Positions 1 through 64,000 of a stretch of DNA of 64,000 nucleotides are shown here, piece by piece. The DNA comes from Tubulanus polymorphus. Its lineage: Eukaryota > Animalia > Nemertea. Each line of letters starts with the position of its first letter. Positions within the stretch are counted from its first letter, which is position 1. The notes beneath the pieces are model-generated. The model ran no database searches and was not told the origin of the DNA. It saw nothing but the letters and a program-made list of their open reading frames with translations. Location of the stretch: the NCBI RefSeq assembly GCF_964204645.1, contig NC_134036.1, positions 4,804,600 through 4,868,599 of the forward strand, read 5' to 3'. Both the position numbers and the translations under genes were made by a program.

Positions 1-292
1 GAATCGACTCTCTGCAAAATTGAAGCTTAACCAATAAGGATTTGGAGTCTCGCTATTGGGCGTCGACAGAAGATCTGCAGTATTTTGACTTCTAGTCTTT
101 CAGCGTCAGCGCGCGTTTAACTCTATGCAGTTTAGGTGGCTTGACGTCCGTTCATACCGTAGTCAATTTTAGATAGGAAATCACTAATAACTGAAATGTC
201 GTCTTGAAAGATTTACAGATGATATTGGAAGTTTAAACTGATCGTATCTCTATTAACGACCGGTGACTGCGCGCTGTGCGCACACTGAAGTG

Positions 293-1441
293 ATGGCTTC
301 AAAAAATGTACCAGATCAGTTCCTCGACCTCAACGGATCGGACCTGACAACAACCACCACTGAGGAGGCGGGGTTTAAACCTCACCCTTTGTGTAAGACT
401 ATCCATCATGCAGATTACAGACCGTTTCTAGAGAACATGATGATACAGGTCACGACGTACATTATTGTCAGCCTTGCTATCTTCGGTTTGGGCACAAATT
501 TGCTGTCTTTTATTATTCTCAGTAAGGAACGTTCAAACAACACCAGTATATTCTATTTGAGATGTTTGTCTGTTGTGGATATGTTCATATGTTTGTCATT
601 TATTGTTTTCGATTTTCATTATTGGCTCTACAGTCACACGCTATTACTGGACATGACTGCTGAAATAAACCACGCTATGAAGCGCATGTCCGCATACACG
701 CAAAACATAAGATTCTTGTTTTCAGATATCAGTGATCTGATAACACTGTTAATAGCTATAGACAGATATATCGCAGTTTGTTGGCCCCTGAAAGCTGTTA
801 GAATTATAAGCATGAAGAAATGTTACGTCTACATCGCTCTTGCTGTGACTATATCAGTTTCCGATCGGATTAAAGAATTCTTCAAATATTTCTCTCGCTC
901 GTCCATCAATCCGTGCACCGGACACGTCAGATGGTCCACGAAGCTGACTGCGTTTACGTTGAAAAATGTTTACGTAAGATACTACGAGTTGTTTGTAAGC
1001 TGCTCGTTACTAGTCATAATCCCGACAGTGATAGTGGTTCTAATAACTATCCGATTGATTTTCACGTTGAGACGCGCAGGAGCAGCGAGAAAAACCATGT
1101 ATACAAAAAATCTAACTTCTAACAGCAGCCGCAGCAGCAGCAGCAGCAGCTGCAGCAGCAGTGACCGTAGTTTAACTCTGACGTTAATTCTCATTTCATG
1201 TTTCTATGTCGTGAAAAAGACGTTTACTCTCAAGGCAAGTATTCATAATCTAATAAAGACTCTGTTCGGTAGAGATGCTACGATTAAGGAAACTCCGCGA
1301 GACACTTTGATTTTCACTATTACCCAGAACATTATTAGAATGATCGTAGCGTCCACTAATTTCGTCATCTATTGCGCTTCGAGGCGTCGCTTTCGAAATC
1401 AACTGAAAGCGATGTTTTCGATTAAGACAAATTGTGACTAG
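293..1441 (+). CDS. Intronless class A (rhodopsin-family) GPCR, FMRFamide/peptide-receptor-like orphan, ~382 aa
   Basis: Seven hydrophobic segments; TM1 GLGTN, TM2 LSVVD, TM3 AIDRYIAVCWPL, TM7 STNFVIYC followed by basic helix 8 (SRRRFRNQL). First ATG is at 293 (the track's 263 start is GTG). Subfamily is judged from motifs only. Confidence 0.88.
   Translation: MASKNVPDQFLDLNGSDLTTTTTEEAGFKPHPLCKTIHHADYRPFLENMMIQVTTYIIVSLAIFGLGTNLLSFIILSKERSNNTSIFYLRCLSVVDMFICLSFIVFDFHYWLYSHTLLLDMTAEINHAMKRMSAYTQNIRFLFSDISDLITLLIAIDRYIAVCWPLKAVRIISMKKCYVYIALAVTISVSDRIKEFFKYFSRSSINPCTGHVRWSTKLTAFTLKNVYVRYYELFVSCSLLVIIPTVIVVLITIRLIFTLRRAGAARKTMYTKNLTSNSSRSSSSSSCSSSDRSLTLTLILISCFYVVKKTFTLKASIHNLIKTLFGRDATIKETPRDTLIFTITQNIIRMIVASTNFVIYCASRRRFRNQLKAMFSIKTNCD
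1121..1162 (+). repeat. Imperfect (AGC)n trinucleotide repeat encoding a poly-Ser tract in intracellular loop 3 of the GPCR
   Basis: aacagcagccgcagcagcagcagcagcagctgcagcagcagt = NSSRSSSSSSCSSS between TM5 and TM6. Confidence 0.9.
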
Positions 1442-1956
1442 AGTAAAACTGAATTGAAAGAATCCGGCCTTAGAATACATAAGTATTCGAACTTTTTAGT
1501 TTGTGGATTTATAATATGTAGTGATAGAAAATTATGCGGCCACGAAAACTTGACCCTGTCGATAAGATGACTGAATAAATTATCTACAGAATATATTTAA
1601 ACATAACTAATAGAACAGAGGCACAAGATATTTATGAAACGCATTGAAACTCCTGAAAACATCCCTGGATCTAGGGAAATTGAGAAGGCGGAGTTCAGAA
1701 GAGAACAAAGGCATCTCTCGGGCAAAGCAGCAGCCGTGTCGTCCCGAGCACCTACCCGTATACAACACGAGAGATTATACTCACGATGAATTATCGAACG
1801 ACGAAAACACTGTGGAACGATGAACTACTTAAACATTAAAACATTTATTCATCATTGAAATACAACTCGTACATTTTGGACATTTTCGTCACTCATACGA
1901 GCCTGTAGTAAGTAGACGAAGTTAAGTTTTCAACCACAGCCTTATTTTAGAAGACT

Positions 1957-2088
1957 AGGCGGGTTCCATAGTCATGGCTTAGACTTAAGACCAGTCTACG
2001 ACCATTTTTGTTCTATAGTCGATCTAAAAATTTGAGTTTTAAGATTCAATACCACTTTCGGTCTCAACGATTATTCTGGCTGTGGCCC
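1957..2088. mobile_element. Degenerate MITE related to the element at 2483-2564
   Basis: Starts ggcgggttccatagtc and ends ggccc-ctg; shares gacttaag/ttctatag/agattcaa..ccacttt words with 2483-2564 and 2642-2822. Boundaries are approximate. Confidence 0.5.
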
Positions 2089-2482
2089 CTGAGTTTCAAG
2101 GTCGGATTCCCGTGGTCGTGCGCGCGTATATCGACAACCCGAATTCAGTAGTTTATTCGCCACTTTAGAATTATTGTTCATTGTTTTTAATGCAATGAGA
2201 ATGAATCGAAGTCGCCGAGATCATTGGCGGATTCGTTAGATCTTTGCACGTTAAGTAAATTGGTAGTTTTTCTCATTTTTCTAAGACTGCAGTTCCGCAA
2301 CCGCCGCTCGTGAGGTAAGTAATAACGATAAAGAGGGCGTCACCGAAAATGACTGCAGCAGGAATCAGTTACAATATTTTTATTCCACCACGTTCTCTTT
2401 CGCACAGATTATTGACCGCGGGCGCGCAGTTGTCTTGCAGTCGTTGGTCCGTCTATTTCACCTCGGACGCGTTAATCTACTG

Positions 2483-2564
2483 GGGCTGGTTCAATAGCCG
2501 AGACTTAAGTCCAAAAGTGGTCTTAAATCCTAAGACTGAACTAATGTGACTATGGAACCGGCCC
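2483..2564. mobile_element. 82-bp MITE with CTG target-site duplication (PIF/Harbinger-like)
   Basis: TIRs gggctggttcaatag / ctatggaaccggccc (13/15 match), flanked by CTG at 2480-2482 and 2565-2567. Confidence 0.75.
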
Positions 2565-2641
2565 CTGTTCCATAGTCGACAATAGACTAAATACAGCTGA
2601 GACTCAGAGAAAGTAGTGTGCAGTCGTAGAAATCGGTAGTC

Positions 2642-2822
2642 GGGGCCGGCTATACACCTTTATGGCTCAAATAAGATACCCGGCTAAGACCATTACCGTG
2701 GCTTGAATTGAATACTGGTTTAGGAGAAAACTAGTTCTATAGCAAAACTAAAAACTCGAGACCAGCTTTTTTGAGATTCAAGGCCACTTTTGATTCTAAG
2801 CCGTGAAAGTGACTGAACTGTG
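2642..2822. mobile_element. Degenerate MITE remnant of the same family
   Basis: Starts ggggccggct; internal agttctatagc..ctaaaaa..gagattcaaggccacttttg resembles 2010-2060. The ends are eroded. Confidence 0.4.
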
Positions 2823-3455
2823 CTGAAGATTCATGTGCCGGGAGTATAATCGGCTTAGGGAGATATATTCCATCTCTTCCGTTTTCATGACGCGGGAAAG
2901 TTGTTTTTTTCTTGTTTGTAGCAGTAAGGCGGCAGTTGTTGTAGTCTTTTGTTGTAATCTATTTTCATCACTTGTCGGGGACGGTAGACATCTATTATCT
3001 ACTTAAAGCACTAAAATCGATTTGAAACTACGTACAGGAATCCTGTTATATTCAGGACAACTCGAGCTATCCCGCTAGATGGCGTGTGTATCGATAGGAC
3101 GACGCGATCGAAATTCGAAATATTCAATCTAAATTTAGTTCATCTTCAACCGTACTGATTTTTGCATCACATAGCAAAGATCAGATCGTTTCGCGTTTCT
3201 TGATAAACTAAGAATGAACTTTTGGCTAGGGCGGTTCCTAATCATAATTCCGAGGCGGCTATGTCTAGAGGATCTTGACATAAGAAAATAAGAAAAAATC
3301 CTGCATCGTTGTCCGAACGCGCCCCTGGTGGATCCTCGCTTGCCGCGAGTGGAATCATCAACTGCCATAAGCGAACGTGTTCGGTATTCCTAATTTCAGC
3401 GTGGATGTGCGCAGGTGAGCCGCGCCGCGTCCACCCAGACGGCGCGTCTCCATTT

Positions 3456-4067
3456 TCACTCAAAATACAACCCGTAGATCATAGCGACAGCGAACAGCGA
3501 ACCGTTCGAGTATTTGACGCTGAGAAAACTGTCCAACTGCTCGTTCCACAGACACCGGCTCCCGAACTGCATTCCGGGTCGTTCGCGTAGACTACCGATG
3601 CTGACGACGGCCACCATTTTGTATCGCTTGTACGCCAGCGATTTCAAACGTTCCATGATCTCGGCGGCCAGTTCCTGCGTCAACGACTTGCAGCGATTCG
3701 CCTCGTAGTATACGTCGGCCAGTCGCTCGCCGAGCACGTCCTTGATCAGTTTTTCGACGTCTTTAGCGCGGAATCGTTCGTCCGGTTCGGTTTTGTAGGT
3801 GTTTTCGTAACGCGTTTGGGCGCCGGTTCGTTTCGTCGTCGTGGTCGTCGCGCCGTCTATCACCGAGTTCAGTTCGTAGCCGACGCCGGCTTGTTGTAAC
3901 GACGCGTCGACGCTAGACGGCGCCGCGTTCTGCGCGTCTTGGGCGGCGGCGACCGCGTTGATAGGCCGCCGCGATCGACGCAAGCTGGCGGCCCCGCTGT
4001 CCGACGGTTGCGGGCCGCTGCGCGTCGAGACCGATCCTACGTCTTTGGAGCGCATTATTCGCGACAT
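3456..4067 (-). CDS. Tctex1-domain-containing dynein light chain (TCTEX1D1/DYNLT5-like), 203 aa
   Basis: YENTY..P..RF, RYKMVAVVSIG, GSRCLW...DSF....Y.N.SLFAVA.IYGLYFE match the Tctex-1 family with a low-complexity N-terminal extension. A probable acceptor (ttttcatcgtctttcaaatag, AG at 4072-4071) lies 3 nt upstream of the ATG, so an upstream exon is likely. Confidence 0.92.
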   Translation of the reverse strand: MSRIMRSKDVGSVSTRSGPQPSDSGAASLRRSRRPINAVAAAQDAQNAAPSSVDASLQQAGVGYELNSVIDGATTTTTKRTGAQTRYENTYKTEPDERFRAKDVEKLIKDVLGERLADVYYEANRCKSLTQELAAEIMERLKSLAYKRYKMVAVVSIGSLRERPGMQFGSRCLWNEQLDSFLSVKYSNGSLFAVAMIYGLYFE

Positions 4068-4456
4068 TACCTATTTGAAAGACGATGAAAATTTCGGTCC
4101 TACTTATCCAGGTCACGTCGACACTGAAAAAACAAAAGAATACGAAATTCAATTATCAGTTTTGATTTCGGTACAATTTTGAAATTAGAGTAATAGCAAA
4201 ACTTCGGTAAAAATCTTAATCTCGATTTCGAAGTTTCCTAACAATATTAGGTCGATTTGAAAATTCTGTAAATTGAACTGAACACCGAACTCTAAGTTTA
4301 TTAGCCCGCAATAAGAATTAAAAAAAAAAACTAAGAGATTCTACGAGCCATTTTTCAATACCAGAATTGTGAAGATAGCTCATAGATTTGAGTCGAAATC
4401 TCCTTGTTTTTTTTCTTCTTACTGTGGGCTTATCGACTTAGCATTAGCGAGTCGCT

Positions 4457-4470
4457 TTGTCTATGGAAAC
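4457..4470 (-). promoter_or_regulatory. Possible RFX X-box upstream of the Tctex1-domain gene
   Basis: GTTTCCATAGACAA on the minus strand resembles GTTNCCATGGNAAC (one half imperfect); a candidate donor (ca|gtaaga) is at 4422. Confidence 0.3.
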
Positions 4471-6445
4471 AAGTGAACTTCGCTGGCCGATTTAAAAATC
4501 AAACCCATTGTTTCGTTCCTGTGTGTTTGTAAGGAACACACGTATTTATCAATAATCAATTATCTAACTATATAAAAGTGACGAAGTTCGCTCGCTTACT
4601 ACGCCTAGCTATATGAAGGTATTGGTCGCTATTCTTACGATCGCAAAAACAGCATTCCCGACATCAAGATAGCTATCAATTATTCGTGATCATTTCCTGA
4701 CCCGATTACATTTTTTTTCAATATCCCTAGAAAGGTCAGTCCGATAAGAAATGTTTGATGATTGTAAGGCCGTATTGATATGTACTTTGGATATTATTCC
4801 ATGGATGTTTACTTGGAGGCTAATCCACACTTCTAGGTACAACATAGCTATCGACTACATAATTAAAGGTTTTCTTCGAGTTTAGAACTCGTGGTTCATT
4901 TTCACCCAATAGCCTTTTAACGTTTTAGTCGCGATGGCCGCGCACTATCGATCGAATATCTATGAAAAAGGTAGCCGCTTCGTTCTGTTTCAGTTAAAAG
5001 ATTATTTTCACTCAAGAAAGAATAATTATGGGCCTCTCCTTGCATCCCCTCCGATCATTGAATTCGTGTATTTGTATTGATATTGTTCAATTCTCGTAAT
5101 TCAAAATAGAGAAATAGAATTGTCGAATATGATTTTGGCGTTTAATTGATCGAAACTGAACTGAATAAAATGGTAAAAACGTCGTCCTCAAAATAGCGCG
5201 ATAATACTACGCAATTGATTATCAATTAGTGAATAAAATACATAATGCATCTGAGAGTGAAAACCGCACAACAATGAATTTAACGAGCAAGAGTTTAAGA
5301 ATGGATGATCTAATGAGACTACTGCAAACTATTTCTGCGCTTGCTTTTGGAAGCTAACATTGGCCGAATTATTGATTGCATATAACGACGGTTTTTAAGG
5401 CTACTGCCAAAACCATGTGCTGTCAATAAACCTGTAATTAATGATTAATCAAACGTTCAGTTTCGAAGCGTGAGAATAATCTCAACCACTTGATTAAGCA
5501 AGAAGGGGGGGGGGGGTGGGTACGGCTTTAGAATGTCCAAAAGAGCTGACGTTTGTATACTCGTACGTTCTCAAATATAATACATCGGCTATTTCACCGC
5601 ACGAAAATCAAATATTAAACCTCGGCGAGCGCATACGCCACATTAAGCTCAAGTTGAAAAACGTATTCATATCTACATAGCGAAATGCATCTAGATCTTT
5701 CGCCCGAGAAATCACGACAATTTAATGCGACAAATATTTGAATTAAGAAATACTTCACGGCGCAATTAAACCCATACAGCCCTTACAATAAGCGTAATTA
5801 CGTATATGCGTGCATATGCGCAAGGTCTTCAAAGGGTTTAGTAAATTGGAAAAATGGTTCGTTTTAAATCTCGCTATAGGTCAATGTTCTCCATTAGCCC
5901 CCCTCCCCTCCCCCGCGTGGTTCGACAATTACCGAAAATTCTATTAATTCGAATAAAAGCATGTTCATGAAACTAAATGTTGTTTGTTATGTGGTCATGT
6001 CATTTGAATTCTGATTCGAAGGTATTCGAAACAGAATTCGCTTTACTGGGACCAGCTTAAAACTTCGCCGTTTAAACTTATGGAAATATTGCGACAATCT
6101 CGAGTTCGACTGTGTTGAATAACGAGGGAAAATCTAAATTCCGAACTTTTAGACCTACAATTTAATAAATCAAATTGAATATCATTAAAAAAAACTGTTT
6201 ACGACATTTCTTTAATTTGCAAAGCACTAAAAGCCCGGCACAATTTGACGGATGTTAGCATTTAGTTTGGCTCCGTTCGACCAGGTCTCCCTCGTTTCGT
6301 GGCTCAATCATAACATACAAAATCGATTCTGGACCCGGTTCAACGGTTAAAACTATGTTTCCGAGATTGAAAACAATAAATCTTCCGTGAATCGTTAGGA
6401 TTTGAGCCATCAAACTCGGAGCGACAATTTTAATTTGAAATCCAG

Positions 6446-6554
6446 GGACCAGTTTTGTAGACCGGTATTATCTTTAACCCGGGGGTTAATTCAATTAAAA
6501 ATGAATTTAGTTAGCCCCAGGCTTAGAGTTAATACCAGTCTATATAACCGGACC
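6446..6554. mobile_element. 109-bp MITE with CAG target-site duplication (PIF/Harbinger-like)
   Basis: ~25-bp imperfect TIRs ggaccagttttgtagaccggtatta / taataccagtctatataaccggacc; CAG at 6443-6445 and 6555-6557. Confidence 0.8.
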
Positions 6555-8012
6555 CAGATTTTTATGAGAAATCTTACTTACACCTACGGTCAGGATACGC
6601 CGTCCAGCAATACGGTACCTTTAAACCCCCCGGCGACGCTACGAATTCGAAGATCGTTTACTAGTGACGACCTGTACATTTTGGGGTGTACAACTGTCGC
6701 TAGATAGCGGGCGCGAAAGCGAAATCGCTGGTTTAATCAAATAATGAGAGTCAACAAACACCAATTAGTTTCCAAGCGAAATTGCTCGACTCTGTTCGCG
6801 CTATATACGCTATTACTATCGTTTCTGTCCATTCGCCCGTTTACGATATCCGTACAGGTTATGAAGGAGAAATTATTTGCGTTGTTTTTTTTTTCTCTGC
6901 TAAAACAAAAATCTAGTTGAATTCGAAGTTCCAGCTTTTAAACGTATATGCTGATTTTCAATAAACTAGTCAGTATCTCTGTCCGTAAATGTTCTCTTGA
7001 CAACCTTAAAATCCGTTTGTAAGTCGTAACCATTGATGGACCTTCACGTGTCCGTGTGTGTACGGATATAAAATGATCCAGAAACATTACCTCGAGCTCA
7101 AATTCATATTCATCCGAATGATTCGACTATATCTTAATGAGTTACTAATATTTATTTCGACACCGCTGCTCGAACGTTACGCCCGTGTTGTAAAGATGAT
7201 GTAGAATTCGCTTTAATTTTTATATATAAAATATGACCGCTATACACTGGTCTGAAATACGAACCACACTTCAAATCCTAATACACCGCGTGGCCGAATA
7301 TATTAAAGCACTACCACAAATTCGTTTTAAATCCATAAAATCCGTCGTGAACGCTTAATACGGTATTAGTATATAAAACATTGTCTCTATGCGTGTACTG
7401 TTTTTAATCTCTCTATATCCAACTCGGGCAAGCTATGTTAAATCCACGACGCTTCGCTATAAAGCACGCTCGAATTCTTTATAAGCTATAAAAATGTCTT
7501 ATACTCAATGAATAAATAGCGTACGCGCGTACGACAGCGAATTCGATCCCGTTGCGCGATATCCGGTTTGTTATTTATATCGGCCAAGGTCGCCGGCGAC
7601 TCATTACCGGTATACGTTGCCTTTTGAATATAATAACGTTATACCCGCCGTACTGCAGTCGCCCGCGACCGATTCAGGCTGGATGGACGATCGTTGACAC
7701 GAAACGGTACCGAAATTCCCGATTGTGTACTTTGATTGAAAATATCTGTACGTCGATTTCGTCCGATTTAGAAAAAGAAAAATCGAACCCATTTTCTATT
7801 CACGACGGGTGCGGTCGGTCCGTAAGGGTTGTGCCGAATAGGTTCGTCAAAATAACCGATCGATCAAATGCAATTTCTAGAGATATATCAACGATTTTTC
7901 AAAATCGTGCGCATAAACACTTTCATCCCAATGACATTTGGAATCTAAAGATATCAGAAAAGAGTTTTCATTATCTGGCTATTTTATTTGCTGCGCGTCT
8001 ATTGTCATTCAG

Positions 8013-8120
8013 GGTCCAGTTCCCCAGTTCTAAATTAAGATTTGACTCCGGGTGAAAACATTGAAAATGAACTAACTTTAACTCAGAGTTAATTCTAACT
8101 CACAACTGTGGAACTGGGAC
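8013..8120 (-). mobile_element. 108-bp MITE, same family as 36053-36160 in opposite orientation
   Basis: TIRs ggtccagttccccagtt / aactgtggaactgggac; flanks CAG and CTG; colinear over its whole length with the reverse complement of 36053-36160. Confidence 0.85.
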
Positions 8121-9359
8121 CTGGGTTACAGTGTAACCAAATGCGTGCGATACATTCGATTGCACTCCAAAAACCCTTATTGAGAGAATCATTTATTGCT
8201 CAAAAATTTCTAGAATAGCGTTTTCTGTTCGTTTACATAAGCGCAGGAAAATACGGCATATTTTATTCGTATTCAAATACGGTGGACTTTGCTGCACCGG
8301 CTGGAAAAATGAAAATAAGAAATAAGTGTATGTCCCCCGAATGACGACGTCGTAGAGTTCGTAAAGTTTTCTAAACACGCTATCTACTTACTGCCCGTAC
8401 AGCGAAACCGCATTTTCATCGACGTATTGCATCAATAATCAAAAATCGTTTCGGAAAATTTCGAAATGACATCCGACGAAAATTTGCCTCGAGCGAAAAG
8501 ACGATACGATATGGAGATGAAAGTTTTCAGAAAGACATCGATAGCAAAAAATATAGATTTTTATTCGGCGAAACTTTGAAAGCTGAACTCGAATCGATCG
8601 GAGATTTTCGTCGTCGAAATATTCTCCTCACCCATTCGCCCGAGGCTGCGCTCCGTATATTGCGTAGAGGATTTCATCGTTCTCCGAGCCGCGGACGGCC
8701 GCGATTAAGCGTCGTCGTTTCGATAAAAAGATTTCTTTTCAAAAGTTTTTCAGACGATTACCAGAAAGCGGTTCATTTTAATTTCGAGAAGCATTTCGTC
8801 GTTTTCACCGATAGCCGCCGGGCACGAAGCAAGGCCAGCGGCGTATTTCCGAAATTAGAACGGCGAAAGCAGCCGTATAAATCGACGAATACGTCGTTCT
8901 AATTTATGTATTTAGACGCATTTTGTCGGGGCTTTTTTCTGTCGATGTCGATTCGTTGTTTTCGACACTTCAACGTATGTTTCGAAAGACTTCGGAATCG
9001 CGCTTTGCTAGCGCTCGCACGCACATGATCGCTCGTGCGGTTTGATGTTCAAAATTGCTCTACACTCGAAGTTATTTGTGGGCTGGCTATTCGTTGTCTG
9101 CTTTCTGTCTCGTTAGATTTTTTTCGAAAGAGTTGGCGATTTCTGACGGTAAAGCACCAGGCCGGGAGCGACGGGGAACGAATATAATCCGGAATACATT
9201 TAGTCTTATGTAATCTCGCGTCGATATCGAGGAAAGATATATCTTTGTGTTTAGTGCGACTGAATTTGACCCCCCCCCCCCCAAAGAAAAAAGAAAACAG
9301 TAGCCGGGAAACAGAAATCGGGACTCGAACACACGGCACCAGCGGATATCTTACGGTGT

Positions 9360-10361
9360 ATGAGTTTCCGCGTCTTTCGTTTTGCGATGTCCCTGAACCT
9401 ATCCACGCCGATCGGGCGTCCTTACAACAGCTACATAACTTTGATGTCGCTGCTGGGCAAATCCGGCGCCTGGCGCGCGTCAGCCGTGGCCATGTCGGTC
9501 GTACTGTTTTCGCTGGGCGCGTTCGGTAACGTGGCCACGGTGCTCGTCATGTCGCACCGTCGTTTTCGCCGCCTGTCCTACGCCAACTACCTGATCGCGC
9601 TGGCCGTCTGCGACGGCGTTTATATCATCAGCCAGACGCTGATGCCTTTGGTGCAATACGCGTTGCACGAAGCGACCGGCGGTTCGGCGGCGATTTTCAA
9701 CACGCTCACCGGCTGTCAGATTTACGAGTTCCTAGTCGGTCTGGGCCCGTTCGCCGGCTCGTGGTTGATCGTGGCTATATCGTTAGAACGCCTGGCCGTC
9801 GTGCTTTTCCCGTTCGCGGCGCGGCGCGTGTGCACGGCTAGATTCGCACGTTCGATCGTGCTGGCAGTCCTGCTCGCGAACATCGCCGTATCTTACTACG
9901 TAGAAGTAGTCTACATGCGGTTTCGCGACGCCGACGAAGGCTGTTTCATGGAGCTGTCGCGCCAGCGCGTTCTGTTCTCGTTCATCGTGTCGTACTGCTG
10001 TATCGTACCGTTGGCCGTGGTGATCGCCGCCAACGCCGTCATAGTGACTTGCCTGGCGATCGGCGGGCGGGCAGCGTCGCCGAGCGTGACGAGCGACGCC
10101 GGCGCGAAAACGACCGCGCGTACCAGGCGCACGACGGTGATGTTGGTCACCGTTTCGTTGCTGTTCGCCGCGTTCACGATGCCGTCGACGGTCGTCACGC
10201 TGCTGCCCGTCGGCGATGTGGCGATCCTGCTGGATGTATTGTCGCAGCTTTTCGCCTGCAATTACGCCGTGAACTTCTACGTGTACGTTCTGCTCGGTAA
10301 AGAAATTAGGACGTTTTTCGTCGCCAGACTCGCAGCCGTGTGTTGCTACCGTCAGATTTGA
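9360..10361 (+). CDS. Intronless class A GPCR, peptide-receptor-like orphan, up to 333 aa
   Basis: TM1 GAFGN, TM2 LAVCD, TM3 Cys and AISLERLAVVLFPF, ECL2 Cys, TM6 FAAFTMP, TM7 NYAVNFYVY, helix 8 GKEIR. The true start may be a downstream ATG. Confidence 0.88.
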   Translation: MSFRVFRFAMSLNLSTPIGRPYNSYITLMSLLGKSGAWRASAVAMSVVLFSLGAFGNVATVLVMSHRRFRRLSYANYLIALAVCDGVYIISQTLMPLVQYALHEATGGSAAIFNTLTGCQIYEFLVGLGPFAGSWLIVAISLERLAVVLFPFAARRVCTARFARSIVLAVLLANIAVSYYVEVVYMRFRDADEGCFMELSRQRVLFSFIVSYCCIVPLAVVIAANAVIVTCLAIGGRAASPSVTSDAGAKTTARTRRTTVMLVTVSLLFAAFTMPSTVVTLLPVGDVAILLDVLSQLFACNYAVNFYVYVLLGKEIRTFFVARLAAVCCYRQI

Positions 10362-11816
10362 TTCACTATTCGCGTGATAGCAAAATATAACCCGCCACAA
10401 AAATAACACGTCAGAATTTTTGCTGTGGTATTACCTCTAAACCCTCTAGTGCTTCAGCCCTAAAATGAATGATATTTCCCATTGGCCTTTGTTTTCTGCA
10501 TCCTCAAGGTGCATGACGATACATATTCAGTATAAGTTTCGAAACATTTTCGGAAAAATCGATGTCCTTCATATTTCAATGAAAATGTGGATATCGTATG
10601 GGTCGAAAGCTTCAATCAAGATACGATACGATATAACCTTATTCTCCTAGCCTAGAAACGATTGTACAAGGAGGTCTAAAAAGATGATAGATAGAAAAAT
10701 ACAATACCAAAAAATACAAAAAATGCAGGAATTGATATAAGCTACAATTTCAAGTTGAAAATACAGCTTTTAACAACACAGGCGCCATCTATCATGAAAC
10801 TATGTACTAAGTGTCATTAAATGTGGACAATGGCAGCCATAATCGGAAAAAGGTTTATCCACGAGCTTGGACCGGAATGCTGTATGGTTGAAAAAGCCGT
10901 ACCTTAAGATAAAACTTGAGCTTTTGAGTAGAAAATCTCGAAAATAGTTACCGATATAGTTGATCGTTGGAAGTGGCGACAGGCAGTTTACTGGTGGGGT
11001 TAGAGCTGCCCAAACGCGTTTCGAGTATCGTAGATATAAAGCGGAATAGCATTATAACGAGACCGAGGCCTTTTACTCGTTGGTTACGTACATTGTTTTC
11101 CTTGATTAAACGTTACGAACCTCATATAGGAATATTACACATGTTTTGACTAATATGGCAATCTTCACACTTCTAAAGGGTTACAAACTATATTATGATT
11201 CACTACAACAACTAATTTTGAATAATGGTCCTAACAATTCACTGATATTAACAATTCACACTGACAATTATAAAGCGATTGCCCAATTAACCGATTGTAT
11301 TCAGTTCACTAATAGAACTTTGGTCAATAGGCCCTATTCTAACAATGAATCTAATCCGCTAATAAGACATCGGAACACAAATCTACTTTTCATCCTCCCG
11401 GTATAACCCTGGATTTAGGACCTTGATGTAGGCCCATTATGGATACTCCATTTGAGGTTATTATGGTGGAGATATTTTGGACGGAGAATGATTCAGATTT
11501 GTACAGATATTCTACATTTTGAGATCTTGTCAGTTGGATTAGCCGACAAATCCGAATGGATTCAAACTCCAATATGATTACGAATTCCAATTATAAAAAA
11601 CGGCAAATACAGGGTCATAGCAGTCCTCGAAAGTCCTTTTTTGAAATGGGTCAATATTTGAGTAAAGTACTATGAGATGGGCACAGAATCCTTAAATCGT
11701 TGTCAGTCATGGTCTTAATATAGCATCACTGTATTCAACGTATTTAAAGGTTGATTTATTGACATCCTTCGAAAATACATTCGTGATTCATGAATATTCA
11801 GCTATTCATCGCGCAC

Positions 11817-12310
11817 ATGGGAACCTGGAATGTCGGTAAAAATCTCCCCAATAAAAAATGTCCCGAAAAATATGTCCCCGGAAAAAATGTTCCATAAAAA
11901 ATGTCTCAGTCTATCAATTTAGTAAATTCCACATAATAATAAAACCAGAGAACAAACTTGTTAATTGTGAAAATTACACACTTACCATTAAAAGAATTCA
12001 TCGGGTGACCATCGGAATTATAGGCCTACTATTTTGCCATTAATTAATTTTGCCTATTGAGAACATGTGAACTCATCATTACATGATACTTTAAATTTAA
12101 GACGTTACATTTATGATACAAATAATTACATCAACGAAGAGCTATTATTTGTAATCAAATGTTAAAATTATTATCAAATTGTATTTCAAAGTTTGTTCTC
12201 TAGTGTTATCATGATGTGAAAGTAACTACATTACCAAGTTCGTAATCATACAGGGACATTTTTTTCACGGGGAGATATTTTCCGGGACATTTTTTTCCAT
12301 GTTTTCCATT
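11817..12310. mobile_element. Non-autonomous DNA-transposon remnant with inverted, internally repeated ends
   Basis: Left end has tandem aaaaaatgtccc-like units (11835-11908); right end has the inverted gggacatttttt / ggagatattttcc units (12253-12298); AT-rich core; no clear TSD. Confidence 0.6.
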
Positions 12311-13027
12311 CACCACTATATAAAGGACAGTTCAAGTGAAAAACTTATCAGAATGAGCAAGGTGCATTTAGGCGCCAATGAATTAAAATCGATTATATCC
12401 ATTACTAATTCAATTAGGTCTAAACTGGTCAACCATCTAGGATAGGGGGTCGATCCTGACTGAAGAATCTTCTTTCAACAAAAAGCTGCCAGAAAACATT
12501 CGGTTGCCCACTGAACATTTTGAAGAATTCCGAATGCCTTTTTGAGTCTTTAAGCAACCAACTTGAAAAATTGCCGATTGTGGCATTTTGTAAGAATATC
12601 TTTTGTCTTCAACATACAAACTTCAAGTATGACCCAGTTTCTAAACTCTTGGATAAATATGAGACACAATTTTTAGAATTTGAGGGGCCAAGGGCGAACA
12701 CTCAGAATTTAATGGATTTTGTACCCTCAAAAGGGATTTTGGAATTTGAGAGGTTTCTGAGGGGCTGCAGGAACCATGTGATACCAGTTACTTAGAATAC
12801 CATGTCGGTGTCTTACGATTCGTCTCGAATCCCGAAAATGCACCAGTACCGTACGCGATACACTTGCCACAGCTGGATCGCTACCGTAAAATAGTGAACG
12901 GTTCGTTGAATGTACACATTATATAGGCAGGTATAAGACCGTACATATCTAAACGATGTAAGGACATTGGACCACCGTAAATATATTTTATGTTTATATG
13001 TTTATATGGAGACACTGTTGCATAAAA

Positions 13028-13172
13028 GGCCAGGTACCCCACATACCCCTGGGTGGAGAGAGGCAATGAGGATAAGTGTTATGCGCCCGCGGACATAACG
13101 GTTATGTACGGGGTTCGACCCCACGACCTGGCCTACCACAGTCGAACGCTATAACCGCTTTTCTAAGACATC
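13028..13172 (-). mobile_element. tRNA-derived SINE remnant (Nin/Deu-domain-like)
   Basis: Minus strand shows a degenerate A box (tagaaaagcggt) and B box (gggtcgaaccc), followed by cacttatcctcattgcctctctccacccaggggtat..gggtacctgg, which I recognise as the conserved central domain of Nin/Deu-type SINEs. Confidence 0.65.
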
Positions 13173-13251
13173 GATAAGATTTAAGTAAGTTCGCTAGTTT
13201 CGTAGTAGTCAGATTGGTGTGCTCGATACACACGCAGTACGACGACCAAAG

Positions 13252-13307
13252 GTTCAAATAATTGCACATGGATATCTACGATGCGTAAAACCACCAGCTG
13301 AAATTGT

Positions 13308-13406
<99 letters not shown>

Positions 13407-13593
13407 TGATGGTAATTACTGGGGAATAGATAACCTCGAGTATCTACGACGACGAAAGCTTCAAAATAGCTAAAATTCAATAGCTAAGTTCAAAATAATT
13501 GGACATGGATATCTACGATGCGTAAAACCACGAGCTGAAATTGTTGCACATATATATACTGATGGTAATTACTGGGAAATAGATACCATCGAG
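13252..13593 (+). repeat. Local direct duplication (two ~100-bp units, ~13252-13440 and ~13488-13593) of the array's upstream motif block
   Basis: Both units read ataattg(c/g)acatggatatctacgatgcgtaaaaccac..gctgaaattgttgca..(ta)n..ctgatggtaattactggg..atagata. Confidence 0.9.
13311..13405. repeat. (AT)n microsatellite, 95 bp
   Basis: Perfect AT run seen directly. Confidence 0.99.
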
Positions 13594-13820
13594 TCAGGGA
13601 AAACTTGAAGTAATGACTACACGAGTAATTGATACCAAAATCGCCTTTGCCAAAATATGATGGACTGAAAAATTTATTCGAAACCTTGAATTGCTGAGCG
13701 GTACAAACATTTGATTTCTGTAGTCACCTATGCAAAGTTCTACATCATTTATAAACAGAACTTCAAAATATGTGGACAGCCGAGCATAATTTGTATATTT
13801 AAAGGAATTGAATCGTGTCG

Positions 13821-16800
13821 ATGTTGTTCGGTATGGAGCAGCGACTGAGAGCGCTGTTAATATCGTCGCTGATCGTCTGTCAAGTTGGCATCGCGCGCGC
13901 TGATCGCGCAGATTCTATCGAGGAATCGTCTGTGACGGTAAGTTCGTCTTGTAACAACACGTGGTACCCGCTAGATTCTACGTCCGGTTACATCGTATCA
14001 CCGAATTACCCTTCGTTAACGCGCGGTGTTGAATGTCGTTGGTTCTTCAACAGCTCTTTACCGGGAACTTTTCACGTCCAAGTTTACCACAACATCGAGC
14101 CGTCAATATTCTGTAGTGATAACTACCTTCTCGTCCACGAGTCTGATGACAGATTGTGCGGTGATGGAAAACATGAAATCCGCCGTAACGATTCGATCTC
14201 GTTGATATTTAGGAGTAACGTCGATGGTGCGCGAGGTAGTCGGGTTTATATCATATATCATTATGAACGAAGTCAAATTAATATTCTTCACGACTGTTCA
14301 AGGTACAATTTAATATTAAAGAGGCTAAAAGCTGAGCGGGGTTATGAATTCGCGATTCAAAAATTACGTAATTGCAAGTTGTTTGTTGAATGGAGCGGGA
14401 TGCCGCGAGGCTATGCGATGAATCTTACATTAATTGATATAGATTTCAAATCCTATCATGTTGGGGAGTCGTTAACGGTGGCCATAAGACTCCACGACGG
14501 ATGGAACACCGGTAGTGATCCTTTCGCTTTTATACCACAACAATCTGGACATCCACCTTCATCATTTTATACTAAAACTAACAAAGCTGTATTCGTTTTA
14601 CGGAAGATACATGTCCAGTTAAAGCTTTTAGTTCAGACGTATAGAATATCGGATTGGAACGTATCTAATCCGTTGATTCAGATCTCTAATAACGAGTCGG
14701 GAGTGCTCATTGCCGATGACAACAGTTTACACGTAATAACTCGATCGAAACACTTACACTGCTGGTCTATCACAGTGCAGGTGTTACAGTACGTCGTCTT
14801 CAACTGGACACGTGATCTCGTCACATCCGGTGACATCATCGGTGTATATAAACTAGAAGGGCTACACGTTGTGAGAACTGATATTTTATTAGGTTACAAC
14901 TACCTGGAATCGCTGAGTGTCAAAACTGACGGCTTTCTCGTCATACTGTGCGTTTTAAAAACAACAGTTCACGATGATGTAAGATTTGAAATAAGCTATA
15001 AATTGGAATCTATTTCGATAGACGATATCAAGGTCAACAACATTCGGGTGAGTATAACCTCTGTAATTATGTTACCCCTTATCGAAATAACATATATTAT
15101 CAAAAATCTGTCTGATAAACTTATTATTGGCGAACTTTAGGTACCCGTGAACCGAATGCGGTTTTTGATGCCATTCTGGCTGTTTCCGAAACAAAAAAAA
15201 GTATCGGTAAATTATCGCATCACTAGATACGAGTTTAAATGGAAAGTAGATATTAATGAAGAGAAAATGGGACTAACGGTTTTATCAGAGAACTGCGAGC
15301 GAGCTGGATTTTACATATTCGACGGTGGTAATTTCACGGCTAGACGATACGGTCCGTATTGTCCTCGTTTATACACCCCGTACGACCGTAACGTCGTCAG
15401 TCTGATTACATCCGGCGGGTCGGTTACTGTAGCAGAATACGCGTATAAGTGGAATGATCAGTTGACCGTCGATAAGGATTCACGCCTCAGATTTCGCCCT
15501 ACCGACTGCGACGGGTACATCCTCCGGGAGGGAGAACAGCGGGTCGATATGACGTCACACTGTCTCGTGATTACACCCGAAAACCGACGCCTTCCTTACA
15601 TCTACATATTATCAGAACACGAATATCAAATTGACCGATGTTTTCAGGGAGCTATACCATTCGGTTCATGTGGAACGTACGTTAGCTTGAGTAGTCAGTT
15701 GCTCAATAACAGTCTCGTATTAAACACTGTGAAAATGCGAGCCACGAGTTTATTCTGGAGGTATTATTTGATGGTTGAACTTCGGAGTAAATGTCAAAAA
15801 TTGAAATCTGCCGTTATAGAAATACTGGATGGGAGCGTATTCGAAGATGAATGCGGGTTGTTGCAATCACCAAATTATCCGGGATCATCTGAGTATCAAC
15901 ATCAACCACTATATTATAACTATCCTCAAGTGGTCAGACGGGGCAAATTTTCCTACCACCGGTTTCTAATCAAATACATAGACAGGGTACTGTGCACGAA
16001 ATCGGGTGTGAGTGACAAAGATCCGATTATCTACAAACAATCGATACATGAATCGCACAGTAGAAAAATCACACATGAGCATAGAATATGTGACAATAAC
16101 GCGATACCGGGACTTGTGTTTTATAGTTTAAGAGATGACAGTGTGTGGTTTGAGGTGAAACGTTATATCGCGACATTTCAAATACAATACACATTAGAAC
16201 AGTCGTTACCGGTAAAACAGTTTGAAAATGTCTGTAAATCAGGATTTCTAGATTCGGGAATTTCCTGCGTTAAATACATCAGAGATAAACGTCTGAATTG
16301 GGAGAAAGCTGAATTGTACTGTAGACAGAAGTACGCGGGACATCTACTCAGTATCAACTCAGAACAGGAAATGATTTCTATCAAACGATTATTCGCAACA
16401 GAACTTCTTCTAAATGCCTATTCACAGAAAGCGCTCATAATGATGATTGGATTAAAAATGAAGGTAAAATTCTTAATTTCTAAATCTATCTCGTTAAAAG
16501 AAATTTATATACCATTATGATGTTTTAATCATGAATTTGCCACTTAAACTTTTAGTCTACTTCTGGTTCTTACACGTGGACTGATGGGAAACCATTGAGC
16601 TACACGGAGTGGTATCAACCTACAAATAACGACACGATACCAGAAGTTATTCAAGGATTGATATCTCCTCTTAGAAAACAACCGATAAATGACGTCAATA
16701 TGCAGTGTACGGCGATGATACTGAATAATCCACGAGGATCAGCGAACTGGGTTCGATTCCCATGTGAAATCGAAGAGGTCCACACGAGTTTCATTTGCGA

Positions 16801-19798
16801 AACTGAAAGAATTGATATCGAAAATAGAACAGCATTAATGTTGAACATAACCAAAAACGACACATTTCTAATACGGGAAAATCCATTTCAAAATATTGAT
16901 TTCAATGAATCGAGCTGTACGTTTGGTTTGGTAACAATAGACAGACAATGCTATCAAATACTGACAGACTGGAACACACATCGAGGTCTTGATATAAAAA
17001 GTGCGACAGAGATGTGTAATGGCGTCCGGGCCGAAGTAGGTAGTATAAACAGTAATAGTGAAAAAGATATCTTAAATTTGATAACAACATTTCAATATCA
17101 ACATCAATATAGCTCTGTACTAACGATGACTTCTTATGACACACTGCAAGTTATAAACCCAATAATCAGCAGAGATGAAATTACTTATATTCAATCAGTT
17201 AAATGGATGATGAAACAGTTTGATAACGCAACAGATACAGCGCATTCTGTTTTGTGTTCATACAATGTAACTGTTGAAGAGTTAGCTTCTATAAGCGGTT
17301 GTAAATCGTGGCAGTTTAAATGTAACGATCAAAGATGTATCAGCGACCATCGCGTATGTGACACCAGACGCGACTGTCGACACGGCGAAGATGAACTGAG
17401 TTGTTCGCATATCAATTTACAAAGTCAGTTTCAATGCGATGATGGTCAGATTATATCAGTAAGTGGTTTCTGCGATTTCATACAGGATTGTGTGGATGGT
17501 TCTGATGAGAAATCTTGTTTTCATCCCCCATGTTTGTCTGAACAATTTCGCTGCAAAAGTGGTCAATGTTTCAGTAGGTCAAACAGATGTGATGGAGTCA
17601 CTGATTGTAAAGACGGATCAGATGAAATGGGATGCACTACTATAATGTGTCAGGGGTTCCTGTGTAACAGTGGAGACTGTATTAGTTCTCAGTTGTATCA
17701 GGATGGTGTCGTGGATTGTAGTGGAAGCCTCGAAGAAGATGAATTAGTAACAACTACTAATGTTTCAGTGAATCCTACTGTTCAGTGCAATAATGAAAAC
17801 TACTGCACAACTAACTTCACAAATCTCTGTACGGAATCAGATGAACAAAGATGTTCTTTCAATTCTCCTCATTGTTATTCAAGACGTCACAGGTGTATTC
17901 TAGAAAGAATGACAAATGGCTTCCCAGTTTGTCGAAATCTTGGGCACGTTTTGAGATGTGAAGAATTTGAATGTCCAGCTGGTACTGCAAAATGTCCAGC
18001 ATCGTACTGTATACCGATCAGACAGGTGTGCGATGGTCAATCAGATTGTCCTAATTCAGAAGATGAACAAAACTGCGAAACATTTTCGTGTCCAGGAATG
18101 TTTAAATGTGGTCAGGAAAATCGATGTATTCCACAATCTGAAGTTTGTGACGGTTTCGTCAATTGTAAACATACAACTGATGACGAGGCTTTCTGTAATG
18201 TCACGTGTCCGATGGGCTGTAGATGTCAAGGTCATTTGATTGATTGTGCCAATGCTGGTTTAAAAGATGTAACTGGTCTTTTCTCGACATCAAGTCGAGT
18301 TTTAATTCTGTCAAATAACAGAATCATTCTGAGCGAGTCGACGTTTGCTTCATTCGTTTATCTTCGAATGCTTAACAGCTCTTCCAATGAATTGTCTTAT
18401 ATTTTACCGAACTCGTTTACAAACCTGCATAATCTACATACATTAGATCTTACATACAACAACTTAACATCATTATCTACAAACACATTCATCGGGTTGT
18501 ATAATTTAAAAGAGTTATTGATAACTGAAAATCCTATACGCCATTTAGACGACAATACCTTTCAAGATTTAATGTCATTACAATTTCTGGACCTTCGAAG
18601 GCTTTCGGTTTTGCTGCTTGGTAGAGATGTATTTAGAGGTTTATCTGCATTACAGTCGTTGAATATCAGCAGCAACAGAATCCATCATATTTCACGATAT
18701 GCTTTTTCAGGATTAAATGAACTTAGAATTCTCGATATTACCAACAACTCTAAATTTATTTTGACAGAAAGAGGCGTTTTCGATAATCTAACATCATTAG
18801 TCTCGTTAACGTCTGATGCTTACAAATTTTGCTGCATGGCTCCGAATGTTGACCAGTGTCTTCCTGAAGCTGATCAATTTTCCTCTTGTTCTGATCTGAT
18901 GGGTAACACAGTCATCATCTGGGTCATCGCTTCATTCAGTTTCTTCGCGAACAGTATCGTCATTTTATTTCGTCTTCGATCAATTCGACTTTCATCCTCC
19001 GAGAAACGTAACACCTCTTCCGATATCTTAATCATTAATATCGCAGCTTGTGATTTTCTCATGTCGATTTATTTGTTTTTGATCGCGGGTGCGGATTACA
19101 TTTATAAAGAAGTTTATTTCCTAAATTCTGAAACTTGGACGGACAGTTCATTATGTAGTTTCGCTGGAGTTACGGTCGCTATTTCTTGTGAAGGCTCGTT
19201 GACGTTTCTATTCATTCTTACACGTCATAGATTCTCGAATATCGTTAACCCATTTTCTGGAAGCCCGATTACATCACCGAGATATGTGTCCTTTATTTGT
19301 GGCGTTTGTTGGGTTACTATAAGTACAATCTCTATAATACCGCTGTCTAAATTATCTTATTTCGGTATTAAATTCTACGGTACTACTGGAGTTTGTTCAC
19401 CTATGAATTTAATATCAATTGATGTCAACGCCTGGCAATATTCATTCGCTATTTTTTCCGTCTTCAACTCTGGTTTACTTGCTGCAATAATGGCGACTTA
19501 TGCGCAAATGTACCGACTCGTATCTGGAAGCAGGTCTGGTTCGGGTAGAATCGACCCTACCGAACTGGTTTTAGCACGTAGGAGTTTGGTGATTAATCTT
19601 TGTAATTTATTTTGCTGGCTGCCGTTAATTATCGTTCAGTTTTGCGCGGTATTACGGGTAGAAATACCGAATCAGGTGGCGGCTTGGCTGGCGGTTCTTT
19701 TCTTACCGATCAACTCGTCCCTCAGTCCCCTTCTTTACACAATACTGACTATCGATATGAAATCCATACGAGCAAAAACTAAACGCTTTCGGCAATAA
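13821..19798 (+). CDS. CUB/C-type-lectin/LDLa/LRR GPCR (GRL101-like LGR) copy 1, ~1930 aa
   Basis: Exons 13821-15047, 15141-16463, 16556-19798; phase-0 GT-AG introns of 93 and 92 nt. Signal peptide; CUB (GYIVSPNYP..ECRW..RLCG); CUB (CGLLQSPNYPG); CTL (LNWEKAELYC..GHLLSI..IGL|..YTWTDG..FICE); ~6 LDLa (e.g. CDGVTDCKDGSDE); LRRNT plus ~7 LRR; hinge YKFCC..FSSCSDLM; 7TM with CWLP. Confidence 0.92.
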
Positions 19799-21253
19799 AT
19801 GTTTCAAACAGTCTTAACGCATTGATCCGGCAAATATAATCGGGTTGTCCTATCTAAGCTCAAGAATTGTTATTTTTAATTGTACGTTCGAGTATTAAAG
19901 TTCACACATTTCACCCAAAATCATGCCCTCTCTGCAAGATGCGTCTGAAAACTATAGAAAATATTGGAATTTTAAACATGATATTAAACCTGAGCGAACG
20001 AAGTTATCAGAATATTTCTGAAATATAATCGGGCGTGGGTATTAACGACACGTGGAAACGATGGAACCGAAAATTACTTTTGAATTGGATAAGAAATGTC
20101 GTGCGAATATCAAATTGTCCAAAATTACCGTGAGATGTTGAACCTGTTATTTTTTATTTTACCTGCTAATTCGGGTTCATGAAAATAAAAGATGAATTGA
20201 CCTCGTAAATACTCGGCGCATCATTAGAGTTGTTAAAATTCTAAGCCGTCATGTTTGAAACATTTAACCGAATCCTTACTTTATATCTAATATAAGATAG
20301 CGAATATTTCGTTTCCTTTTAATCTCAATCGAATGCGAAATTTCGTTTTAAGAAAAAAAAATAATTCTTTTCACAATGCCCGGGGGAGTATAGAATTAAT
20401 TTCTATATCGCAAACAATTTCGTCTTGGATTCATCACTTTGACCGTTCGTACGCGTAACGTAAACATAATAAATAAGTCAAGAGATTTTTGGGCCTTTTC
20501 AATCAGTGTTGTTCATAAGTAACTTACTAAACGGTAAATTTCATTTTCATAGGAAATCGTTTTTTGCCCAGACTCGAGCTATCCACACGCCAGTCATCAA
20601 CTGGTGGATCTGTTTTCCAAAAATGAATAAATGTAAATACAGCCTACAAAGTAGTCTGCAGAACTGAATTGGATTGGAGAATGTTTAAGCAGAAAGTTAC
20701 CAATTATGTTTTTGGTCGAAAGAAAAACCCAGACGAATTTGACATAACATCCAACTATGATATATCCTATCGATTTCCAATGACAAACACGAACCCGCTG
20801 TTTTATTCCCGGTATGTTTGATTTCTTGGTTTTATAACTCATTAATCTAATTAACATTAAACAAACCGATCGAACGAGTAAGAAGGCAATACATATTTCA
20901 AGATCGAAAACTTAAAAACGCGGTTCGCGAATTCGCGAAAACGGCGCCTTACTAACGCGTAAAGTAACGCGCTGCGACTGGATTGAACACACGTCAGTCG
21001 CCGATTTTTAAAACGGTTAGAATCCTGAAACCATGCGATGCGTATAAACTGCGATTCCAATAATATTCATAAAGTCGAATTTTGTCGGAAGGTCGAGCGA
21101 AAATATATATTCGACTAGCTAATGAAATATTAATTTAAAAATAAAATAGGCAAACGAACGACACGGAATAATTGGGATATTTTTATATATAATTGGACAT
21201 GGATATTTACCGCGCCTAAAGGAAATGTGAAACGTGAAAATTGCTGCACAGAT

Positions 21254-21269
21254 TGATGGTAATTACTGG
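21254..21269 (+). promoter_or_regulatory. Invariant upstream motif TGATGGTAATTACTGG (representative copy)
   Basis: Identical at 13407, 13560, 21254, 28903, 36686, 44348, 51820, 59495; exactly 220 nt before the first ATG in copies 2-7; contains the palindrome GTAATTAC. Confidence 0.5.
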
Positions 21270-21473
21270 AGAACTCGTTCGAAAGTAATGTCAACGTTTG
21301 AAAATATATTTATACCCTGAATTTGCTGATTGCAGCAAATGAATTCTAAGAAATCTCAAATGCTCCATCATTAATGGAGAGAACTTGAAGATAGAAAGTA
21401 ATGTGAAAAGGCGATCAGTGATTGAAATAACAACTTTAGAATCTGGAATGAATTTCAACGTTGTGTCGTGTTG

Positions 21474-24400
21474 ATGTTGTTCGGTATGGAGCAGCGACTG
21501 AGAGCGCTGTTTATAGCGTCGCTGATCGTCTGTCGAGTTCGCATCGCACGCGCTGATCGCGCAGACTCTATCGAGGAATCGTCTGTGACGGTAAGTTCGT
21601 CTTGTAACAACACGTGGTACCCGCTAGATTCTACGTCCGGTTACATCGTTTCACCAAATTACCCTTCGTTAACGCGCGGCGTTGAATGTCGTTGGTTCAT
21701 CAACAGTTCTTTTACGGGGACTTTTCACGTCCAAGTTTACTACGATATTGGGCTTTCAATATTCTGTAGTGATAACTACCTTCTTGTTTACGAGTCTGAA
21801 AATAGATTGTGCGGTGTTGGTAAACATGAAATCCGCCGTAACGATTCGATCTCGTTGATGTTTAGGTGTAACGTCGATGGTGCGCGAGGTAGTCCGGTTT
21901 ATGTCATATATAGTTATGAACGAAGCCGATTGAAAATCAGTCACGACTGTTTAAGACACAATATAAGATTGGGGAGGCTAAAAGCTGAGCAGGGTTACAA
22001 ATACACCGTAGGAAAAATAAAGAATTGCCAGTTATTTGTTGAATGGAGCGGCATGCCGCGAGGTTATGCGTTGAATCTAACATTTATTGATACAACTTTT
22101 AGATTCTATTATGGTTGGAAATCATTGTCGGTAACCATGAAAATACACGACGGTTGGAACACCAGCAATGAACCTTTAGCGCATATACCATACCAATCTG
22201 GACATCCAGCATCATCATTTTATACAAAAACAAACAAAGCTGTTTTGGTGTCACTGCTGACACATCTACAGTCACTGCTTTTAGTACAGACGTATAGAAT
22301 ATCTGATTGGAACGTCTCTAATCCGTTGATTCAGGTTTCTAATAACGAGTCGGGAGTGATCGTTCCCGATGACAACAGTTTACACGTAATAACACGATCA
22401 AAACACTTACACTGCTGGTCTATCACAGTGCAGGTGTTACAGTACGTCCTCTTCAACTGGACACGTGATCTCATCACATCCGGTGACGTCATCGGTGTAT
22501 ATAAACAAGAAGGGTTACGCGTTGTAGGAACTGCTATTTCACTCGGTAACAACTACCTGGAATCGCTGAGTGTCAAATCTGAAGGCTTTCTCGTCATACT
22601 GTGCATTTTGAGAGCAGGCGTCCGCAAAAATGCGAGATTTGAAATAAACTATAAGATTGAATCTATTTCGATAGATGATTTAAAGGTCATCGACCGTGAG
22701 GTGAGTATCACCTGTGAAATAATTTTACCTCGTATTGAAATAAACTGAAATTATTAAAAATAAAAACTGTCTGATATACTCGAAATATTGGCTAAATCTA
22801 GGTACCGGTGAACCAGATGTTTTTTAAGACGCCGTTCACGCTGTTTCCAAAACGAATGAAAATCGTTGTGAATTATCGCGTCAGTAGATATGAGTTTAAA
22901 TGGAAAGTGGATATCTATGAAGAAAATATGGAACTAACAGTTTTGTCAGAGAACTGCGAGCGAGCTGGATTTTACATATACGACGGCGGTAATTTCACGG
23001 CTAGACGATACGGTCCGTATTGTCCTCGTTTATGGACATACAACCATAACGTGGTCAGTCTGATTACATCAGGTGGATCGGTTACTGTAGTAGGATACGC
23101 TTATAACTGGGATGATCAGTTAACAGTCGGTAAAATATCATATCTCAGATTTCGTCCTACCGACTGTGACGGGTACGTTTTAAAGGAGGGAGAACGTCAG
23201 ACCAATATGACGTCACACTGTCTCGTGATTACGCCGGAAAATCGACACCTTCCTTTGAGAAATATTAATATATTATCAGAACACGAATATCAAATTGACC
23301 GATGTTTTCAGGAACATCTATCTTTTGGTTCTTGTAGCAGGTATCTGCGATTGAGTAGTCAGGTTCTTAATAACGGCCTCGTTTTAAACACTGTGAAAAC
23401 ACGTGTGACGAATGTATTCTGGTTTTATCCCTTATTAGTTAAACTACGACGTAAATGTCAACGATCGAAGATAGTGGCAGGCGTTATTGGCCAGACACCA
23501 TTGAATGATAATTGCGGAATCATTCAGTCACCAAACTACCCGGGATCAGCAGGGCAAACCAGGGAAACATTAACATATTATTTTCCATCAAAAAAAACTC
23601 GACGAATTCAGTATTACAGATTTGTGATAAAACATTTAGAAAAGATACGATGTGAGAAATCGCATCCTTTAGACAAGGACCCGATTTTAATAAAGCAACC
23701 CATTGCTGATACAACTAGCGATCAAACACATCAACACGAAAATAGAATATGTGACGATAACGCGATACCGGGACTTGTATTCTATAGTTTAAGAGATCAC
23801 AACCTGTGGTTTGAGTTGAAAAATTACATACCTACATTTCAAATACAATACATATTAGAACAGTCGTTGCCGATAAAACAGTTTAAAAATGTCTGTCAAT
23901 CGGGATTTCTAGATTCGGGAATTTCATGCGTAAAACACATCAGTGATAACCGTCTGAATTGGGAGAATGCTGAATTGTATTGTAGACAGAAATACGCGGG
24001 ACATCTACTCAGTATCAACTCACAACAGGAAATGATTAACATTAAAACATTATTCGCTACCGAACTTCTTAAACAGGCATATTCACAGAAAGCGCTCGTA
24101 ATAATGACTGCAATGAAACTACAGGTAAACTTTACCATAAACTCGTAAGAAAGTTTGTATGTAAGATATTGATGTTATTTTTAATCACGTGTTTGCAACT
24201 TAATTTTTCAGCCCGTTTCTGGTTATTACACGTGGACGGATGGTAAACCATTGAGCTACACAGAGTGGTATAAACCTACAAATAACGACACGATACCAGA
24301 AGTTATTCAAGGATTGATATCTCCTCTCAGAAAACAACCGATAAATGACGTCAATATGCCGTGTACGGCGATGATACTGAATAATCCACGAGGATCAGCG

Positions 24401-27400
24401 AACTGGGTTCGATTCCCCTGCGAAATCGAAGAGGTTCATACGAGTTTCATTTGCGAAACTGAAAGATTTGCCATCGAAAATAGAACAGCAACAATGCGGA
24501 ATGTAATCAAAAACGACACATTTCTATTTCAAAATACTGATTTCAACGATTCGAACTGTACGATTGGTTGGGTAAACATAGATAAACAATGCTATCAAAT
24601 ACTGACAGATTGGAACAGATATCGAAGTCTTGATTCAAAAACTGCTACAGAGATGTGTCATAGTATCGGATCTGATATGGGCAAAATATTCCGTAACACA
24701 GAAAATGACATCTTAAATTTGATAAAATCATTTCAATATCAACATCAATATAGCTCTATACTAATGATGACTTCCAATGACAGACTGCAAGTTATAAACC
24801 CAATAATCACTAGAGATGAAATTACTTATATTCAATCAGTTAAATGGACGACGAAACAGTTTGATAATGCGACAGATACAGCGCATTCTGTTTTGTGTTC
24901 ATACAATGTAACTGATGAAGAGTTAACTTCTATAAGCGGTTGTAAATCGTGGCAGTTTAAATGTAACGATCAAAGATGTATAAGCGACCATCGCGTATGT
25001 GATACCAGACACGACTGTCAACACGGTGAAGATGAACTCATTTGTACGGATGTCAATTTACACAGTCAGTTTCAATGCGATGATGGTCAGATTATATCAA
25101 TAAGTGAATTCTGTGACTTCATACAGGATTGTCGGGATGGTTCGGATGAGGAATCTTGTATTCATCCCCCGTGTTTGTCTGTACAATTTCGCTGCACAAG
25201 TGGTCAATGTATCAGTAGGTCTAACAGATGTGATGGATTCACTAATTGTAAAGACGGATCAGATGAAATGGGATGCATTACTGAAATGTGTCAGGGGTTC
25301 CTGTGTAACAGTGGAGACTGTATTAGTTCTCAGTTGTATCAGGATGGTGTCGTGGATTGTAGTGGAAGCCTCGAAGAAGATGAATTAGTACCAACTACTA
25401 ATGTTACATTGAATCCTACTGTTCAGTGCAATAATGAAAACTACTGCACAACTAACTTCACAAATCTCTGTACGCAATCAGATGAACAAAGATGTTCCTT
25501 CAATTCTCCTCATTGTTATTCAAGACGTCACAGATGTATTCTAGAAAGAATGACAAATGGTTTCCCGGTTTGTAGAAATCTTGAGCACGTATTGAGATGT
25601 GAAGAATTTGAATGTCCAGCAGGTACTGCAAAATGTCCAGCATCGTACTGTATACCGATCAGACAGGTGTGCGATGGTCAATTGGATTGTCCTAATTCAG
25701 AAGATGAACAAAACTGCGAGACATTTTCGTGTCCAGGAATGTTTAAATGTGGTCAGGAAAATCGGTGTATTACACAATCTGAAGTTTGTGACGGTTTCGT
25801 GAATTGTAAACATACAACTGATGACGAGGCTTTCTGTAACGTCACGTGTCCGATGGGCTGTAGATGTCAAGGTCATTTGATTGATTGTGCCAATGCTCGT
25901 TTAAAAGATGTAACTGGTCTTTTCTCGACATCAAGTCGAGTTTTAATTCTGTCAAATAACAGAATCATTCTGAGCGAGTCGACGTTTGCTTCATTCGTTT
26001 ATCTTCGAATGCTTAACATCTCTTCCAATGAATTGTCTTATATTTCACCGAACTCGTTCACAAACCTGCATAATCTGCATACATTAGATCTTACATACAA
26101 CAACATAACATCATTATCCACAAACACATTCATCGGGTTGTATAATTTAAAAGAGTTATTGATAACTGAAAATCCTATACGCCATTTAGACGACTATACT
26201 TTTCAAGATTTAATGTCATTACAATTTCTGAACCTTCAAGGGCTTTCGCTATTGCTGCTTGGTAGAGATGTATTTAGAGGTTTATCTGCATTACAGTCGT
26301 TGAATATCAGCAGTAACAGAATCCATCATATTTCACGATATGCTTTTTCAGGATTAAATGAACTTAGAATTCTTGACATAACCAACAACTCTAAGTTCAT
26401 TTCCACAGCAAGAGGAGTTTTCATCAATCTGACATCATTAGTCTCGCTAACGTCTGACGCTTACAAATTTTGCTGCATGGCTCCGAATGTTGACCAGTGC
26501 CTTCCTAAAGCTGATCAGTTTTCCTCATGTTCTGATCTGATGGGTAACACAGTCCTCAGAGCTATCATCTGGGTCATCGCTGCGTTCAGTCTCTTCGCAA
26601 ACACGATTGTCATTTTATTTCGTCTTCGATCAATTCAACTTTCGTCCTCCGAAAAGCGTAACACATCCTCCGATATCCTTATTATCAATATCGCAGCTTG
26701 TGATTTTTTGATGTCGATTTATTTGTTTTCGATCGCGGGTGCAGATTACGTTTTTAAAGGAGTTTATTTCTTGAATTCTGAAACTTGGACGGACAGTTCA
26801 TTGTGTAGTTTCGCCGGAGTCACGGTGACTATTTCTTGTGAAGGCTCATTGACGTTTCTATTCATTCTAACACGGCATAGATTCTCGAATATCGTTAACC
26901 CATTTTCTGGAAGCCCGATTAAATCACCGAGATATGTGTCCATTATTTGTGGCGTGTGTTGGGTTATTATAAGTACAATCTCTATAATACCGCTGTCACA
27001 ATTATCTTATTTCGGTATTAAATTCTACGGTACTACTGGAGTTTGTTTACCTATGAATTTAATATCAATTGATGTCCACGCCTGGCAATATTCATTCGCT
27101 ATTTTTGCGGTATTCAACTCGTTCATACTCGCTACGATAATGACGACTTATGCGCAAATGTACAGACTCGTATCTGGAAGCAGGTCTGGTTCGGGTAGAA
27201 TTGACCCTACCGAACTGATTTTAGCACGTAGAAGTTTAGTGATAAATCTTTGTAATTTTTTTTGCTGGCTGCCGTTAATTACCGTTCAGTTTTGCGCGGT
27301 ACTACGGGTAGAAATACCGAATCAGGTGGCGGCTTGGCTGGCGGTTCTTTTCTTACCGATCAACTCGTCCCTCAATCCCCTTCTTTACACAATACTGACT

Positions 27401-27448
27401 ATCGATATGAAATCCATACGAGCAAAAACAAAACGCTTACGGCAATAA
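21474..27448 (+). CDS. GRL101-like CUB/CTL/LDLa/LRR GPCR copy 2, ~1928 aa
   Basis: Exons 21474-22700, 22802-24124, 24212-27448; introns 101 and 87 nt, phase 0; frame open. Confidence 0.92.
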
Positions 27449-29122
27449 ATATTTTAAACAGTCTAAACGCATTGATCAGGCAAATATTAGCGGGTTGTCC
27501 TATCTAAGCTCAAGAATTGTTATTTTTAATTGTACGTTCGAGTATTAAAGTTCACACATTTCACCCGAAATCATGCCCTCTCTGCAAGATGCGTCTGAAA
27601 ACGATAGACAATATTGGAATTTTAAAATGATATTAAACCTGAGCAAACGAAGTTATCAGAATATTTCTGAAATTTAATCGGGTGTGGGTATTCACGATAC
27701 GTGGAAACGATGCAACCCAAAATTGCTTTTGAATTGGATAAGAAATGTGGAGCGAATATCAAATTGCCCAAAATTACCGTGAGATGTTGAACCTGTTTTT
27801 TTTTTACTTTTCCTGCCAATTCAAGTTCTAAAACTAAAAAAATGAATCGACCTCGCAAATACTCAGCGCATCATCAGAGTTGTTAAAATTCTAAGCCGTC
27901 ACGTTTGATACATTCAGCCAAATCTTTGTTTTATTTTCCTGATATACGATAGCGAATATTTCGTTTCCTCTTGATCTCAACCGAATGCGAAATTTCGTTT
28001 TAAGAAAAAAAATAATTCTTTTCACAATGCGTGGGGGAGTATAGAATAGATTTTTATATCGCAAACACTTTCGTTTTGGATTCCTCCACTTTGACCGTAC
28101 GTACCAGTAACGTTAAGATAATAAATAGGTCAAGAGATTTTAGGGCGTTTTTTAAACCAGTGTTGTTTATAAGTAACGGTAAATTTCATTTTTATAGGAA
28201 ATCGATTTTTGCCCAGACTCGAGCTACCCACTCGCCAGTCGTCAACTGGTGGATCTGTCTTTCAATTACGAATGAATGTTAATACAGCCTACGAAGTATT
28301 TTACAGAACTGAATTGGATTGGAGAATGTTTACGCTGAAAGAAACCAATATCATGTGTTTTGGTCTAATGAAAAACCCAGACGATTTTGACATAACATCC
28401 AACTATGATATATCCTATCGATTTCCAATGACAAACACGAACCCGCTGTTTTATTCCCGGTATGTTTGATTTCTTGGTTTTATAACTCATTAATCTAATT
28501 AACATTAAACTAACCGATCGAACGAGTAAGAAGGGCAATACATATTTCAAGATCGAAAACTTAAAAACGCGGTTCGCGAATTCGCGAAAACGGCGCCTTA
28601 CTAACGCGTAAAGTAACGCGCTGCGACTGGATTGAACACACGCCAGTCGCCGATTTTCAAAACGGTTAAAATCCTGAAACCATGCGATGCGTATAAACTG
28701 CGATTCCAGTAATATTCATAAAGTCGAATTTTGTCGGACGGTCGAGCGAAAATATATATTCGACTAGCTAATAAAATATTAATTTAAAAATAAAATAGGC
28801 AAACGAACGACACGGAATAATTGGGATATTTTTATATATAATTGGACATGGATATTTACCGCGCCTAAAGGAAATGTGAAACGTGAAAATTGCTGCACAG
28901 ATTGATGGTAATTACTGGAGAACTCGTTCGAAAGAACTGTCAACGTTTGAAAATATATTTGTATCCTGAATTTGCTGATTGCAGCAAATGAATACTAAGA
29001 AATCTCAAATGCTCCATCATTTTCGGATAGAACATGAAGATAGAAAGTAATGTAAACAACCGATCAGTGATTGAGATAACAACTTTTGAATCTGGAATGA
29101 ATTCCAACGTTGTATCGTGTTG

Positions 29123-32100
29123 ATGTTGTTCGGTATGGAGCAGCGACTGAGAGCGCTGTTTATAGCGTCGCTGATCGTCTGTCAAGTTCGCATCGCGCGC
29201 GCTGATCGCGCAGACTCTATCGAGGAATCGTCTGTGACGGTAAGTTCGTCTTGTAACAACACGTGGTACCCGCTAGATTCTACGTCCGGTTACATCGTTT
29301 CACCGAATTACCCTTCGTTAACGCGCGGTGTTGAATGTCGTTGGTTCATCAACAGTTCTTTTACGGGGACTTTTCACGTCCAAGTTTACTACGATATTGG
29401 GCTTTCAATATTCTGTAGTGATAACTACCTTCTTGTTTACGAGTCTGAAAATAGATTGTGCGGTGTTGGAAAACATGAAATCCGCCGTAACGATTCGATC
29501 TCGTTGATGTTTAGGAGTAACGTCGATGGTGCGCGAGGTAGTCGGGTTTATGTCATATATAGTTATGAACGAAGCCGATTGAAAATCAGTCACGACTGTT
29601 TAAGACACAATATAAGATTGGGGATGCTAAAAGCTGAGCAGGGTTACAAATACACCGTAGGAAAAATAATGAATTGCCAGTTATTTGTTGAATGGAGCGG
29701 CATGCCGCGAGGTTATGCGTTGAATCTAACATTTATTGATACAACTTTTAGATTCTATTATGGTTGGAAATCATTGTCGGTAACCATGAAAATACACGAC
29801 GGTTGGAACACCAGCAATGAACCTTTAGCGCATATACCACACCAATCTGGACATCCAGCATCATCATTTTATACAAAAACAAACAAAGCTGTTTTGGTGT
29901 CACTGCTGACACATCTACAGTCACTGCTTTTAGTACAGACGTATAGAATATCTGATTGGAACGTCTCTAATCCGTTGATTCAGATCTCTAATAACGAATC
30001 GGGAGTGCTCATTCCCGATGACAACAGTTTACACGTAATAACCCGATCAAAACACTTACACTGCTGGTCTATCACAGTGCAGGTGTTACAGTACGTCGTC
30101 TTCAACTGGACACGTGATCTCATCACATCCGGTGACGTCATCGGTGTATATAAACAAGAAGGGTTACGCGTTGTAGGAACTGCTATTTCACTCGGTAACA
30201 ACTACCTGGAATCGCTGAGTGTCAAATCTGAAGGCTTTCTCGTCATACTGTGCATTTTGAGAGCAGGCGTCCGCAAAAATGCGAGATTTGAAATAAACTA
30301 TAAGATTGAATCTATTTCGATAGATGATTTAAAGGTCATCGACCGTGAGGTGAGTATCACCTGTGAAATAATTTTACCTCGTATTGAAATAAACTGAATT
30401 TATTAAAAATAAAAACTGTCTGATGTCCTCGAAATATTGGCTAAATCTAGGTACCGGTGAACCAGATGTTTTCTAAGACGCCGTTCGCGCTGTTTCCAAA
30501 ACGAATGAAAATCGTTGTGAATTATCGCGTCAGCAGATATGAGTTTAAATGGAAAGTGGATATCTATGAAGAAAATATGGAACTAACAGTTTTATCAGAG
30601 AACTGCGAGCGAGCTCTGGATTTTACATATACGACGGTGGTAATTTTACGGCTAGACGATACGGTCCGTATTGTCCTCGTTTATACGCCCCGTACGACCG
30701 TAACGTGGTCAGTCTGATTACATCCGGCGGGTCGGTTACTGTAGTAGGATACGCTTATAACTGGGACGGTCAGTTAACAGTCGATAAGGAATCATATCTC
30801 AGATTTCGTCCTACCGACTGTGACGGGTATGTTTTAAAGGATGGAGAACGTCAGATCAATATGACGTCAAACTGTCTCGTGATTACACCGGAAAAGCGAC
30901 GCCTTCCTTTTAGAAAAATTAATATATTATCAGAACACGAATATCAAATTGACCGATGTTTTCAGGATCACCTATCTTTTGGTTCTTGTACCAGGTATCT
31001 GCGATTGAGTAGTCAGTTGGTCAATAACAGTCTCGTATTAAACACTATGAAAATACGTAGGACGAATGTATTCTGGTTGTATTCATTATTAGTTAAACTA
31101 CGGCGTAAATGTCAACGATCGAAGGTAGTTGCAGGGGGTATTGACCAGACACCACTGAATGATAATTGCGGAATCATTCAGTCACCAAACTACCCGGGAT
31201 CAGCAGGGCAAACCAGAGAAGCATTAATATATAGTTTTCTACATAAGAATTTTCAGCGAATTCGATATTACAGATTTGTAATAAAATATACTGAAATAAT
31301 ACGATGTGAGAAAACAAAATCGTCAGACAAGGACCCGATTATGATAACGCAATCTATTACTGATACAACTAACGGTCAAAGACACCAACACGAAAATAGA
31401 ATATGTGACAATAACGCGATACCGGGACTTGTGTTTTATAGTTTAAGACATGAGAACCTCAAGTTTGAGGTGAAAAATTACATACCTACATTTCAAATAC
31501 AATACACATTTGAACAGTCGTTACCGGTAAAACAGTTTGAAAATGTCTGTAAATCGGGATTTCTAGATTCGGGAATTTCATGCGTTAAATACATCAGAGA
31601 TGAACGTCTGAATTGGAAGAATGCTGAATTGTACTGTAGACAGAAGTACGCGGGACATCTACTCAGTATCAACTCACAACAGGAAATGATTTCTATTAAA
31701 AGATTATTCGCTACAAAGTTTCTTCTAAAGGCATATTCACAGAACGCGCTCATAATGATGATTGGATTAAAACTGCAAGTAAGTCATAAAATAAGTCATA
31801 TGAAACTTTGTATATAAGAATTTGGGGTTATCTTTAATCACGTGTTTGCAACTTAATTTTTCAGCAAGTTTCTGGTTATTACACGTGGACTGACGGGAAA
31901 CCATTGAGCTACACAGAGTGGTATAAACCTACAAATAACGACACGATACCAGAAGTTATTCGAGGATTGATATCTCCTCTTAGAAAACAACCGATAAATG
32001 ACGTCAATATGCCGTGTACGGCGATGATACTGAATAATCCACGAGCATCAGCGAACTGGGTTCGATTCCCCTGCGAAATCGAAGAGGTCCACACGAGTTT

Positions 32101-35100
32101 CATTTGCGAAACTGAAAGAATTGATATCGAAAATAGAACAGCAACAATGTGGAATGTAACCAAAAACGACACATTTCTGATACGGGAAAATGCATTTCAA
32201 GATATTAAATTCAATGAATCGAGCTGTACGATTGGTTTAATAAGCATAGACAGACAATGCTATCTCTTACTAACGGACTGGAACACACATCGAGGTCTTG
32301 ATATAAAAACTGCGACGGAGATGTGTAATGGCGTCCGGGCCGAAGTAGGTAGTATAAGAATTAATATTCAAAAAGATATCTTAAATTTGATAACAGCATT
32401 TCAATATGAACATCAATATAGCTCTATACTAACGATAAGGTCTAATGACAGACTGCAAGTTATAAACCCAATAATCACCAGAGATGAAATTACTTATATT
32501 CAATCAGTTAAATGGATGATGAAACATTTTGATAATGCGACAGATACAGCGCATTCTGTGTTGTGTTCATACAATGTAACTGATGAAGAGTTAACTTCTA
32601 TAAGCGGTTGTAAATCGTGGCAGTTTAAATGTAACGATCAAAGATGTATCAGCGACCATCGCGTATGTGATACCAGACACGACTGCCAACACGGTGGAGA
32701 TGAACTCAATTGTACGGATATAAATTTCCACAGTCAGTTTCAATGCTATGATGGTCAAGTGATATCAATAAGTGGTTTCTGTGATTTCATACAAGATTGT
32801 GCGGATGGTTCTGATGAGGAATCTTGTATTCATCCCCCGTGTTTGTCTGTACAATTTCGCTGCACAAGTGGTCAATGTATCAGTAGGTCGAACAGATGTA
32901 ATGGAGTCACTGATTGTAAAGACGGATCAGATGAAATGGGATGCATTACTGAAATGTGTCAGGGGTTCCTGTGTAACAGTGGAGACTGTATTAGTTCTCA
33001 GTTATATCAGGATGGTGTCGTGGATTGTAGTGGAAGCCTCGAAGAAGATGAATTAGTAACAACTACTAATGCTACAATGAATCCTACGGTTCAGTGCAAT
33101 GATGAAAACTACTGCACAACTAACTTCACCAATCTCTGTACGGAATCAGATGAACAAAGGTGTTCTTTCGATTCTCCTCATTGTTATTCGAGACGTCACA
33201 GATGTATTCTAGAAAGAATGACAATTGGTTCCCCAGTTTGTAGAAATCTTGAGCACGTATTGAGATGTGAAGAATTTGAATGTCCGGCTGGTACTGTAAA
33301 ATGTCCAGCATCGTACTGTATACCGATCAGGCAGGTGTGCGACGGTCAATCAGATTGTCCTAATTCAGAAGATGAACAAATCTGCGAGACATTTTCATGT
33401 CCGGGAATGTTTAAATGTGGTCAGGAAAATCGGTGTATTCCACAATCTGACGTTTGCGACGGTTTCGTCAATTGTAAACATACAACTGATGACGAGGCTT
33501 TCTGTAACGTCACGTGTCCGATGGGCTGTATATGTCAAGGTAATTTCATTGATTGTGCGAATGCTCGTTTAAAAGATGTAACTGGTCTTTTCTCGACATC
33601 GAGTCGAGTTTTAATTCTGTCGAATAACAGAATTATTCTGAGCGAGTCGACGTTTTCTTTATTCGTTTATCTTCGAATGCTTAACATCTCTTCCAATGAA
33701 TTGTCTCATATTTTACCGAACTCGTTCACAAACCTGCATAATTTACATACATTAGATCTTAGGTACAACAACATAACATCATTATCCACAAACACATTCA
33801 TCGGGTTGTATAATTTAAAAGAGTTATTGATTACTGAAAATCCACTACGCCATTTAGATGACTATACCTTCCAAGATTTAATGTCATTACAATTTCTGGA
33901 CCTTCAAGGGCTTTCAGTTTTGCTACTTGGCAGAGATGTATTTAGAGGTTTATCTGCATTACAGTCGTTGGATATTAGCAGTAACAGAATCCATCATATT
34001 TCACGATATGCTTTTTCAGGATTAAATGAACTTAGAATTCTCGATATCACCAACAACTCTAAATTTATTTTGACAGAAAGAGGCGTTTTCGATAATCTGA
34101 CATCATTAGTCTCGTTAACGTCTGATGCTTACAAATTTTGTTGCATGGCTCCGAATGTTGACCAGTGTCTTCCTGAAGCTGATGAATTTTCCTCCTGTTC
34201 TGATCTGATGGGTAACACAGTCCTCAGAGCTATCATCTGGGTGATCGCTTCATTTAGTTTCTTCGGGAACAGTATCGTCATTTTATTTCGTCTTCGATCA
34301 ATTCGACTTTCATCCTCCGAGAAACGTAACACATCTTCTGATATCTTAATCATCAATATCGCAGCTTGTGATTTTCTCATGTCGATTTATTTGTTTTCGA
34401 TTGCGGGTGCAGATTATATTTATAAAGGAGATTATTTCCTAAATTCTGAAACTTGGACGGATAGTTCATTGTGTAGTTTCGCCGGAGTCACGGTGACTAT
34501 TTCTTGTGAAGGCTCATTGACGTTTCTATTTATTCTAACACGGCAGAGATTCTCGAATATCGTTAATCCATTTTCTGGAAGCCCGATTACATCACCGAGA
34601 TATGTGTGCATTATTTGTGGCGTGTGTTGGGTTATTATAAGTACAATCTCTATAATACCGCTGTCACAATTATCTTATTTCGGTATTAAATTCTACGGTA
34701 CTACTGGAGTTTGTTTACCTATGAATTTAATATCAATTGATGTCAACGCCTGGCAATATTCATTCGCTATTTTTGCGGTATTCAACTCGTTCATACTCGC
34801 TACGATAATGACGACTTATGCGCAAATGTACAGACTCGTATCTGGAAGCAGGACAGGTTCGGGTAGAATCGATCCTACGGAACTGGTTTTAGCACGAAGA
34901 AGTTTAGTGATAAATCTTTGTAATTTATTTTGCTGGCTGCCGTTAATTATCGTTCAGTTTTGCGCGGTATTTCGGATAGAAATACCGAATCAGGTGGCGG
35001 CTTGGCTGGCGGTTCTTTTCTTACCGATCAACTCGTCCCTCAATCCCCTTCTTTACACAATACTGACTATCGATATGAAATCCATACGAGCAAAAACAAA

Positions 35101-35113
35101 ACGCTTACGTTAA
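29123..35113 (+). pseudogene. GRL101-like receptor copy 3, frameshifted in exon 2
   Basis: Exons 29123-30349, 30451-31778, 31865-35113. A CT duplication at 30614-30617 (gagctCTgga vs gagctgga in all other copies) makes exon 2 1328 nt. Exons 1 and 3 are open. A sequencing error cannot be excluded. Confidence 0.8.
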
Positions 35114-36052
35114 TAAATGTTTTAAACAGTCTAAACGCATTGATCCGGCAAATATTATCGGGTTGTCCTATTTAAGCTAAAGAGTAGTTTTCATTTTGAT
35201 TATTCGTTCATAAAGTTCACACATTTCACCCCAAATCACCCCCTCTCTGCAAGACGCGTTGGGAACTATAGAAAATATTGGAATTTTAAACATGATATTG
35301 ATTTCACAAAAACCTGAGCGAACGAAGTTATCAGAATATTTCTGAAATATAATCGGGCGTGGGTATTAACGACACGTGGAAACGATGGAACCGAAAATTT
35401 ATTTAGAATTGGATAAGATATGTGGTGCGAATATCAAATTGCCCAAAATTACCGCGAGATGTTGAGCCTGTAATTTTTTATTTTACCTGCTAATTCAGGT
35501 TCATGAAAATAAAAGATGAATTGACCTCGTAAATACTCGGCGCATCATTAGAGTTGTTAAAATTCTAAGCCGTCATGTTTGAAACATTTAACCAAATCTT
35601 TACTTTATATCTAAAATAAGATAGCGAATATTTCGTTTCCTCTTGATCTCAATCGAATGCGAAATTTTGTTTTAAGAAAAAAAATAATTCTTTTCACAAT
35701 GCGCGGGGGAGTATAGAATAGATTTTTATATCGCAAACACTTTTGTTTTGGATTCCTCACTTTGACCGTACGTACGAGTAACGTTAAGATAATAAATAGG
35801 TCAAGAGATTTTTGGGCCTTTTTCAATCAGTGTTGTTCATAAGTAACTTAACGGTAAATTTCATTTTTATAGGAAATCGATTTTTGCCCAGACTTGAGCT
35901 ACCTACTCGCCAGTCATCAACTGGCGGATCTGTCTTTCAATTACGAATAAATATAAATACAGCCTACGAAGTATTTTACAGAACTGAATTGGATTGGAGA
36001 ATGTTTACGCTGAAAGTTACCAACTACGTGTTTGGTCTAAAGAAAAACCCAG

Positions 36053-36160
36053 GACCCAGTTCTACAGTTGAGAGTAAGAGTTAACTCTCAGTTAAAGTTA
36101 GTTCATTTCTAATGTTTTAACTCAGCGTCAAATCTAAACTCAGAACTGTGGAATTGGACC
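36053..36160 (+). mobile_element. 108-bp MITE inserted in the copy 3-4 spacer, CAG TSD (PIF/Harbinger-like)
   Basis: Absent from the other five spacers, which read aaaacccagacga; CAG at 36050-36052 and 36161-36163; TIRs gacccagttctacagtt / aactgtggaattggacc. Confidence 0.92.
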
Positions 36161-36905
36161 CAGACGAATTTGACATAACATCCAACTATGATATATCCTA
36201 TCGATTTCCAATGACAAACACGAACCCGCTGTTTTATTCCCGGTATGTTTGATTTCTTGGTTTTATAACTCATTAATCTAATTAACATTAAACTAACCGA
36301 TCGAACGAGTAAGAAGGGCAATACATATTTCAAGATCGAAAACTTAAAAACGCGGTTTGCGAATTCGTGAAAACGGCGCCTTACTAACGCGTAAAGAAAC
36401 GCGCTGCGACTGGATTGAACACACGCCAGTCGCCGATTTTCAAAACGGTTAGAATCCTGAAACCATGCGATGCGTATAAACTGCGATTCCAGTAATATTC
36501 ATAGGGTCGAATTTTGTTGGACGGTCGAGCGAAAATATATATTCGACTAGCTAATGAAATATTAATTTCAAAATAAAATACGTAAACGAACGACACGAAA
36601 TAAGTGGGATATTTTTATGTATAATTGGACATGGATATTTACCGCGCCTAAAGGAAACGTGAAACGTGAAAATTGCTGCACAGATTGATGGTAATTACTG
36701 GAGAACTCGTTCGAAAGAAATGTCAACGTTTGAAAATATTTTTTTATCCTGTATTTGATGATTGCAACAAATGATAAGTTAGAAATCTAAAATGCTCCGT
36801 CATTTATGGAGAAAATTTGAAGATAGAAAGTAATGTGAAAAGGCGATCAGTGATTGAAATAACAACTTTTGAATCAGGAATGAATTCCAACGTTGTGTCG
36901 TGTTG

Positions 36906-39900
36906 ATGTTGTTCGGTATGGAGCAGCGACTGAGAGCGCTGTTTATAGCGTCGCTGATCGTCTGTCAAGTTCGCATCGCGCGCGCTGATCGCGCAGACTC
37001 TATCGAGGAATCGTCTGTGACGGTAAGTTCCTCTTGTAACAACACGTGGTACCCGCTAGATTCTACGTCCGGTTACATCGTTTCGCCGAATTACCCGTCG
37101 TTAACGCGCGGTGTTGAATGCCGTTGGTTCATCAACAGTTCTTTACCGGGAACTGTTCGCATCCAAGTTTACTACGATATCGAGCCGTCAATATTCTGTA
37201 GTGATAACTATCTTCTCGTCTACGAGTCTGAAAATAGATTGTGCGGTGATGGAAAACATGAAATCCACCGTATAGATTCGATCTCGTTGATGTTTATGAG
37301 TGATGTCGATGGTGCGCGAGGTAGTCGGGTTTATGTCACATATCGTTATGAACGAAATCATTTGTCAATCAGTCACGATTGCCCCAAATCTCTCCGATTG
37401 AACGCATTACAAACATCGATAGGATACAAATATCATATAAGCTATTTGCCTACATGTAAATTGTTTTTGGACTGGGTGGGGATGCCGGATGGTTTTGGTC
37501 TGAACTTGACTTTAAGTGAGCTAAGTTTGAAAGTAAGACCGGGCGCTAATCCAGCGACAGCTGTTAAAATTCACAATGGATGGAAAAGCAGCAGTGAACC
37601 AATAGGCCTCATACGGGAACAAACCGGTCATCCGCCTTCATCATTTTATACCGATACAAATAAAGCCGTCATATCATTGCTTTATCGGGGAGTGCGATTT
37701 CAGTCGCAGCTTTTAGTTCAGACGTACAAAATATCGGATTGGAACGTCTCTAATCCGTTGATTCAGATCTCTAATAACGAGTCGGTTGTGCTCATTCCCG
37801 ATGACAACAGTTTACACGTAATAACTCGATCAAAACACTTACACTGCTGGTCTATCACAGTGCAGGTGTTACAGTACGTCGTCTTTAACTGGACACGTGA
37901 TCTCGTCACATCCGGTGACGTCATCGGTGTATATAAACTAGAAGGGTTACGCGTTGTGGGAACTGATATTTTACTCGGTTACAACTACCTGAAATCACTG
38001 AGTAGTAAATCTGATGGATTTCTCGTCATACTGTGCGTTCTGAAAGCAATGGTTCACGGGTATGTGAGATTTGAAATAAACTATAAAATTGAATCTATTC
38101 CGATGATTGATATAAAGGTCAACAATCTTGAGGTGAGTGTTACCTGTGAATTTATGTTACCCCGTATCTCACCACAAATCCCGTATTTCACCACGAATTC
38201 TTCTGATATACTTGAAATATTGGCTAACTCTAGGTACCGGTGAACCGAATGTGGTTTATGAAGCAAGACTCGCTGTTCACAAAACGAAATAAAGGTTCGG
38301 TGAATTATCGCGTCACTAGATACGAGTTCAAATCGAAAGTTGATATCTATGAAGAGGATATGGAACTTACAGTTTTATCAGAGAACTGCGAGCGAGCGGG
38401 ATTTTACATATACGACGGTGGTAATTTCACGGCTAGACGATACGGTCCGTATTGTCCTCGTTTATGGATATACGATCGTAACGTCGTCAGTCTGATTTCA
38501 TCAGGTGGATCGGTCACTGTAGTAGGATACGCTTATAACTGGGATGATCAGTTAACAGTCGGTGAGAGATCATATCTCAGATTCCGTCCAACCGACTGTG
38601 ACGGATATGTTTTAAAGGAAGGAGAATATCAGATCAATATGACGTCACACTGTCTCGTGATAACACCCGAAAACCGACGCCTTCCTTTGAGGAAAATTCA
38701 TATATTATCAGAACACGAATATCAAATTGACCGATGTTTTCAAGATTCTTTATCATTATTCAGGTCTTGTAGCATGTACATGAAATCAAGTCGTCAGTTA
38801 CTTAATAACAGTCTCGTATTAAACACCGTGAAAGTTCAGTTCACGAATCCGTTCTGGTTTAATCCTTTATTGATTAAACTACGACGTAAATGTAAACGAT
38901 CCAAGAAAGTTGACGTATATGGTGGTATCAACCAGGCACCACGGAATGATAATTGCGGAATCATTCAGTCACAAAACTACCCGGGATCAGCAGGGCACAC
39001 CAGGGAAGCATTAAGATATAGTTTTCTGCATAAGAATTTTCAGCGAATTCGATATTACAGATTTGTAATAAAATATATTGAAATGATTCGATGTGAGAAA
39101 TCACATCCGTGGGACAAGGATCAAATTGTAATAACACAATCCATTGTTAGTGATACAACTAGCGGTCAAAGACATCGACACGAAAATAGAATATGTGACA
39201 ATAACGCGATACCGGGACTTGTGTTTTATAGTTTAAGACATGAGAACCTCATGTTTGAGGTGAAAAATTACATACCTACATTTCAAATACAATACCTATT
39301 AGAAGAGTCGTTACCGGTAAAACAGTTTGAAAATGTCTGTCAATCGGGATTTCTAGATTCTGAATTTTCCTGCGTTAAATACATCAGAGATGAACGTCTG
39401 AATTGGGAGAATGCTGAATTGTACTGTAGACAGAAGTACGCGGGACATCTACTCAGTATCAACTCACAACAGGAAATGATTTCTATTAAAAGATTATTTG
39501 CTACAAAGCTTCTTCCAAAAGCATATTCACAGAGAGCGCTCATAATGATGATTGGATTAAAACTGCAAGTAAGTCATAAAATAAGTCATATGAAAGTTTT
39601 TATATAAGAATTTGATATTATGTTTAATCACATGTTTGCAACTTAATTATTCAGTCCGTTTCTGGTTATTACACGTGGACTGACGGGAAACCATTGAGCT
39701 ACACAGAGTGGTATAAACCTACAAACAACGACACGATACCAGACGTTATTCAAGGATTGATATCTCCTCTTAGAAAACAACCGATAAATGATGTCAATAT
39801 GCCGTGTACAGCGATGATACTGAATAATCCACGAGGATCAGCGAACTGGGTTCGATTCCCCTGCGAAATTGAAGAGGTTCACACGAGTTTCATTTGCGAA

Positions 39901-42894
39901 ACTGAAAGAATTGATATCGAAAATAGAACAGCAACAATGTTGAACATAACCAAAAACGACACATTTCTGATACGGGAAGATACATTTCAAGATATTAATT
40001 TCAATGAATCGAGCTGTACGATTGGTTTAGTAAGCATAGACAGACAATGCTATCTCTTACTAACGGACTGGAACACACATCGAGGTCTTGATATAAAAAC
40101 TGCGACAGAGATGTGTAATGGCGTACGGGCCGAAGTAGGTAGTGTAAACATTAATATTGAAAAAGATATCTTAAATTTGATAACAGCATTTCAATATGAA
40201 CATCAATATAGCTCTATACTAACGATAAGGTCTAATGACAGACTGCAAGTTATAAACCCAATAATCACCAGAGATGAAATAACTTATATTCAATCAGTTA
40301 AATGGATGATGAAACATTTTGATAATGCGACAGATACAGCGCATTCTGTTTTGTGTTCTTACAATGTAAATGCAGCTTCTATAAGCGGTTGTAAATCGTG
40401 GCAGTTTAAATGTAACGATCAAAGGTGTATCAGCGATCGTCGCGTATGTGATACCAGACAAGAATGTCGACACGGTGAAGATGAACTTAATTGTACGGAT
40501 ATAAATTTACACAGTCAGTTTCAATGCGATGATGGTCAGGTGATATCAATAAGTGGATTCTGTGATTTCATACAGGATTGTGTGGATGGTTCGGATGAGG
40601 AATCTTGTTTTCATCCCCCGTGTTTGTCTGTACGATTTCGCTGCAAAAGTGGTCAATGTATCAGTAGGTCAAGTAGATGTGATGGAGTCACTGATTGTAA
40701 AGACGGATCAGATGAAATTGGATGCACGACTGAAATGTGTCAGGGGTTCCTGTGTAACAGTGGAGACTGTATTAGTTCTAAATTTTATCAGGATGGTGTC
40801 GTGGATTGTAGTGGAAGCCTCGAAGAAGATGAATTAGTAACAACTACTAATGTAACAGTGAATCCTACTGTTCAGTGCAATAATGAAAACTACTGCACAT
40901 CTAACTTCACCAATCTCTGTACGGAATCAGATGAACAAAGATGTTCTTTCAATTCTCCTCACTGTTATTCAAGACGTCACAGATGTATTCTAGAAAGAAT
41001 GACGAATGGTTTCCCAGTTTGTAGAAATCTCGAGCACGTTTTGAGATGTGAAGAATTTGAATGTCCAGCAGGTACTGTAAAATGTCCAGCATCATACTGT
41101 ATACCGATCAGACAGGTGTGCGATGGTCAATCAGATTGTCCTAATTCAGAAGATGAACAAAACTGCGAGACATTTTCTTGTCCTGGAATGTTTAAATGTG
41201 GTCAGGAAAATCGGTGTATTCCCCAATCTGAAGTTTGTGACGGTTTCGTCAACTGTAAACATACAAATGATGACGAGGCTTTCTGTAATGTCACGTGTAA
41301 GAAGGGCTGTAGATGTCAAGGTCATTTGATTGATTGTGCGAATGCTCGTTTAAAAGATGTAACTGGTCTTTTCTCGACATCAAGTCGAGTTTTAATTCTG
41401 TCGAATAACAGAATTATTCTGAGCGAGTCGACGTTTTCTTTATTCGTTTATCTTCGAATGCTCAACATCTCCTTCAATGAATTGTCTCATATTTTACCGA
41501 ACTCGTTCACAAACCTGCATAATTTACATACATTAGATCTTACGTGCAACAACATAACATCATTATCCACAAACACATTCATCGGGTTGTATAATTTAAA
41601 AGAGTTATTGATATCTGAAAATCCACTACGCCATTTAGACGACTGTACCTTTCAAGATTTAATGTCATTACAATTTCTGGACCTTCAAGGGCTTTCGCTA
41701 TTGCTGCTTGGTAGAAATGTGTTTAGAGGTTTATCTACATTACAGTCGCTAAATATCAGCAGTAATAGAATCCATCATATTTCACGATATGCTTTTTCAG
41801 GATTAAATGAACTTAGAATTCTCGATATCACCAACAACTCTAAATTTATTTTGACTGAGACAGGCGTTTTCGATAATCTAACATCATTAGTCTCGTTAAC
41901 GTCTGATGCTTACAAATTTTGCTGCATGGCTCCGAATGTTGACCAGTGCCTTCCCGAAGCTGATGAATTTTCCTCCTGTTCTGATCTGATGGGTAACACA
42001 GTCCTCAGAGCTATCGTCTGGGTGATCGCTTCATTTAGTTTCTTCGGGAACAGTATCGTCATTTTATTTCGTTTTCGATCAATTCGACTTTCATCCTCCG
42101 AGAAACGTAACACATCTTCTGACATCTTAATCATCAATATCGCAGCTTGTGATTTTCTCATGTCGATTTATTTGTTTTCGATCGCGGGTGCAGATTATAT
42201 TTATAAAGGAGATTATTTCCTAAATTCTGAAACTTGGACGGATAGTTCATTGTGTAGTTTCGCCGGAATCACAGTGACTATTTCTTGTGAAGGCTCATTG
42301 ACGTTTCTATTTATTCTAACACGGCATAGATTCTCGAATATCGTTAACCCATTTTCTGGAAGCCCGATTACATCACCGAGATATGTGTCCATTATTTGTG
42401 GCGTGTGTTGGGTTATTATAAGTACAATCTCTATAATACCGCTGTCACAATTATCTTATTTCGGTATTAAATTCTACGGTACTACTGGAGTTTGTTTACC
42501 TATGAATTTAATATCAATTGATGTCAACGGCTGGCAATATTCATTCGTTATTTTTGCGGTATTCAACTCATTCATACTCGCTACGATAATGGCGACTTAT
42601 GCGCAAATGTACAGACTCGTATCTGGAAGCAGGTCTGGTTCGGGTAGAATGGACCCTACTGAACTAGTTTTAGCACGCAGGAGTTTGGTGATAAATCTGT
42701 GTAATTTATTTTGCTGGCTGCCGTTAATTATCGTTCAGTTTTGCGCGGTATTACGGGTAGAAATACCGAATCAGGTGGCGGCTTGGCTGGCGGTTCTTTT
42801 CTTACCGATCAACTCGTCCCTCAATCCCCTTCTTTACACAATTCTGACCATCGATATGAAATCCATACGAGCAAAAACAAAACGCTTACGTTAA
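36906..42894 (+). CDS. GRL101-like CUB/CTL/LDLa/LRR GPCR copy 4, ~1933 aa
   Basis: Exons 36906-38132, 38234-39568, 39655-42894; introns 101 and 86 nt, phase 0; frame open. Confidence 0.92.
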
Positions 42895-44567
42895 TAAATG
42901 TTTTAAACGGTCTAAACGCATTGATCCGGCAAATACTATCGGGTTGTCCTATTTAAGCTCAAGAGTAGTTTTCATTTTGATTATTCGTTCATAAAGTTCA
43001 TACATTTCACCCAAAATCATGCCCTCTCTGCAAGACGCGATGGAAACTATAGAAAATATTGGAATTTTAAACATGATATTGATTTCTCAAAAACCTGAGC
43101 GAACGAAGTTATCAGAATATTTCTGAAATATAATCGTGGGTATTAACGACACGTGGAAACGATGGAACCGAAAATTTATTTAGAATTGGATAAGAAATGT
43201 GGTGCGAATATCAAATTGCCCAAAATTACCGCGAGTTGTTGAAACTGTAATTTTTTGTTTTTCTTGCTAATTCAGGTTCATGAAAATAAAAGATGAATTG
43301 ACCTCGAAAATACTCGGCGCGTCATTAGAGTTGTTAAAATTCTAAGGCGTCACGTTTGAAACATATAGCTTAATCTTTTCTTTCATTTCTTAATATAAGA
43401 TAGCGAATATTTTGTTTTCTCTTTAAGATATCAATCGAATGCGGAATTTTAGTTAAAAAATAATGATTCTTTTAACAAAGTGCGAGGGAGTAGAGAATAG
43501 ATTTCTATATCGCAAACACTTTCTTTTCGGATTCATCAATTTGACCGTACGTACGAGTAACGTTAAGATAATAAATAGGTCAAGAGATTTTAGGGCGTTT
43601 TCAACCAGTGTTGTTTATAAGTAACGGTAAATTGCATTTTTATAGGAAATCGATTTTTGCCCAGAATCGAGCTACCCACTCGCCAGTCGTCAACTGGTGG
43701 ATCTGTCTTTCAATTACGAATAAATGTTAATACAGCCTACGAAGTATTTTACAGAATTGAATTCGATTGGAGAATGTTTACGCTGAAAGTTACCAACTAC
43801 GTGTTTGGTCTAAAGAAAACCCAGACGATATTGACATAAGCATCCAACTATGATATATCCTTTAGATTTCGAATTACAAACACAAACCCGCTGTTTTATT
43901 CCCGGTATGTTTGATTTGTTGGTTTAATAACACATTAATCCAATTAGCCTAACATTAAACTAACCGATCGAACGAATAAAAAGTGCAATACATATTTCAA
44001 GATCGAAAACTTCAAAACGCGGTTCGCGAATTCGCGAAAACGGCGCCTTACTAACGCGTAAAGTAACGCGCTATATACGACTGGTTTGAACTCACGCCGA
44101 TCACCGATTTTCAAAACGGTCAAAATCCTTAAACCGTGCGATACGTATAAACTGTGATTTCAAATATATTCGAAATGTCGAATTTTGTCGGAAGGTCGAG
44201 CGAATATATATTCGACGAGCTAATGAAATATCAATTTAAAAATAAAATACGTAAACGAACGACACGAAATAATTGGGATATTTTAATTGGACATGGATAT
44301 TTACCGCGCCTAAAGGAAACGTGAAACGTGAAAATTGCTGCACAGATTGATGGTAATTACTGGAGAACTCGTTCGAAAGTAATGTCAACGTTTGAAAATA
44401 TATTTGTATCCTGAATTTGCTGATTGCAGCAAATGAATAGTAAGAAATCTCAAATGCTCCATCATTTTCGGATAGAACATGAAGATAGAAAGTAATGTAA
44501 ACAACCGATCAGTGATTGAGATAACAACTTTTGAATCAGGAATGAATTCCAACGTTGTATCGTGTTG

Positions 44568-47500
44568 ATGTTGTTCGGTATGGAGCAGCGACTGAGAGCG
44601 CTGTTTATAGCGTCGCTGATCGTCTGTCAAGTTCGCATCGCGCGCGCTGATCGCGCAGACTCTATCGAGGAATCGTCTGTGACGGTAAGTTCGTCTTGTA
44701 ACAACACGTGGTACCCGCTAGATTCTACGTCCGGTTACATCGTTTCACCGAATTACCCTTCGTTAACGCGCGGTGTTGATTGTCGTTGGTTCATCAACAG
44801 TTCTTTTACGGGGACTTTTCACGTCCAAGTTTACTACGATATCGGGCTTTCAATATTCTGTAGTGATAACTACCTTCTCGTTTACGAGTCTGAAAATAGA
44901 TTGTGCGGTGTTGGAAAACATGAAATCCGCCGTAACGATTCGATCTCGTTGATGTTTAGGAGTAACGTCGATGGTGCGCGAGGTAGTCGGGTTTATGTCA
45001 TATATAGTTATGAACGAAGCCGATTGAAAATCAGTCACGACTGTTTAAGACACAATATAAGATTGGGGAGGCTAAAAGCTGAGCAGGGTTACAAATACAC
45101 CGTAGGAAAAATAATGAATTGCCAGTTATTTGTTGAATGGAGCGGCATGCCGCGAGGTTATGCGTTGAATCTAACATTTATTGATACAACTTTTAGATTC
45201 TATTATGGTTGGAAATCATTGTCGGTAACCATGAAAATACACGACGGTTGGAACACCAGCAATGAACCTTTAGCGCATATACCACACCAATCTGGACATC
45301 CAGCATCATCATTTTATACAAAAACAAACAAAGCTGTTTTGGTGTCACTGCTGACACATCTACAGTCACTGCTTTTAGTACAGACGTATAGAATATCAGA
45401 TTGGAACGTCTCTAATCCGTTGATTCAGGTCTCTAATAACGAGTCGGGAGTGATCGTTCCCGATGACAACAGTTTACACGTAATAACACGATCAAAACAC
45501 TTACACTGCTGGTCTATCACAGTGCAGGTGTTACAGTACGTCGTCTTCAACTGGACACGTGATCTCATCACATCCGGTGACGTCATCGGTGTATATAAAC
45601 AAGAAGGGTTACGCGTTGTAGGAACTGCTATTTCACTCGGTAACAACTACCTGGAATCGCTGAGTGTCAAATCTGAAGGCTTTCTCGTCATACTGTGCAT
45701 TTTGAGAGCAGGCGTCCGCAAAAATGCGAGATTTGAAATAAACTATAAGATTGAATCTATTTCGATAGATGATTTAAAGGTCATCGACCGTGAGGTGAGT
45801 ATCACCTGTGAAATAATTTTACCTCGTATTGAAATAAACTGAAATTATTAAAAATAAAAACTGTCTGATATACTCGAAATATTGGCTAAATCTAGGTACC
45901 GGTGAACCAGATGTTTTTTGAGACGCCGTTCGCGCTGTTTCCAAAACGAATGAAAATCGTTGTGAATTATCGCGTCAGTAGATATGAGTTTAAATGGAAA
46001 GTTGATATCTATGAAGAAAATATGGAACTAACAGTTTTGTCAGAGAACTGCGAGCGAGCTGGATTTTACATATACGACGGTGGTAATTTCACGGCTGGAC
46101 GATACGGTCCGTATTGTCCTCGTTTATACGCCCCGTACGACCGTAACGTCGTCAGTCTAATTACATCGGGTGGATCGGTAACTGTAGTAGAATACGCTTA
46201 TAACTGGGATGATCAGTTAACAGTCGGTAAAATATCATATCTCAGATTTCGTCCTACCGACTGTGACGGGTATGTTTTAAAGGAGGGAGAACGTCGGATC
46301 AATATGACGTCACACTGTCTCGTGATTACGCCGGAAAATCGACACCTTCCTTTGAGAAATATTAATATATTATCAGAACACGAATATCAAATTGACCGAT
46401 GTTTTCAGGATCATCTATCTTTTGGTTCTTGTAGCAGGTATCTGAGATTGAGTAGTCAGGTTCTTAATAACAGTCACGTATTAAACACTGTGAAATCACG
46501 TGTGACAAATGTATTCTGGTTATATCCCTTATTAGTTAAACTACGACGTAAATGCCAACGATCGAAGATAGTGGCAGGCGTTATTGGCCAGACACCATTG
46601 AATGATATATGCGGAATCATTCAGTCACCAAACTACCCGGTATCAGCAGGGAACACCAGGGAAACATTGACATATTATTTTCCATCAAAAAACACTCGAC
46701 AAATTCAGTATTACAGATTTGTGATAAAACATTTGGAAAAATTACGATGTGAGAAATCGCATCCGTCAGACAAGGACCCGATTTTAATAAAGCAACCCAT
46801 CACTGATACAACAAGCGATCAAACACATCAACACGAATATAGAATATGTGACGATAACGCGATACCGGGACTTGTATTCTACAGTTTAAGAGATGACAGT
46901 ATACGGATTGAGGCGAAAAATCACATACCGACATTTCAAATACTATATATGTTAGAACAGTCGATACCGATAAAACAGTTTGAAAATGTCTGTGAATCAG
47001 GATTTTTAGATTCGGGAATTTCATGCGTAAAATATATCAACGATAAACGTCTGAATTGGGAGAATGCTGAATTGTACTGTAGACTGAAGTACGCGGGACA
47101 TCTACTCAGTATCAACTCACAACAGGAAATGATTTCTATTAAAAGATTATTCGCTACAAAGCTTCTTCCAAAGGCATATTCACAGATAGCGCTCATAATG
47201 ATGATTGGATTAAAACTGCAAGTAAGTCATAAAATAAGTCATATGAAACTTTGAATATAAGAATTTGGGGTTATCTTTAATCACGTGTTTGCAACTTAAT
47301 TTTCAGCACGTTTCTAGTTATTACACGTGGACTGATGGAAAACCATTGAGCTACACAGAGTGGTATAAACCTACAAACAACGACACGATACCAGAAGTTA
47401 TTCAAGGATTGATATCTCCTCTTAGAAAACAACCGATAAATGACGTCAATATGCCGTGTACGGCGATGATACTGAATAATCCACGAGGATCAGCGAACTG

Positions 47501-50500
47501 GGTTCGATTCCCCTGCGAAATCGAAGAGGTTCACACGAGTTTCATTTGCGAAACTGAAAGATTTACCATCGAAAATAGAACAGCATCAATGTGGAATGTA
47601 ACCAAAAACGACACATTTCTGATACGGGAAAATGCATTTCAAGATATTAAATTCAATGAATCGAGCTGTACGATTGGTTTAATAAGCATAGACAGACAAT
47701 GCTATCTCTTACTAACGGACTGGAACACACATCGAGGTCTTGATATAAAAACTGCGACAGAGATGTGTAATGGCGTCCGGGCCGAAGTAGGTAGTATAAA
47801 AATTAATATTCAAAAAGATATCTTAAATTTGATAACAGCATTTCAATATGAACATCAATATAGCTCTATACTAACGATAAGGTCTAATGACAGACTGCAA
47901 GTTATAAACCCAATAATCACCAGAGATGAAATTACTTATATTCAATCAGTTAAATGGATGATGAAACATTTTGATAATGCGACAGATACAGCGCATTCTG
48001 TTTTGTGTTCATACAATGTAACTGATGAAGAGTTAACTTCTATAAGCGGTTGTAAATCGTGGCAGTTTAAATGTAACGATCAAAGATGTATCAGCGACCA
48101 TCGCGTATGTGATACCAGACACGACTGCCAACACGGTGGAGATGAACTCAATTGTACGGATATAAATTTCCACAGTCAGTTTCAATGCTATGATGGTCAA
48201 GTGATATCAATAAGTGGTTTCTGTGATTTCATACAGGATTGTGTGGATGGTTCTGATGAGAAATCTTGTTTTCATCCCCCGTGTTTGTCTGAACAATTTC
48301 GCTGCAAAAGTGGTCAATGTTTCAGTAGGTCAAACAGATGTGATGGAGTCACTGATTGTAAAGACGGATCAGATGAAATGGGATGCACTACTAAAATGTG
48401 CCAGGGGTTCCTGTGTAACAGTGGAGACTGTATTAGTTCTCAGTTGTATCAGGATGGTGTCGTGGATTGTAGTGGAAGCCTCGAAGAAGATGAATTAGTA
48501 ACGGCGACTAATGTTACAGTGAATCCTACTGTTCAATGCAATAATGAAAACTACTGCACAACTAACTTCACAAATCTCTGTACGCAATCAGATGAACAAA
48601 GATGTTCTTTCAATTCTCCTCATTGTTATTCAAGACATCACAGATGTATTCTAGAAAGAATGTCAAATGGTTTCCCAGTTTGTAGAAATCTTGAGCACGT
48701 ACTGAGATGTGAAGAATTTGAATGTCCAGCTGGTACTGTAAAATGTCCAGCATCGTACTGTATACCGATCAGACAGGTGTGCGATGGTCAATCAGATTGT
48801 CCTAATTTAGAAGATGAACAAAACTGCGAGACATTTTCTTGTCCTGGAATGTTTAAATGTGGTCAGGAAAATCGGTGTATTCCCCAATCTGAAGTTTGTG
48901 ACGGTTTCGTCAACTGTAAACATACAAATGATGACGAGGCTTTCTGTAATGTCACGTGTGAGAAGGGCTGTAGATGTCAAGGTCATTTGATTGATTGTGC
49001 GAATGCTCGTTTAAAAGATGTAACTGGTCTTTTCTCGACATCAAGTCGAGTTTTAATTCTGTCGAATAACAGAATTATTCTGAGCGAGTCGACGTTTTCA
49101 TTATTCGTTTATCTTCGAATGCTTAACATCTCTTCCAATGAATTGTCTCATATTTTACCGAACTCGTTCACAAACCTGAATAATTTACATACATTAGATC
49201 TTACATACAACAACATAACATTATTATCCACAAACACATTCATCGGGTTGTATAATTTAAAAGAGTTATTGATAACTGAAAATCCACTACGCCATTTAGA
49301 CGACAATACCTTCCAAGATTTAATGTCATTACAATTTCTGGACCTTCAAGGGGTTTCAGTTTTGCTACTTGGTAGAGATGTATTTAGAGGTTTATCTGCA
49401 TTACAGTCGTTGAATATCAGCAGTAACAGAATCCATCATATTTCACGATATGCTTTTTCAGGATTGAATGAACTTAGAATTCTCGATATCACCAACAACT
49501 CTAAATTTATTTTGACAGAAAGAGGCGTTTTCGATAATCTAACATCATTAGTCTCGTTAACGTCTGATGCTTACAAATTTTGTTGCATGGCTCCGAATGT
49601 TGACCAGTGTCTTCCTGAAGCTGATGAATTTTCCTCCTGTTCTGATCTGATGGGTAACACAATCCTCAGAGCTATCATCTGGATCATTGCTTCATTTAGT
49701 TTCTTCGCGAACAGTATCGTCATTTTATTTCGTCTTCGATCAATTAGACTTTCATCCTCCGAAAAGCGCAACACATCCTCTGACATCCTCATTATCAATA
49801 TCGCAGCTTGTGATTTTCTCATGTCGATTTATTTGTTTTCGATTGCGGGTGCAGATTATATTTATAAAGGAGATTATTTCCTAAACTCTGAAACTTGGAC
49901 GGATAGTTCATTGTGTAGTTTCGCCGGAGTCACGGTGACTATTTCTTGTGAAGGCTCGTTGACGTTTCTATTCATTCTTACACGGCAAAGATTCTCGAAT
50001 ATCGTTAACCCATTTTCTGGAAGCCCGATTAGATCACCGAGATATGTGTCGATTATTTGTGGCATGTGTTGGGTTATTATAAGCACAATCTCCATAATAC
50101 CGCTGTCACAATTATCTTATTTCGGTATTAAATTCTACGGTACTACTGGAGTTTGTTTACCTATGAATTTAATATCGATTGATGTCAACGCCTGGCAATA
50201 TTCATTCGCTATTTTTGCAGTATTCAACTCGTTCATACTCGCTACGATAATGACGACTTATGCGCAAATATACAGACTCGTATCTGGAAGCAGGACAGGT
50301 TCGGGTAGAATCGATCCTACGGAACTGGTTTTAGCACGAAGAAGTTTAGTGATAAATCTTTGTAATTTATTTTGCTGGCTGCCGTTAATTATCGTTCAGT
50401 TTTGCGCGGTATTTCGGATAGAAATACCGAATCAGGTGGCGGCTTGGCTGGCGGTTCTTTTCTTACCGATCAACTCGTCCCTCAATCCCCTTCTTTACAC

Positions 50501-50555
50501 AATACTGACTATCGATATGAAATCCATACGAGCAAAAACTAAACGCTTACGTTAA
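44568..50555 (+). CDS. GRL101-like CUB/CTL/LDLa/LRR GPCR copy 5, ~1933 aa
   Basis: Exons 44568-45794, 45896-47221, 47307-50555; introns 101 and 85 nt, phase 0; frame open. Confidence 0.92.
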
Positions 50556-52039
50556 AAAATTTTTTACAAATTCTAAACGCATTGATCCCGCTATTTAATC
50601 GGGTTGTCCTAACCTCAAGAATTGGTTGGTTTAAATTACTCAAATTCTAATAGAGACTGAAAAGATACACATTTCATCCAAAATCACCGCCCTCTCAAGA
50701 CGTGGCTAAAAATTATAGAAAACATTGGGACTTTCAATTAAGTATTGATTTCTTAAAAACCTGAGCGAAAGAAGTTATCAGAACGTTTCTGAAATATTAT
50801 TGGGCGTGGGTATTCACGACACGTGGAAATGATTGAACCGAAAATTCCTTTTTTTGAATTTGTTGAATAAGGCGTGAATATAAGCTTGTCCGAAATATTT
50901 GTGAAACGTTGGACCAGAATTTTGTTTTTGAGAAAAAAATAGTCCTTTTCACAATACGCGGGGGAGTATAGAATAGATTTCTATATCGCAAACACTTTTG
51001 TTTTGGATTCCTCACTTTGACCGTACGTACGAGTAACGTTTAGATAATAAATAGGTCAAGAGATTTTAAGGCGTTTTTCAACCAGTGTTGTTTATAAGTA
51101 ACTTAACGGTAGATTTCATTTTTATTGGAAATCGATTTTTGCCCAGACTCGAGCTACCCACTCGCCAGTCATCAACTGGTGGATCCGTCTTTCAATTACG
51201 AATAAATGTGAATACAGCCTACGAAGTATTCTACAGAACTGAATTGGATTGCGGAATGTTTACTTTGAAAGTTACCAATTATGTGCTTTGGTCTAAAGAA
51301 AACCCCAGACGAATTTGACATAACATCCAACTATGATATATCCTATCGATTTCCAATTGCAAACACGAGCCCGTTGTTTTATTCCCGGTGTGTTCGATTT
51401 GTTGGTTTTATAACACATTTATCTAATTAGCCTAACATTAAACTAAACGATAGATCGAATAAGACGGGCAATACATATTTCAAGATCGAAAACTTAAAAC
51501 CGCGGTTCGCGAATTCGCGAAAACGGTGCCTTACTAACACGTAAAGTATCGCGATTCGACTGGTCGCCAATTTAAAAAAACGGTCAAAATCCCGAAAGCT
51601 TGCGATGCGTATAAACTCCGATTCCAAATATATTCGAAATGTCGAATTTTGTCGGAAGGTCGAGCGAAAATATATATTCGACTAGCTAATGAAATATTAA
51701 TCTAAAAATAAAATTCGTAAACGAACGGAACGAAATAATTGGAATATTTTTATGTATAATTGGACATGGATATTTACCGCGCCTAATGGAAACGCGAAAC
51801 TGAAAATTGCTGCACAGATTGATGGTAATTACTGGAGAACTCGTTCGAAAGTAATGTCAACGTTTGAAAATACATTTGTATCCTGAATTTCCTGATTGCA
51901 GCAAATGAATAGTAAGAAATCTCAAATGCACCATCATTTATGGAGAAAACATGAAGATAGAAAGTTATGTGAAAAGGCGATCAGTGATTGAAATAACAAC
52001 TTTTGAATCTGGAATGAATTCCAACGTTGTGTCGTGTTG

Positions 52040-55000
52040 ATGTTGTTTGGTATGGAGCAGCGACTGGGAGCGCTGTTTATAGCGTCGCTGATCGTCTGTC
52101 AAGTTCGCATCGCGCGCGCTGATCGCGCAGACTCTATCGAGGAATCGTCTGTGACGGTAAGTTCGTCTTGTAACAACACATGGTACCCGCTAGATTCTAC
52201 GTCCGGTTACATCGTTTCACCGAATTACCCGTCGTTAACGCGCGGTGTTGAATGTCGTTGGTTCATCAACAGTTCTTTACCGGGGACTTTTCACGTCCAA
52301 GTTTACCACGATATCGAGCTTTCAATATTCTGTAGTGATAACTACCTTCTCGTCCACGAGTCTGATAACAGATTGTGCGGTGATGGAAAACATGAAATTC
52401 GCCGTAACGATTCGATCTCGTTGATGTTTAGGAGTAACGTCGATGGTGCGCGAGGTAGTCGGGTTTATGTCATATATAGTTATGAACGAAGCCAATTGAA
52501 AATCAGTCACGACTGTTTAAGACACAATATAAGATTGGGGAGGCTAAAAGCTGAGCAGGGTTACAAATACACCATTGGAAAAATACAGAATTGTCAGTTA
52601 TTTGTTGAATGGAGCGGAATGCCGCGAGGTTATGCGTTGAATCTAACATTTATTGATACATCTTTTAAATTCTATTATGGTTGGAAATCATTGTCGGTAA
52701 CCATGAAAATACACGACGGTTGGAACACCAGCAATGAACCTTTAGCGCATATACCACACCAATCTGGACATCCAGCATCATCATTTTATACAAAAACAAA
52801 CAAAGCTGTTTTGGTGTCACTGCTGACACATCTACAGTCATTGCTTTTAGTACAGACGTATAGAATATCAGATTGGAACGTCTCTAATCCGTTGATTCAG
52901 ATCTCTAATAACGAGTCGGGAGTGCTCATTCCCGATGACAACAGTTTACACGTAATATTCCGATCAAAAAACTTACACTGCTGGTCTATCACAGTGCAGG
53001 TGTTACAATACGTCTTCTTCAACTGGACACGCGAACTCGTCATATCCGGTGACGTCATCGGTGTATATAAACTAGAAGGGTTACACGTTGTAGGAACTGA
53101 TATTTTACTCGGTTATAACTACCTAGAATCACTGAGTGTTAAATCTGACGGTTTCCTCGTGATAATGTGCGTTTTGAAAGCAACAGTCCACGAAAATGTG
53201 AGATTTGAAATAAACTATAGAATGGAATCTCTTTCGATATATGATATAAAGGTCATAAACCAGGTAAATATCACCTGTGAAATTTTGTTATCCCGTATCG
53301 ATACGACTTGAAATCATTTAAGATAAAAACTGTCTGATATGCTTGTAATATTGGCCAACTCTAGGTACCGGTGAACCGAATGTGGTTTATGACGCAAGAC
53401 TCGCTGTTTCCAAAACGAAATAAAGTCTCGGTGAATTATCGCGTCACTACATACGAGTTCAAATGGAAAGTTGATATCTATGAAGAGAATATGGAACTAA
53501 CAGTTTTATCAGAGAACTGCGAGCGAGCTGGATTTTACATATTCGACGGTGGTAATTTCACGGCTAGACGATACGGTCCGTATTGTCCTCGTTTATTCAC
53601 CCCGTACGACCGTAACGTCGTCAGTCTGATTACATCAGGTGGATCGGTTACTGTAGTAGGATACGCTTATAACTGGGATGATCAGTTAACAGTCGGTAAG
53701 ATATCATATCTCAGATTTCGTCCTACCGACTGCGACGGGTATGTTTTAAAGGATGGAGAACATCGGATCAATATGACGTCACACTGTCTCGTGATAACAC
53801 CGGAAAATCGACGCCTTCCTTTGAGAAATATTTATATATTATCAGAACACGAATATCAAATTGACCGATGTTTTCAGGATCATCTATCATTCGGTTCTTG
53901 TAGCAGGTATCTGAGATTGAGTAGTCAGGTTCTTAATAACGGTCTCGTATTAAACACTGTGAAAACACGTGTGGCGAATGTATTCTGGTTGTATTCATTA
54001 TTAGTTAAACTACGGCGTAAATGTCAACGATCGAAGATAGTGGCAGGCGTTATTGGCCAGACACCATTGAATGATAATTGCGGAATCATTCAATCACCAA
54101 ACTACCCGGGATCAGCGGGGCAAACCAGAGAAGCATTACTATATAGTTTTCCAAGTAGGAACATTCAGCGAATTCTGTACTACAGATTTGTAATCAAATA
54201 TACTGATATGATACAATGTGAGAAAACGAATCCGTGGGACAAGGACCCGATTGTAATAAACCATTCCATTATTGATAGAACTAGCGGTCAAACACATCAA
54301 CACGAAAATATAATATGCGACAATAACGCGATACCGGGACTTGTGTTTTATAGTTTAAGACATGAGAACCTGTGGTTTGAGGTGAAAAATCACATACCTT
54401 CTTTTCAAATACAATACATATTAGAACAGCCGTTACTGATAAAACAGTTTGAAAATGTCTGTAAATCGGGATTTCTAGATTCGGGAATTTCATGCGTAAA
54501 ATACATCAGAGATGAACGTCTAAATTGGGAGAATGCTGAATTGTATTGTAGACAGAAGTACGCGGGACATCTACTCAGTATCAACTCACAACAGGAGATG
54601 ATTTCTATCAAACGATTATTCGCAACAAAACTTCTTCTAAAGGCATATTCACAGAAAGCGCTCTTAATGATGATTGGATTAAAAATGAAGGTAAAATTCT
54701 TAATTTCTAAAACTATCTCGTTAAAAGAAATTTATATACCATCATGATGTTTTAATCATGAATTTGCCACTTAAACTTTTAGTCTACTTCTGGTTCTTAC
54801 ACATGGACTGATGGGAAACCATTGAGCTACACGGAGTGGTATCAACCTACAAATAACGACACGATACCTGAAGTTATTCGAGGATTGATATCACCTCTAA
54901 GAAAACAACCGATAAATGACGTCAATATGCCGTGTACGGCGATGATACTGAATAATCCACGAGGATCAGCGAACTGGGTTCGATTCCCATGTGAAATCGA

Positions 55001-58000
55001 AGAGGTCCACACGAGTTTCATTTGCGAAACTGAAAGAATTGATATCGAAAATAGAACAGCATTAATGTTGAACATAACCAAAAACGACACATTTCTAATA
55101 CGGGAAAATCCATTTCAAAATATTGATTTCAATGACTCGAGCTGTACGTTTGGTTTGGTAAGAATAGACAGACAATGCTATCAAATACTGACAGACTGGA
55201 ACACACATCGAGGTCTTGATATAAAAAGTGCGACAGAGATGTGTAATGGCGTCCGGGCCGAAGTAGGTAGTACAAACAGTAATACTGAAAAAGATATCTT
55301 AAATTTGATAACAACATTTCAATATCAACATCAATATAGCTCTGTACTAACGATGACTTCTTATGACACACTGCAAGTTATAAACCCAATAATAACCAGA
55401 GATGAAATTACTTATATTCAATCACTAAAATGGACGATGAAACAGTTTGATAACGCGACAGAAATAGCGCATTCTGTTTTGTGTTCATACAATGTAACTG
55501 ATGAAGAGTTAGCTTCTATAAGCGGTTGTAAATCGTGGCAGTTTGAATGTAACGATCAAAGATGTATCAGCGACCATCGCGTATGTGATACCAGACACGA
55601 CTGTCGACACGGCGAAGATGAACTGAGTTGTTCGCATATCAATTTACACAGTCAGTTTCAATGCGATGATGGTCAGGTTATATCAATAAGTGGTTTCTGT
55701 GATTTCATACAGGATTGTGTGGATGGTTCTGATGAGGAATCTTGTTTTCATCTCCCGTGTTTGTCTGAACAATTTCGCTGCAAAAGTGGTCAATGTTTCA
55801 GTAGGTCAAACAGATGTGATGGAGTCACTGATTGTAAAGACGGATCAGATGAAATGGGATGCACTACTAAAATGTGTCAGGGGTTCCTGTGTAACAGTGG
55901 AGACTGTATTAGTTCTCAGTTGTATCAGGATGGAGTCGTGGATTGTAGTGGAAGCCTCGAAGAAGATGAATTAGTAACGGCGACTAATGTTATAGTGAAT
56001 CCTACTGTTCAGTGCAATAATGAAAACTACTGCACAACTAACTTCACAAATCTCTGTACGGAATCAGATGAACAAAGGTGTTCTTTCGATTCTCCTCATT
56101 GTTATTCAAGACGTCACAGATGTATTCTAGAAAGAATGACAAATGGCTTCCCAGTTTGTCGAAATCTTGAGCACGTTTTGAGATGTGAAGAATTTGAATG
56201 TCCAGCAGGTACTGTAAAATGTCCAGCATCGTACTGTATACCGATCAGACAGGTGTGCGATGGTCAATCAGATTGTCCTAATTCAGAAGATGAGCAAAAC
56301 TGCGAGACATTTTCTTGTCCAGGAATGTTTAAATGTGGTCAGGAAAATCGGTGTATTCCACAATCTGAAGTTTGTGACGGTTTCGTCAACTGTAAACATA
56401 CAAAAGATGACGAGGCTTTCTGTAATGTCACGTGTAAGAAGGGCTGTAGATGTCAAGGTCATTTGATTGATTGTGCGAATGCTCGTTTAAAAGATGTAAC
56501 TGGTCTTTTCTCGACATCAAGTCGAGTTTTAATTCTGTCGAATAACAGAATTATTCTGAGCGAGTCGACGTTTTCATTATTCGTTTATCTTCGAATGCTT
56601 AACATCTCTTCCAATGAATTGTCTCATATTTTACCGAACTCGTTCACAAACCTGCATAATTTACATACATTAGATCTTACATACAACAACATAACATCAT
56701 TATCCACAAACACATTCATCGGTTTGTATAATTTAAAAGAGTTATTGATAACTGAAAATCCTATACGCCATTTAGACGACAATACCTTCCAAGATTTAAT
56801 GTCATTACAAATTCTGAACCTTCAAGGGCTTTCAGTTTTGCTGCTTGGTAGAGATGTATTTAGAGGTTTATCTGCATTGCAGTCGTTGGATATTAGCAGT
56901 AACAGAATCCATCATATTTCACGATATGCTTTTTCAGGATTAAATGAACTTAGAATTCTCGATATCACCAATAACTCTAAATTTATTTTGACTGAGACAG
57001 GCGTTTTCGATAATCTAACATCATTAGTCTCGTTAACGTCTGATGCTTACAAATTTTGTTGCATGGCATCGAATGTTGACCAGTGTCTTCCTGAAGCTGA
57101 TGAATTTTCCTCCTGTTCTGATCTGATGGGTAACACAATCCTCAGAGCTATCATCTGGATCATTGCTTCATTTAGTTTCTTCGCGAACAGTATCGTCATT
57201 TTATTTCGTCTTCGATCAAATCGACTTTCATCCTCCGAGAAACGTAACACATCTTCTGATATCTTAATCATCAATATCGCAGCTTGTGATTTTCTCATGT
57301 CGATTTATTTGTTTTCGATCGCGGGTGCAGATTATATTTATAAAGGAGATTATTTCCTAAATTCTGAAACTTGGACGGATAGTTCATTGTGTAGTTTCGC
57401 CGGAGTCACGGTGACTATTTCTTGTGAAGGCTCATTGACGTTTCTATTTATTCTAACACGGCAGAGATTCTCGAATATCGTTAATCCATTTTCTGGAAGC
57501 CCGATTACATCACCGAGATATGTGTGCATTATTTGTGGCATGTGTTGGGTTACTATAAGTACAATCTCTATAATACCGCTGTCACAATTATCTTATTTCG
57601 GTATTAAATTCTACGGTACTACTGGAGTTTGTTTACCTATGAATCTAATATCAATTGATGTCAATGCCTGGCAATATTCATTCGCTATTTTTGCGGTATT
57701 CAACTCGTTCATACTCGCTACGATAATGGCGACTTATGCGCAAATGTACAGACTCGTATCTGGAAGCAGGTCTGGTTCAGGTAGAATCGATCCTACCGAA
57801 CTGATTTTAGCACGTAGAAGTTTAGTGATAAATCTTTGTAATTTATTTTGCTGGCTGCCGTTAATTATCGTTCAGTTTTGCGCGGTATTTCGGGTAGAAA
57901 TACCGAATCAGGTGGCGGCTTGGCTGGCGGTTCTTTTCTTACCGATCAACTCGTCCCTCAATCTCCTTCTTTACACAATACTGACTATCGATATGAAATC

Positions 58001-58034
58001 AATACGAGCAAAAACTAAACGCTTTCGGCAATAA
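52040..58034 (+). CDS. GRL101-like CUB/CTL/LDLa/LRR GPCR copy 6, ~1933 aa
   Basis: Exons 52040-53263, 53365-54690, 54783-58034; introns 101 and 92 nt, phase 0; frame open; TM7 NPxxY changed to NLLLY. Confidence 0.9.
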
Positions 58035-59714
58035 ATGTTTTAAACAGTCTAAACGCATTGATCCAGCTAATTAATCGGGTTGTCCTATTTAACCTCAAGA
58101 ATTGGTTTGTTTGAATTACTCCATCAAATTCTAATAGAGACTGAAAAGATACAAATTTCATCCTAAATCACCGCCCTCTCAAGACGTGGCTAAAAATTAT
58201 AGAAAACATTGGGACTTTCAATTAAGTATTGATTTCTTAAAAACCTGAGCGAAAGAAGTTATCAGAACGTTTCTGAAATATTATTGGGCGTGGGTATTCA
58301 CGACACGTAGAAATGATTGAACCGAAAATTATTTTTTTTTAAATTGGTTGAATAAGGCGTGAATATAAGGTTGTCCGAAATATTTGTGAAACGTTGGACC
58401 AGTTATTTTTTTATCTTTCCTGCTAATTCAGGTTCATAAAAAATGAAAAATGAATTGACCTCGCAAATTCTCAGTGCTTCATTCGTTGTTAGAATTCTAA
58501 GCCGTCACGTTTGAAACATTAAGCCAAATCTTTATTTTATTTTCCTAATATAAGATAGCGAATATTTTGTTTTCTTAACCCTCAATCGAATGCGGAATTT
58601 TCTTTGAAAATAATTCTTTTCACGATGGGGGAGTATAGAATAGATTTTATATCGCAAACACTTTCGTTTTGGATTCATCACTTCGACGGTACGAGTAACG
58701 TTAAGATAATAAATAGGTCAAGAGATTTTAAGGCGATTTTCTACCAGTGTTGTTTATAATCAACTTAACGCTAAATTTCATTTTTATTGGATATAGATTT
58801 TTGCCCAGACTCGAGCTACCCACTCGACAGTCATCAACTTGTAGATCTATTTCCAAATATGAATAAATGTAAATACAGCCTACGAAGTATTATACAGAAC
58901 TGTATTAGATTGGAGAATGTTTACGCTGAAAGTTACCAATTACGTGATTGGTCTATAGAAAAACCCAGACGAATTTGACATAACATCCAACTTTGATATA
59001 TCCTATAGATTTCCGATTACAAACACGAGCCCGCTGTTTTATTCTCGGTATGTTTGATTTGTTGGTTGTATAACACATTAATCTAATCAGCCTAACATTA
59101 AACTAACCGATTGAGCGAATAAGAAGGGCAATACATATTTCAAGATCGAAAACTTCAAAACGCGGTTCGTGAATTCGCGAAAACGGCGCCTTAGTAACGC
59201 GTAAAGTAACGCGCTACGACTGGTTTGAACTCACGCCAGTCACCGATTTTCAAAATTGTCAAAATCCTAAAACCGTGCGATGCGTGTGAACTTCAATTCC
59301 AATAATATTCATGAAGTCGAATTTTGTCGGAAGGTCGAGCGAAAATATATATTCGACAAGCTAATGAAATATTAATTTAAATATAGAATACGTAAACGAA
59401 CGACCAGAAATAATTGGAACATTTTTATGTACAATTGGACATGAATATTTACCGGGCCTAATGGAAACGTGAAACTGAAAATTGCTGCACAGATTGATGG
59501 TAATTACTGGAGAACTCGTTCGAAAGTAATGTCAACGTTTGAAAATACATTTGTATCCTGAATTTGCTGATTGCAGCAAATGAATACTAAGAAATCTCAA
59601 ATGCTCCATCATTTATGGAGAAAATTTGAAGATAGAAAGTAATGCGAAAAGGCGATCCGTAATTGAAATAACAACTTTTGAATCAGGAATGAATTCCAAC
59701 GTTGTGTCGTGTTG

Positions 59715-62700
59715 ATGTTGTTCGGTATGGAGCAGCGACTGAGGGCGCTTTTAATATTGTCGCTGATCGTCTGTCAAGTTCGCATCGCGCGCGCTGATCG
59801 CGCAGACTCTATCGAGGAATCGTCTGTGACGGTAAGTTCGTCTTGTAACAACACGTGGTACCCGCTAGATTCTACGTCCGGTTACATCGTTTCACCGAAT
59901 TACCCTTCGTTAACGCGCGGTGTTGAATGTCGTTGGTTCATCAACGGTTCTTTACCGGGAACTATTCGGGTCCAAATTTACTACGATATCGAGCCGTCAA
60001 TATTCTGTAGTGATAACTACCTTCTCGTCTACGAGTCTAATAACAGATTCTGCGGCGATGGAAAACATGAAATTCGCCAAAACAATTCGATCTCGTTGAT
60101 GTTTAGGAGTAACGTCGATGGTGCGCGAGGTAGTCGGGTATACATCATATATCGTTATAAACGAAATCATTTGTTAATTAGTCACGATTGCCCCAAATAT
60201 CTCCGATTGAAAGAAATACAAACATCAATAGGATACAGATATCAGATAAGCTACTTACTAACGTGCAAATTGTTTTTGGAATGGATCGGGATGCCGGATG
60301 ATTTTGGCATGAACCTGACCTTAAGAAAGCTAAGTTTGAAAGTAAGCCCAGGCGCTGATCCAGCGACGACTGTTAAAATCCACGACGGATGGAACACCAG
60401 CAGTGAACCTATAGGTCTTATACGAGAACAAACCGGGCATCCACCGTCATCATTTTATACTAAAACAAGCCAAGCCGTCATATCACTGCTATATCCTCGA
60501 CTGTTTTTTGAAACACAGCTTCTAATTCAAATGTACGAAATATCGGATTGGAACGTCTCTAATCCGTTGATTCGCATCTCTAATAACGAGTCGGGAGTGC
60601 TTATTCCCGATGAAAACAGTTTACACGTAATAACTCGATCGAAACACTTACACTGCTGGTCTATCACAGTGCAGGTGTTACAGTACGTCGTCTTCAACTG
60701 GACACGTGATCTCGTCACAACCGGTGACGTCAAAAGTGTATATAAACTAGAAGGGTTACGCGTTGTAGGAACTGATATTTTACTCGGTTACAACTACCTA
60801 AAATCACTGAGTGTCAAATCTGACGGATTTCTCGTCATACTGTGGGTTCTGAAAGCAACCGTTCACGACAATGCGAGATTTGAAATAAACTATAAAATTG
60901 AATCTATTTCGATAGGTGATGTTAAGGTCAACAACCGTCAGGTGAGTAACAACTGTGAAATTATGTTACTCTGTGTCAGAAATTTATGTCAACTTGATCT
61001 GTCTGATATGCTTAATATTGGAAACCCTAGGTCACTGTGAACCGAATGTGGTCAATGAAAACAAACTCGCTGTTTCCAAAACGAAATAAAGCCTCGGTGA
61101 ATTATCGCTTCACTAGATACGAGTTTAAATGGAAAATTGATATTCATGACGAAAAAATGGAACTAACAGTTTTATCAGAGAACTGCGAGCGAGCTGGATT
61201 TTACATATTCGACGGTGGTAATTTCACGGCTAGACGATACGGTCCGTATTGTCCTCGTTTATACGCCCCGTACGACCGTAACGTGGTCAGTCTGATTACA
61301 TGAGGTGGATCGGTTACTGTTGTAGGATACGCTTATAATTGGGACGGTCAGTTGACAGTCGATAAGGAATCATATCTCAGATTTCGTCATACCGACTGTG
61401 ACGGGTATGTTTTAAAGGAGGGAGAACGTCAGATCAATATGACATCACACTGTCTCGTGATTACACCCGAAAACCGACGCCTTCCTCTAAGAAATATTCA
61501 CATTTTATCAGAACACGAATATCAAATTGACCGATGTTTTCAGGATTCTCTCTTATTCGGTTCTTGTAGCAGGTATCTGACATTGAGCAGTCAGTATCTC
61601 AATAACAGTCTAGTAATAAACACCGTTAAAACACAATTCATGGTTCCATTCTGGTATAATCCTTTATTGGTGAAACTACGTCGTAAATGTCAACGATCCA
61701 AGAAAGTTGACGTATATGGTATCAACCAGGCACCACTGAATGATAATTGCGGAATCATTCAGTCACCAAACTACCCTGGATCAGCAGGGTACACCAGGGA
61801 AGCATTAATATATAGTTTTCAATCGAGCATCACTCGACGAATTCAGTACTACAGATTTGTGATAAAACATATTGAAATGATACGATGTGAGAAATCACAC
61901 CCGCGAGCCAAGGACCTGATTCTAATAAAACAATCCATTACTGATACAACTAGCGGCCAAACACATCAACGCGAAAATAGAATATGTGACAATAACGCGT
62001 TACCAGGACTTGTGTTTTATAGTTTAAGACATGAGAACCTCAGGTTTGAGGTGAAATATTACATACCGACATTTCAAATACAATACACATTAGAACAGTC
62101 GATACGGGTAAAACAGTTTAAAAATGTCTGTAAATCAGGATTTTTAGATTCGGGAATTTCATGCGTAAAATACATCAGAGATGAACGTCTGAATTGGGAG
62201 AATGCTGAATTGTACTGTAGACAGAAGTACGCGGGACATCTACTCAGTATCAACTCACAACAGGAAATGATTTCTATTAAAAGATTATTCGCTACAAAGC
62301 TTCTTCTAAAGGCATATTCACAGATAGCGCTCATAATGATGATTGGATTAAAACGGCAAGTAAGTCATGAAATAAGTCATTAGAAAGTTTGTATATAAGA
62401 ATTTGATGTTATGTTTAATCACGTGTTTGCAACTTAATTTTTCAGCCCGTTTCTGGTTATTACACTTGGACTGATGGAAAACCATTGAGCTACACAGAGT
62501 GGTATAAACCTACAAACAACGACACGATACCAGACGTTATTCAAGGATTGATATCTCCTCTTAGAAAACAACCGATAAATGACGTCAATATGCCGTGTAC
62601 GGCGATGATACTGAATAATCCACGAGGATCAGCGAACTGGGTTCGATTCCCCTGCGAAATCGAAGAGGTTCATACGAGTTTCATTTGCGAAACTGAAAGA

Positions 62701-64000
62701 ATTTTTATCGAAAATAGAACAGCAACAAAGTGGAATGTAACCAAAAACGACACATTTCTGATACGGGAAAATGCATTTCAAGATATTAAATTCAATGAAT
62801 CGAGCTGTACGATTGGTTTAATAAGCATAGACAGACAATGCTATCTCTTACTAACGGACTGGAACACACATCGAGGTCTTGATATAAAAACTGCGACAGA
62901 GATGTGTAATGGCGTCCGGGCCGAAGTAGGTAGTATTAAAATTAATATTCAAAAAGATATCTTAAATTTGATAACAGCATTTCAATATGAACATCAATAT
63001 AGCTCTATACTAACGATAAGGTCTAATGACAGACTGCAAGTTATAAACCCAATAATCACCAGAGATGAAATTACTTATATTCAATCAGTTAAATGGATGA
63101 TGAAACATTTTGATAATGCGACAGATACAGCGCATTCTGTTTTGTGTTCATACAATGTAACTGATGAAGAGTTAACTTCTATAAGCGGTTGTAAATCGTG
63201 GCAGTTTAAATGTAACGATCAAAGATGTATCAGCGACCATCGCGTATGTGATACCAGACACGACTGCCAACACGGTGGAGATGAACTCAATTGTACGGAT
63301 ATAAATTTCCACAGTCAGTTTCAATGCTATGATGGTCAAGTGATATCAATAAGTGGTTTCTGTGATTTCATACAAGATTGTGCGGATGGTTCTGATGAGG
63401 AATCTTGTATTCATCCCCCGTGTTTGTCAGAACAATTTCGCTGCACAAGTGGTCAATGTTTCAGTAGGTCAAACAGATGTGATGGAGTCACTGATTGTAA
63501 AGACGGATCAGATGAAATGGGATGCACTACTGAAATGTGTCAGGGGTTCCTGTGTAACAGTGGAGACTGTATTAGTTCTCAGTTATATCAGGATGGTGTC
63601 GTGGATTGTAGTGGAAGCCTCGAAGAAGATGAATTAGTAACAACTACTAATGTTACAGTGAATCCTACTGTTCAGTGCAATGATGAAAACTACTGCACGA
63701 CTAACTTCACCAATCTCTGTACGGAATCAGATGAACAAAGGTGTTCTTTCAATTCTCCTCACTGTTATTCAAGACGTCACAGATGTATTCTAGAAAGAAT
63801 GACAAATGGTTCCCCAGTTTGTAGAAATCTCGAGCACGTATTGAGATGTGAAGAATTTGATTGTCCAGCTGGTACTGTAAAATGTCCAGCATCGTACTGT
63901 ATACCGATCAGACAGGTGTGCGATGGTCAATCAGATTGTCCTTATTCAGAAGATGAACAAAACTGCGAGACATTTTCATGTCCAGGAATGTTTAAATGTG
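59715..64000 (+). pseudogene. GRL101-like receptor copy 7, nonsense codon in exon 2, 3' end outside the window
   Basis: Exons 59715-60941, 61031-62359, 62446->64000; introns 89 and 86 nt. TGA at 61301-61303 where other copies have Ser (TCA/TCC/TCG) in LI(T/S)SGG. Confidence 0.8.

Follow-up and report, generated by a model that had tools for sequence, protein, structure and literature searches.

What do the long open reading frames (ORFs) that recur along this part of the genome of Tubulanus polymorphus (Nemertea) encode, and what might the family to which they belong be for? The window, the whole 64,000-nt stretch of DNA that was analysed, contains seven head-to-tail units of ~7.65 kb each from position 13,821 to its end, all on the plus strand, and every unit carries a triplet of long plus-strand ORFs, giving a recurrence of seven. 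These are units 1 to 7 of an array with a total of 17 units:

13821-19798, plus strand: unit 1, intact gene (exons 13821-15047, 15141-16463 and 16556-19798; introns of 93 and 92 nt; TM7 motif SPLLY, not NPLLY)
21474-27448, plus strand: unit 2, intact gene and reference copy (exons 21474-22700, 22802-24124 and 24212-27448)
29123-35113, plus strand: unit 3, probable pseudogene (exons 29123-30349, 30451-31778 and 31865-35113; exon 2 frameshifted by a 2-bp insertion)
36906-42894, plus strand: unit 4, intact gene (exons 36906-38132, 38234-39568 and 39655-42894)
44568-50555, plus strand: unit 5, intact gene (exons 44568-45794, 45896-47221 and 47307-50555)
52040-58034, plus strand: unit 6, intact gene (exons 52040-53263, 53365-54690 and 54783-58034; TM7 motif NLLLY)
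59715-64000, plus strand: unit 7, probable pseudogene (exons 59715-60941, 61031-62359, the second of them with an in-frame stop at codon 91, and a third that begins at 62446 and continues beyond the window to G000:C12:4870293)

Each unit consists of three exons separated by two introns of 85-101 nt, both GT-AG and in phase 0, with donors GTGAGT, GTAAAT, GTAAGT or GTAAAA and acceptors YAG that are kept across the window units. The same intron phase and splice sites occur in 16/16 array units resolved by pattern search, and the three-exon plan is present in 20/20 paralogues taken from 8 contigs. Exon 1 opens with an ATG followed by a hydrophobic leader (MLFGMEQRLRAL...), ORF2 and ORF3 have neither a start nor a leader of their own, and intron 2 interrupts a C-type lectin-like domain (CTLD), the start of exon 3 aligning with the second half of an uninterrupted sea urchin lectin domain. 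The phase-0 GT-AG introns, the ATG with its leader and the intron-split domain support the prediction that there is one spliced gene per unit, with a product of 409 + 441-445 + 1,078-1,083 residues (~1,930 aa). The initial annotation had likewise joined the three ORFs through phase-0 GT-AG introns into one ~1,930-aa receptor, repeated at least seven times; its ORFs, splice sites and repeats hold, but just five of the seven window copies are intact, unit 3 being frameshifted and unit 7 carrying a nonsense codon. Sequencing runs that contain unit-1 words gave fragmented DNA unitigs, one contig of which runs through donor 1 unspliced; coverage in the single run that may be RNA was zero. Five joints in the run contigs have non-canonical ends and lie away from the predicted introns, and thus probably reflect contig assembly across paralogues.

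The predicted order of the protein is signal peptide, CUB-1, a variable CUB-like module, two modules without fold assignment, a variable CUB, a conserved CTLD, a variable degenerate CTLD, LDLa repeats, LRRs, hinge and 7TM, as laid out here for unit 2:

21474-21554, plus strand: signal-peptide-like leader, residues 1-27 (MLFGMEQRLRALFIASLIVC...), with a modelled helix at residues 2-19
21603-21923, plus strand: CUB-1, exon 1 residues ~44-150, conserved among copies (Pfam CUB and family profile)
21924-22298, plus strand: HV1, hypervariable beta-sandwich, exon 1 residues 151-275 (fold search; pLDDT 63-86)
22299-22700, plus strand: beta-rich region without fold assignment, exon 1 residues 276-409 (residues 276-375 conserved at 82-87% identity, tail variable; low pLDDT)
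22802-23470, plus strand: region without fold assignment, exon 2 residues 1-223 (cysteines fully conserved; weak language-model CUB-like lead)
23471-23875, plus strand: HV2, hypervariable CUB, exon 2 residues 224-358 (fold search; CG..SPNYP start motif)
23876-24124, plus strand: N-terminal half of CTLD-1, exon 2 residues 359-441 (Pfam Lectin_C positions 2-30; family profile)
24125-24211, plus strand: intron 2, which splits CTLD-1 (87 nt, GT..AG, phase 0)
24212-24466, plus strand: C-terminal half of CTLD-1, exon 3 residues 1-85, almost invariant (alignment with the urchin CTLD; dN/dS 0.11)
24485-24931, plus strand: HV3, a degenerate second CTLD (CTLD-2), exon 3 residues 92-240 (family profile; dN/dS 0.57-0.77)
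24932-25846, plus strand: LDLa block, exon 3 residues 241-545 (Pfam Ldl_recept_a E = 2e-33; 4-5 repeats)
25847-26491, plus strand: LRRs, exon 3 residues 546-760 (Pfam LRR_8 E = 1e-29; RXFP1 alignment)
26492-27448, plus strand: hinge, rhodopsin-type 7TM and short tail (Pfam 7tm_1 E = 2.7e-21; HRF at the DRY position; NPLLY present)

The C-terminal part identifies the class of receptor. Among LGRs, type C1 has one LDLa, type C2 (GRL101-type) several, and types A and B none. In Tubulanus a rhodopsin-type 7TM is preceded by an LRR ectodomain and a hinge, as in type C, and several LDLa repeats lie N-terminal of the LRRs, as in type C2; the cysteine framework of the LDLa block is 100% conserved, with Pfam Ldl_recept_a E-values of about 1e-33 to 1e-34. 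The best solved relative is RXFP1 (7TMW; E = 3e-73, one stretch from the LRRs to TM7), as compared to 3e-37 for FSHR and 7e-24 for TSHR. When the 7TM was searched on its own, the best outside matches were named GRL101 (Patella, 5e-43, 36% identity; a Macrobrachium GRL101-like protein, 37.5%), and RXFP2b was matched at 4e-33 with 32% identity. In a maximum-likelihood tree of the 7TM all Tubulanus sequences group together as a single clade (support 100/100), which sits on its own long branch; the deep forks of this tree, built without a type A or B outgroup, have support of 33/8. Judged from its sequence, the receptor is a type-C (GRL101-like) LRR GPCR, and both the GRL101/RXFP-related core and the lineage-specific expansion put forward in the initial annotation agree with these matches and with the clade.

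E/DRY at the end of TM3 and NPxxY in TM7 are signalling motifs of class A GPCRs. R3.50 is invariant and the acidic residue of DRY is replaced by H, Q or Y in 25/25 paralogues, a set made up of the six window copies with a complete exon 3 and 19 copies at other loci; NPLLY is kept save for SPLLY in unit 1 and NLLLY in unit 6, both intact window copies. The acidic residue missing from all 25 and the NPxxY altered in two intact window copies count against the account of function given below.

For the distal ectodomain, homology and fold searches were carried out exon by exon, each analysed separately. CUB-1 reaches 27.5 bits with Pfam CUB (E = 4e-6; cut-off 21.4) in unit 4 and stays under the cut-off in the remaining units, and its family profile matches a cubilin CUB at E = 1.4e-11 and MASP-1 at 1.6e-6. 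For HV2, which is 34-57% identical among paralogues, the best 20 matches of the fold search are all CUB domains (Z 7.0-9.2, 99-109 residues aligned), so that CUB-1 is assigned to the CUB class by sequence profile and HV2 by fold. HV1, with 36-54% identity among paralogues and a dS of 1.07, is probably a CUB-like module, given that the best nine matches to its modelled fold are CUB domains at a marginal Z of 7.3-7.8. For exon 1 residues 276-409 there are weak language-model leads to CUB-like clusters. AlphaFold2 models of whole exons had a mean pLDDT of 48 and 45 and were usable at residues ~150-280 of exon 1 and ~240-355 of exon 2; the low confidence of the structure models save for these two segments is a further point against the overall account. 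A profile-profile comparison of exon 1 with exon 2 found no internal CUB repeats, the one match being an 18-residue SPNYP motif with a probability of 4.6%. Exon 1 had 24 weak matches among 1.84 billion representative proteins, all in the CUB segment, and for exon 2 no homologues were found among proteins 242-771 aa long. Of the several degenerate CUB-like units described initially, HV1 gains a marginal fold match; support for the others is weak, and the profile comparison gives no internal repeat.

The two lectin-like domains assign to the C-type lectin-like fold by sequence profile and, in the case of CTLD-1, also by the urchin alignment. The N-terminal half of CTLD-1 matches Pfam Lectin_C at E = 0.0065-0.012, under the cut-off, and the CTLD-1 profile matches snake-venom CTLDs (convulxin, echicetin) at about 1e-4 (1.4e-4); HV3 matches the CTLDs of the yolk-sac IgY receptor (1.4e-9) and PLA2R (3.5e-4), and also NKG2D and CD69. 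True C-type lectins have EPN or QPD, a WND motif and acidic Ca2+ site-2 ligands. CTLD-1 has QPI, MPC and WVR where EPN/QPD, ExC and WND are expected, reading ...KQPIND..MPC... and ...NWVRFPC in 25/25 paralogues, so that the Ca2+/sugar-binding motifs of true C-type lectins are absent from CTLD-1 in all 25, whereas the CTLD of the urchin homologue keeps QPD and WHD. Because CTLD-1 is also among the most conserved parts of the protein, lectin-style glycan pattern recognition is not indicated.

The family extends well beyond the window. We found 272 matches to an exon-1 motif in the genome and 0 in a reversed control, giving about 270 copies, a family far larger than the at least seven repeats counted earlier; more than 100 copies were scored genome-wide. 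In the array 14/17 units are intact, with reading frames of ~5,800 nt (~1,930 codons), and the disabled copies amount to 3/17 array units and 3/20 paralogues from elsewhere, roughly 15-18%. Whole units differ by 0.9-6% between copies and each copy is its own mosaic. Segment dN/dS is 0.11-0.77, with 0.11-0.27 across the lectin C-half, LDLa, LRR and 7TM; the highest segment values are 0.57-0.89, no segment exceeds 1, and the highest single 50-codon window is 1.00; all segments are under purifying selection. Cysteines are 88-100% conserved across copies. The spacers are almost as conserved as exon 3, and the three cysteine-framed modules HV1, HV2 and HV3 are more diverged than these non-coding spacers and are shuffled among copies. 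The picture of a variable distal ectodomain on a constant GPCR unit is thus upheld, in that the variability is mostly in the ectodomain and the signalling core is constrained, with the addition that the main lectin domain is also near-invariant.

How far is this receptor new? GRL101 of Lymnaea stagnalis, an orphan type C2 LGR (Tensen et al. 1994, as cited in PMC8286064 and PMC11863921), has the same succession of multiple LDLa repeats, LRRs, hinge and rhodopsin-type 7TM. The Tubulanus receptors differ from it by ~1,080 extra N-terminal residues (CUB, CUB-like and two lectin-like domains), by about 5 LDLa repeats (Pfam) as compared to 12, and by about 270 copies as compared to one or a few. A sea urchin protein named GRL101 (Strongylocentrotus purpuratus XP_030854276.1, 1,734 aa) has CUB, C-type lectin, five LDLa, LRR and 7TM in the same order. 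A stretch of 904 residues that starts midway through the lectin domain, with its second half, and ends at TM7 aligns with the Tubulanus receptor at 30% identity (E = 2e-96). No significant pairwise similarity to the urchin N-terminus was seen for exon 1 or for most of exon 2, the lectin motifs are QPD and WHD in the urchin as against QPI and WVR in Tubulanus, and the cluster that includes the urchin protein has just one full-length member from the urchin. The initial annotation had left room for an undescribed architecture; CUB + Lectin_C + LDLa + LRR + 7tm_1 is already found in the urchin protein. RXFP1 (PDB 7TMW) shares LRR, hinge and 7TM in one continuous alignment and is a mechanistic template for LDLa/LRR-mediated activation, but it has one LDLa, no CUB or lectin modules, an ERY motif, a peptide-hormone ligand and a single gene.

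Expansion has precedents as well. Apple snails (Ampullariidae) have 29-132 tandem GRL101 genes per species, which arose in lineage-specific bursts and are expressed in tentacles and labial palps (PMC6573481). They resemble the Tubulanus family in their tandem GRL101 expansion, and differ in phylum, in number (29-132 versus about 270) and in having sensory-organ expression data on record. A tentacle-specific GRL101-like receptor is reported from Charonia tritonis (PMC13403566). In Biomphalaria sudanica the SudRes2 region holds a GRL101-like cluster with copy-number and truncation differences between haplotypes (PMC12297450); its tandem GPCRs also have C-type lectin-like, LDLa and LRR ectodomains, but there are 12 genes as compared to 17 in the array and about 270 genome-wide, CUB modules are not reported, and an association with resistance exists for SudRes2 only. 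Tandem GRL101 expansion and the CUB-CTLD-LDLa-LRR-7TM core are each already known elsewhere.

For the family as a whole, we favour with moderate confidence the account of a 17-unit array belonging to a GRL101-like family of ~270 genes, with distinct ligands for the paralogues and a chemosensory role. Such a family would evolve as its genes duplicate in tandem, now and then decay into pseudogenes, and recombine or undergo gene conversion, processes that homogenise the signalling core and the spacers while the three hypervariable ectodomain modules stay diverse and are reshuffled. The diversity of ligands, the mechanism of activation and the chemosensory role are those that we infer: the ligand, extracellular and probably a macromolecule, would differ from paralogue to paralogue and be bound by the variable CUB and lectin-like surfaces, and binding would be relayed via LDLa, LRR and hinge to a 7TM and a G-protein output that all paralogues share, in the way suggested for relaxin receptors. 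By analogy with the relatives, chemoreception of environmental, prey or conspecific cues is the most likely role and is preferred over an immune one. The family has features of a chemosensory repertoire in its about 270 genes, tandem arrays and roughly 15-18% disabled copies, sensory expression being on record for the snail relatives only; this published expression in sensory organs makes chemoreception at least as likely as immunity.

The main alternative, possible but clearly less probable, is that the same genes serve in immunity, symbiosis or allorecognition, the variable CUB and lectin-like modules binding microbial or non-self surfaces and triggering a G-protein response in defence cells. 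The domain types are frequent in complement and pattern-recognition proteins, the hypervariable cassettes diverge beyond the spacers and recombine between copies, and 12 tandem CTL-LDL-LRR GRL101-like GPCRs lie inside the SudRes2 schistosome-resistance region (PMC12297450), although the validated SudRes2 variants are in an adjoining Zn-RING-IAP gene and not in the GRL101 genes. The immune flavour of CUB, CTLD, LDLa and LRR and the link of a related snail cluster to parasite resistance (PMC12297450) count against the chemosensory account. Set against an immune role are the invariant main lectin domain without sugar or Ca2+ ligands, the sensory-organ expression of relatives, and the eight TIR loci in the genome, none of them near the family's clusters. 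An immune repertoire, one of the roles first suggested, predicts diversifying selection in the recognition modules, but dN/dS is never above 1.

Three further readings fare worse. That the receptors are endocrine, for insulin-, relaxin- or IGF-like peptides, has in its favour a type-C LGR core nearest RXFP1 and Veenstra's proposal of GRL101 as an IGF receptor (PMC8286064); it is very unlikely in view of the few conserved hormones as compared to about 270 divergent paralogues with hypervariable distal modules, the single-copy GRL101 of ambulacrarians and the separate long branch of the Tubulanus clade. We consider it just as improbable that most of the array is amplified DNA without function, be it a segmental duplication or decaying genes held alike by concerted evolution: the disabled units, the spacers nearly matching exon 3 in conservation and the lost DRY acidic residue would suit decay, but the 14/17 long reading frames, the dN/dS of 0.11-0.27 in the lectin C-half and core, and the conserved cysteines and splice sites argue otherwise. 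Repetitive arrays misassemble easily, yet there is little chance of an artefact, be it a few copies multiplied by the assembly or units that each hold three separate genes, given the 0.9-6% differences with a distinct mosaic in each copy, the unit-1 words in separate sequencing runs (possibly from the same sample as the assembly), the want of a start or leader in ORF2 and ORF3, and the lectin domain that is split by intron 2 and contiguous in the urchin.

Although GRL101 was first described more than 30 years ago, receptors of its type remain orphans, and the roles proposed for them in the literature (IGF receptor, chemoreceptor, immune receptor) conflict. About 270 largely intact paralogues provide natural variation for mapping ligand-binding surfaces, and are usable in this way because the cysteine scaffold is fixed and it is three defined modules that vary. 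The family also exposes gaps in the public gene models, the matched RefSeq protein of 689 aa being a truncated model of a ~1,930-aa gene, and a family that makes up about 0.8% or more of the genome affects any nemertean gene-family or GPCR census. Apple snails and Biomphalaria provide the two earlier cases of massive expansion; this third, independent one comes from another phylum. The family looks like a diversified sensor repertoire, and comparable expansions are published in snails (PMC6573481, PMC12297450).

More speculatively, and rather doubtfully, the ~270 genes may form a germline-encoded combinatorial recognition system, in which three old hypervariable CUB and lectin-like cassettes, kept diverse by selection, are reassorted among paralogues by gene conversion on a homogenised LDLa-LRR-7TM chassis. 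To our knowledge no GPCR family has yet been shown to act as such a system. If this combinatorial reading is true, the ribbon worm would gain a large repertoire for non-self or environmental macromolecules that acts through G-protein signalling.

Twenty of the 24 ORFs of at least 200 aa in the window make up a recurring plus-strand triplet (~440, 450 and 1,070 aa) that runs from position 13,815 on with a period of ~7.65 kb. DNA alignments of the ORF boundaries revealed conserved splice sites, with GTGAGT or GTAAAT donors at junction 1, GTAAGT or GTAAAA donors at junction 2 and YAG acceptors, giving exons of 1,224-1,227, 1,323-1,335 and 3,237-3,252 nt per unit. The two introns of the window units are 85-101 nt long, both phase 0, and the same splice site, phase and size pattern occurs in 16 of the 17 units of the complete array (those resolved by pattern search). 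Exon 1 opens with an ATG and a hydrophobic leader, neither ORF2 nor ORF3 has a start or leader of its own, and the start of exon 3 (YTWTDGKPLSYTEWY...) aligns to the latter half of a lectin domain that is uninterrupted in a sea urchin protein, placing intron 2 inside a C-type lectin-like domain (CTLD-1). For these reasons we interpret each unit as a single gene; the splice sites, leader and split CTLD bear out the initial annotation, which had joined the three ORFs through conserved phase-0 GT-AG introns. Splicing and expression are predicted from sequence logic only. Three sequencing runs from one study contained 31-37% of the words of unit 1, all in short DNA unitigs; aligned to unit 1, one unitig spans donor 1 unspliced and none has a joint at a predicted intron. 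One possible RNA run contained none of unit 1's words.

Units 1, 2, 4, 5 and 6 are intact in the window. Exon 2 of unit 3 is frameshifted by a 2-bp insertion, and unit 7 carries a stop in exon 2 (codon 91) and an exon 3 that runs past the window end. At least seven tandem copies had been proposed, and the array in fact comprises 17 head-to-tail units (C12:4,818,420-4,946,770), 14 of them with uninterrupted exons. The neighbouring units 10 and 11 (G000:C12:4887202-4900802) share 99.1% identity across 6 kb, suggesting that they were duplicated or converted very recently. The following features lie upstream of unit 1:

Window 263-1441, plus strand: small intronless rhodopsin-type GPCR gene, 392 aa (Pfam 7tm_1, E = 7.8e-8; weaker Srx/Srw matches).
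Window 3456-4067, minus strand: ORF with a Tctex-1 family (dynein light chain) domain (E = 1.6e-26).
Window 9360-10361, plus strand: small intronless rhodopsin-type GPCR gene, 333 aa (Pfam 7tm_1, E = 1.3e-13; weaker Srx/Srw matches).
Window 13311-13405: (AT)n microsatellite of ~95 nt with short direct repeats on its flanks, ~420 nt upstream of the unit 1 ATG.

The two intronless GPCR genes sit in a ~23-kb gap between the plus-strand array and an upstream minus-strand array of the same receptor family. None of the 16 spacers within the array contains an (AT)8 or longer run. Elsewhere in the genome, a pair of TIR-domain ORFs (763-764 aa) is located 7.3 kb from each other (G000:C3:8716799-8724582); just eight TIR loci were detected genome-wide.

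The family extends well beyond this array. Genome searches yielded 102 scored matches among 375 candidates for exon 1, all scored ones with at least 66% identity, and 88 scored matches among 604 candidates for the LRR-7TM region. The exon-1 motif G-Y-I-V-x-P-N-Y-P, searched as a degenerate DNA pattern, has 272 occurrences in the genome and none in the reversed control. All 20 paralogues fetched, from eight contigs, have the three-exon plan, with disablements in 3. Other long arrays are located at G000:C6:18.65-22.14 Mb and G000:C9:2.27-5.03 Mb (spacing ~10-12 kb), and the C9 subfamily is 54-58% identical to unit 2 in exons 1 and 2 and ~71% in exon 3. With ~7.65 kb for each unit, the family accounts for at least ~0.8% of this palaeonemertean's 268-Mb genome. 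These extended GRL101-type receptors are a real and large family, expanded in tandem and mostly intact. The best outside match to exon 3 is a T. polymorphus RefSeq protein that maps to the genome at 99% and 92% identity. This protein, XP_074658304.1 (689 aa, annotated 'uncharacterized'), shares an identical 7TM with a three-exon paralogue (G000:C9:2804300-2811100); it has no counterpart of exons 1 and 2 and leaves out 378 nt within exon 3. It is thus a shortened model of a complete three-exon gene, and by this comparison public gene models for the family appear truncated.

Searches and structure models were run exon by exon rather than on the spliced protein. Exon 3 contains Pfam Ldl_recept_a (4-5 stretches, E about 1e-34), LRR_8 (E about 1e-29) and 7tm_1 (E about 1e-21). 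Its LRR-hinge-7TM region matches human RXFP1 (7TMW) in one stretch at 3e-73, far better than glycoprotein-hormone receptors, which places it among the type C LGRs. For the 7TM on its own, the top outside matches are Patella GRL101 (36%, 5e-43) and a Macrobrachium GRL101-like protein (37.5%), both ahead of fish RXFP2b (about 32%, 4e-33). Maximum-likelihood analysis of the 7TM unites the Tubulanus sequences in a single long-branched clade (100/100), and the deep forks give no GRL101/RXFP placement. Thus type C stands from the initial class assignment, and C2 (GRL101-type) is suggested by multiple LDLa repeats and best-match similarity rather than by resolved phylogeny. The TM3 DRY position reads H/Q/Y-R-F/Y with an invariant arginine, and TM7 NPLLY is conserved except in two otherwise intact copies, where the change may affect signalling:

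Window 19700-19798: unit 1, SPLLY.
Window 57930-58034: unit 6, NLLLY.

CUB-1 (exon 1 aa ~44-150) reaches 27.5 bits for Pfam CUB in unit 4 and falls below cut-off in other units; its family profile matches cubilin at 1.4e-11. AlphaFold2 models were poor overall (pLDDT 48 for exon 1, 45 for exon 2), with one usable all-beta segment each. For exon 2 aa 224-358 the top 20 fold matches are CUBs (Z 7.0-9.2; unrelated folds Z ≤6.9), and for exon 1 aa 151-275 CUB matches (Z 7.3-7.8) are barely above generic jelly-rolls. Language-model look-alikes of exon 1 aa 276-409 and exon 2 aa 1-223 lean CUB-like, below the reliable range. Of the two clear and several degenerate CUBs initially proposed, CUB-1 and the exon-2 CUB hold, exon 1 aa 151-275 is a marginal CUB candidate, and profile-profile comparison detected no internal repeat between exons 1 and 2. 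The end of exon 2 is the N-half of CTLD-1 (Pfam E about 0.007; profile versus PDB 1.4e-4). A degenerate second CTLD, also proposed initially, was recovered at exon 3 aa 92-240 (profile versus yolk-sac IgY receptor CTLD 1.4e-9, PLA2R 3.5e-4). Calcium-dependent lectins carry EPN/QPD, ExC and WND at matching CTLD positions. The almost invariant C-half of CTLD-1 carries QPI, MPC and WVR instead, making canonical sugar binding unlikely.

All cysteines show 88-100% conservation across 25 paralogues, and mean pairwise identity is 70-93% in CUB-1, CTLD-1, the LDLa block and the 7TM versus 34-57% in exon 1 aa 151-275, exon 2 aa 176-350 and exon 3 aa 76-200. Across the 17-unit array dN/dS is below 1 in all segments: 0.11 in the CTLD-1 C-half, 0.16 in the 7TM, 0.23 in LDLa and 0.27 in LRR, and 0.26-0.48, 0.42-0.59 and 0.57-0.77 in the hypervariable modules HV1 (exon 1 aa 151-275), HV2 (exon 2 aa 224-358) and HV3 (exon 3 aa 92-240). 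The highest 50-codon window reaches 1.00. dS is much higher in the variable modules (HV1 1.07 versus 0.11-0.16 in its flanks), and the non-coding spacers (85-99% identical, median 91%) are more conserved than these modules. Copies carry reassorted cassette types: the distance matrices of HV1, HV2 and HV3 are mutually uncorrelated (rho -0.27 to 0.22), unlike those of LDLa, LRR and 7TM, which vary together (rho 0.40-0.56). The pattern is most simply explained by concerted evolution that keeps the chassis uniform, with old variable cassettes retained and swapped among copies; it is compatible with selection for repertoire diversity but is no proof of positive selection.

The core architecture is not unique to the Tubulanus lineage: a sea urchin protein named GRL101 by UniRef shows the same succession of CUB, Lectin_C, five LDLa, LRR and 7tm_1. 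Its CTLD retains QPD and WHD where CTLD-1 has QPI and WVR. In ambulacrarians GRL101 is single-copy and a proposed IGF receptor (PMC8286064). In the favoured mechanism, modelled on relaxin receptors, the variable CUB and lectin-like surfaces would capture diversified ligands, and capture would be relayed through the LDLa/LRR/hinge unit to a common 7TM. A chemosensory role appears most likely, because the only expression data on expanded relatives indicate sensory organs: many of the 29-132 tandemly duplicated GRL101 genes of apple snails show high expression in the cephalic tentacles and the labial palps (PMC6573481), and a GRL101-like receptor of Charonia tritonis is tentacle-specific (PMC13403566). 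The main rival is immune or non-self recognition; the SudRes2 schistosome-resistance locus of Biomphalaria sudanica contains tandem clusters of CTL-LDL-LRR GRL101-like GPCRs (PMC12297450). Our literature search found no report of this family in nemerteans, and no homologues of the extra ~600-800 lineage-restricted N-terminal residues were detected elsewhere. New here are the phylum, the scale (about 270 copies), these N-terminal residues and the three-cassette mosaic pattern.

What the first reader, a model, noticed from the sequence alone, without database searches (positions are those of the whole stretch)
13821..64000. Copies are patchwork mosaics: ectodomain segments shuffled between paralogs
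Seen: the closest relative of a copy changes along the unit. Exon-1 middle groups {2,3,5,6} (LKISHDCLRHN), {4,7} (ISHDCPK.LRL) and {1}. Exon-1 end groups {2,3,5} (QEGLRVVGTAISLGNN) against the rest. The exon-2 CUB groups {2,5} (ETLTYYFPSK) and {3,4} (YSFLHKNFQRIRYY). Intron 2 plus the start of exon 3 groups {1,6}. LDLa1-2 groups {3,5,7} (QHGGDELNCTDINFH..QCYDG). LRRNT groups {1,2,3} (CPMGC) against {4,5,6} (C[K/E]KGC). The 3' flank groups {1,2}, {3,4}, {5,6}. No single duplication tree fits this. Inference: recurrent segmental gene conversion or unequal crossover builds new domain combinations, as in other diversified invertebrate receptor loci.
Basis: partly seen in the sequence, partly recalled or inferred. 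Interest (0 to 1): 0.85.

Follow-up and report, generated by a model that had tools for sequence, protein, structure and literature searches.

The report
Mosaic paralogs in a receptor array
Seven (in the whole array, seventeen) tandem copies of a giant CUB/lectin/LDLa/LRR G-protein-coupled receptor gene in a ribbon-worm genome are real patchworks of one another, made by ordinary gene conversion and unequal crossing-over between neighbouring copies, a well-known process seen here in a new gene family.

Summary
Window 13813-64000 holds 7 of the 17 tandem units (about 7.65 kb each) of one array. Each unit is a 3-exon gene of about 1,930 aa for a GRL101-type (type C2) LGR receptor.

every motif grouping was found exactly as stated.
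- **Nearest relative:** it switches many times along each unit.
- **Statistics:** PHI z = -49 for 7 units and -102 for 17, with 0/1000 permutations as low. Conflicting 1-kb trees have 98-100% bootstrap. AU tests reject almost every cross-segment tree and the whole-unit tree.
- **Silent sites:** the signal holds on non-coding sites alone and on third codon positions alone, so it is DNA exchange, not convergence.
- **Tracts:** 330 bounded high-identity tracts, median 0.4 kb and up to 3-5 kb, diverged 0.2-8%.
- **Mechanism:** recurrent gene conversion plus occasional whole-unit duplication.
- **Cassettes:** hypervariable CUB-like cassettes travel as blocks. Their types are older than the array and are shared with copies at other loci. 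The LDLa-LRR-7TM backbone is array-specific.
- **Selection:** dN/dS is below 1 everywhere.
- **Not done:** no long reads were available, so single-molecule confirmation is missing.

The mechanism is classical and the instance is new. The scan noted sister arrays of this family elsewhere in this genome.

The parts
13813..21465 (+). Unit U01. Exons 13821-15047, 15141-16463, 16556-19798. All frames open. First unit of the array.
21466..29114 (+). Unit U02, the reference gene model. Exons 21474-22700, 22802-24124, 24212-27448. Both introns are GT..AG and phase 0, about 90 bp. 1,928 codons.
   Evidence: Pfam hits CUB (weak), Lectin_C (weak), Ldl_recept_a x4, LRR_8, 7tm_1
29115..36897 (+). Unit U03. 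Exons 29123-30349, 30451-31778, 31865-35113. A 2-bp insertion in exon 2 shifts the frame, with the first stop at 30715, so this is a likely pseudogene.
36898..44559 (+). Unit U04. Exons 36906-38132, 38234-39568, 39655-42894. Frames open. Its 5' cassettes are the most distinctive in the window.
44560..52031 (+). Unit U05. Exons 44568-45794, 45896-47221, 47307-50555. Frames open.
52032..59706 (+). Unit U06. Exons 52040-53263, 53365-54690, 54783-58034. Frames open.
59707..64000 (+). Unit U07, cut by the window end (the full unit runs to 67344 in extended coordinates). Exon 1 is 59715-60941. Exon 2 is 61031-62359 with a premature stop at 61301. Exon 3 starts at 62446.
52774..55955 (+). Recent conversion-like tract in U06. 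It is 3.2 kb and 99.7% identical to U10 and U11, which lie 4-5 units away outside the window. It is bounded on both sides by diverged sequence. It spans the end of exon 1, exon 2, intron 2 and the start of exon 3.
31061..32847 (+). 1.8-kb tract in U03 with 6 mismatches to U08, five units away.
47592..48234 (+). 643-bp tract in U05, 99.8% identical to U07 62731-63373 (the LDLa region). Flanks are about 5% diverged.
17989..18858 (+). 870-bp tract in U01 (LRRNT/LRR region) with 5 mismatches to U09, eight units away.
20818..23033 (+). 2.2-kb tract running from the U01 spacer into U02 exon 1-2. It is 98.6% identical to the U07 spacer into U08, an offset of exactly 6 units. It crosses the gene border.
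21866..22266 (+). Hypervariable cassette H1 in U02. The same columns are 14213-14613, 29515-29915, 37298-37689, 44960-45360, 52432-52832 and 60107-60498 in the other units. It covers exon-1 codons about 131-264 and has a CUB-like beta-sandwich fold. There are 5 discrete types, up to 39% apart.
23252..23787 (+). Hypervariable cassette H3 in U02 (exon 2, second CUB-like region). The same columns are 15594-16126, 30906-31441, 38684-39231, 46349-46884, 53818-54353 and 61484-62022. There are 11 types at the 5% level, up to 36% apart.

Best explanation
The window holds the first 7 of 17 head-to-tail copies of a 3-exon gene of about 1,930 aa. The protein is a GRL101-type (type C2) leucine-rich-repeat GPCR with a long CUB-like / C-type-lectin-like / LDLa ectodomain. 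The genome is that of a nemertean, Tubulanus polymorphus or a close relative.

The copies are true mosaics. Homologous recombination between misaligned copies has repeatedly copied stretches of about 0.2-5 kb from one unit into another, which is interparalog gene conversion. Now and then it has duplicated a whole period, which is unequal crossing-over.

The exchange is blind to gene structure. Tracts start and end in exons, introns and spacer, and some cross the border between genes. The well-conserved DNA (92-97% identical) supplies the homology. The strongly diverged CUB-like cassettes lie between conserved stretches and are carried across as whole blocks, so cassette types are re-dealt among backbones.

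Shown: the mosaic, its statistics, the bounded tracts, their range of ages, the block behaviour of the cassettes, and the greater age of cassette types than of the array backbone. Inferred: the recombination mechanism itself, and any benefit of the new combinations.
For: Array structure and gene model. Family.

Mosaicism:
- The nearest neighbour changes along every unit, for example U01 is closest to U14, then U09, then U15, then U10.
- PHI z = -49 for 7 units and -102 for 17 units, 0/1000 permutations.
- Segment trees conflict with 98-100% bootstrap. AU tests reject the trees of other segments, except between the two exon-1 segments, and the whole-unit tree in 7 of 8 segments.
- PHI is still z = -31 on non-coding sites and -42 on third positions.

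Tracts:
- 330 permutation-significant tracts occur in 129 of 136 pairs, median 423 bp.
- Divergence inside tracts is 0.5-8% against about 8% in the flanks. 110 tracts are clear two-sided patches, with no dependence on distance within the array.
- Tracts cross unit borders.
- dS varies from 0.02 to 0.76 along one gene.

Cassettes and backbone:
- Cassettes are coherent blocks, with discordance peaks in the conserved DNA between them.
- In cassettes H1 and H3 the array is not monophyletic against copies from other loci (constraint costs 199 and 235 lnL units, AU p = 2e-4 and 1e-6). In LDLa and LRR-7TM only the edge unit U17 groups outside.

Generality: a second array of the family shows the same pattern, PHI z = -39.
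Against: - No long read could be laid on the junctions. The runs found were 100-300 bp unitigs and one Illumina run from another sample, so assembly errors at the youngest tracts (99.7% identical) are not excluded directly.
- GC3 is not raised in the homogenised parts, so the usual mark of biased gene conversion is absent.
- Gene conversion and repeated unequal crossing-over cannot be fully separated from one static assembly.
- No expression data were found.
Confidence: 0.85

Rival explanations
1. Assembly artefact. The assembler joined reads of different paralogs or haplotypes, so the switch points are chimeric joins rather than biology.
For: Only short unitigs and short reads were available. 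The youngest tracts (U06 against U10/U11, 3.2 kb at 99.7%) are the kind of repeat that can mislead an assembler.
Against: - A chimera would give about 100% identity to the true source on each side. Most shared tracts are instead 1-8% diverged (median 3%), so they are old.
- Hundreds of switch points occur in all 17 units and also in a second array.
- 14 of 17 copies keep three open exons and intact splice sites.
- All 30 bins of a 6-kb test stretch were covered in runs X1, X3 and X5 (27 of 30 in X2), and no aberrant joints were reported.
- Units differ about every 10 bases, which long accurate reads resolve easily (inference).
Confidence: 0.04
2. Unequal crossing-over and birth-and-death alone, without gene conversion. 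Each mosaic unit is a hybrid left by successive unequal exchanges that also changed copy number.
For: One-period-long near-identical blocks with an offset exist. Examples are U09 tail + U10 head against U10 tail + U11 head, and V3/V4/V5 in the second array. U14 looks like a U01-type 5' half joined to a U12-type 3' half.
Against: 110 tracts are short patches with diverged sequence on both sides, and they link units up to 16 positions apart with no distance effect. Each would need two closely spaced crossovers plus loss of the units between them.
Confidence: 0.08
3. One duplication tree with no exchange. The shifting similarities come from uneven rates or from convergent selection on the ectodomain.
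For: Divergence is very uneven along the unit, and the ectodomain is less constrained than the 7TM part.
Against: Rate variation cannot change which copy is closest. The whole-unit tree is rejected by 7 of 8 segments. The signal is as strong at non-coding and third-codon sites.
Confidence: 0.01
4. A programmed or somatic diversification system, in which cassettes are copied into an expressed gene in the way of lamprey VLRs or the somatic variation proposed for snail FREPs.
For: Discrete cassette types are flanked by conserved DNA. An independent individual shows low read depth over one cassette region, about 2x where roughly 7x per copy is expected.
Against: Every unit is a complete gene with its own signal peptide, splice sites and 7TM, not a donor cassette. 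Tracts also cover spacer DNA and cross gene borders. The tracts span a wide range of ages, as expected of germline evolution. No soma-versus-germline data exist here.
Confidence: 0.02

Closest known systems
Regional gene conversion in clustered protocadherin genes of vertebrates (fugu, zebrafish, human; PMC1852091, which cites Noonan et al. 2004)
   Same: Both are tandem arrays of receptor paralogs in which repeated conversion homogenises the membrane-proximal part while the distal ectodomain stays diverse. In both, different parts of a gene give different trees, and silent sites are homogenised too.
   Different: Here each unit is a full GPCR gene, not a variable exon spliced to shared constant exons. 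GC3 is not raised in the homogenised parts, whereas it is in fugu. Diverged cassettes are themselves moved between backbones.
Cluster of GRL101-like GPCRs (C-type lectin + LDLa + LRR + 7TM) in the SudRes2 schistosome-resistance region of Biomphalaria sudanica (PMC12297450)
   Same: It is the same receptor type with a lectin-bearing ectodomain. It also forms a dense cluster of mutually paralogous genes in a structurally hyperdiverse region, with gene presence/absence differences between haplotypes.
   Different: The snail cluster has 12 genes in 440 kb, not 17 in 130 kb. No CUB-like modules are reported there. Mosaicism or gene conversion is not described in the passages read, and no paper in the library combines GRL101 with gene conversion.
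GRL101 of Lymnaea stagnalis and the type C2 LGR clade (PMC11863921)
   Same: LDLa repeats, a leucine-rich-repeat region and a rhodopsin-type 7TM in one chain. It is an orphan receptor class found across bilaterians.
   Different: The nemertean genes carry about 850 extra N-terminal residues (CUB-like and lectin-like modules, exons 1-2). They are multiplied to well over a hundred copies in the genome.
Chimeric paralogs in plant NLR resistance-gene clusters, primate KIR and MHC genes (from my own knowledge, not checked here)
   Same: Frequent sequence exchange between tandem paralogs gives patchwork genes. Old sequence types persist and are recombined.
   Different: In those families positive selection on the recognition surface is documented. 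Here dN/dS is below 1 in every 40-codon window, and no ligand or function is known.

Membership tests
GRL101-type (type C2) LGR GPCR | LDL-receptor class A repeats in the ectodomain | tested here: met
   Ldl_recept_a, 4 stretches, E = 2e-33;
GRL101-type (type C2) LGR GPCR | Leucine-rich-repeat region followed by a rhodopsin-type 7TM domain | tested here: met
   LRR_8 E = 1e-29 and 7tm_1 E = 3e-21 in exon 3
GRL101-type (type C2) LGR GPCR | Closest named relatives are GRL101-type rather than relaxin (C1), glycoprotein-hormone (A) or bursicon (B) receptors | tested here: inconclusive
   The best named hits are 'GRL101-like' proteins of molluscs, crustaceans and a tardigrade, with a few 'relaxin receptor-like' further down. 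No phylogeny of LGR types was built.
Interparalog gene conversion / concerted evolution in a tandem array | Different segments of the repeat support different, well-supported trees | tested here: met
   Bootstrap 98-100 for conflicting clades. AU rejection, except between the two exon-1 segments.
Interparalog gene conversion / concerted evolution in a tandem array | Compatible sites are clustered along the sequence (PHI), also at silent and non-coding sites | tested here: met
   z = -49 and -102; z = -31 non-coding and -42 third positions
Interparalog gene conversion / concerted evolution in a tandem array | Bounded tracts of raised identity between otherwise diverged copies | tested here: met
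   330 significant tracts, of which 110 are two-sided patches
Interparalog gene conversion / concerted evolution in a tandem array | Raised GC3 in converted regions (GC-biased conversion) | tested here: not met
   Spearman rho = 0.26, p = 0.24, between third-position divergence and GC3. This mark is common but not obligatory.
Interparalog gene conversion / concerted evolution in a tandem array | Junctions present on single DNA molecules | tested here: inconclusive
   Only short unitigs and 150-nt reads were available. All bins were covered in three of the four runs and no joints were reported, but nothing spans a tract.
Somatic cassette-assembly receptors (VLR-like) | An incomplete germline gene plus flanking donor cassettes | tested here: not met
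   All 17 units are complete genes and 14 have fully open frames
Receptors under diversifying (positive) selection | dN/dS above 1 in the recognition region | tested here: not met
   dN/dS is 0.03-0.97 in 40-codon windows, and 0.28-0.59 in the cassettes. High dN there comes with high dS. Site-level tests were not run.

The most novel reading that the evidence does not exclude
The CUB-like and lectin-like cassettes may be a set of ancient, discrete module types. They would be kept by balancing selection and continually re-dealt by conversion among well over a hundred GRL101-type GPCR genes in several arrays. That would give the worm a germline-encoded combinatorial repertoire of recognition receptors, immune or chemosensory, that signal directly through a G protein.
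Probability: 0.3. Interest if true: 0.7.

Novelty: new member of a known kind. Interest (0 to 1): 0.45.

Why it matters
GRL101-type receptors are orphans. A lectin-bearing cluster of them has just been linked to parasite resistance in snails (PMC12297450).

A nemertean genome with very many such genes is a tractable candidate for studying how an invertebrate builds receptor diversity without somatic rearrangement. The genes sit in arrays whose backbones are homogenised while old ectodomain cassettes are reshuffled.

There is also a practical consequence. Whole-gene trees of this family are meaningless, so orthology, dating and selection tests must be done segment by segment.

Tried and rejected
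- **Reads.** One run search and one read-laying run gave only Logan unitigs of 100-300 bp and Illumina reads of another sample. No record spans a tract, so the junction test is undecided.
- **Structure of exon 1.** A prediction from the 7 paralogs had mean pLDDT 45. Only residues about 150-280 are usable. They match CUB domains at Z 7.3-7.8, which is in the 'middling' range, so the CUB-like call is tentative. Exon 2 was not folded.
- **Pfam on pieces of exons 1-2.** Only sub-threshold CUB and Lectin_C hits came back.
- **GC-biased conversion.** No signal.
- **Tract ends at introns or domain borders.** No enrichment. There are 3-8 distinct ends per 250 columns everywhere.
- **Exchange favouring near neighbours.** No distance effect.
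- **Literature.** No paper combines GRL101 with gene conversion. The one paper that holds both 'Nemertea' and 'GRL101' (PMC11863921) does not treat this family in nemerteans.
- **Hudson-Kaplan Rmin** (160 and 317) is inflated by recurrent mutation at about 10% divergence, so it is not used as an event count.
- **Joined protein.** The spliced protein was never assembled or searched. Exons were searched one by one by reference. For that reason full-length annotated relatives (about 1,930 aa) were outside the length range.
Full report
**What is there.**
A self-comparison of the window shows a head-to-tail repeat of about 7.65 kb from 13808 to the window end. A search of the whole genome and the DNA fetched beyond the window show that the array has 17 units. 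It covers C12:4,818,412-4,948,455, which is window 13813 to 143856 in extended coordinates.

Each unit carries three long open frames that form one gene. In unit 2 the exons are 21474-22700, 22802-24124 and 24212-27448. Both introns are GT..AG, phase 0 and about 90 bp, giving 1,928 codons.

- Exon 3 holds four LDLa repeats, a leucine-rich-repeat region and a rhodopsin-type 7TM domain.
- Exons 1-2 give only weak CUB and C-type-lectin hits.
- The one confidently folded part of exon 1 (residues about 150-280) resembles CUB domains at Z 7.3-7.8.

The best named relatives are 'GRL101-like' receptors. The closest is a protein of the nemertean Tubulanus polymorphus. That protein matches other loci of this genome at 92-99%, so the genome is that species or a near relative (inference).

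The family is very large here. There are at least 40 full-length relatives of exon 3, and more than 180 matches to a shorter paralogue, many of them in a region of C9.

Fourteen of the 17 units have all three exons open. U03 has a 2-bp insertion in exon 2. U07 has a stop at 61301. U14 has a stop in exon 3.

**Check of the observation.**
The {1,6} grouping around intron 2 is also seen. The 3' flank pairs are only partly as stated.

A sliding-window comparison shows that every unit changes its closest relative many times. U01 is closest to U14 over columns 200-3700 at 95-99%. It is then closest to U09 at 99%, then U15, then U10. U06 is 99.7% identical to U10 and U11 over 3.2 kb (window 52774-55955) and unrelated to them on either side.

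**Is it more than chance?**
- The pairwise homoplasy index is far below its permutation mean. It is z = -49 for the 7 window units and z = -102 for all 17, with 0 of 1000 permutations as low.
- Maximum-likelihood trees of eight 1-kb segments conflict with bootstrap 98-100.
- AU tests reject the trees of the other segments, mostly at p < 0.005. The exception is the two exon-1 segments, which accept each other's trees. Seven of the eight segments reject the whole-unit tree at p < 0.05.
- A GENECONV-style scan finds 330 tracts that exceed all 300 permutations of their pair, in 129 of 136 pairs. The median length is 423 bp and the 5-95% range is 166-1334 bp.
- Within the window, 52 such tracts occur in 20 of 21 pairs.

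**Exchange, not convergence.**
PHI stays extreme on introns plus spacer alone (z = -31.5) and on third codon positions alone (z = -41.6). Tracts run across the border between genes. Window 20818-23033 matches the U07/U08 border at an offset of exactly six units.

Synonymous divergence ranges from 0.02 to 0.76 along one gene. A single duplication history cannot give that range.

**Conversion and crossing-over.**
Of 280 internal tracts, 110 are clear patches whose two flanks are more than twice as diverged as the tract. The number of tracts per pair does not fall with distance in the array. Both points favour non-reciprocal conversion.

There are also near-identical blocks about one period long and offset by one unit. 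Examples are U09 tail + U10 head against U10 tail + U11 head and V3/V4/V5 in a second array. These are the footprint of unequal crossing-over or tandem duplication.

Divergence inside tracts runs from 0.2% to 8%, so the process is old and probably still going on.

**Cassettes and backbone.**
Divergence is concentrated in a few segments:
- exon-1 codons about 131-264 (H1);
- the end of exon 1;
- exon-2 codons about 181-320 (H3);
- the area around intron 2;
- the start of exon 3.

These segments fall into discrete types, 5 for H1 and 11 for H3 at the 5% level. The types are combined in many ways.

Left/right discordance was compared with a random-halves control for noise. Discordance is almost nil inside H1 and parts of H3. 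It peaks in the conserved DNA between cassettes, at columns about 900-1100, 1500-1600, 2300-2600, 2900-3100, 3400-3700 and 5900-6000. Introns are not hot spots, and tract ends are spread evenly.

Six copies from other places were then added: an inverted array just upstream, an array at 4.16 Mb, and copies on C8, C10 and C11.
- In H1 and H3 the 17 units are not monophyletic. Forcing monophyly costs 199 and 235 log-likelihood units (AU p = 2e-4 and 1e-6).
- In the LDLa and LRR-7TM parts only the 3' half of the last unit, U17, groups with outside copies.
- The H1 cassette of U04 is 92% identical to a fragment on C10, but only about 85% identical to any copy in its own array.

So the cassette types are older than the array, or they move between loci. 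The backbone is homogenised within the array, and the edge unit escapes that homogenisation. This is the classical picture of partial concerted evolution.

**Selection.**
dN/dS is below 1 in every 40-codon window. It is 0.28-0.59 in the cassettes and 0.06-0.3 in the 7TM part. High dN in the cassettes comes with high dS. The cassettes are therefore old and less constrained, not demonstrably under positive selection.

**Assembly question.**
The only runs that hold the stretch are kept as short unitigs. The one raw-read run is Illumina data from another sample. All 30 bins of window 52032-58031 are covered in three of the four runs, and no joints were reported. Nothing spans a tract.

Four indirect points argue against chimeras:
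- most tracts are 1-8% diverged from their partner;
- switch points occur in every unit and also in a second array;
- reading frames and splice sites are kept;
- units differ about every ten bases.

In the independent sample the depth over the U06 exon-2 cassette is only about 2x, where about 7x per copy is expected. This hints at differences between individuals but was not followed up.

**Comparison with what is known.**
Type C2 LGRs (GRL101-type) are orphan receptors of bilaterians (PMC11863921). A cluster of lectin-LDLa-LRR-GPCR genes lies in a hyperdiverse resistance region of Biomphalaria (PMC12297450).

Regional gene conversion that homogenises the membrane-proximal part of tandem receptor paralogs and spares the distal ectodomain is well described for clustered protocadherins (PMC1852091).

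No paper in the library links GRL101-type genes with gene conversion. The one paper that holds both 'Nemertea' and 'GRL101' does not describe this family in nemerteans.

The spliced protein was never joined or searched, and exons were handled one by one by reference. First-stage notes of this scan list sister arrays of the same family elsewhere in this genome.

**Verdict.**
The mechanism is ordinary. The instance and the trans-locus cassette types are new and moderately interesting.

Noticed in passing
window 263-1441 (+), 9360-10361 (+), 3456-4067 (-): Upstream of the array lie two intronless rhodopsin-type GPCR frames (7tm_1, E = 8e-8 and 1e-13). A Tctex-1 family dynein light chain frame lies on the minus strand.
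   Followed up: no
window 13311-13405: A perfect (AT)47 microsatellite lies about 400 bp before the first unit of the array.
   Followed up: no
window 30451-31778 (U03 exon 2); window 61301 (U07); extended coordinate 118594 (U14, outside the window): Three of the 17 copies are broken: a 2-bp insertion, a premature stop and a premature stop. All three still take part in shared tracts.
   Followed up: partly
G000:C9 about 2.2-5.0 Mb, and C22: Dozens of copies of a shorter paralogue, with open frames of about 1,100 aa, lie here. They are 82-92% identical to the T. polymorphus protein P0001. P0001 itself matches one place at 99% in its first part and only 92% in the second part.
   Followed up: no
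G000:C8:1211728, 2352578, 3165890, 3563164 (minus strand): Four dispersed copies on another chromosome are each about 91% identical to this array's exon 3, with almost equal scores. In H1 and H3 the C8 copy branches as a separate lineage beside the U01/U14 type.
   Followed up: partly
L020 (G000:C10:3846360-3849647): A truncated copy covers only unit positions 866-4160. Its H1 cassette is 92% identical to that of U04, closer than any copy in U04's own array.
   Followed up: partly
L026-L030 (G000:C12:4130343-4171500): A second array has 5 units of 7.9-8.4 kb. V4 is at least 99.5% identical to V5 over its first 1.7 kb, and to V3 over the rest. This is a very recent one-period duplication. PHI z = -39.
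   Followed up: yes
window 53632-54831: In the Illumina run of another sample (X5) the depth at 98% likeness is about 2x. Three near-identical copies should give about 20x. 29% of the laid reads run on into unlike sequence. This may mean presence/absence or type differences between individuals.
   Followed up: no
extended coordinates about 140600-143856 (U17, outside the window): The 3' half of the last unit is under 90% identical to every other unit and groups with copies outside the array. This is the edge effect expected of arrays homogenised by exchange.
   Followed up: partly
window 25104-25388 and the same place in each unit: A conserved 94-aa open frame in another reading frame lies inside exon 3 of every unit. 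It is probably a by-product of the coding frame.
   Followed up: no
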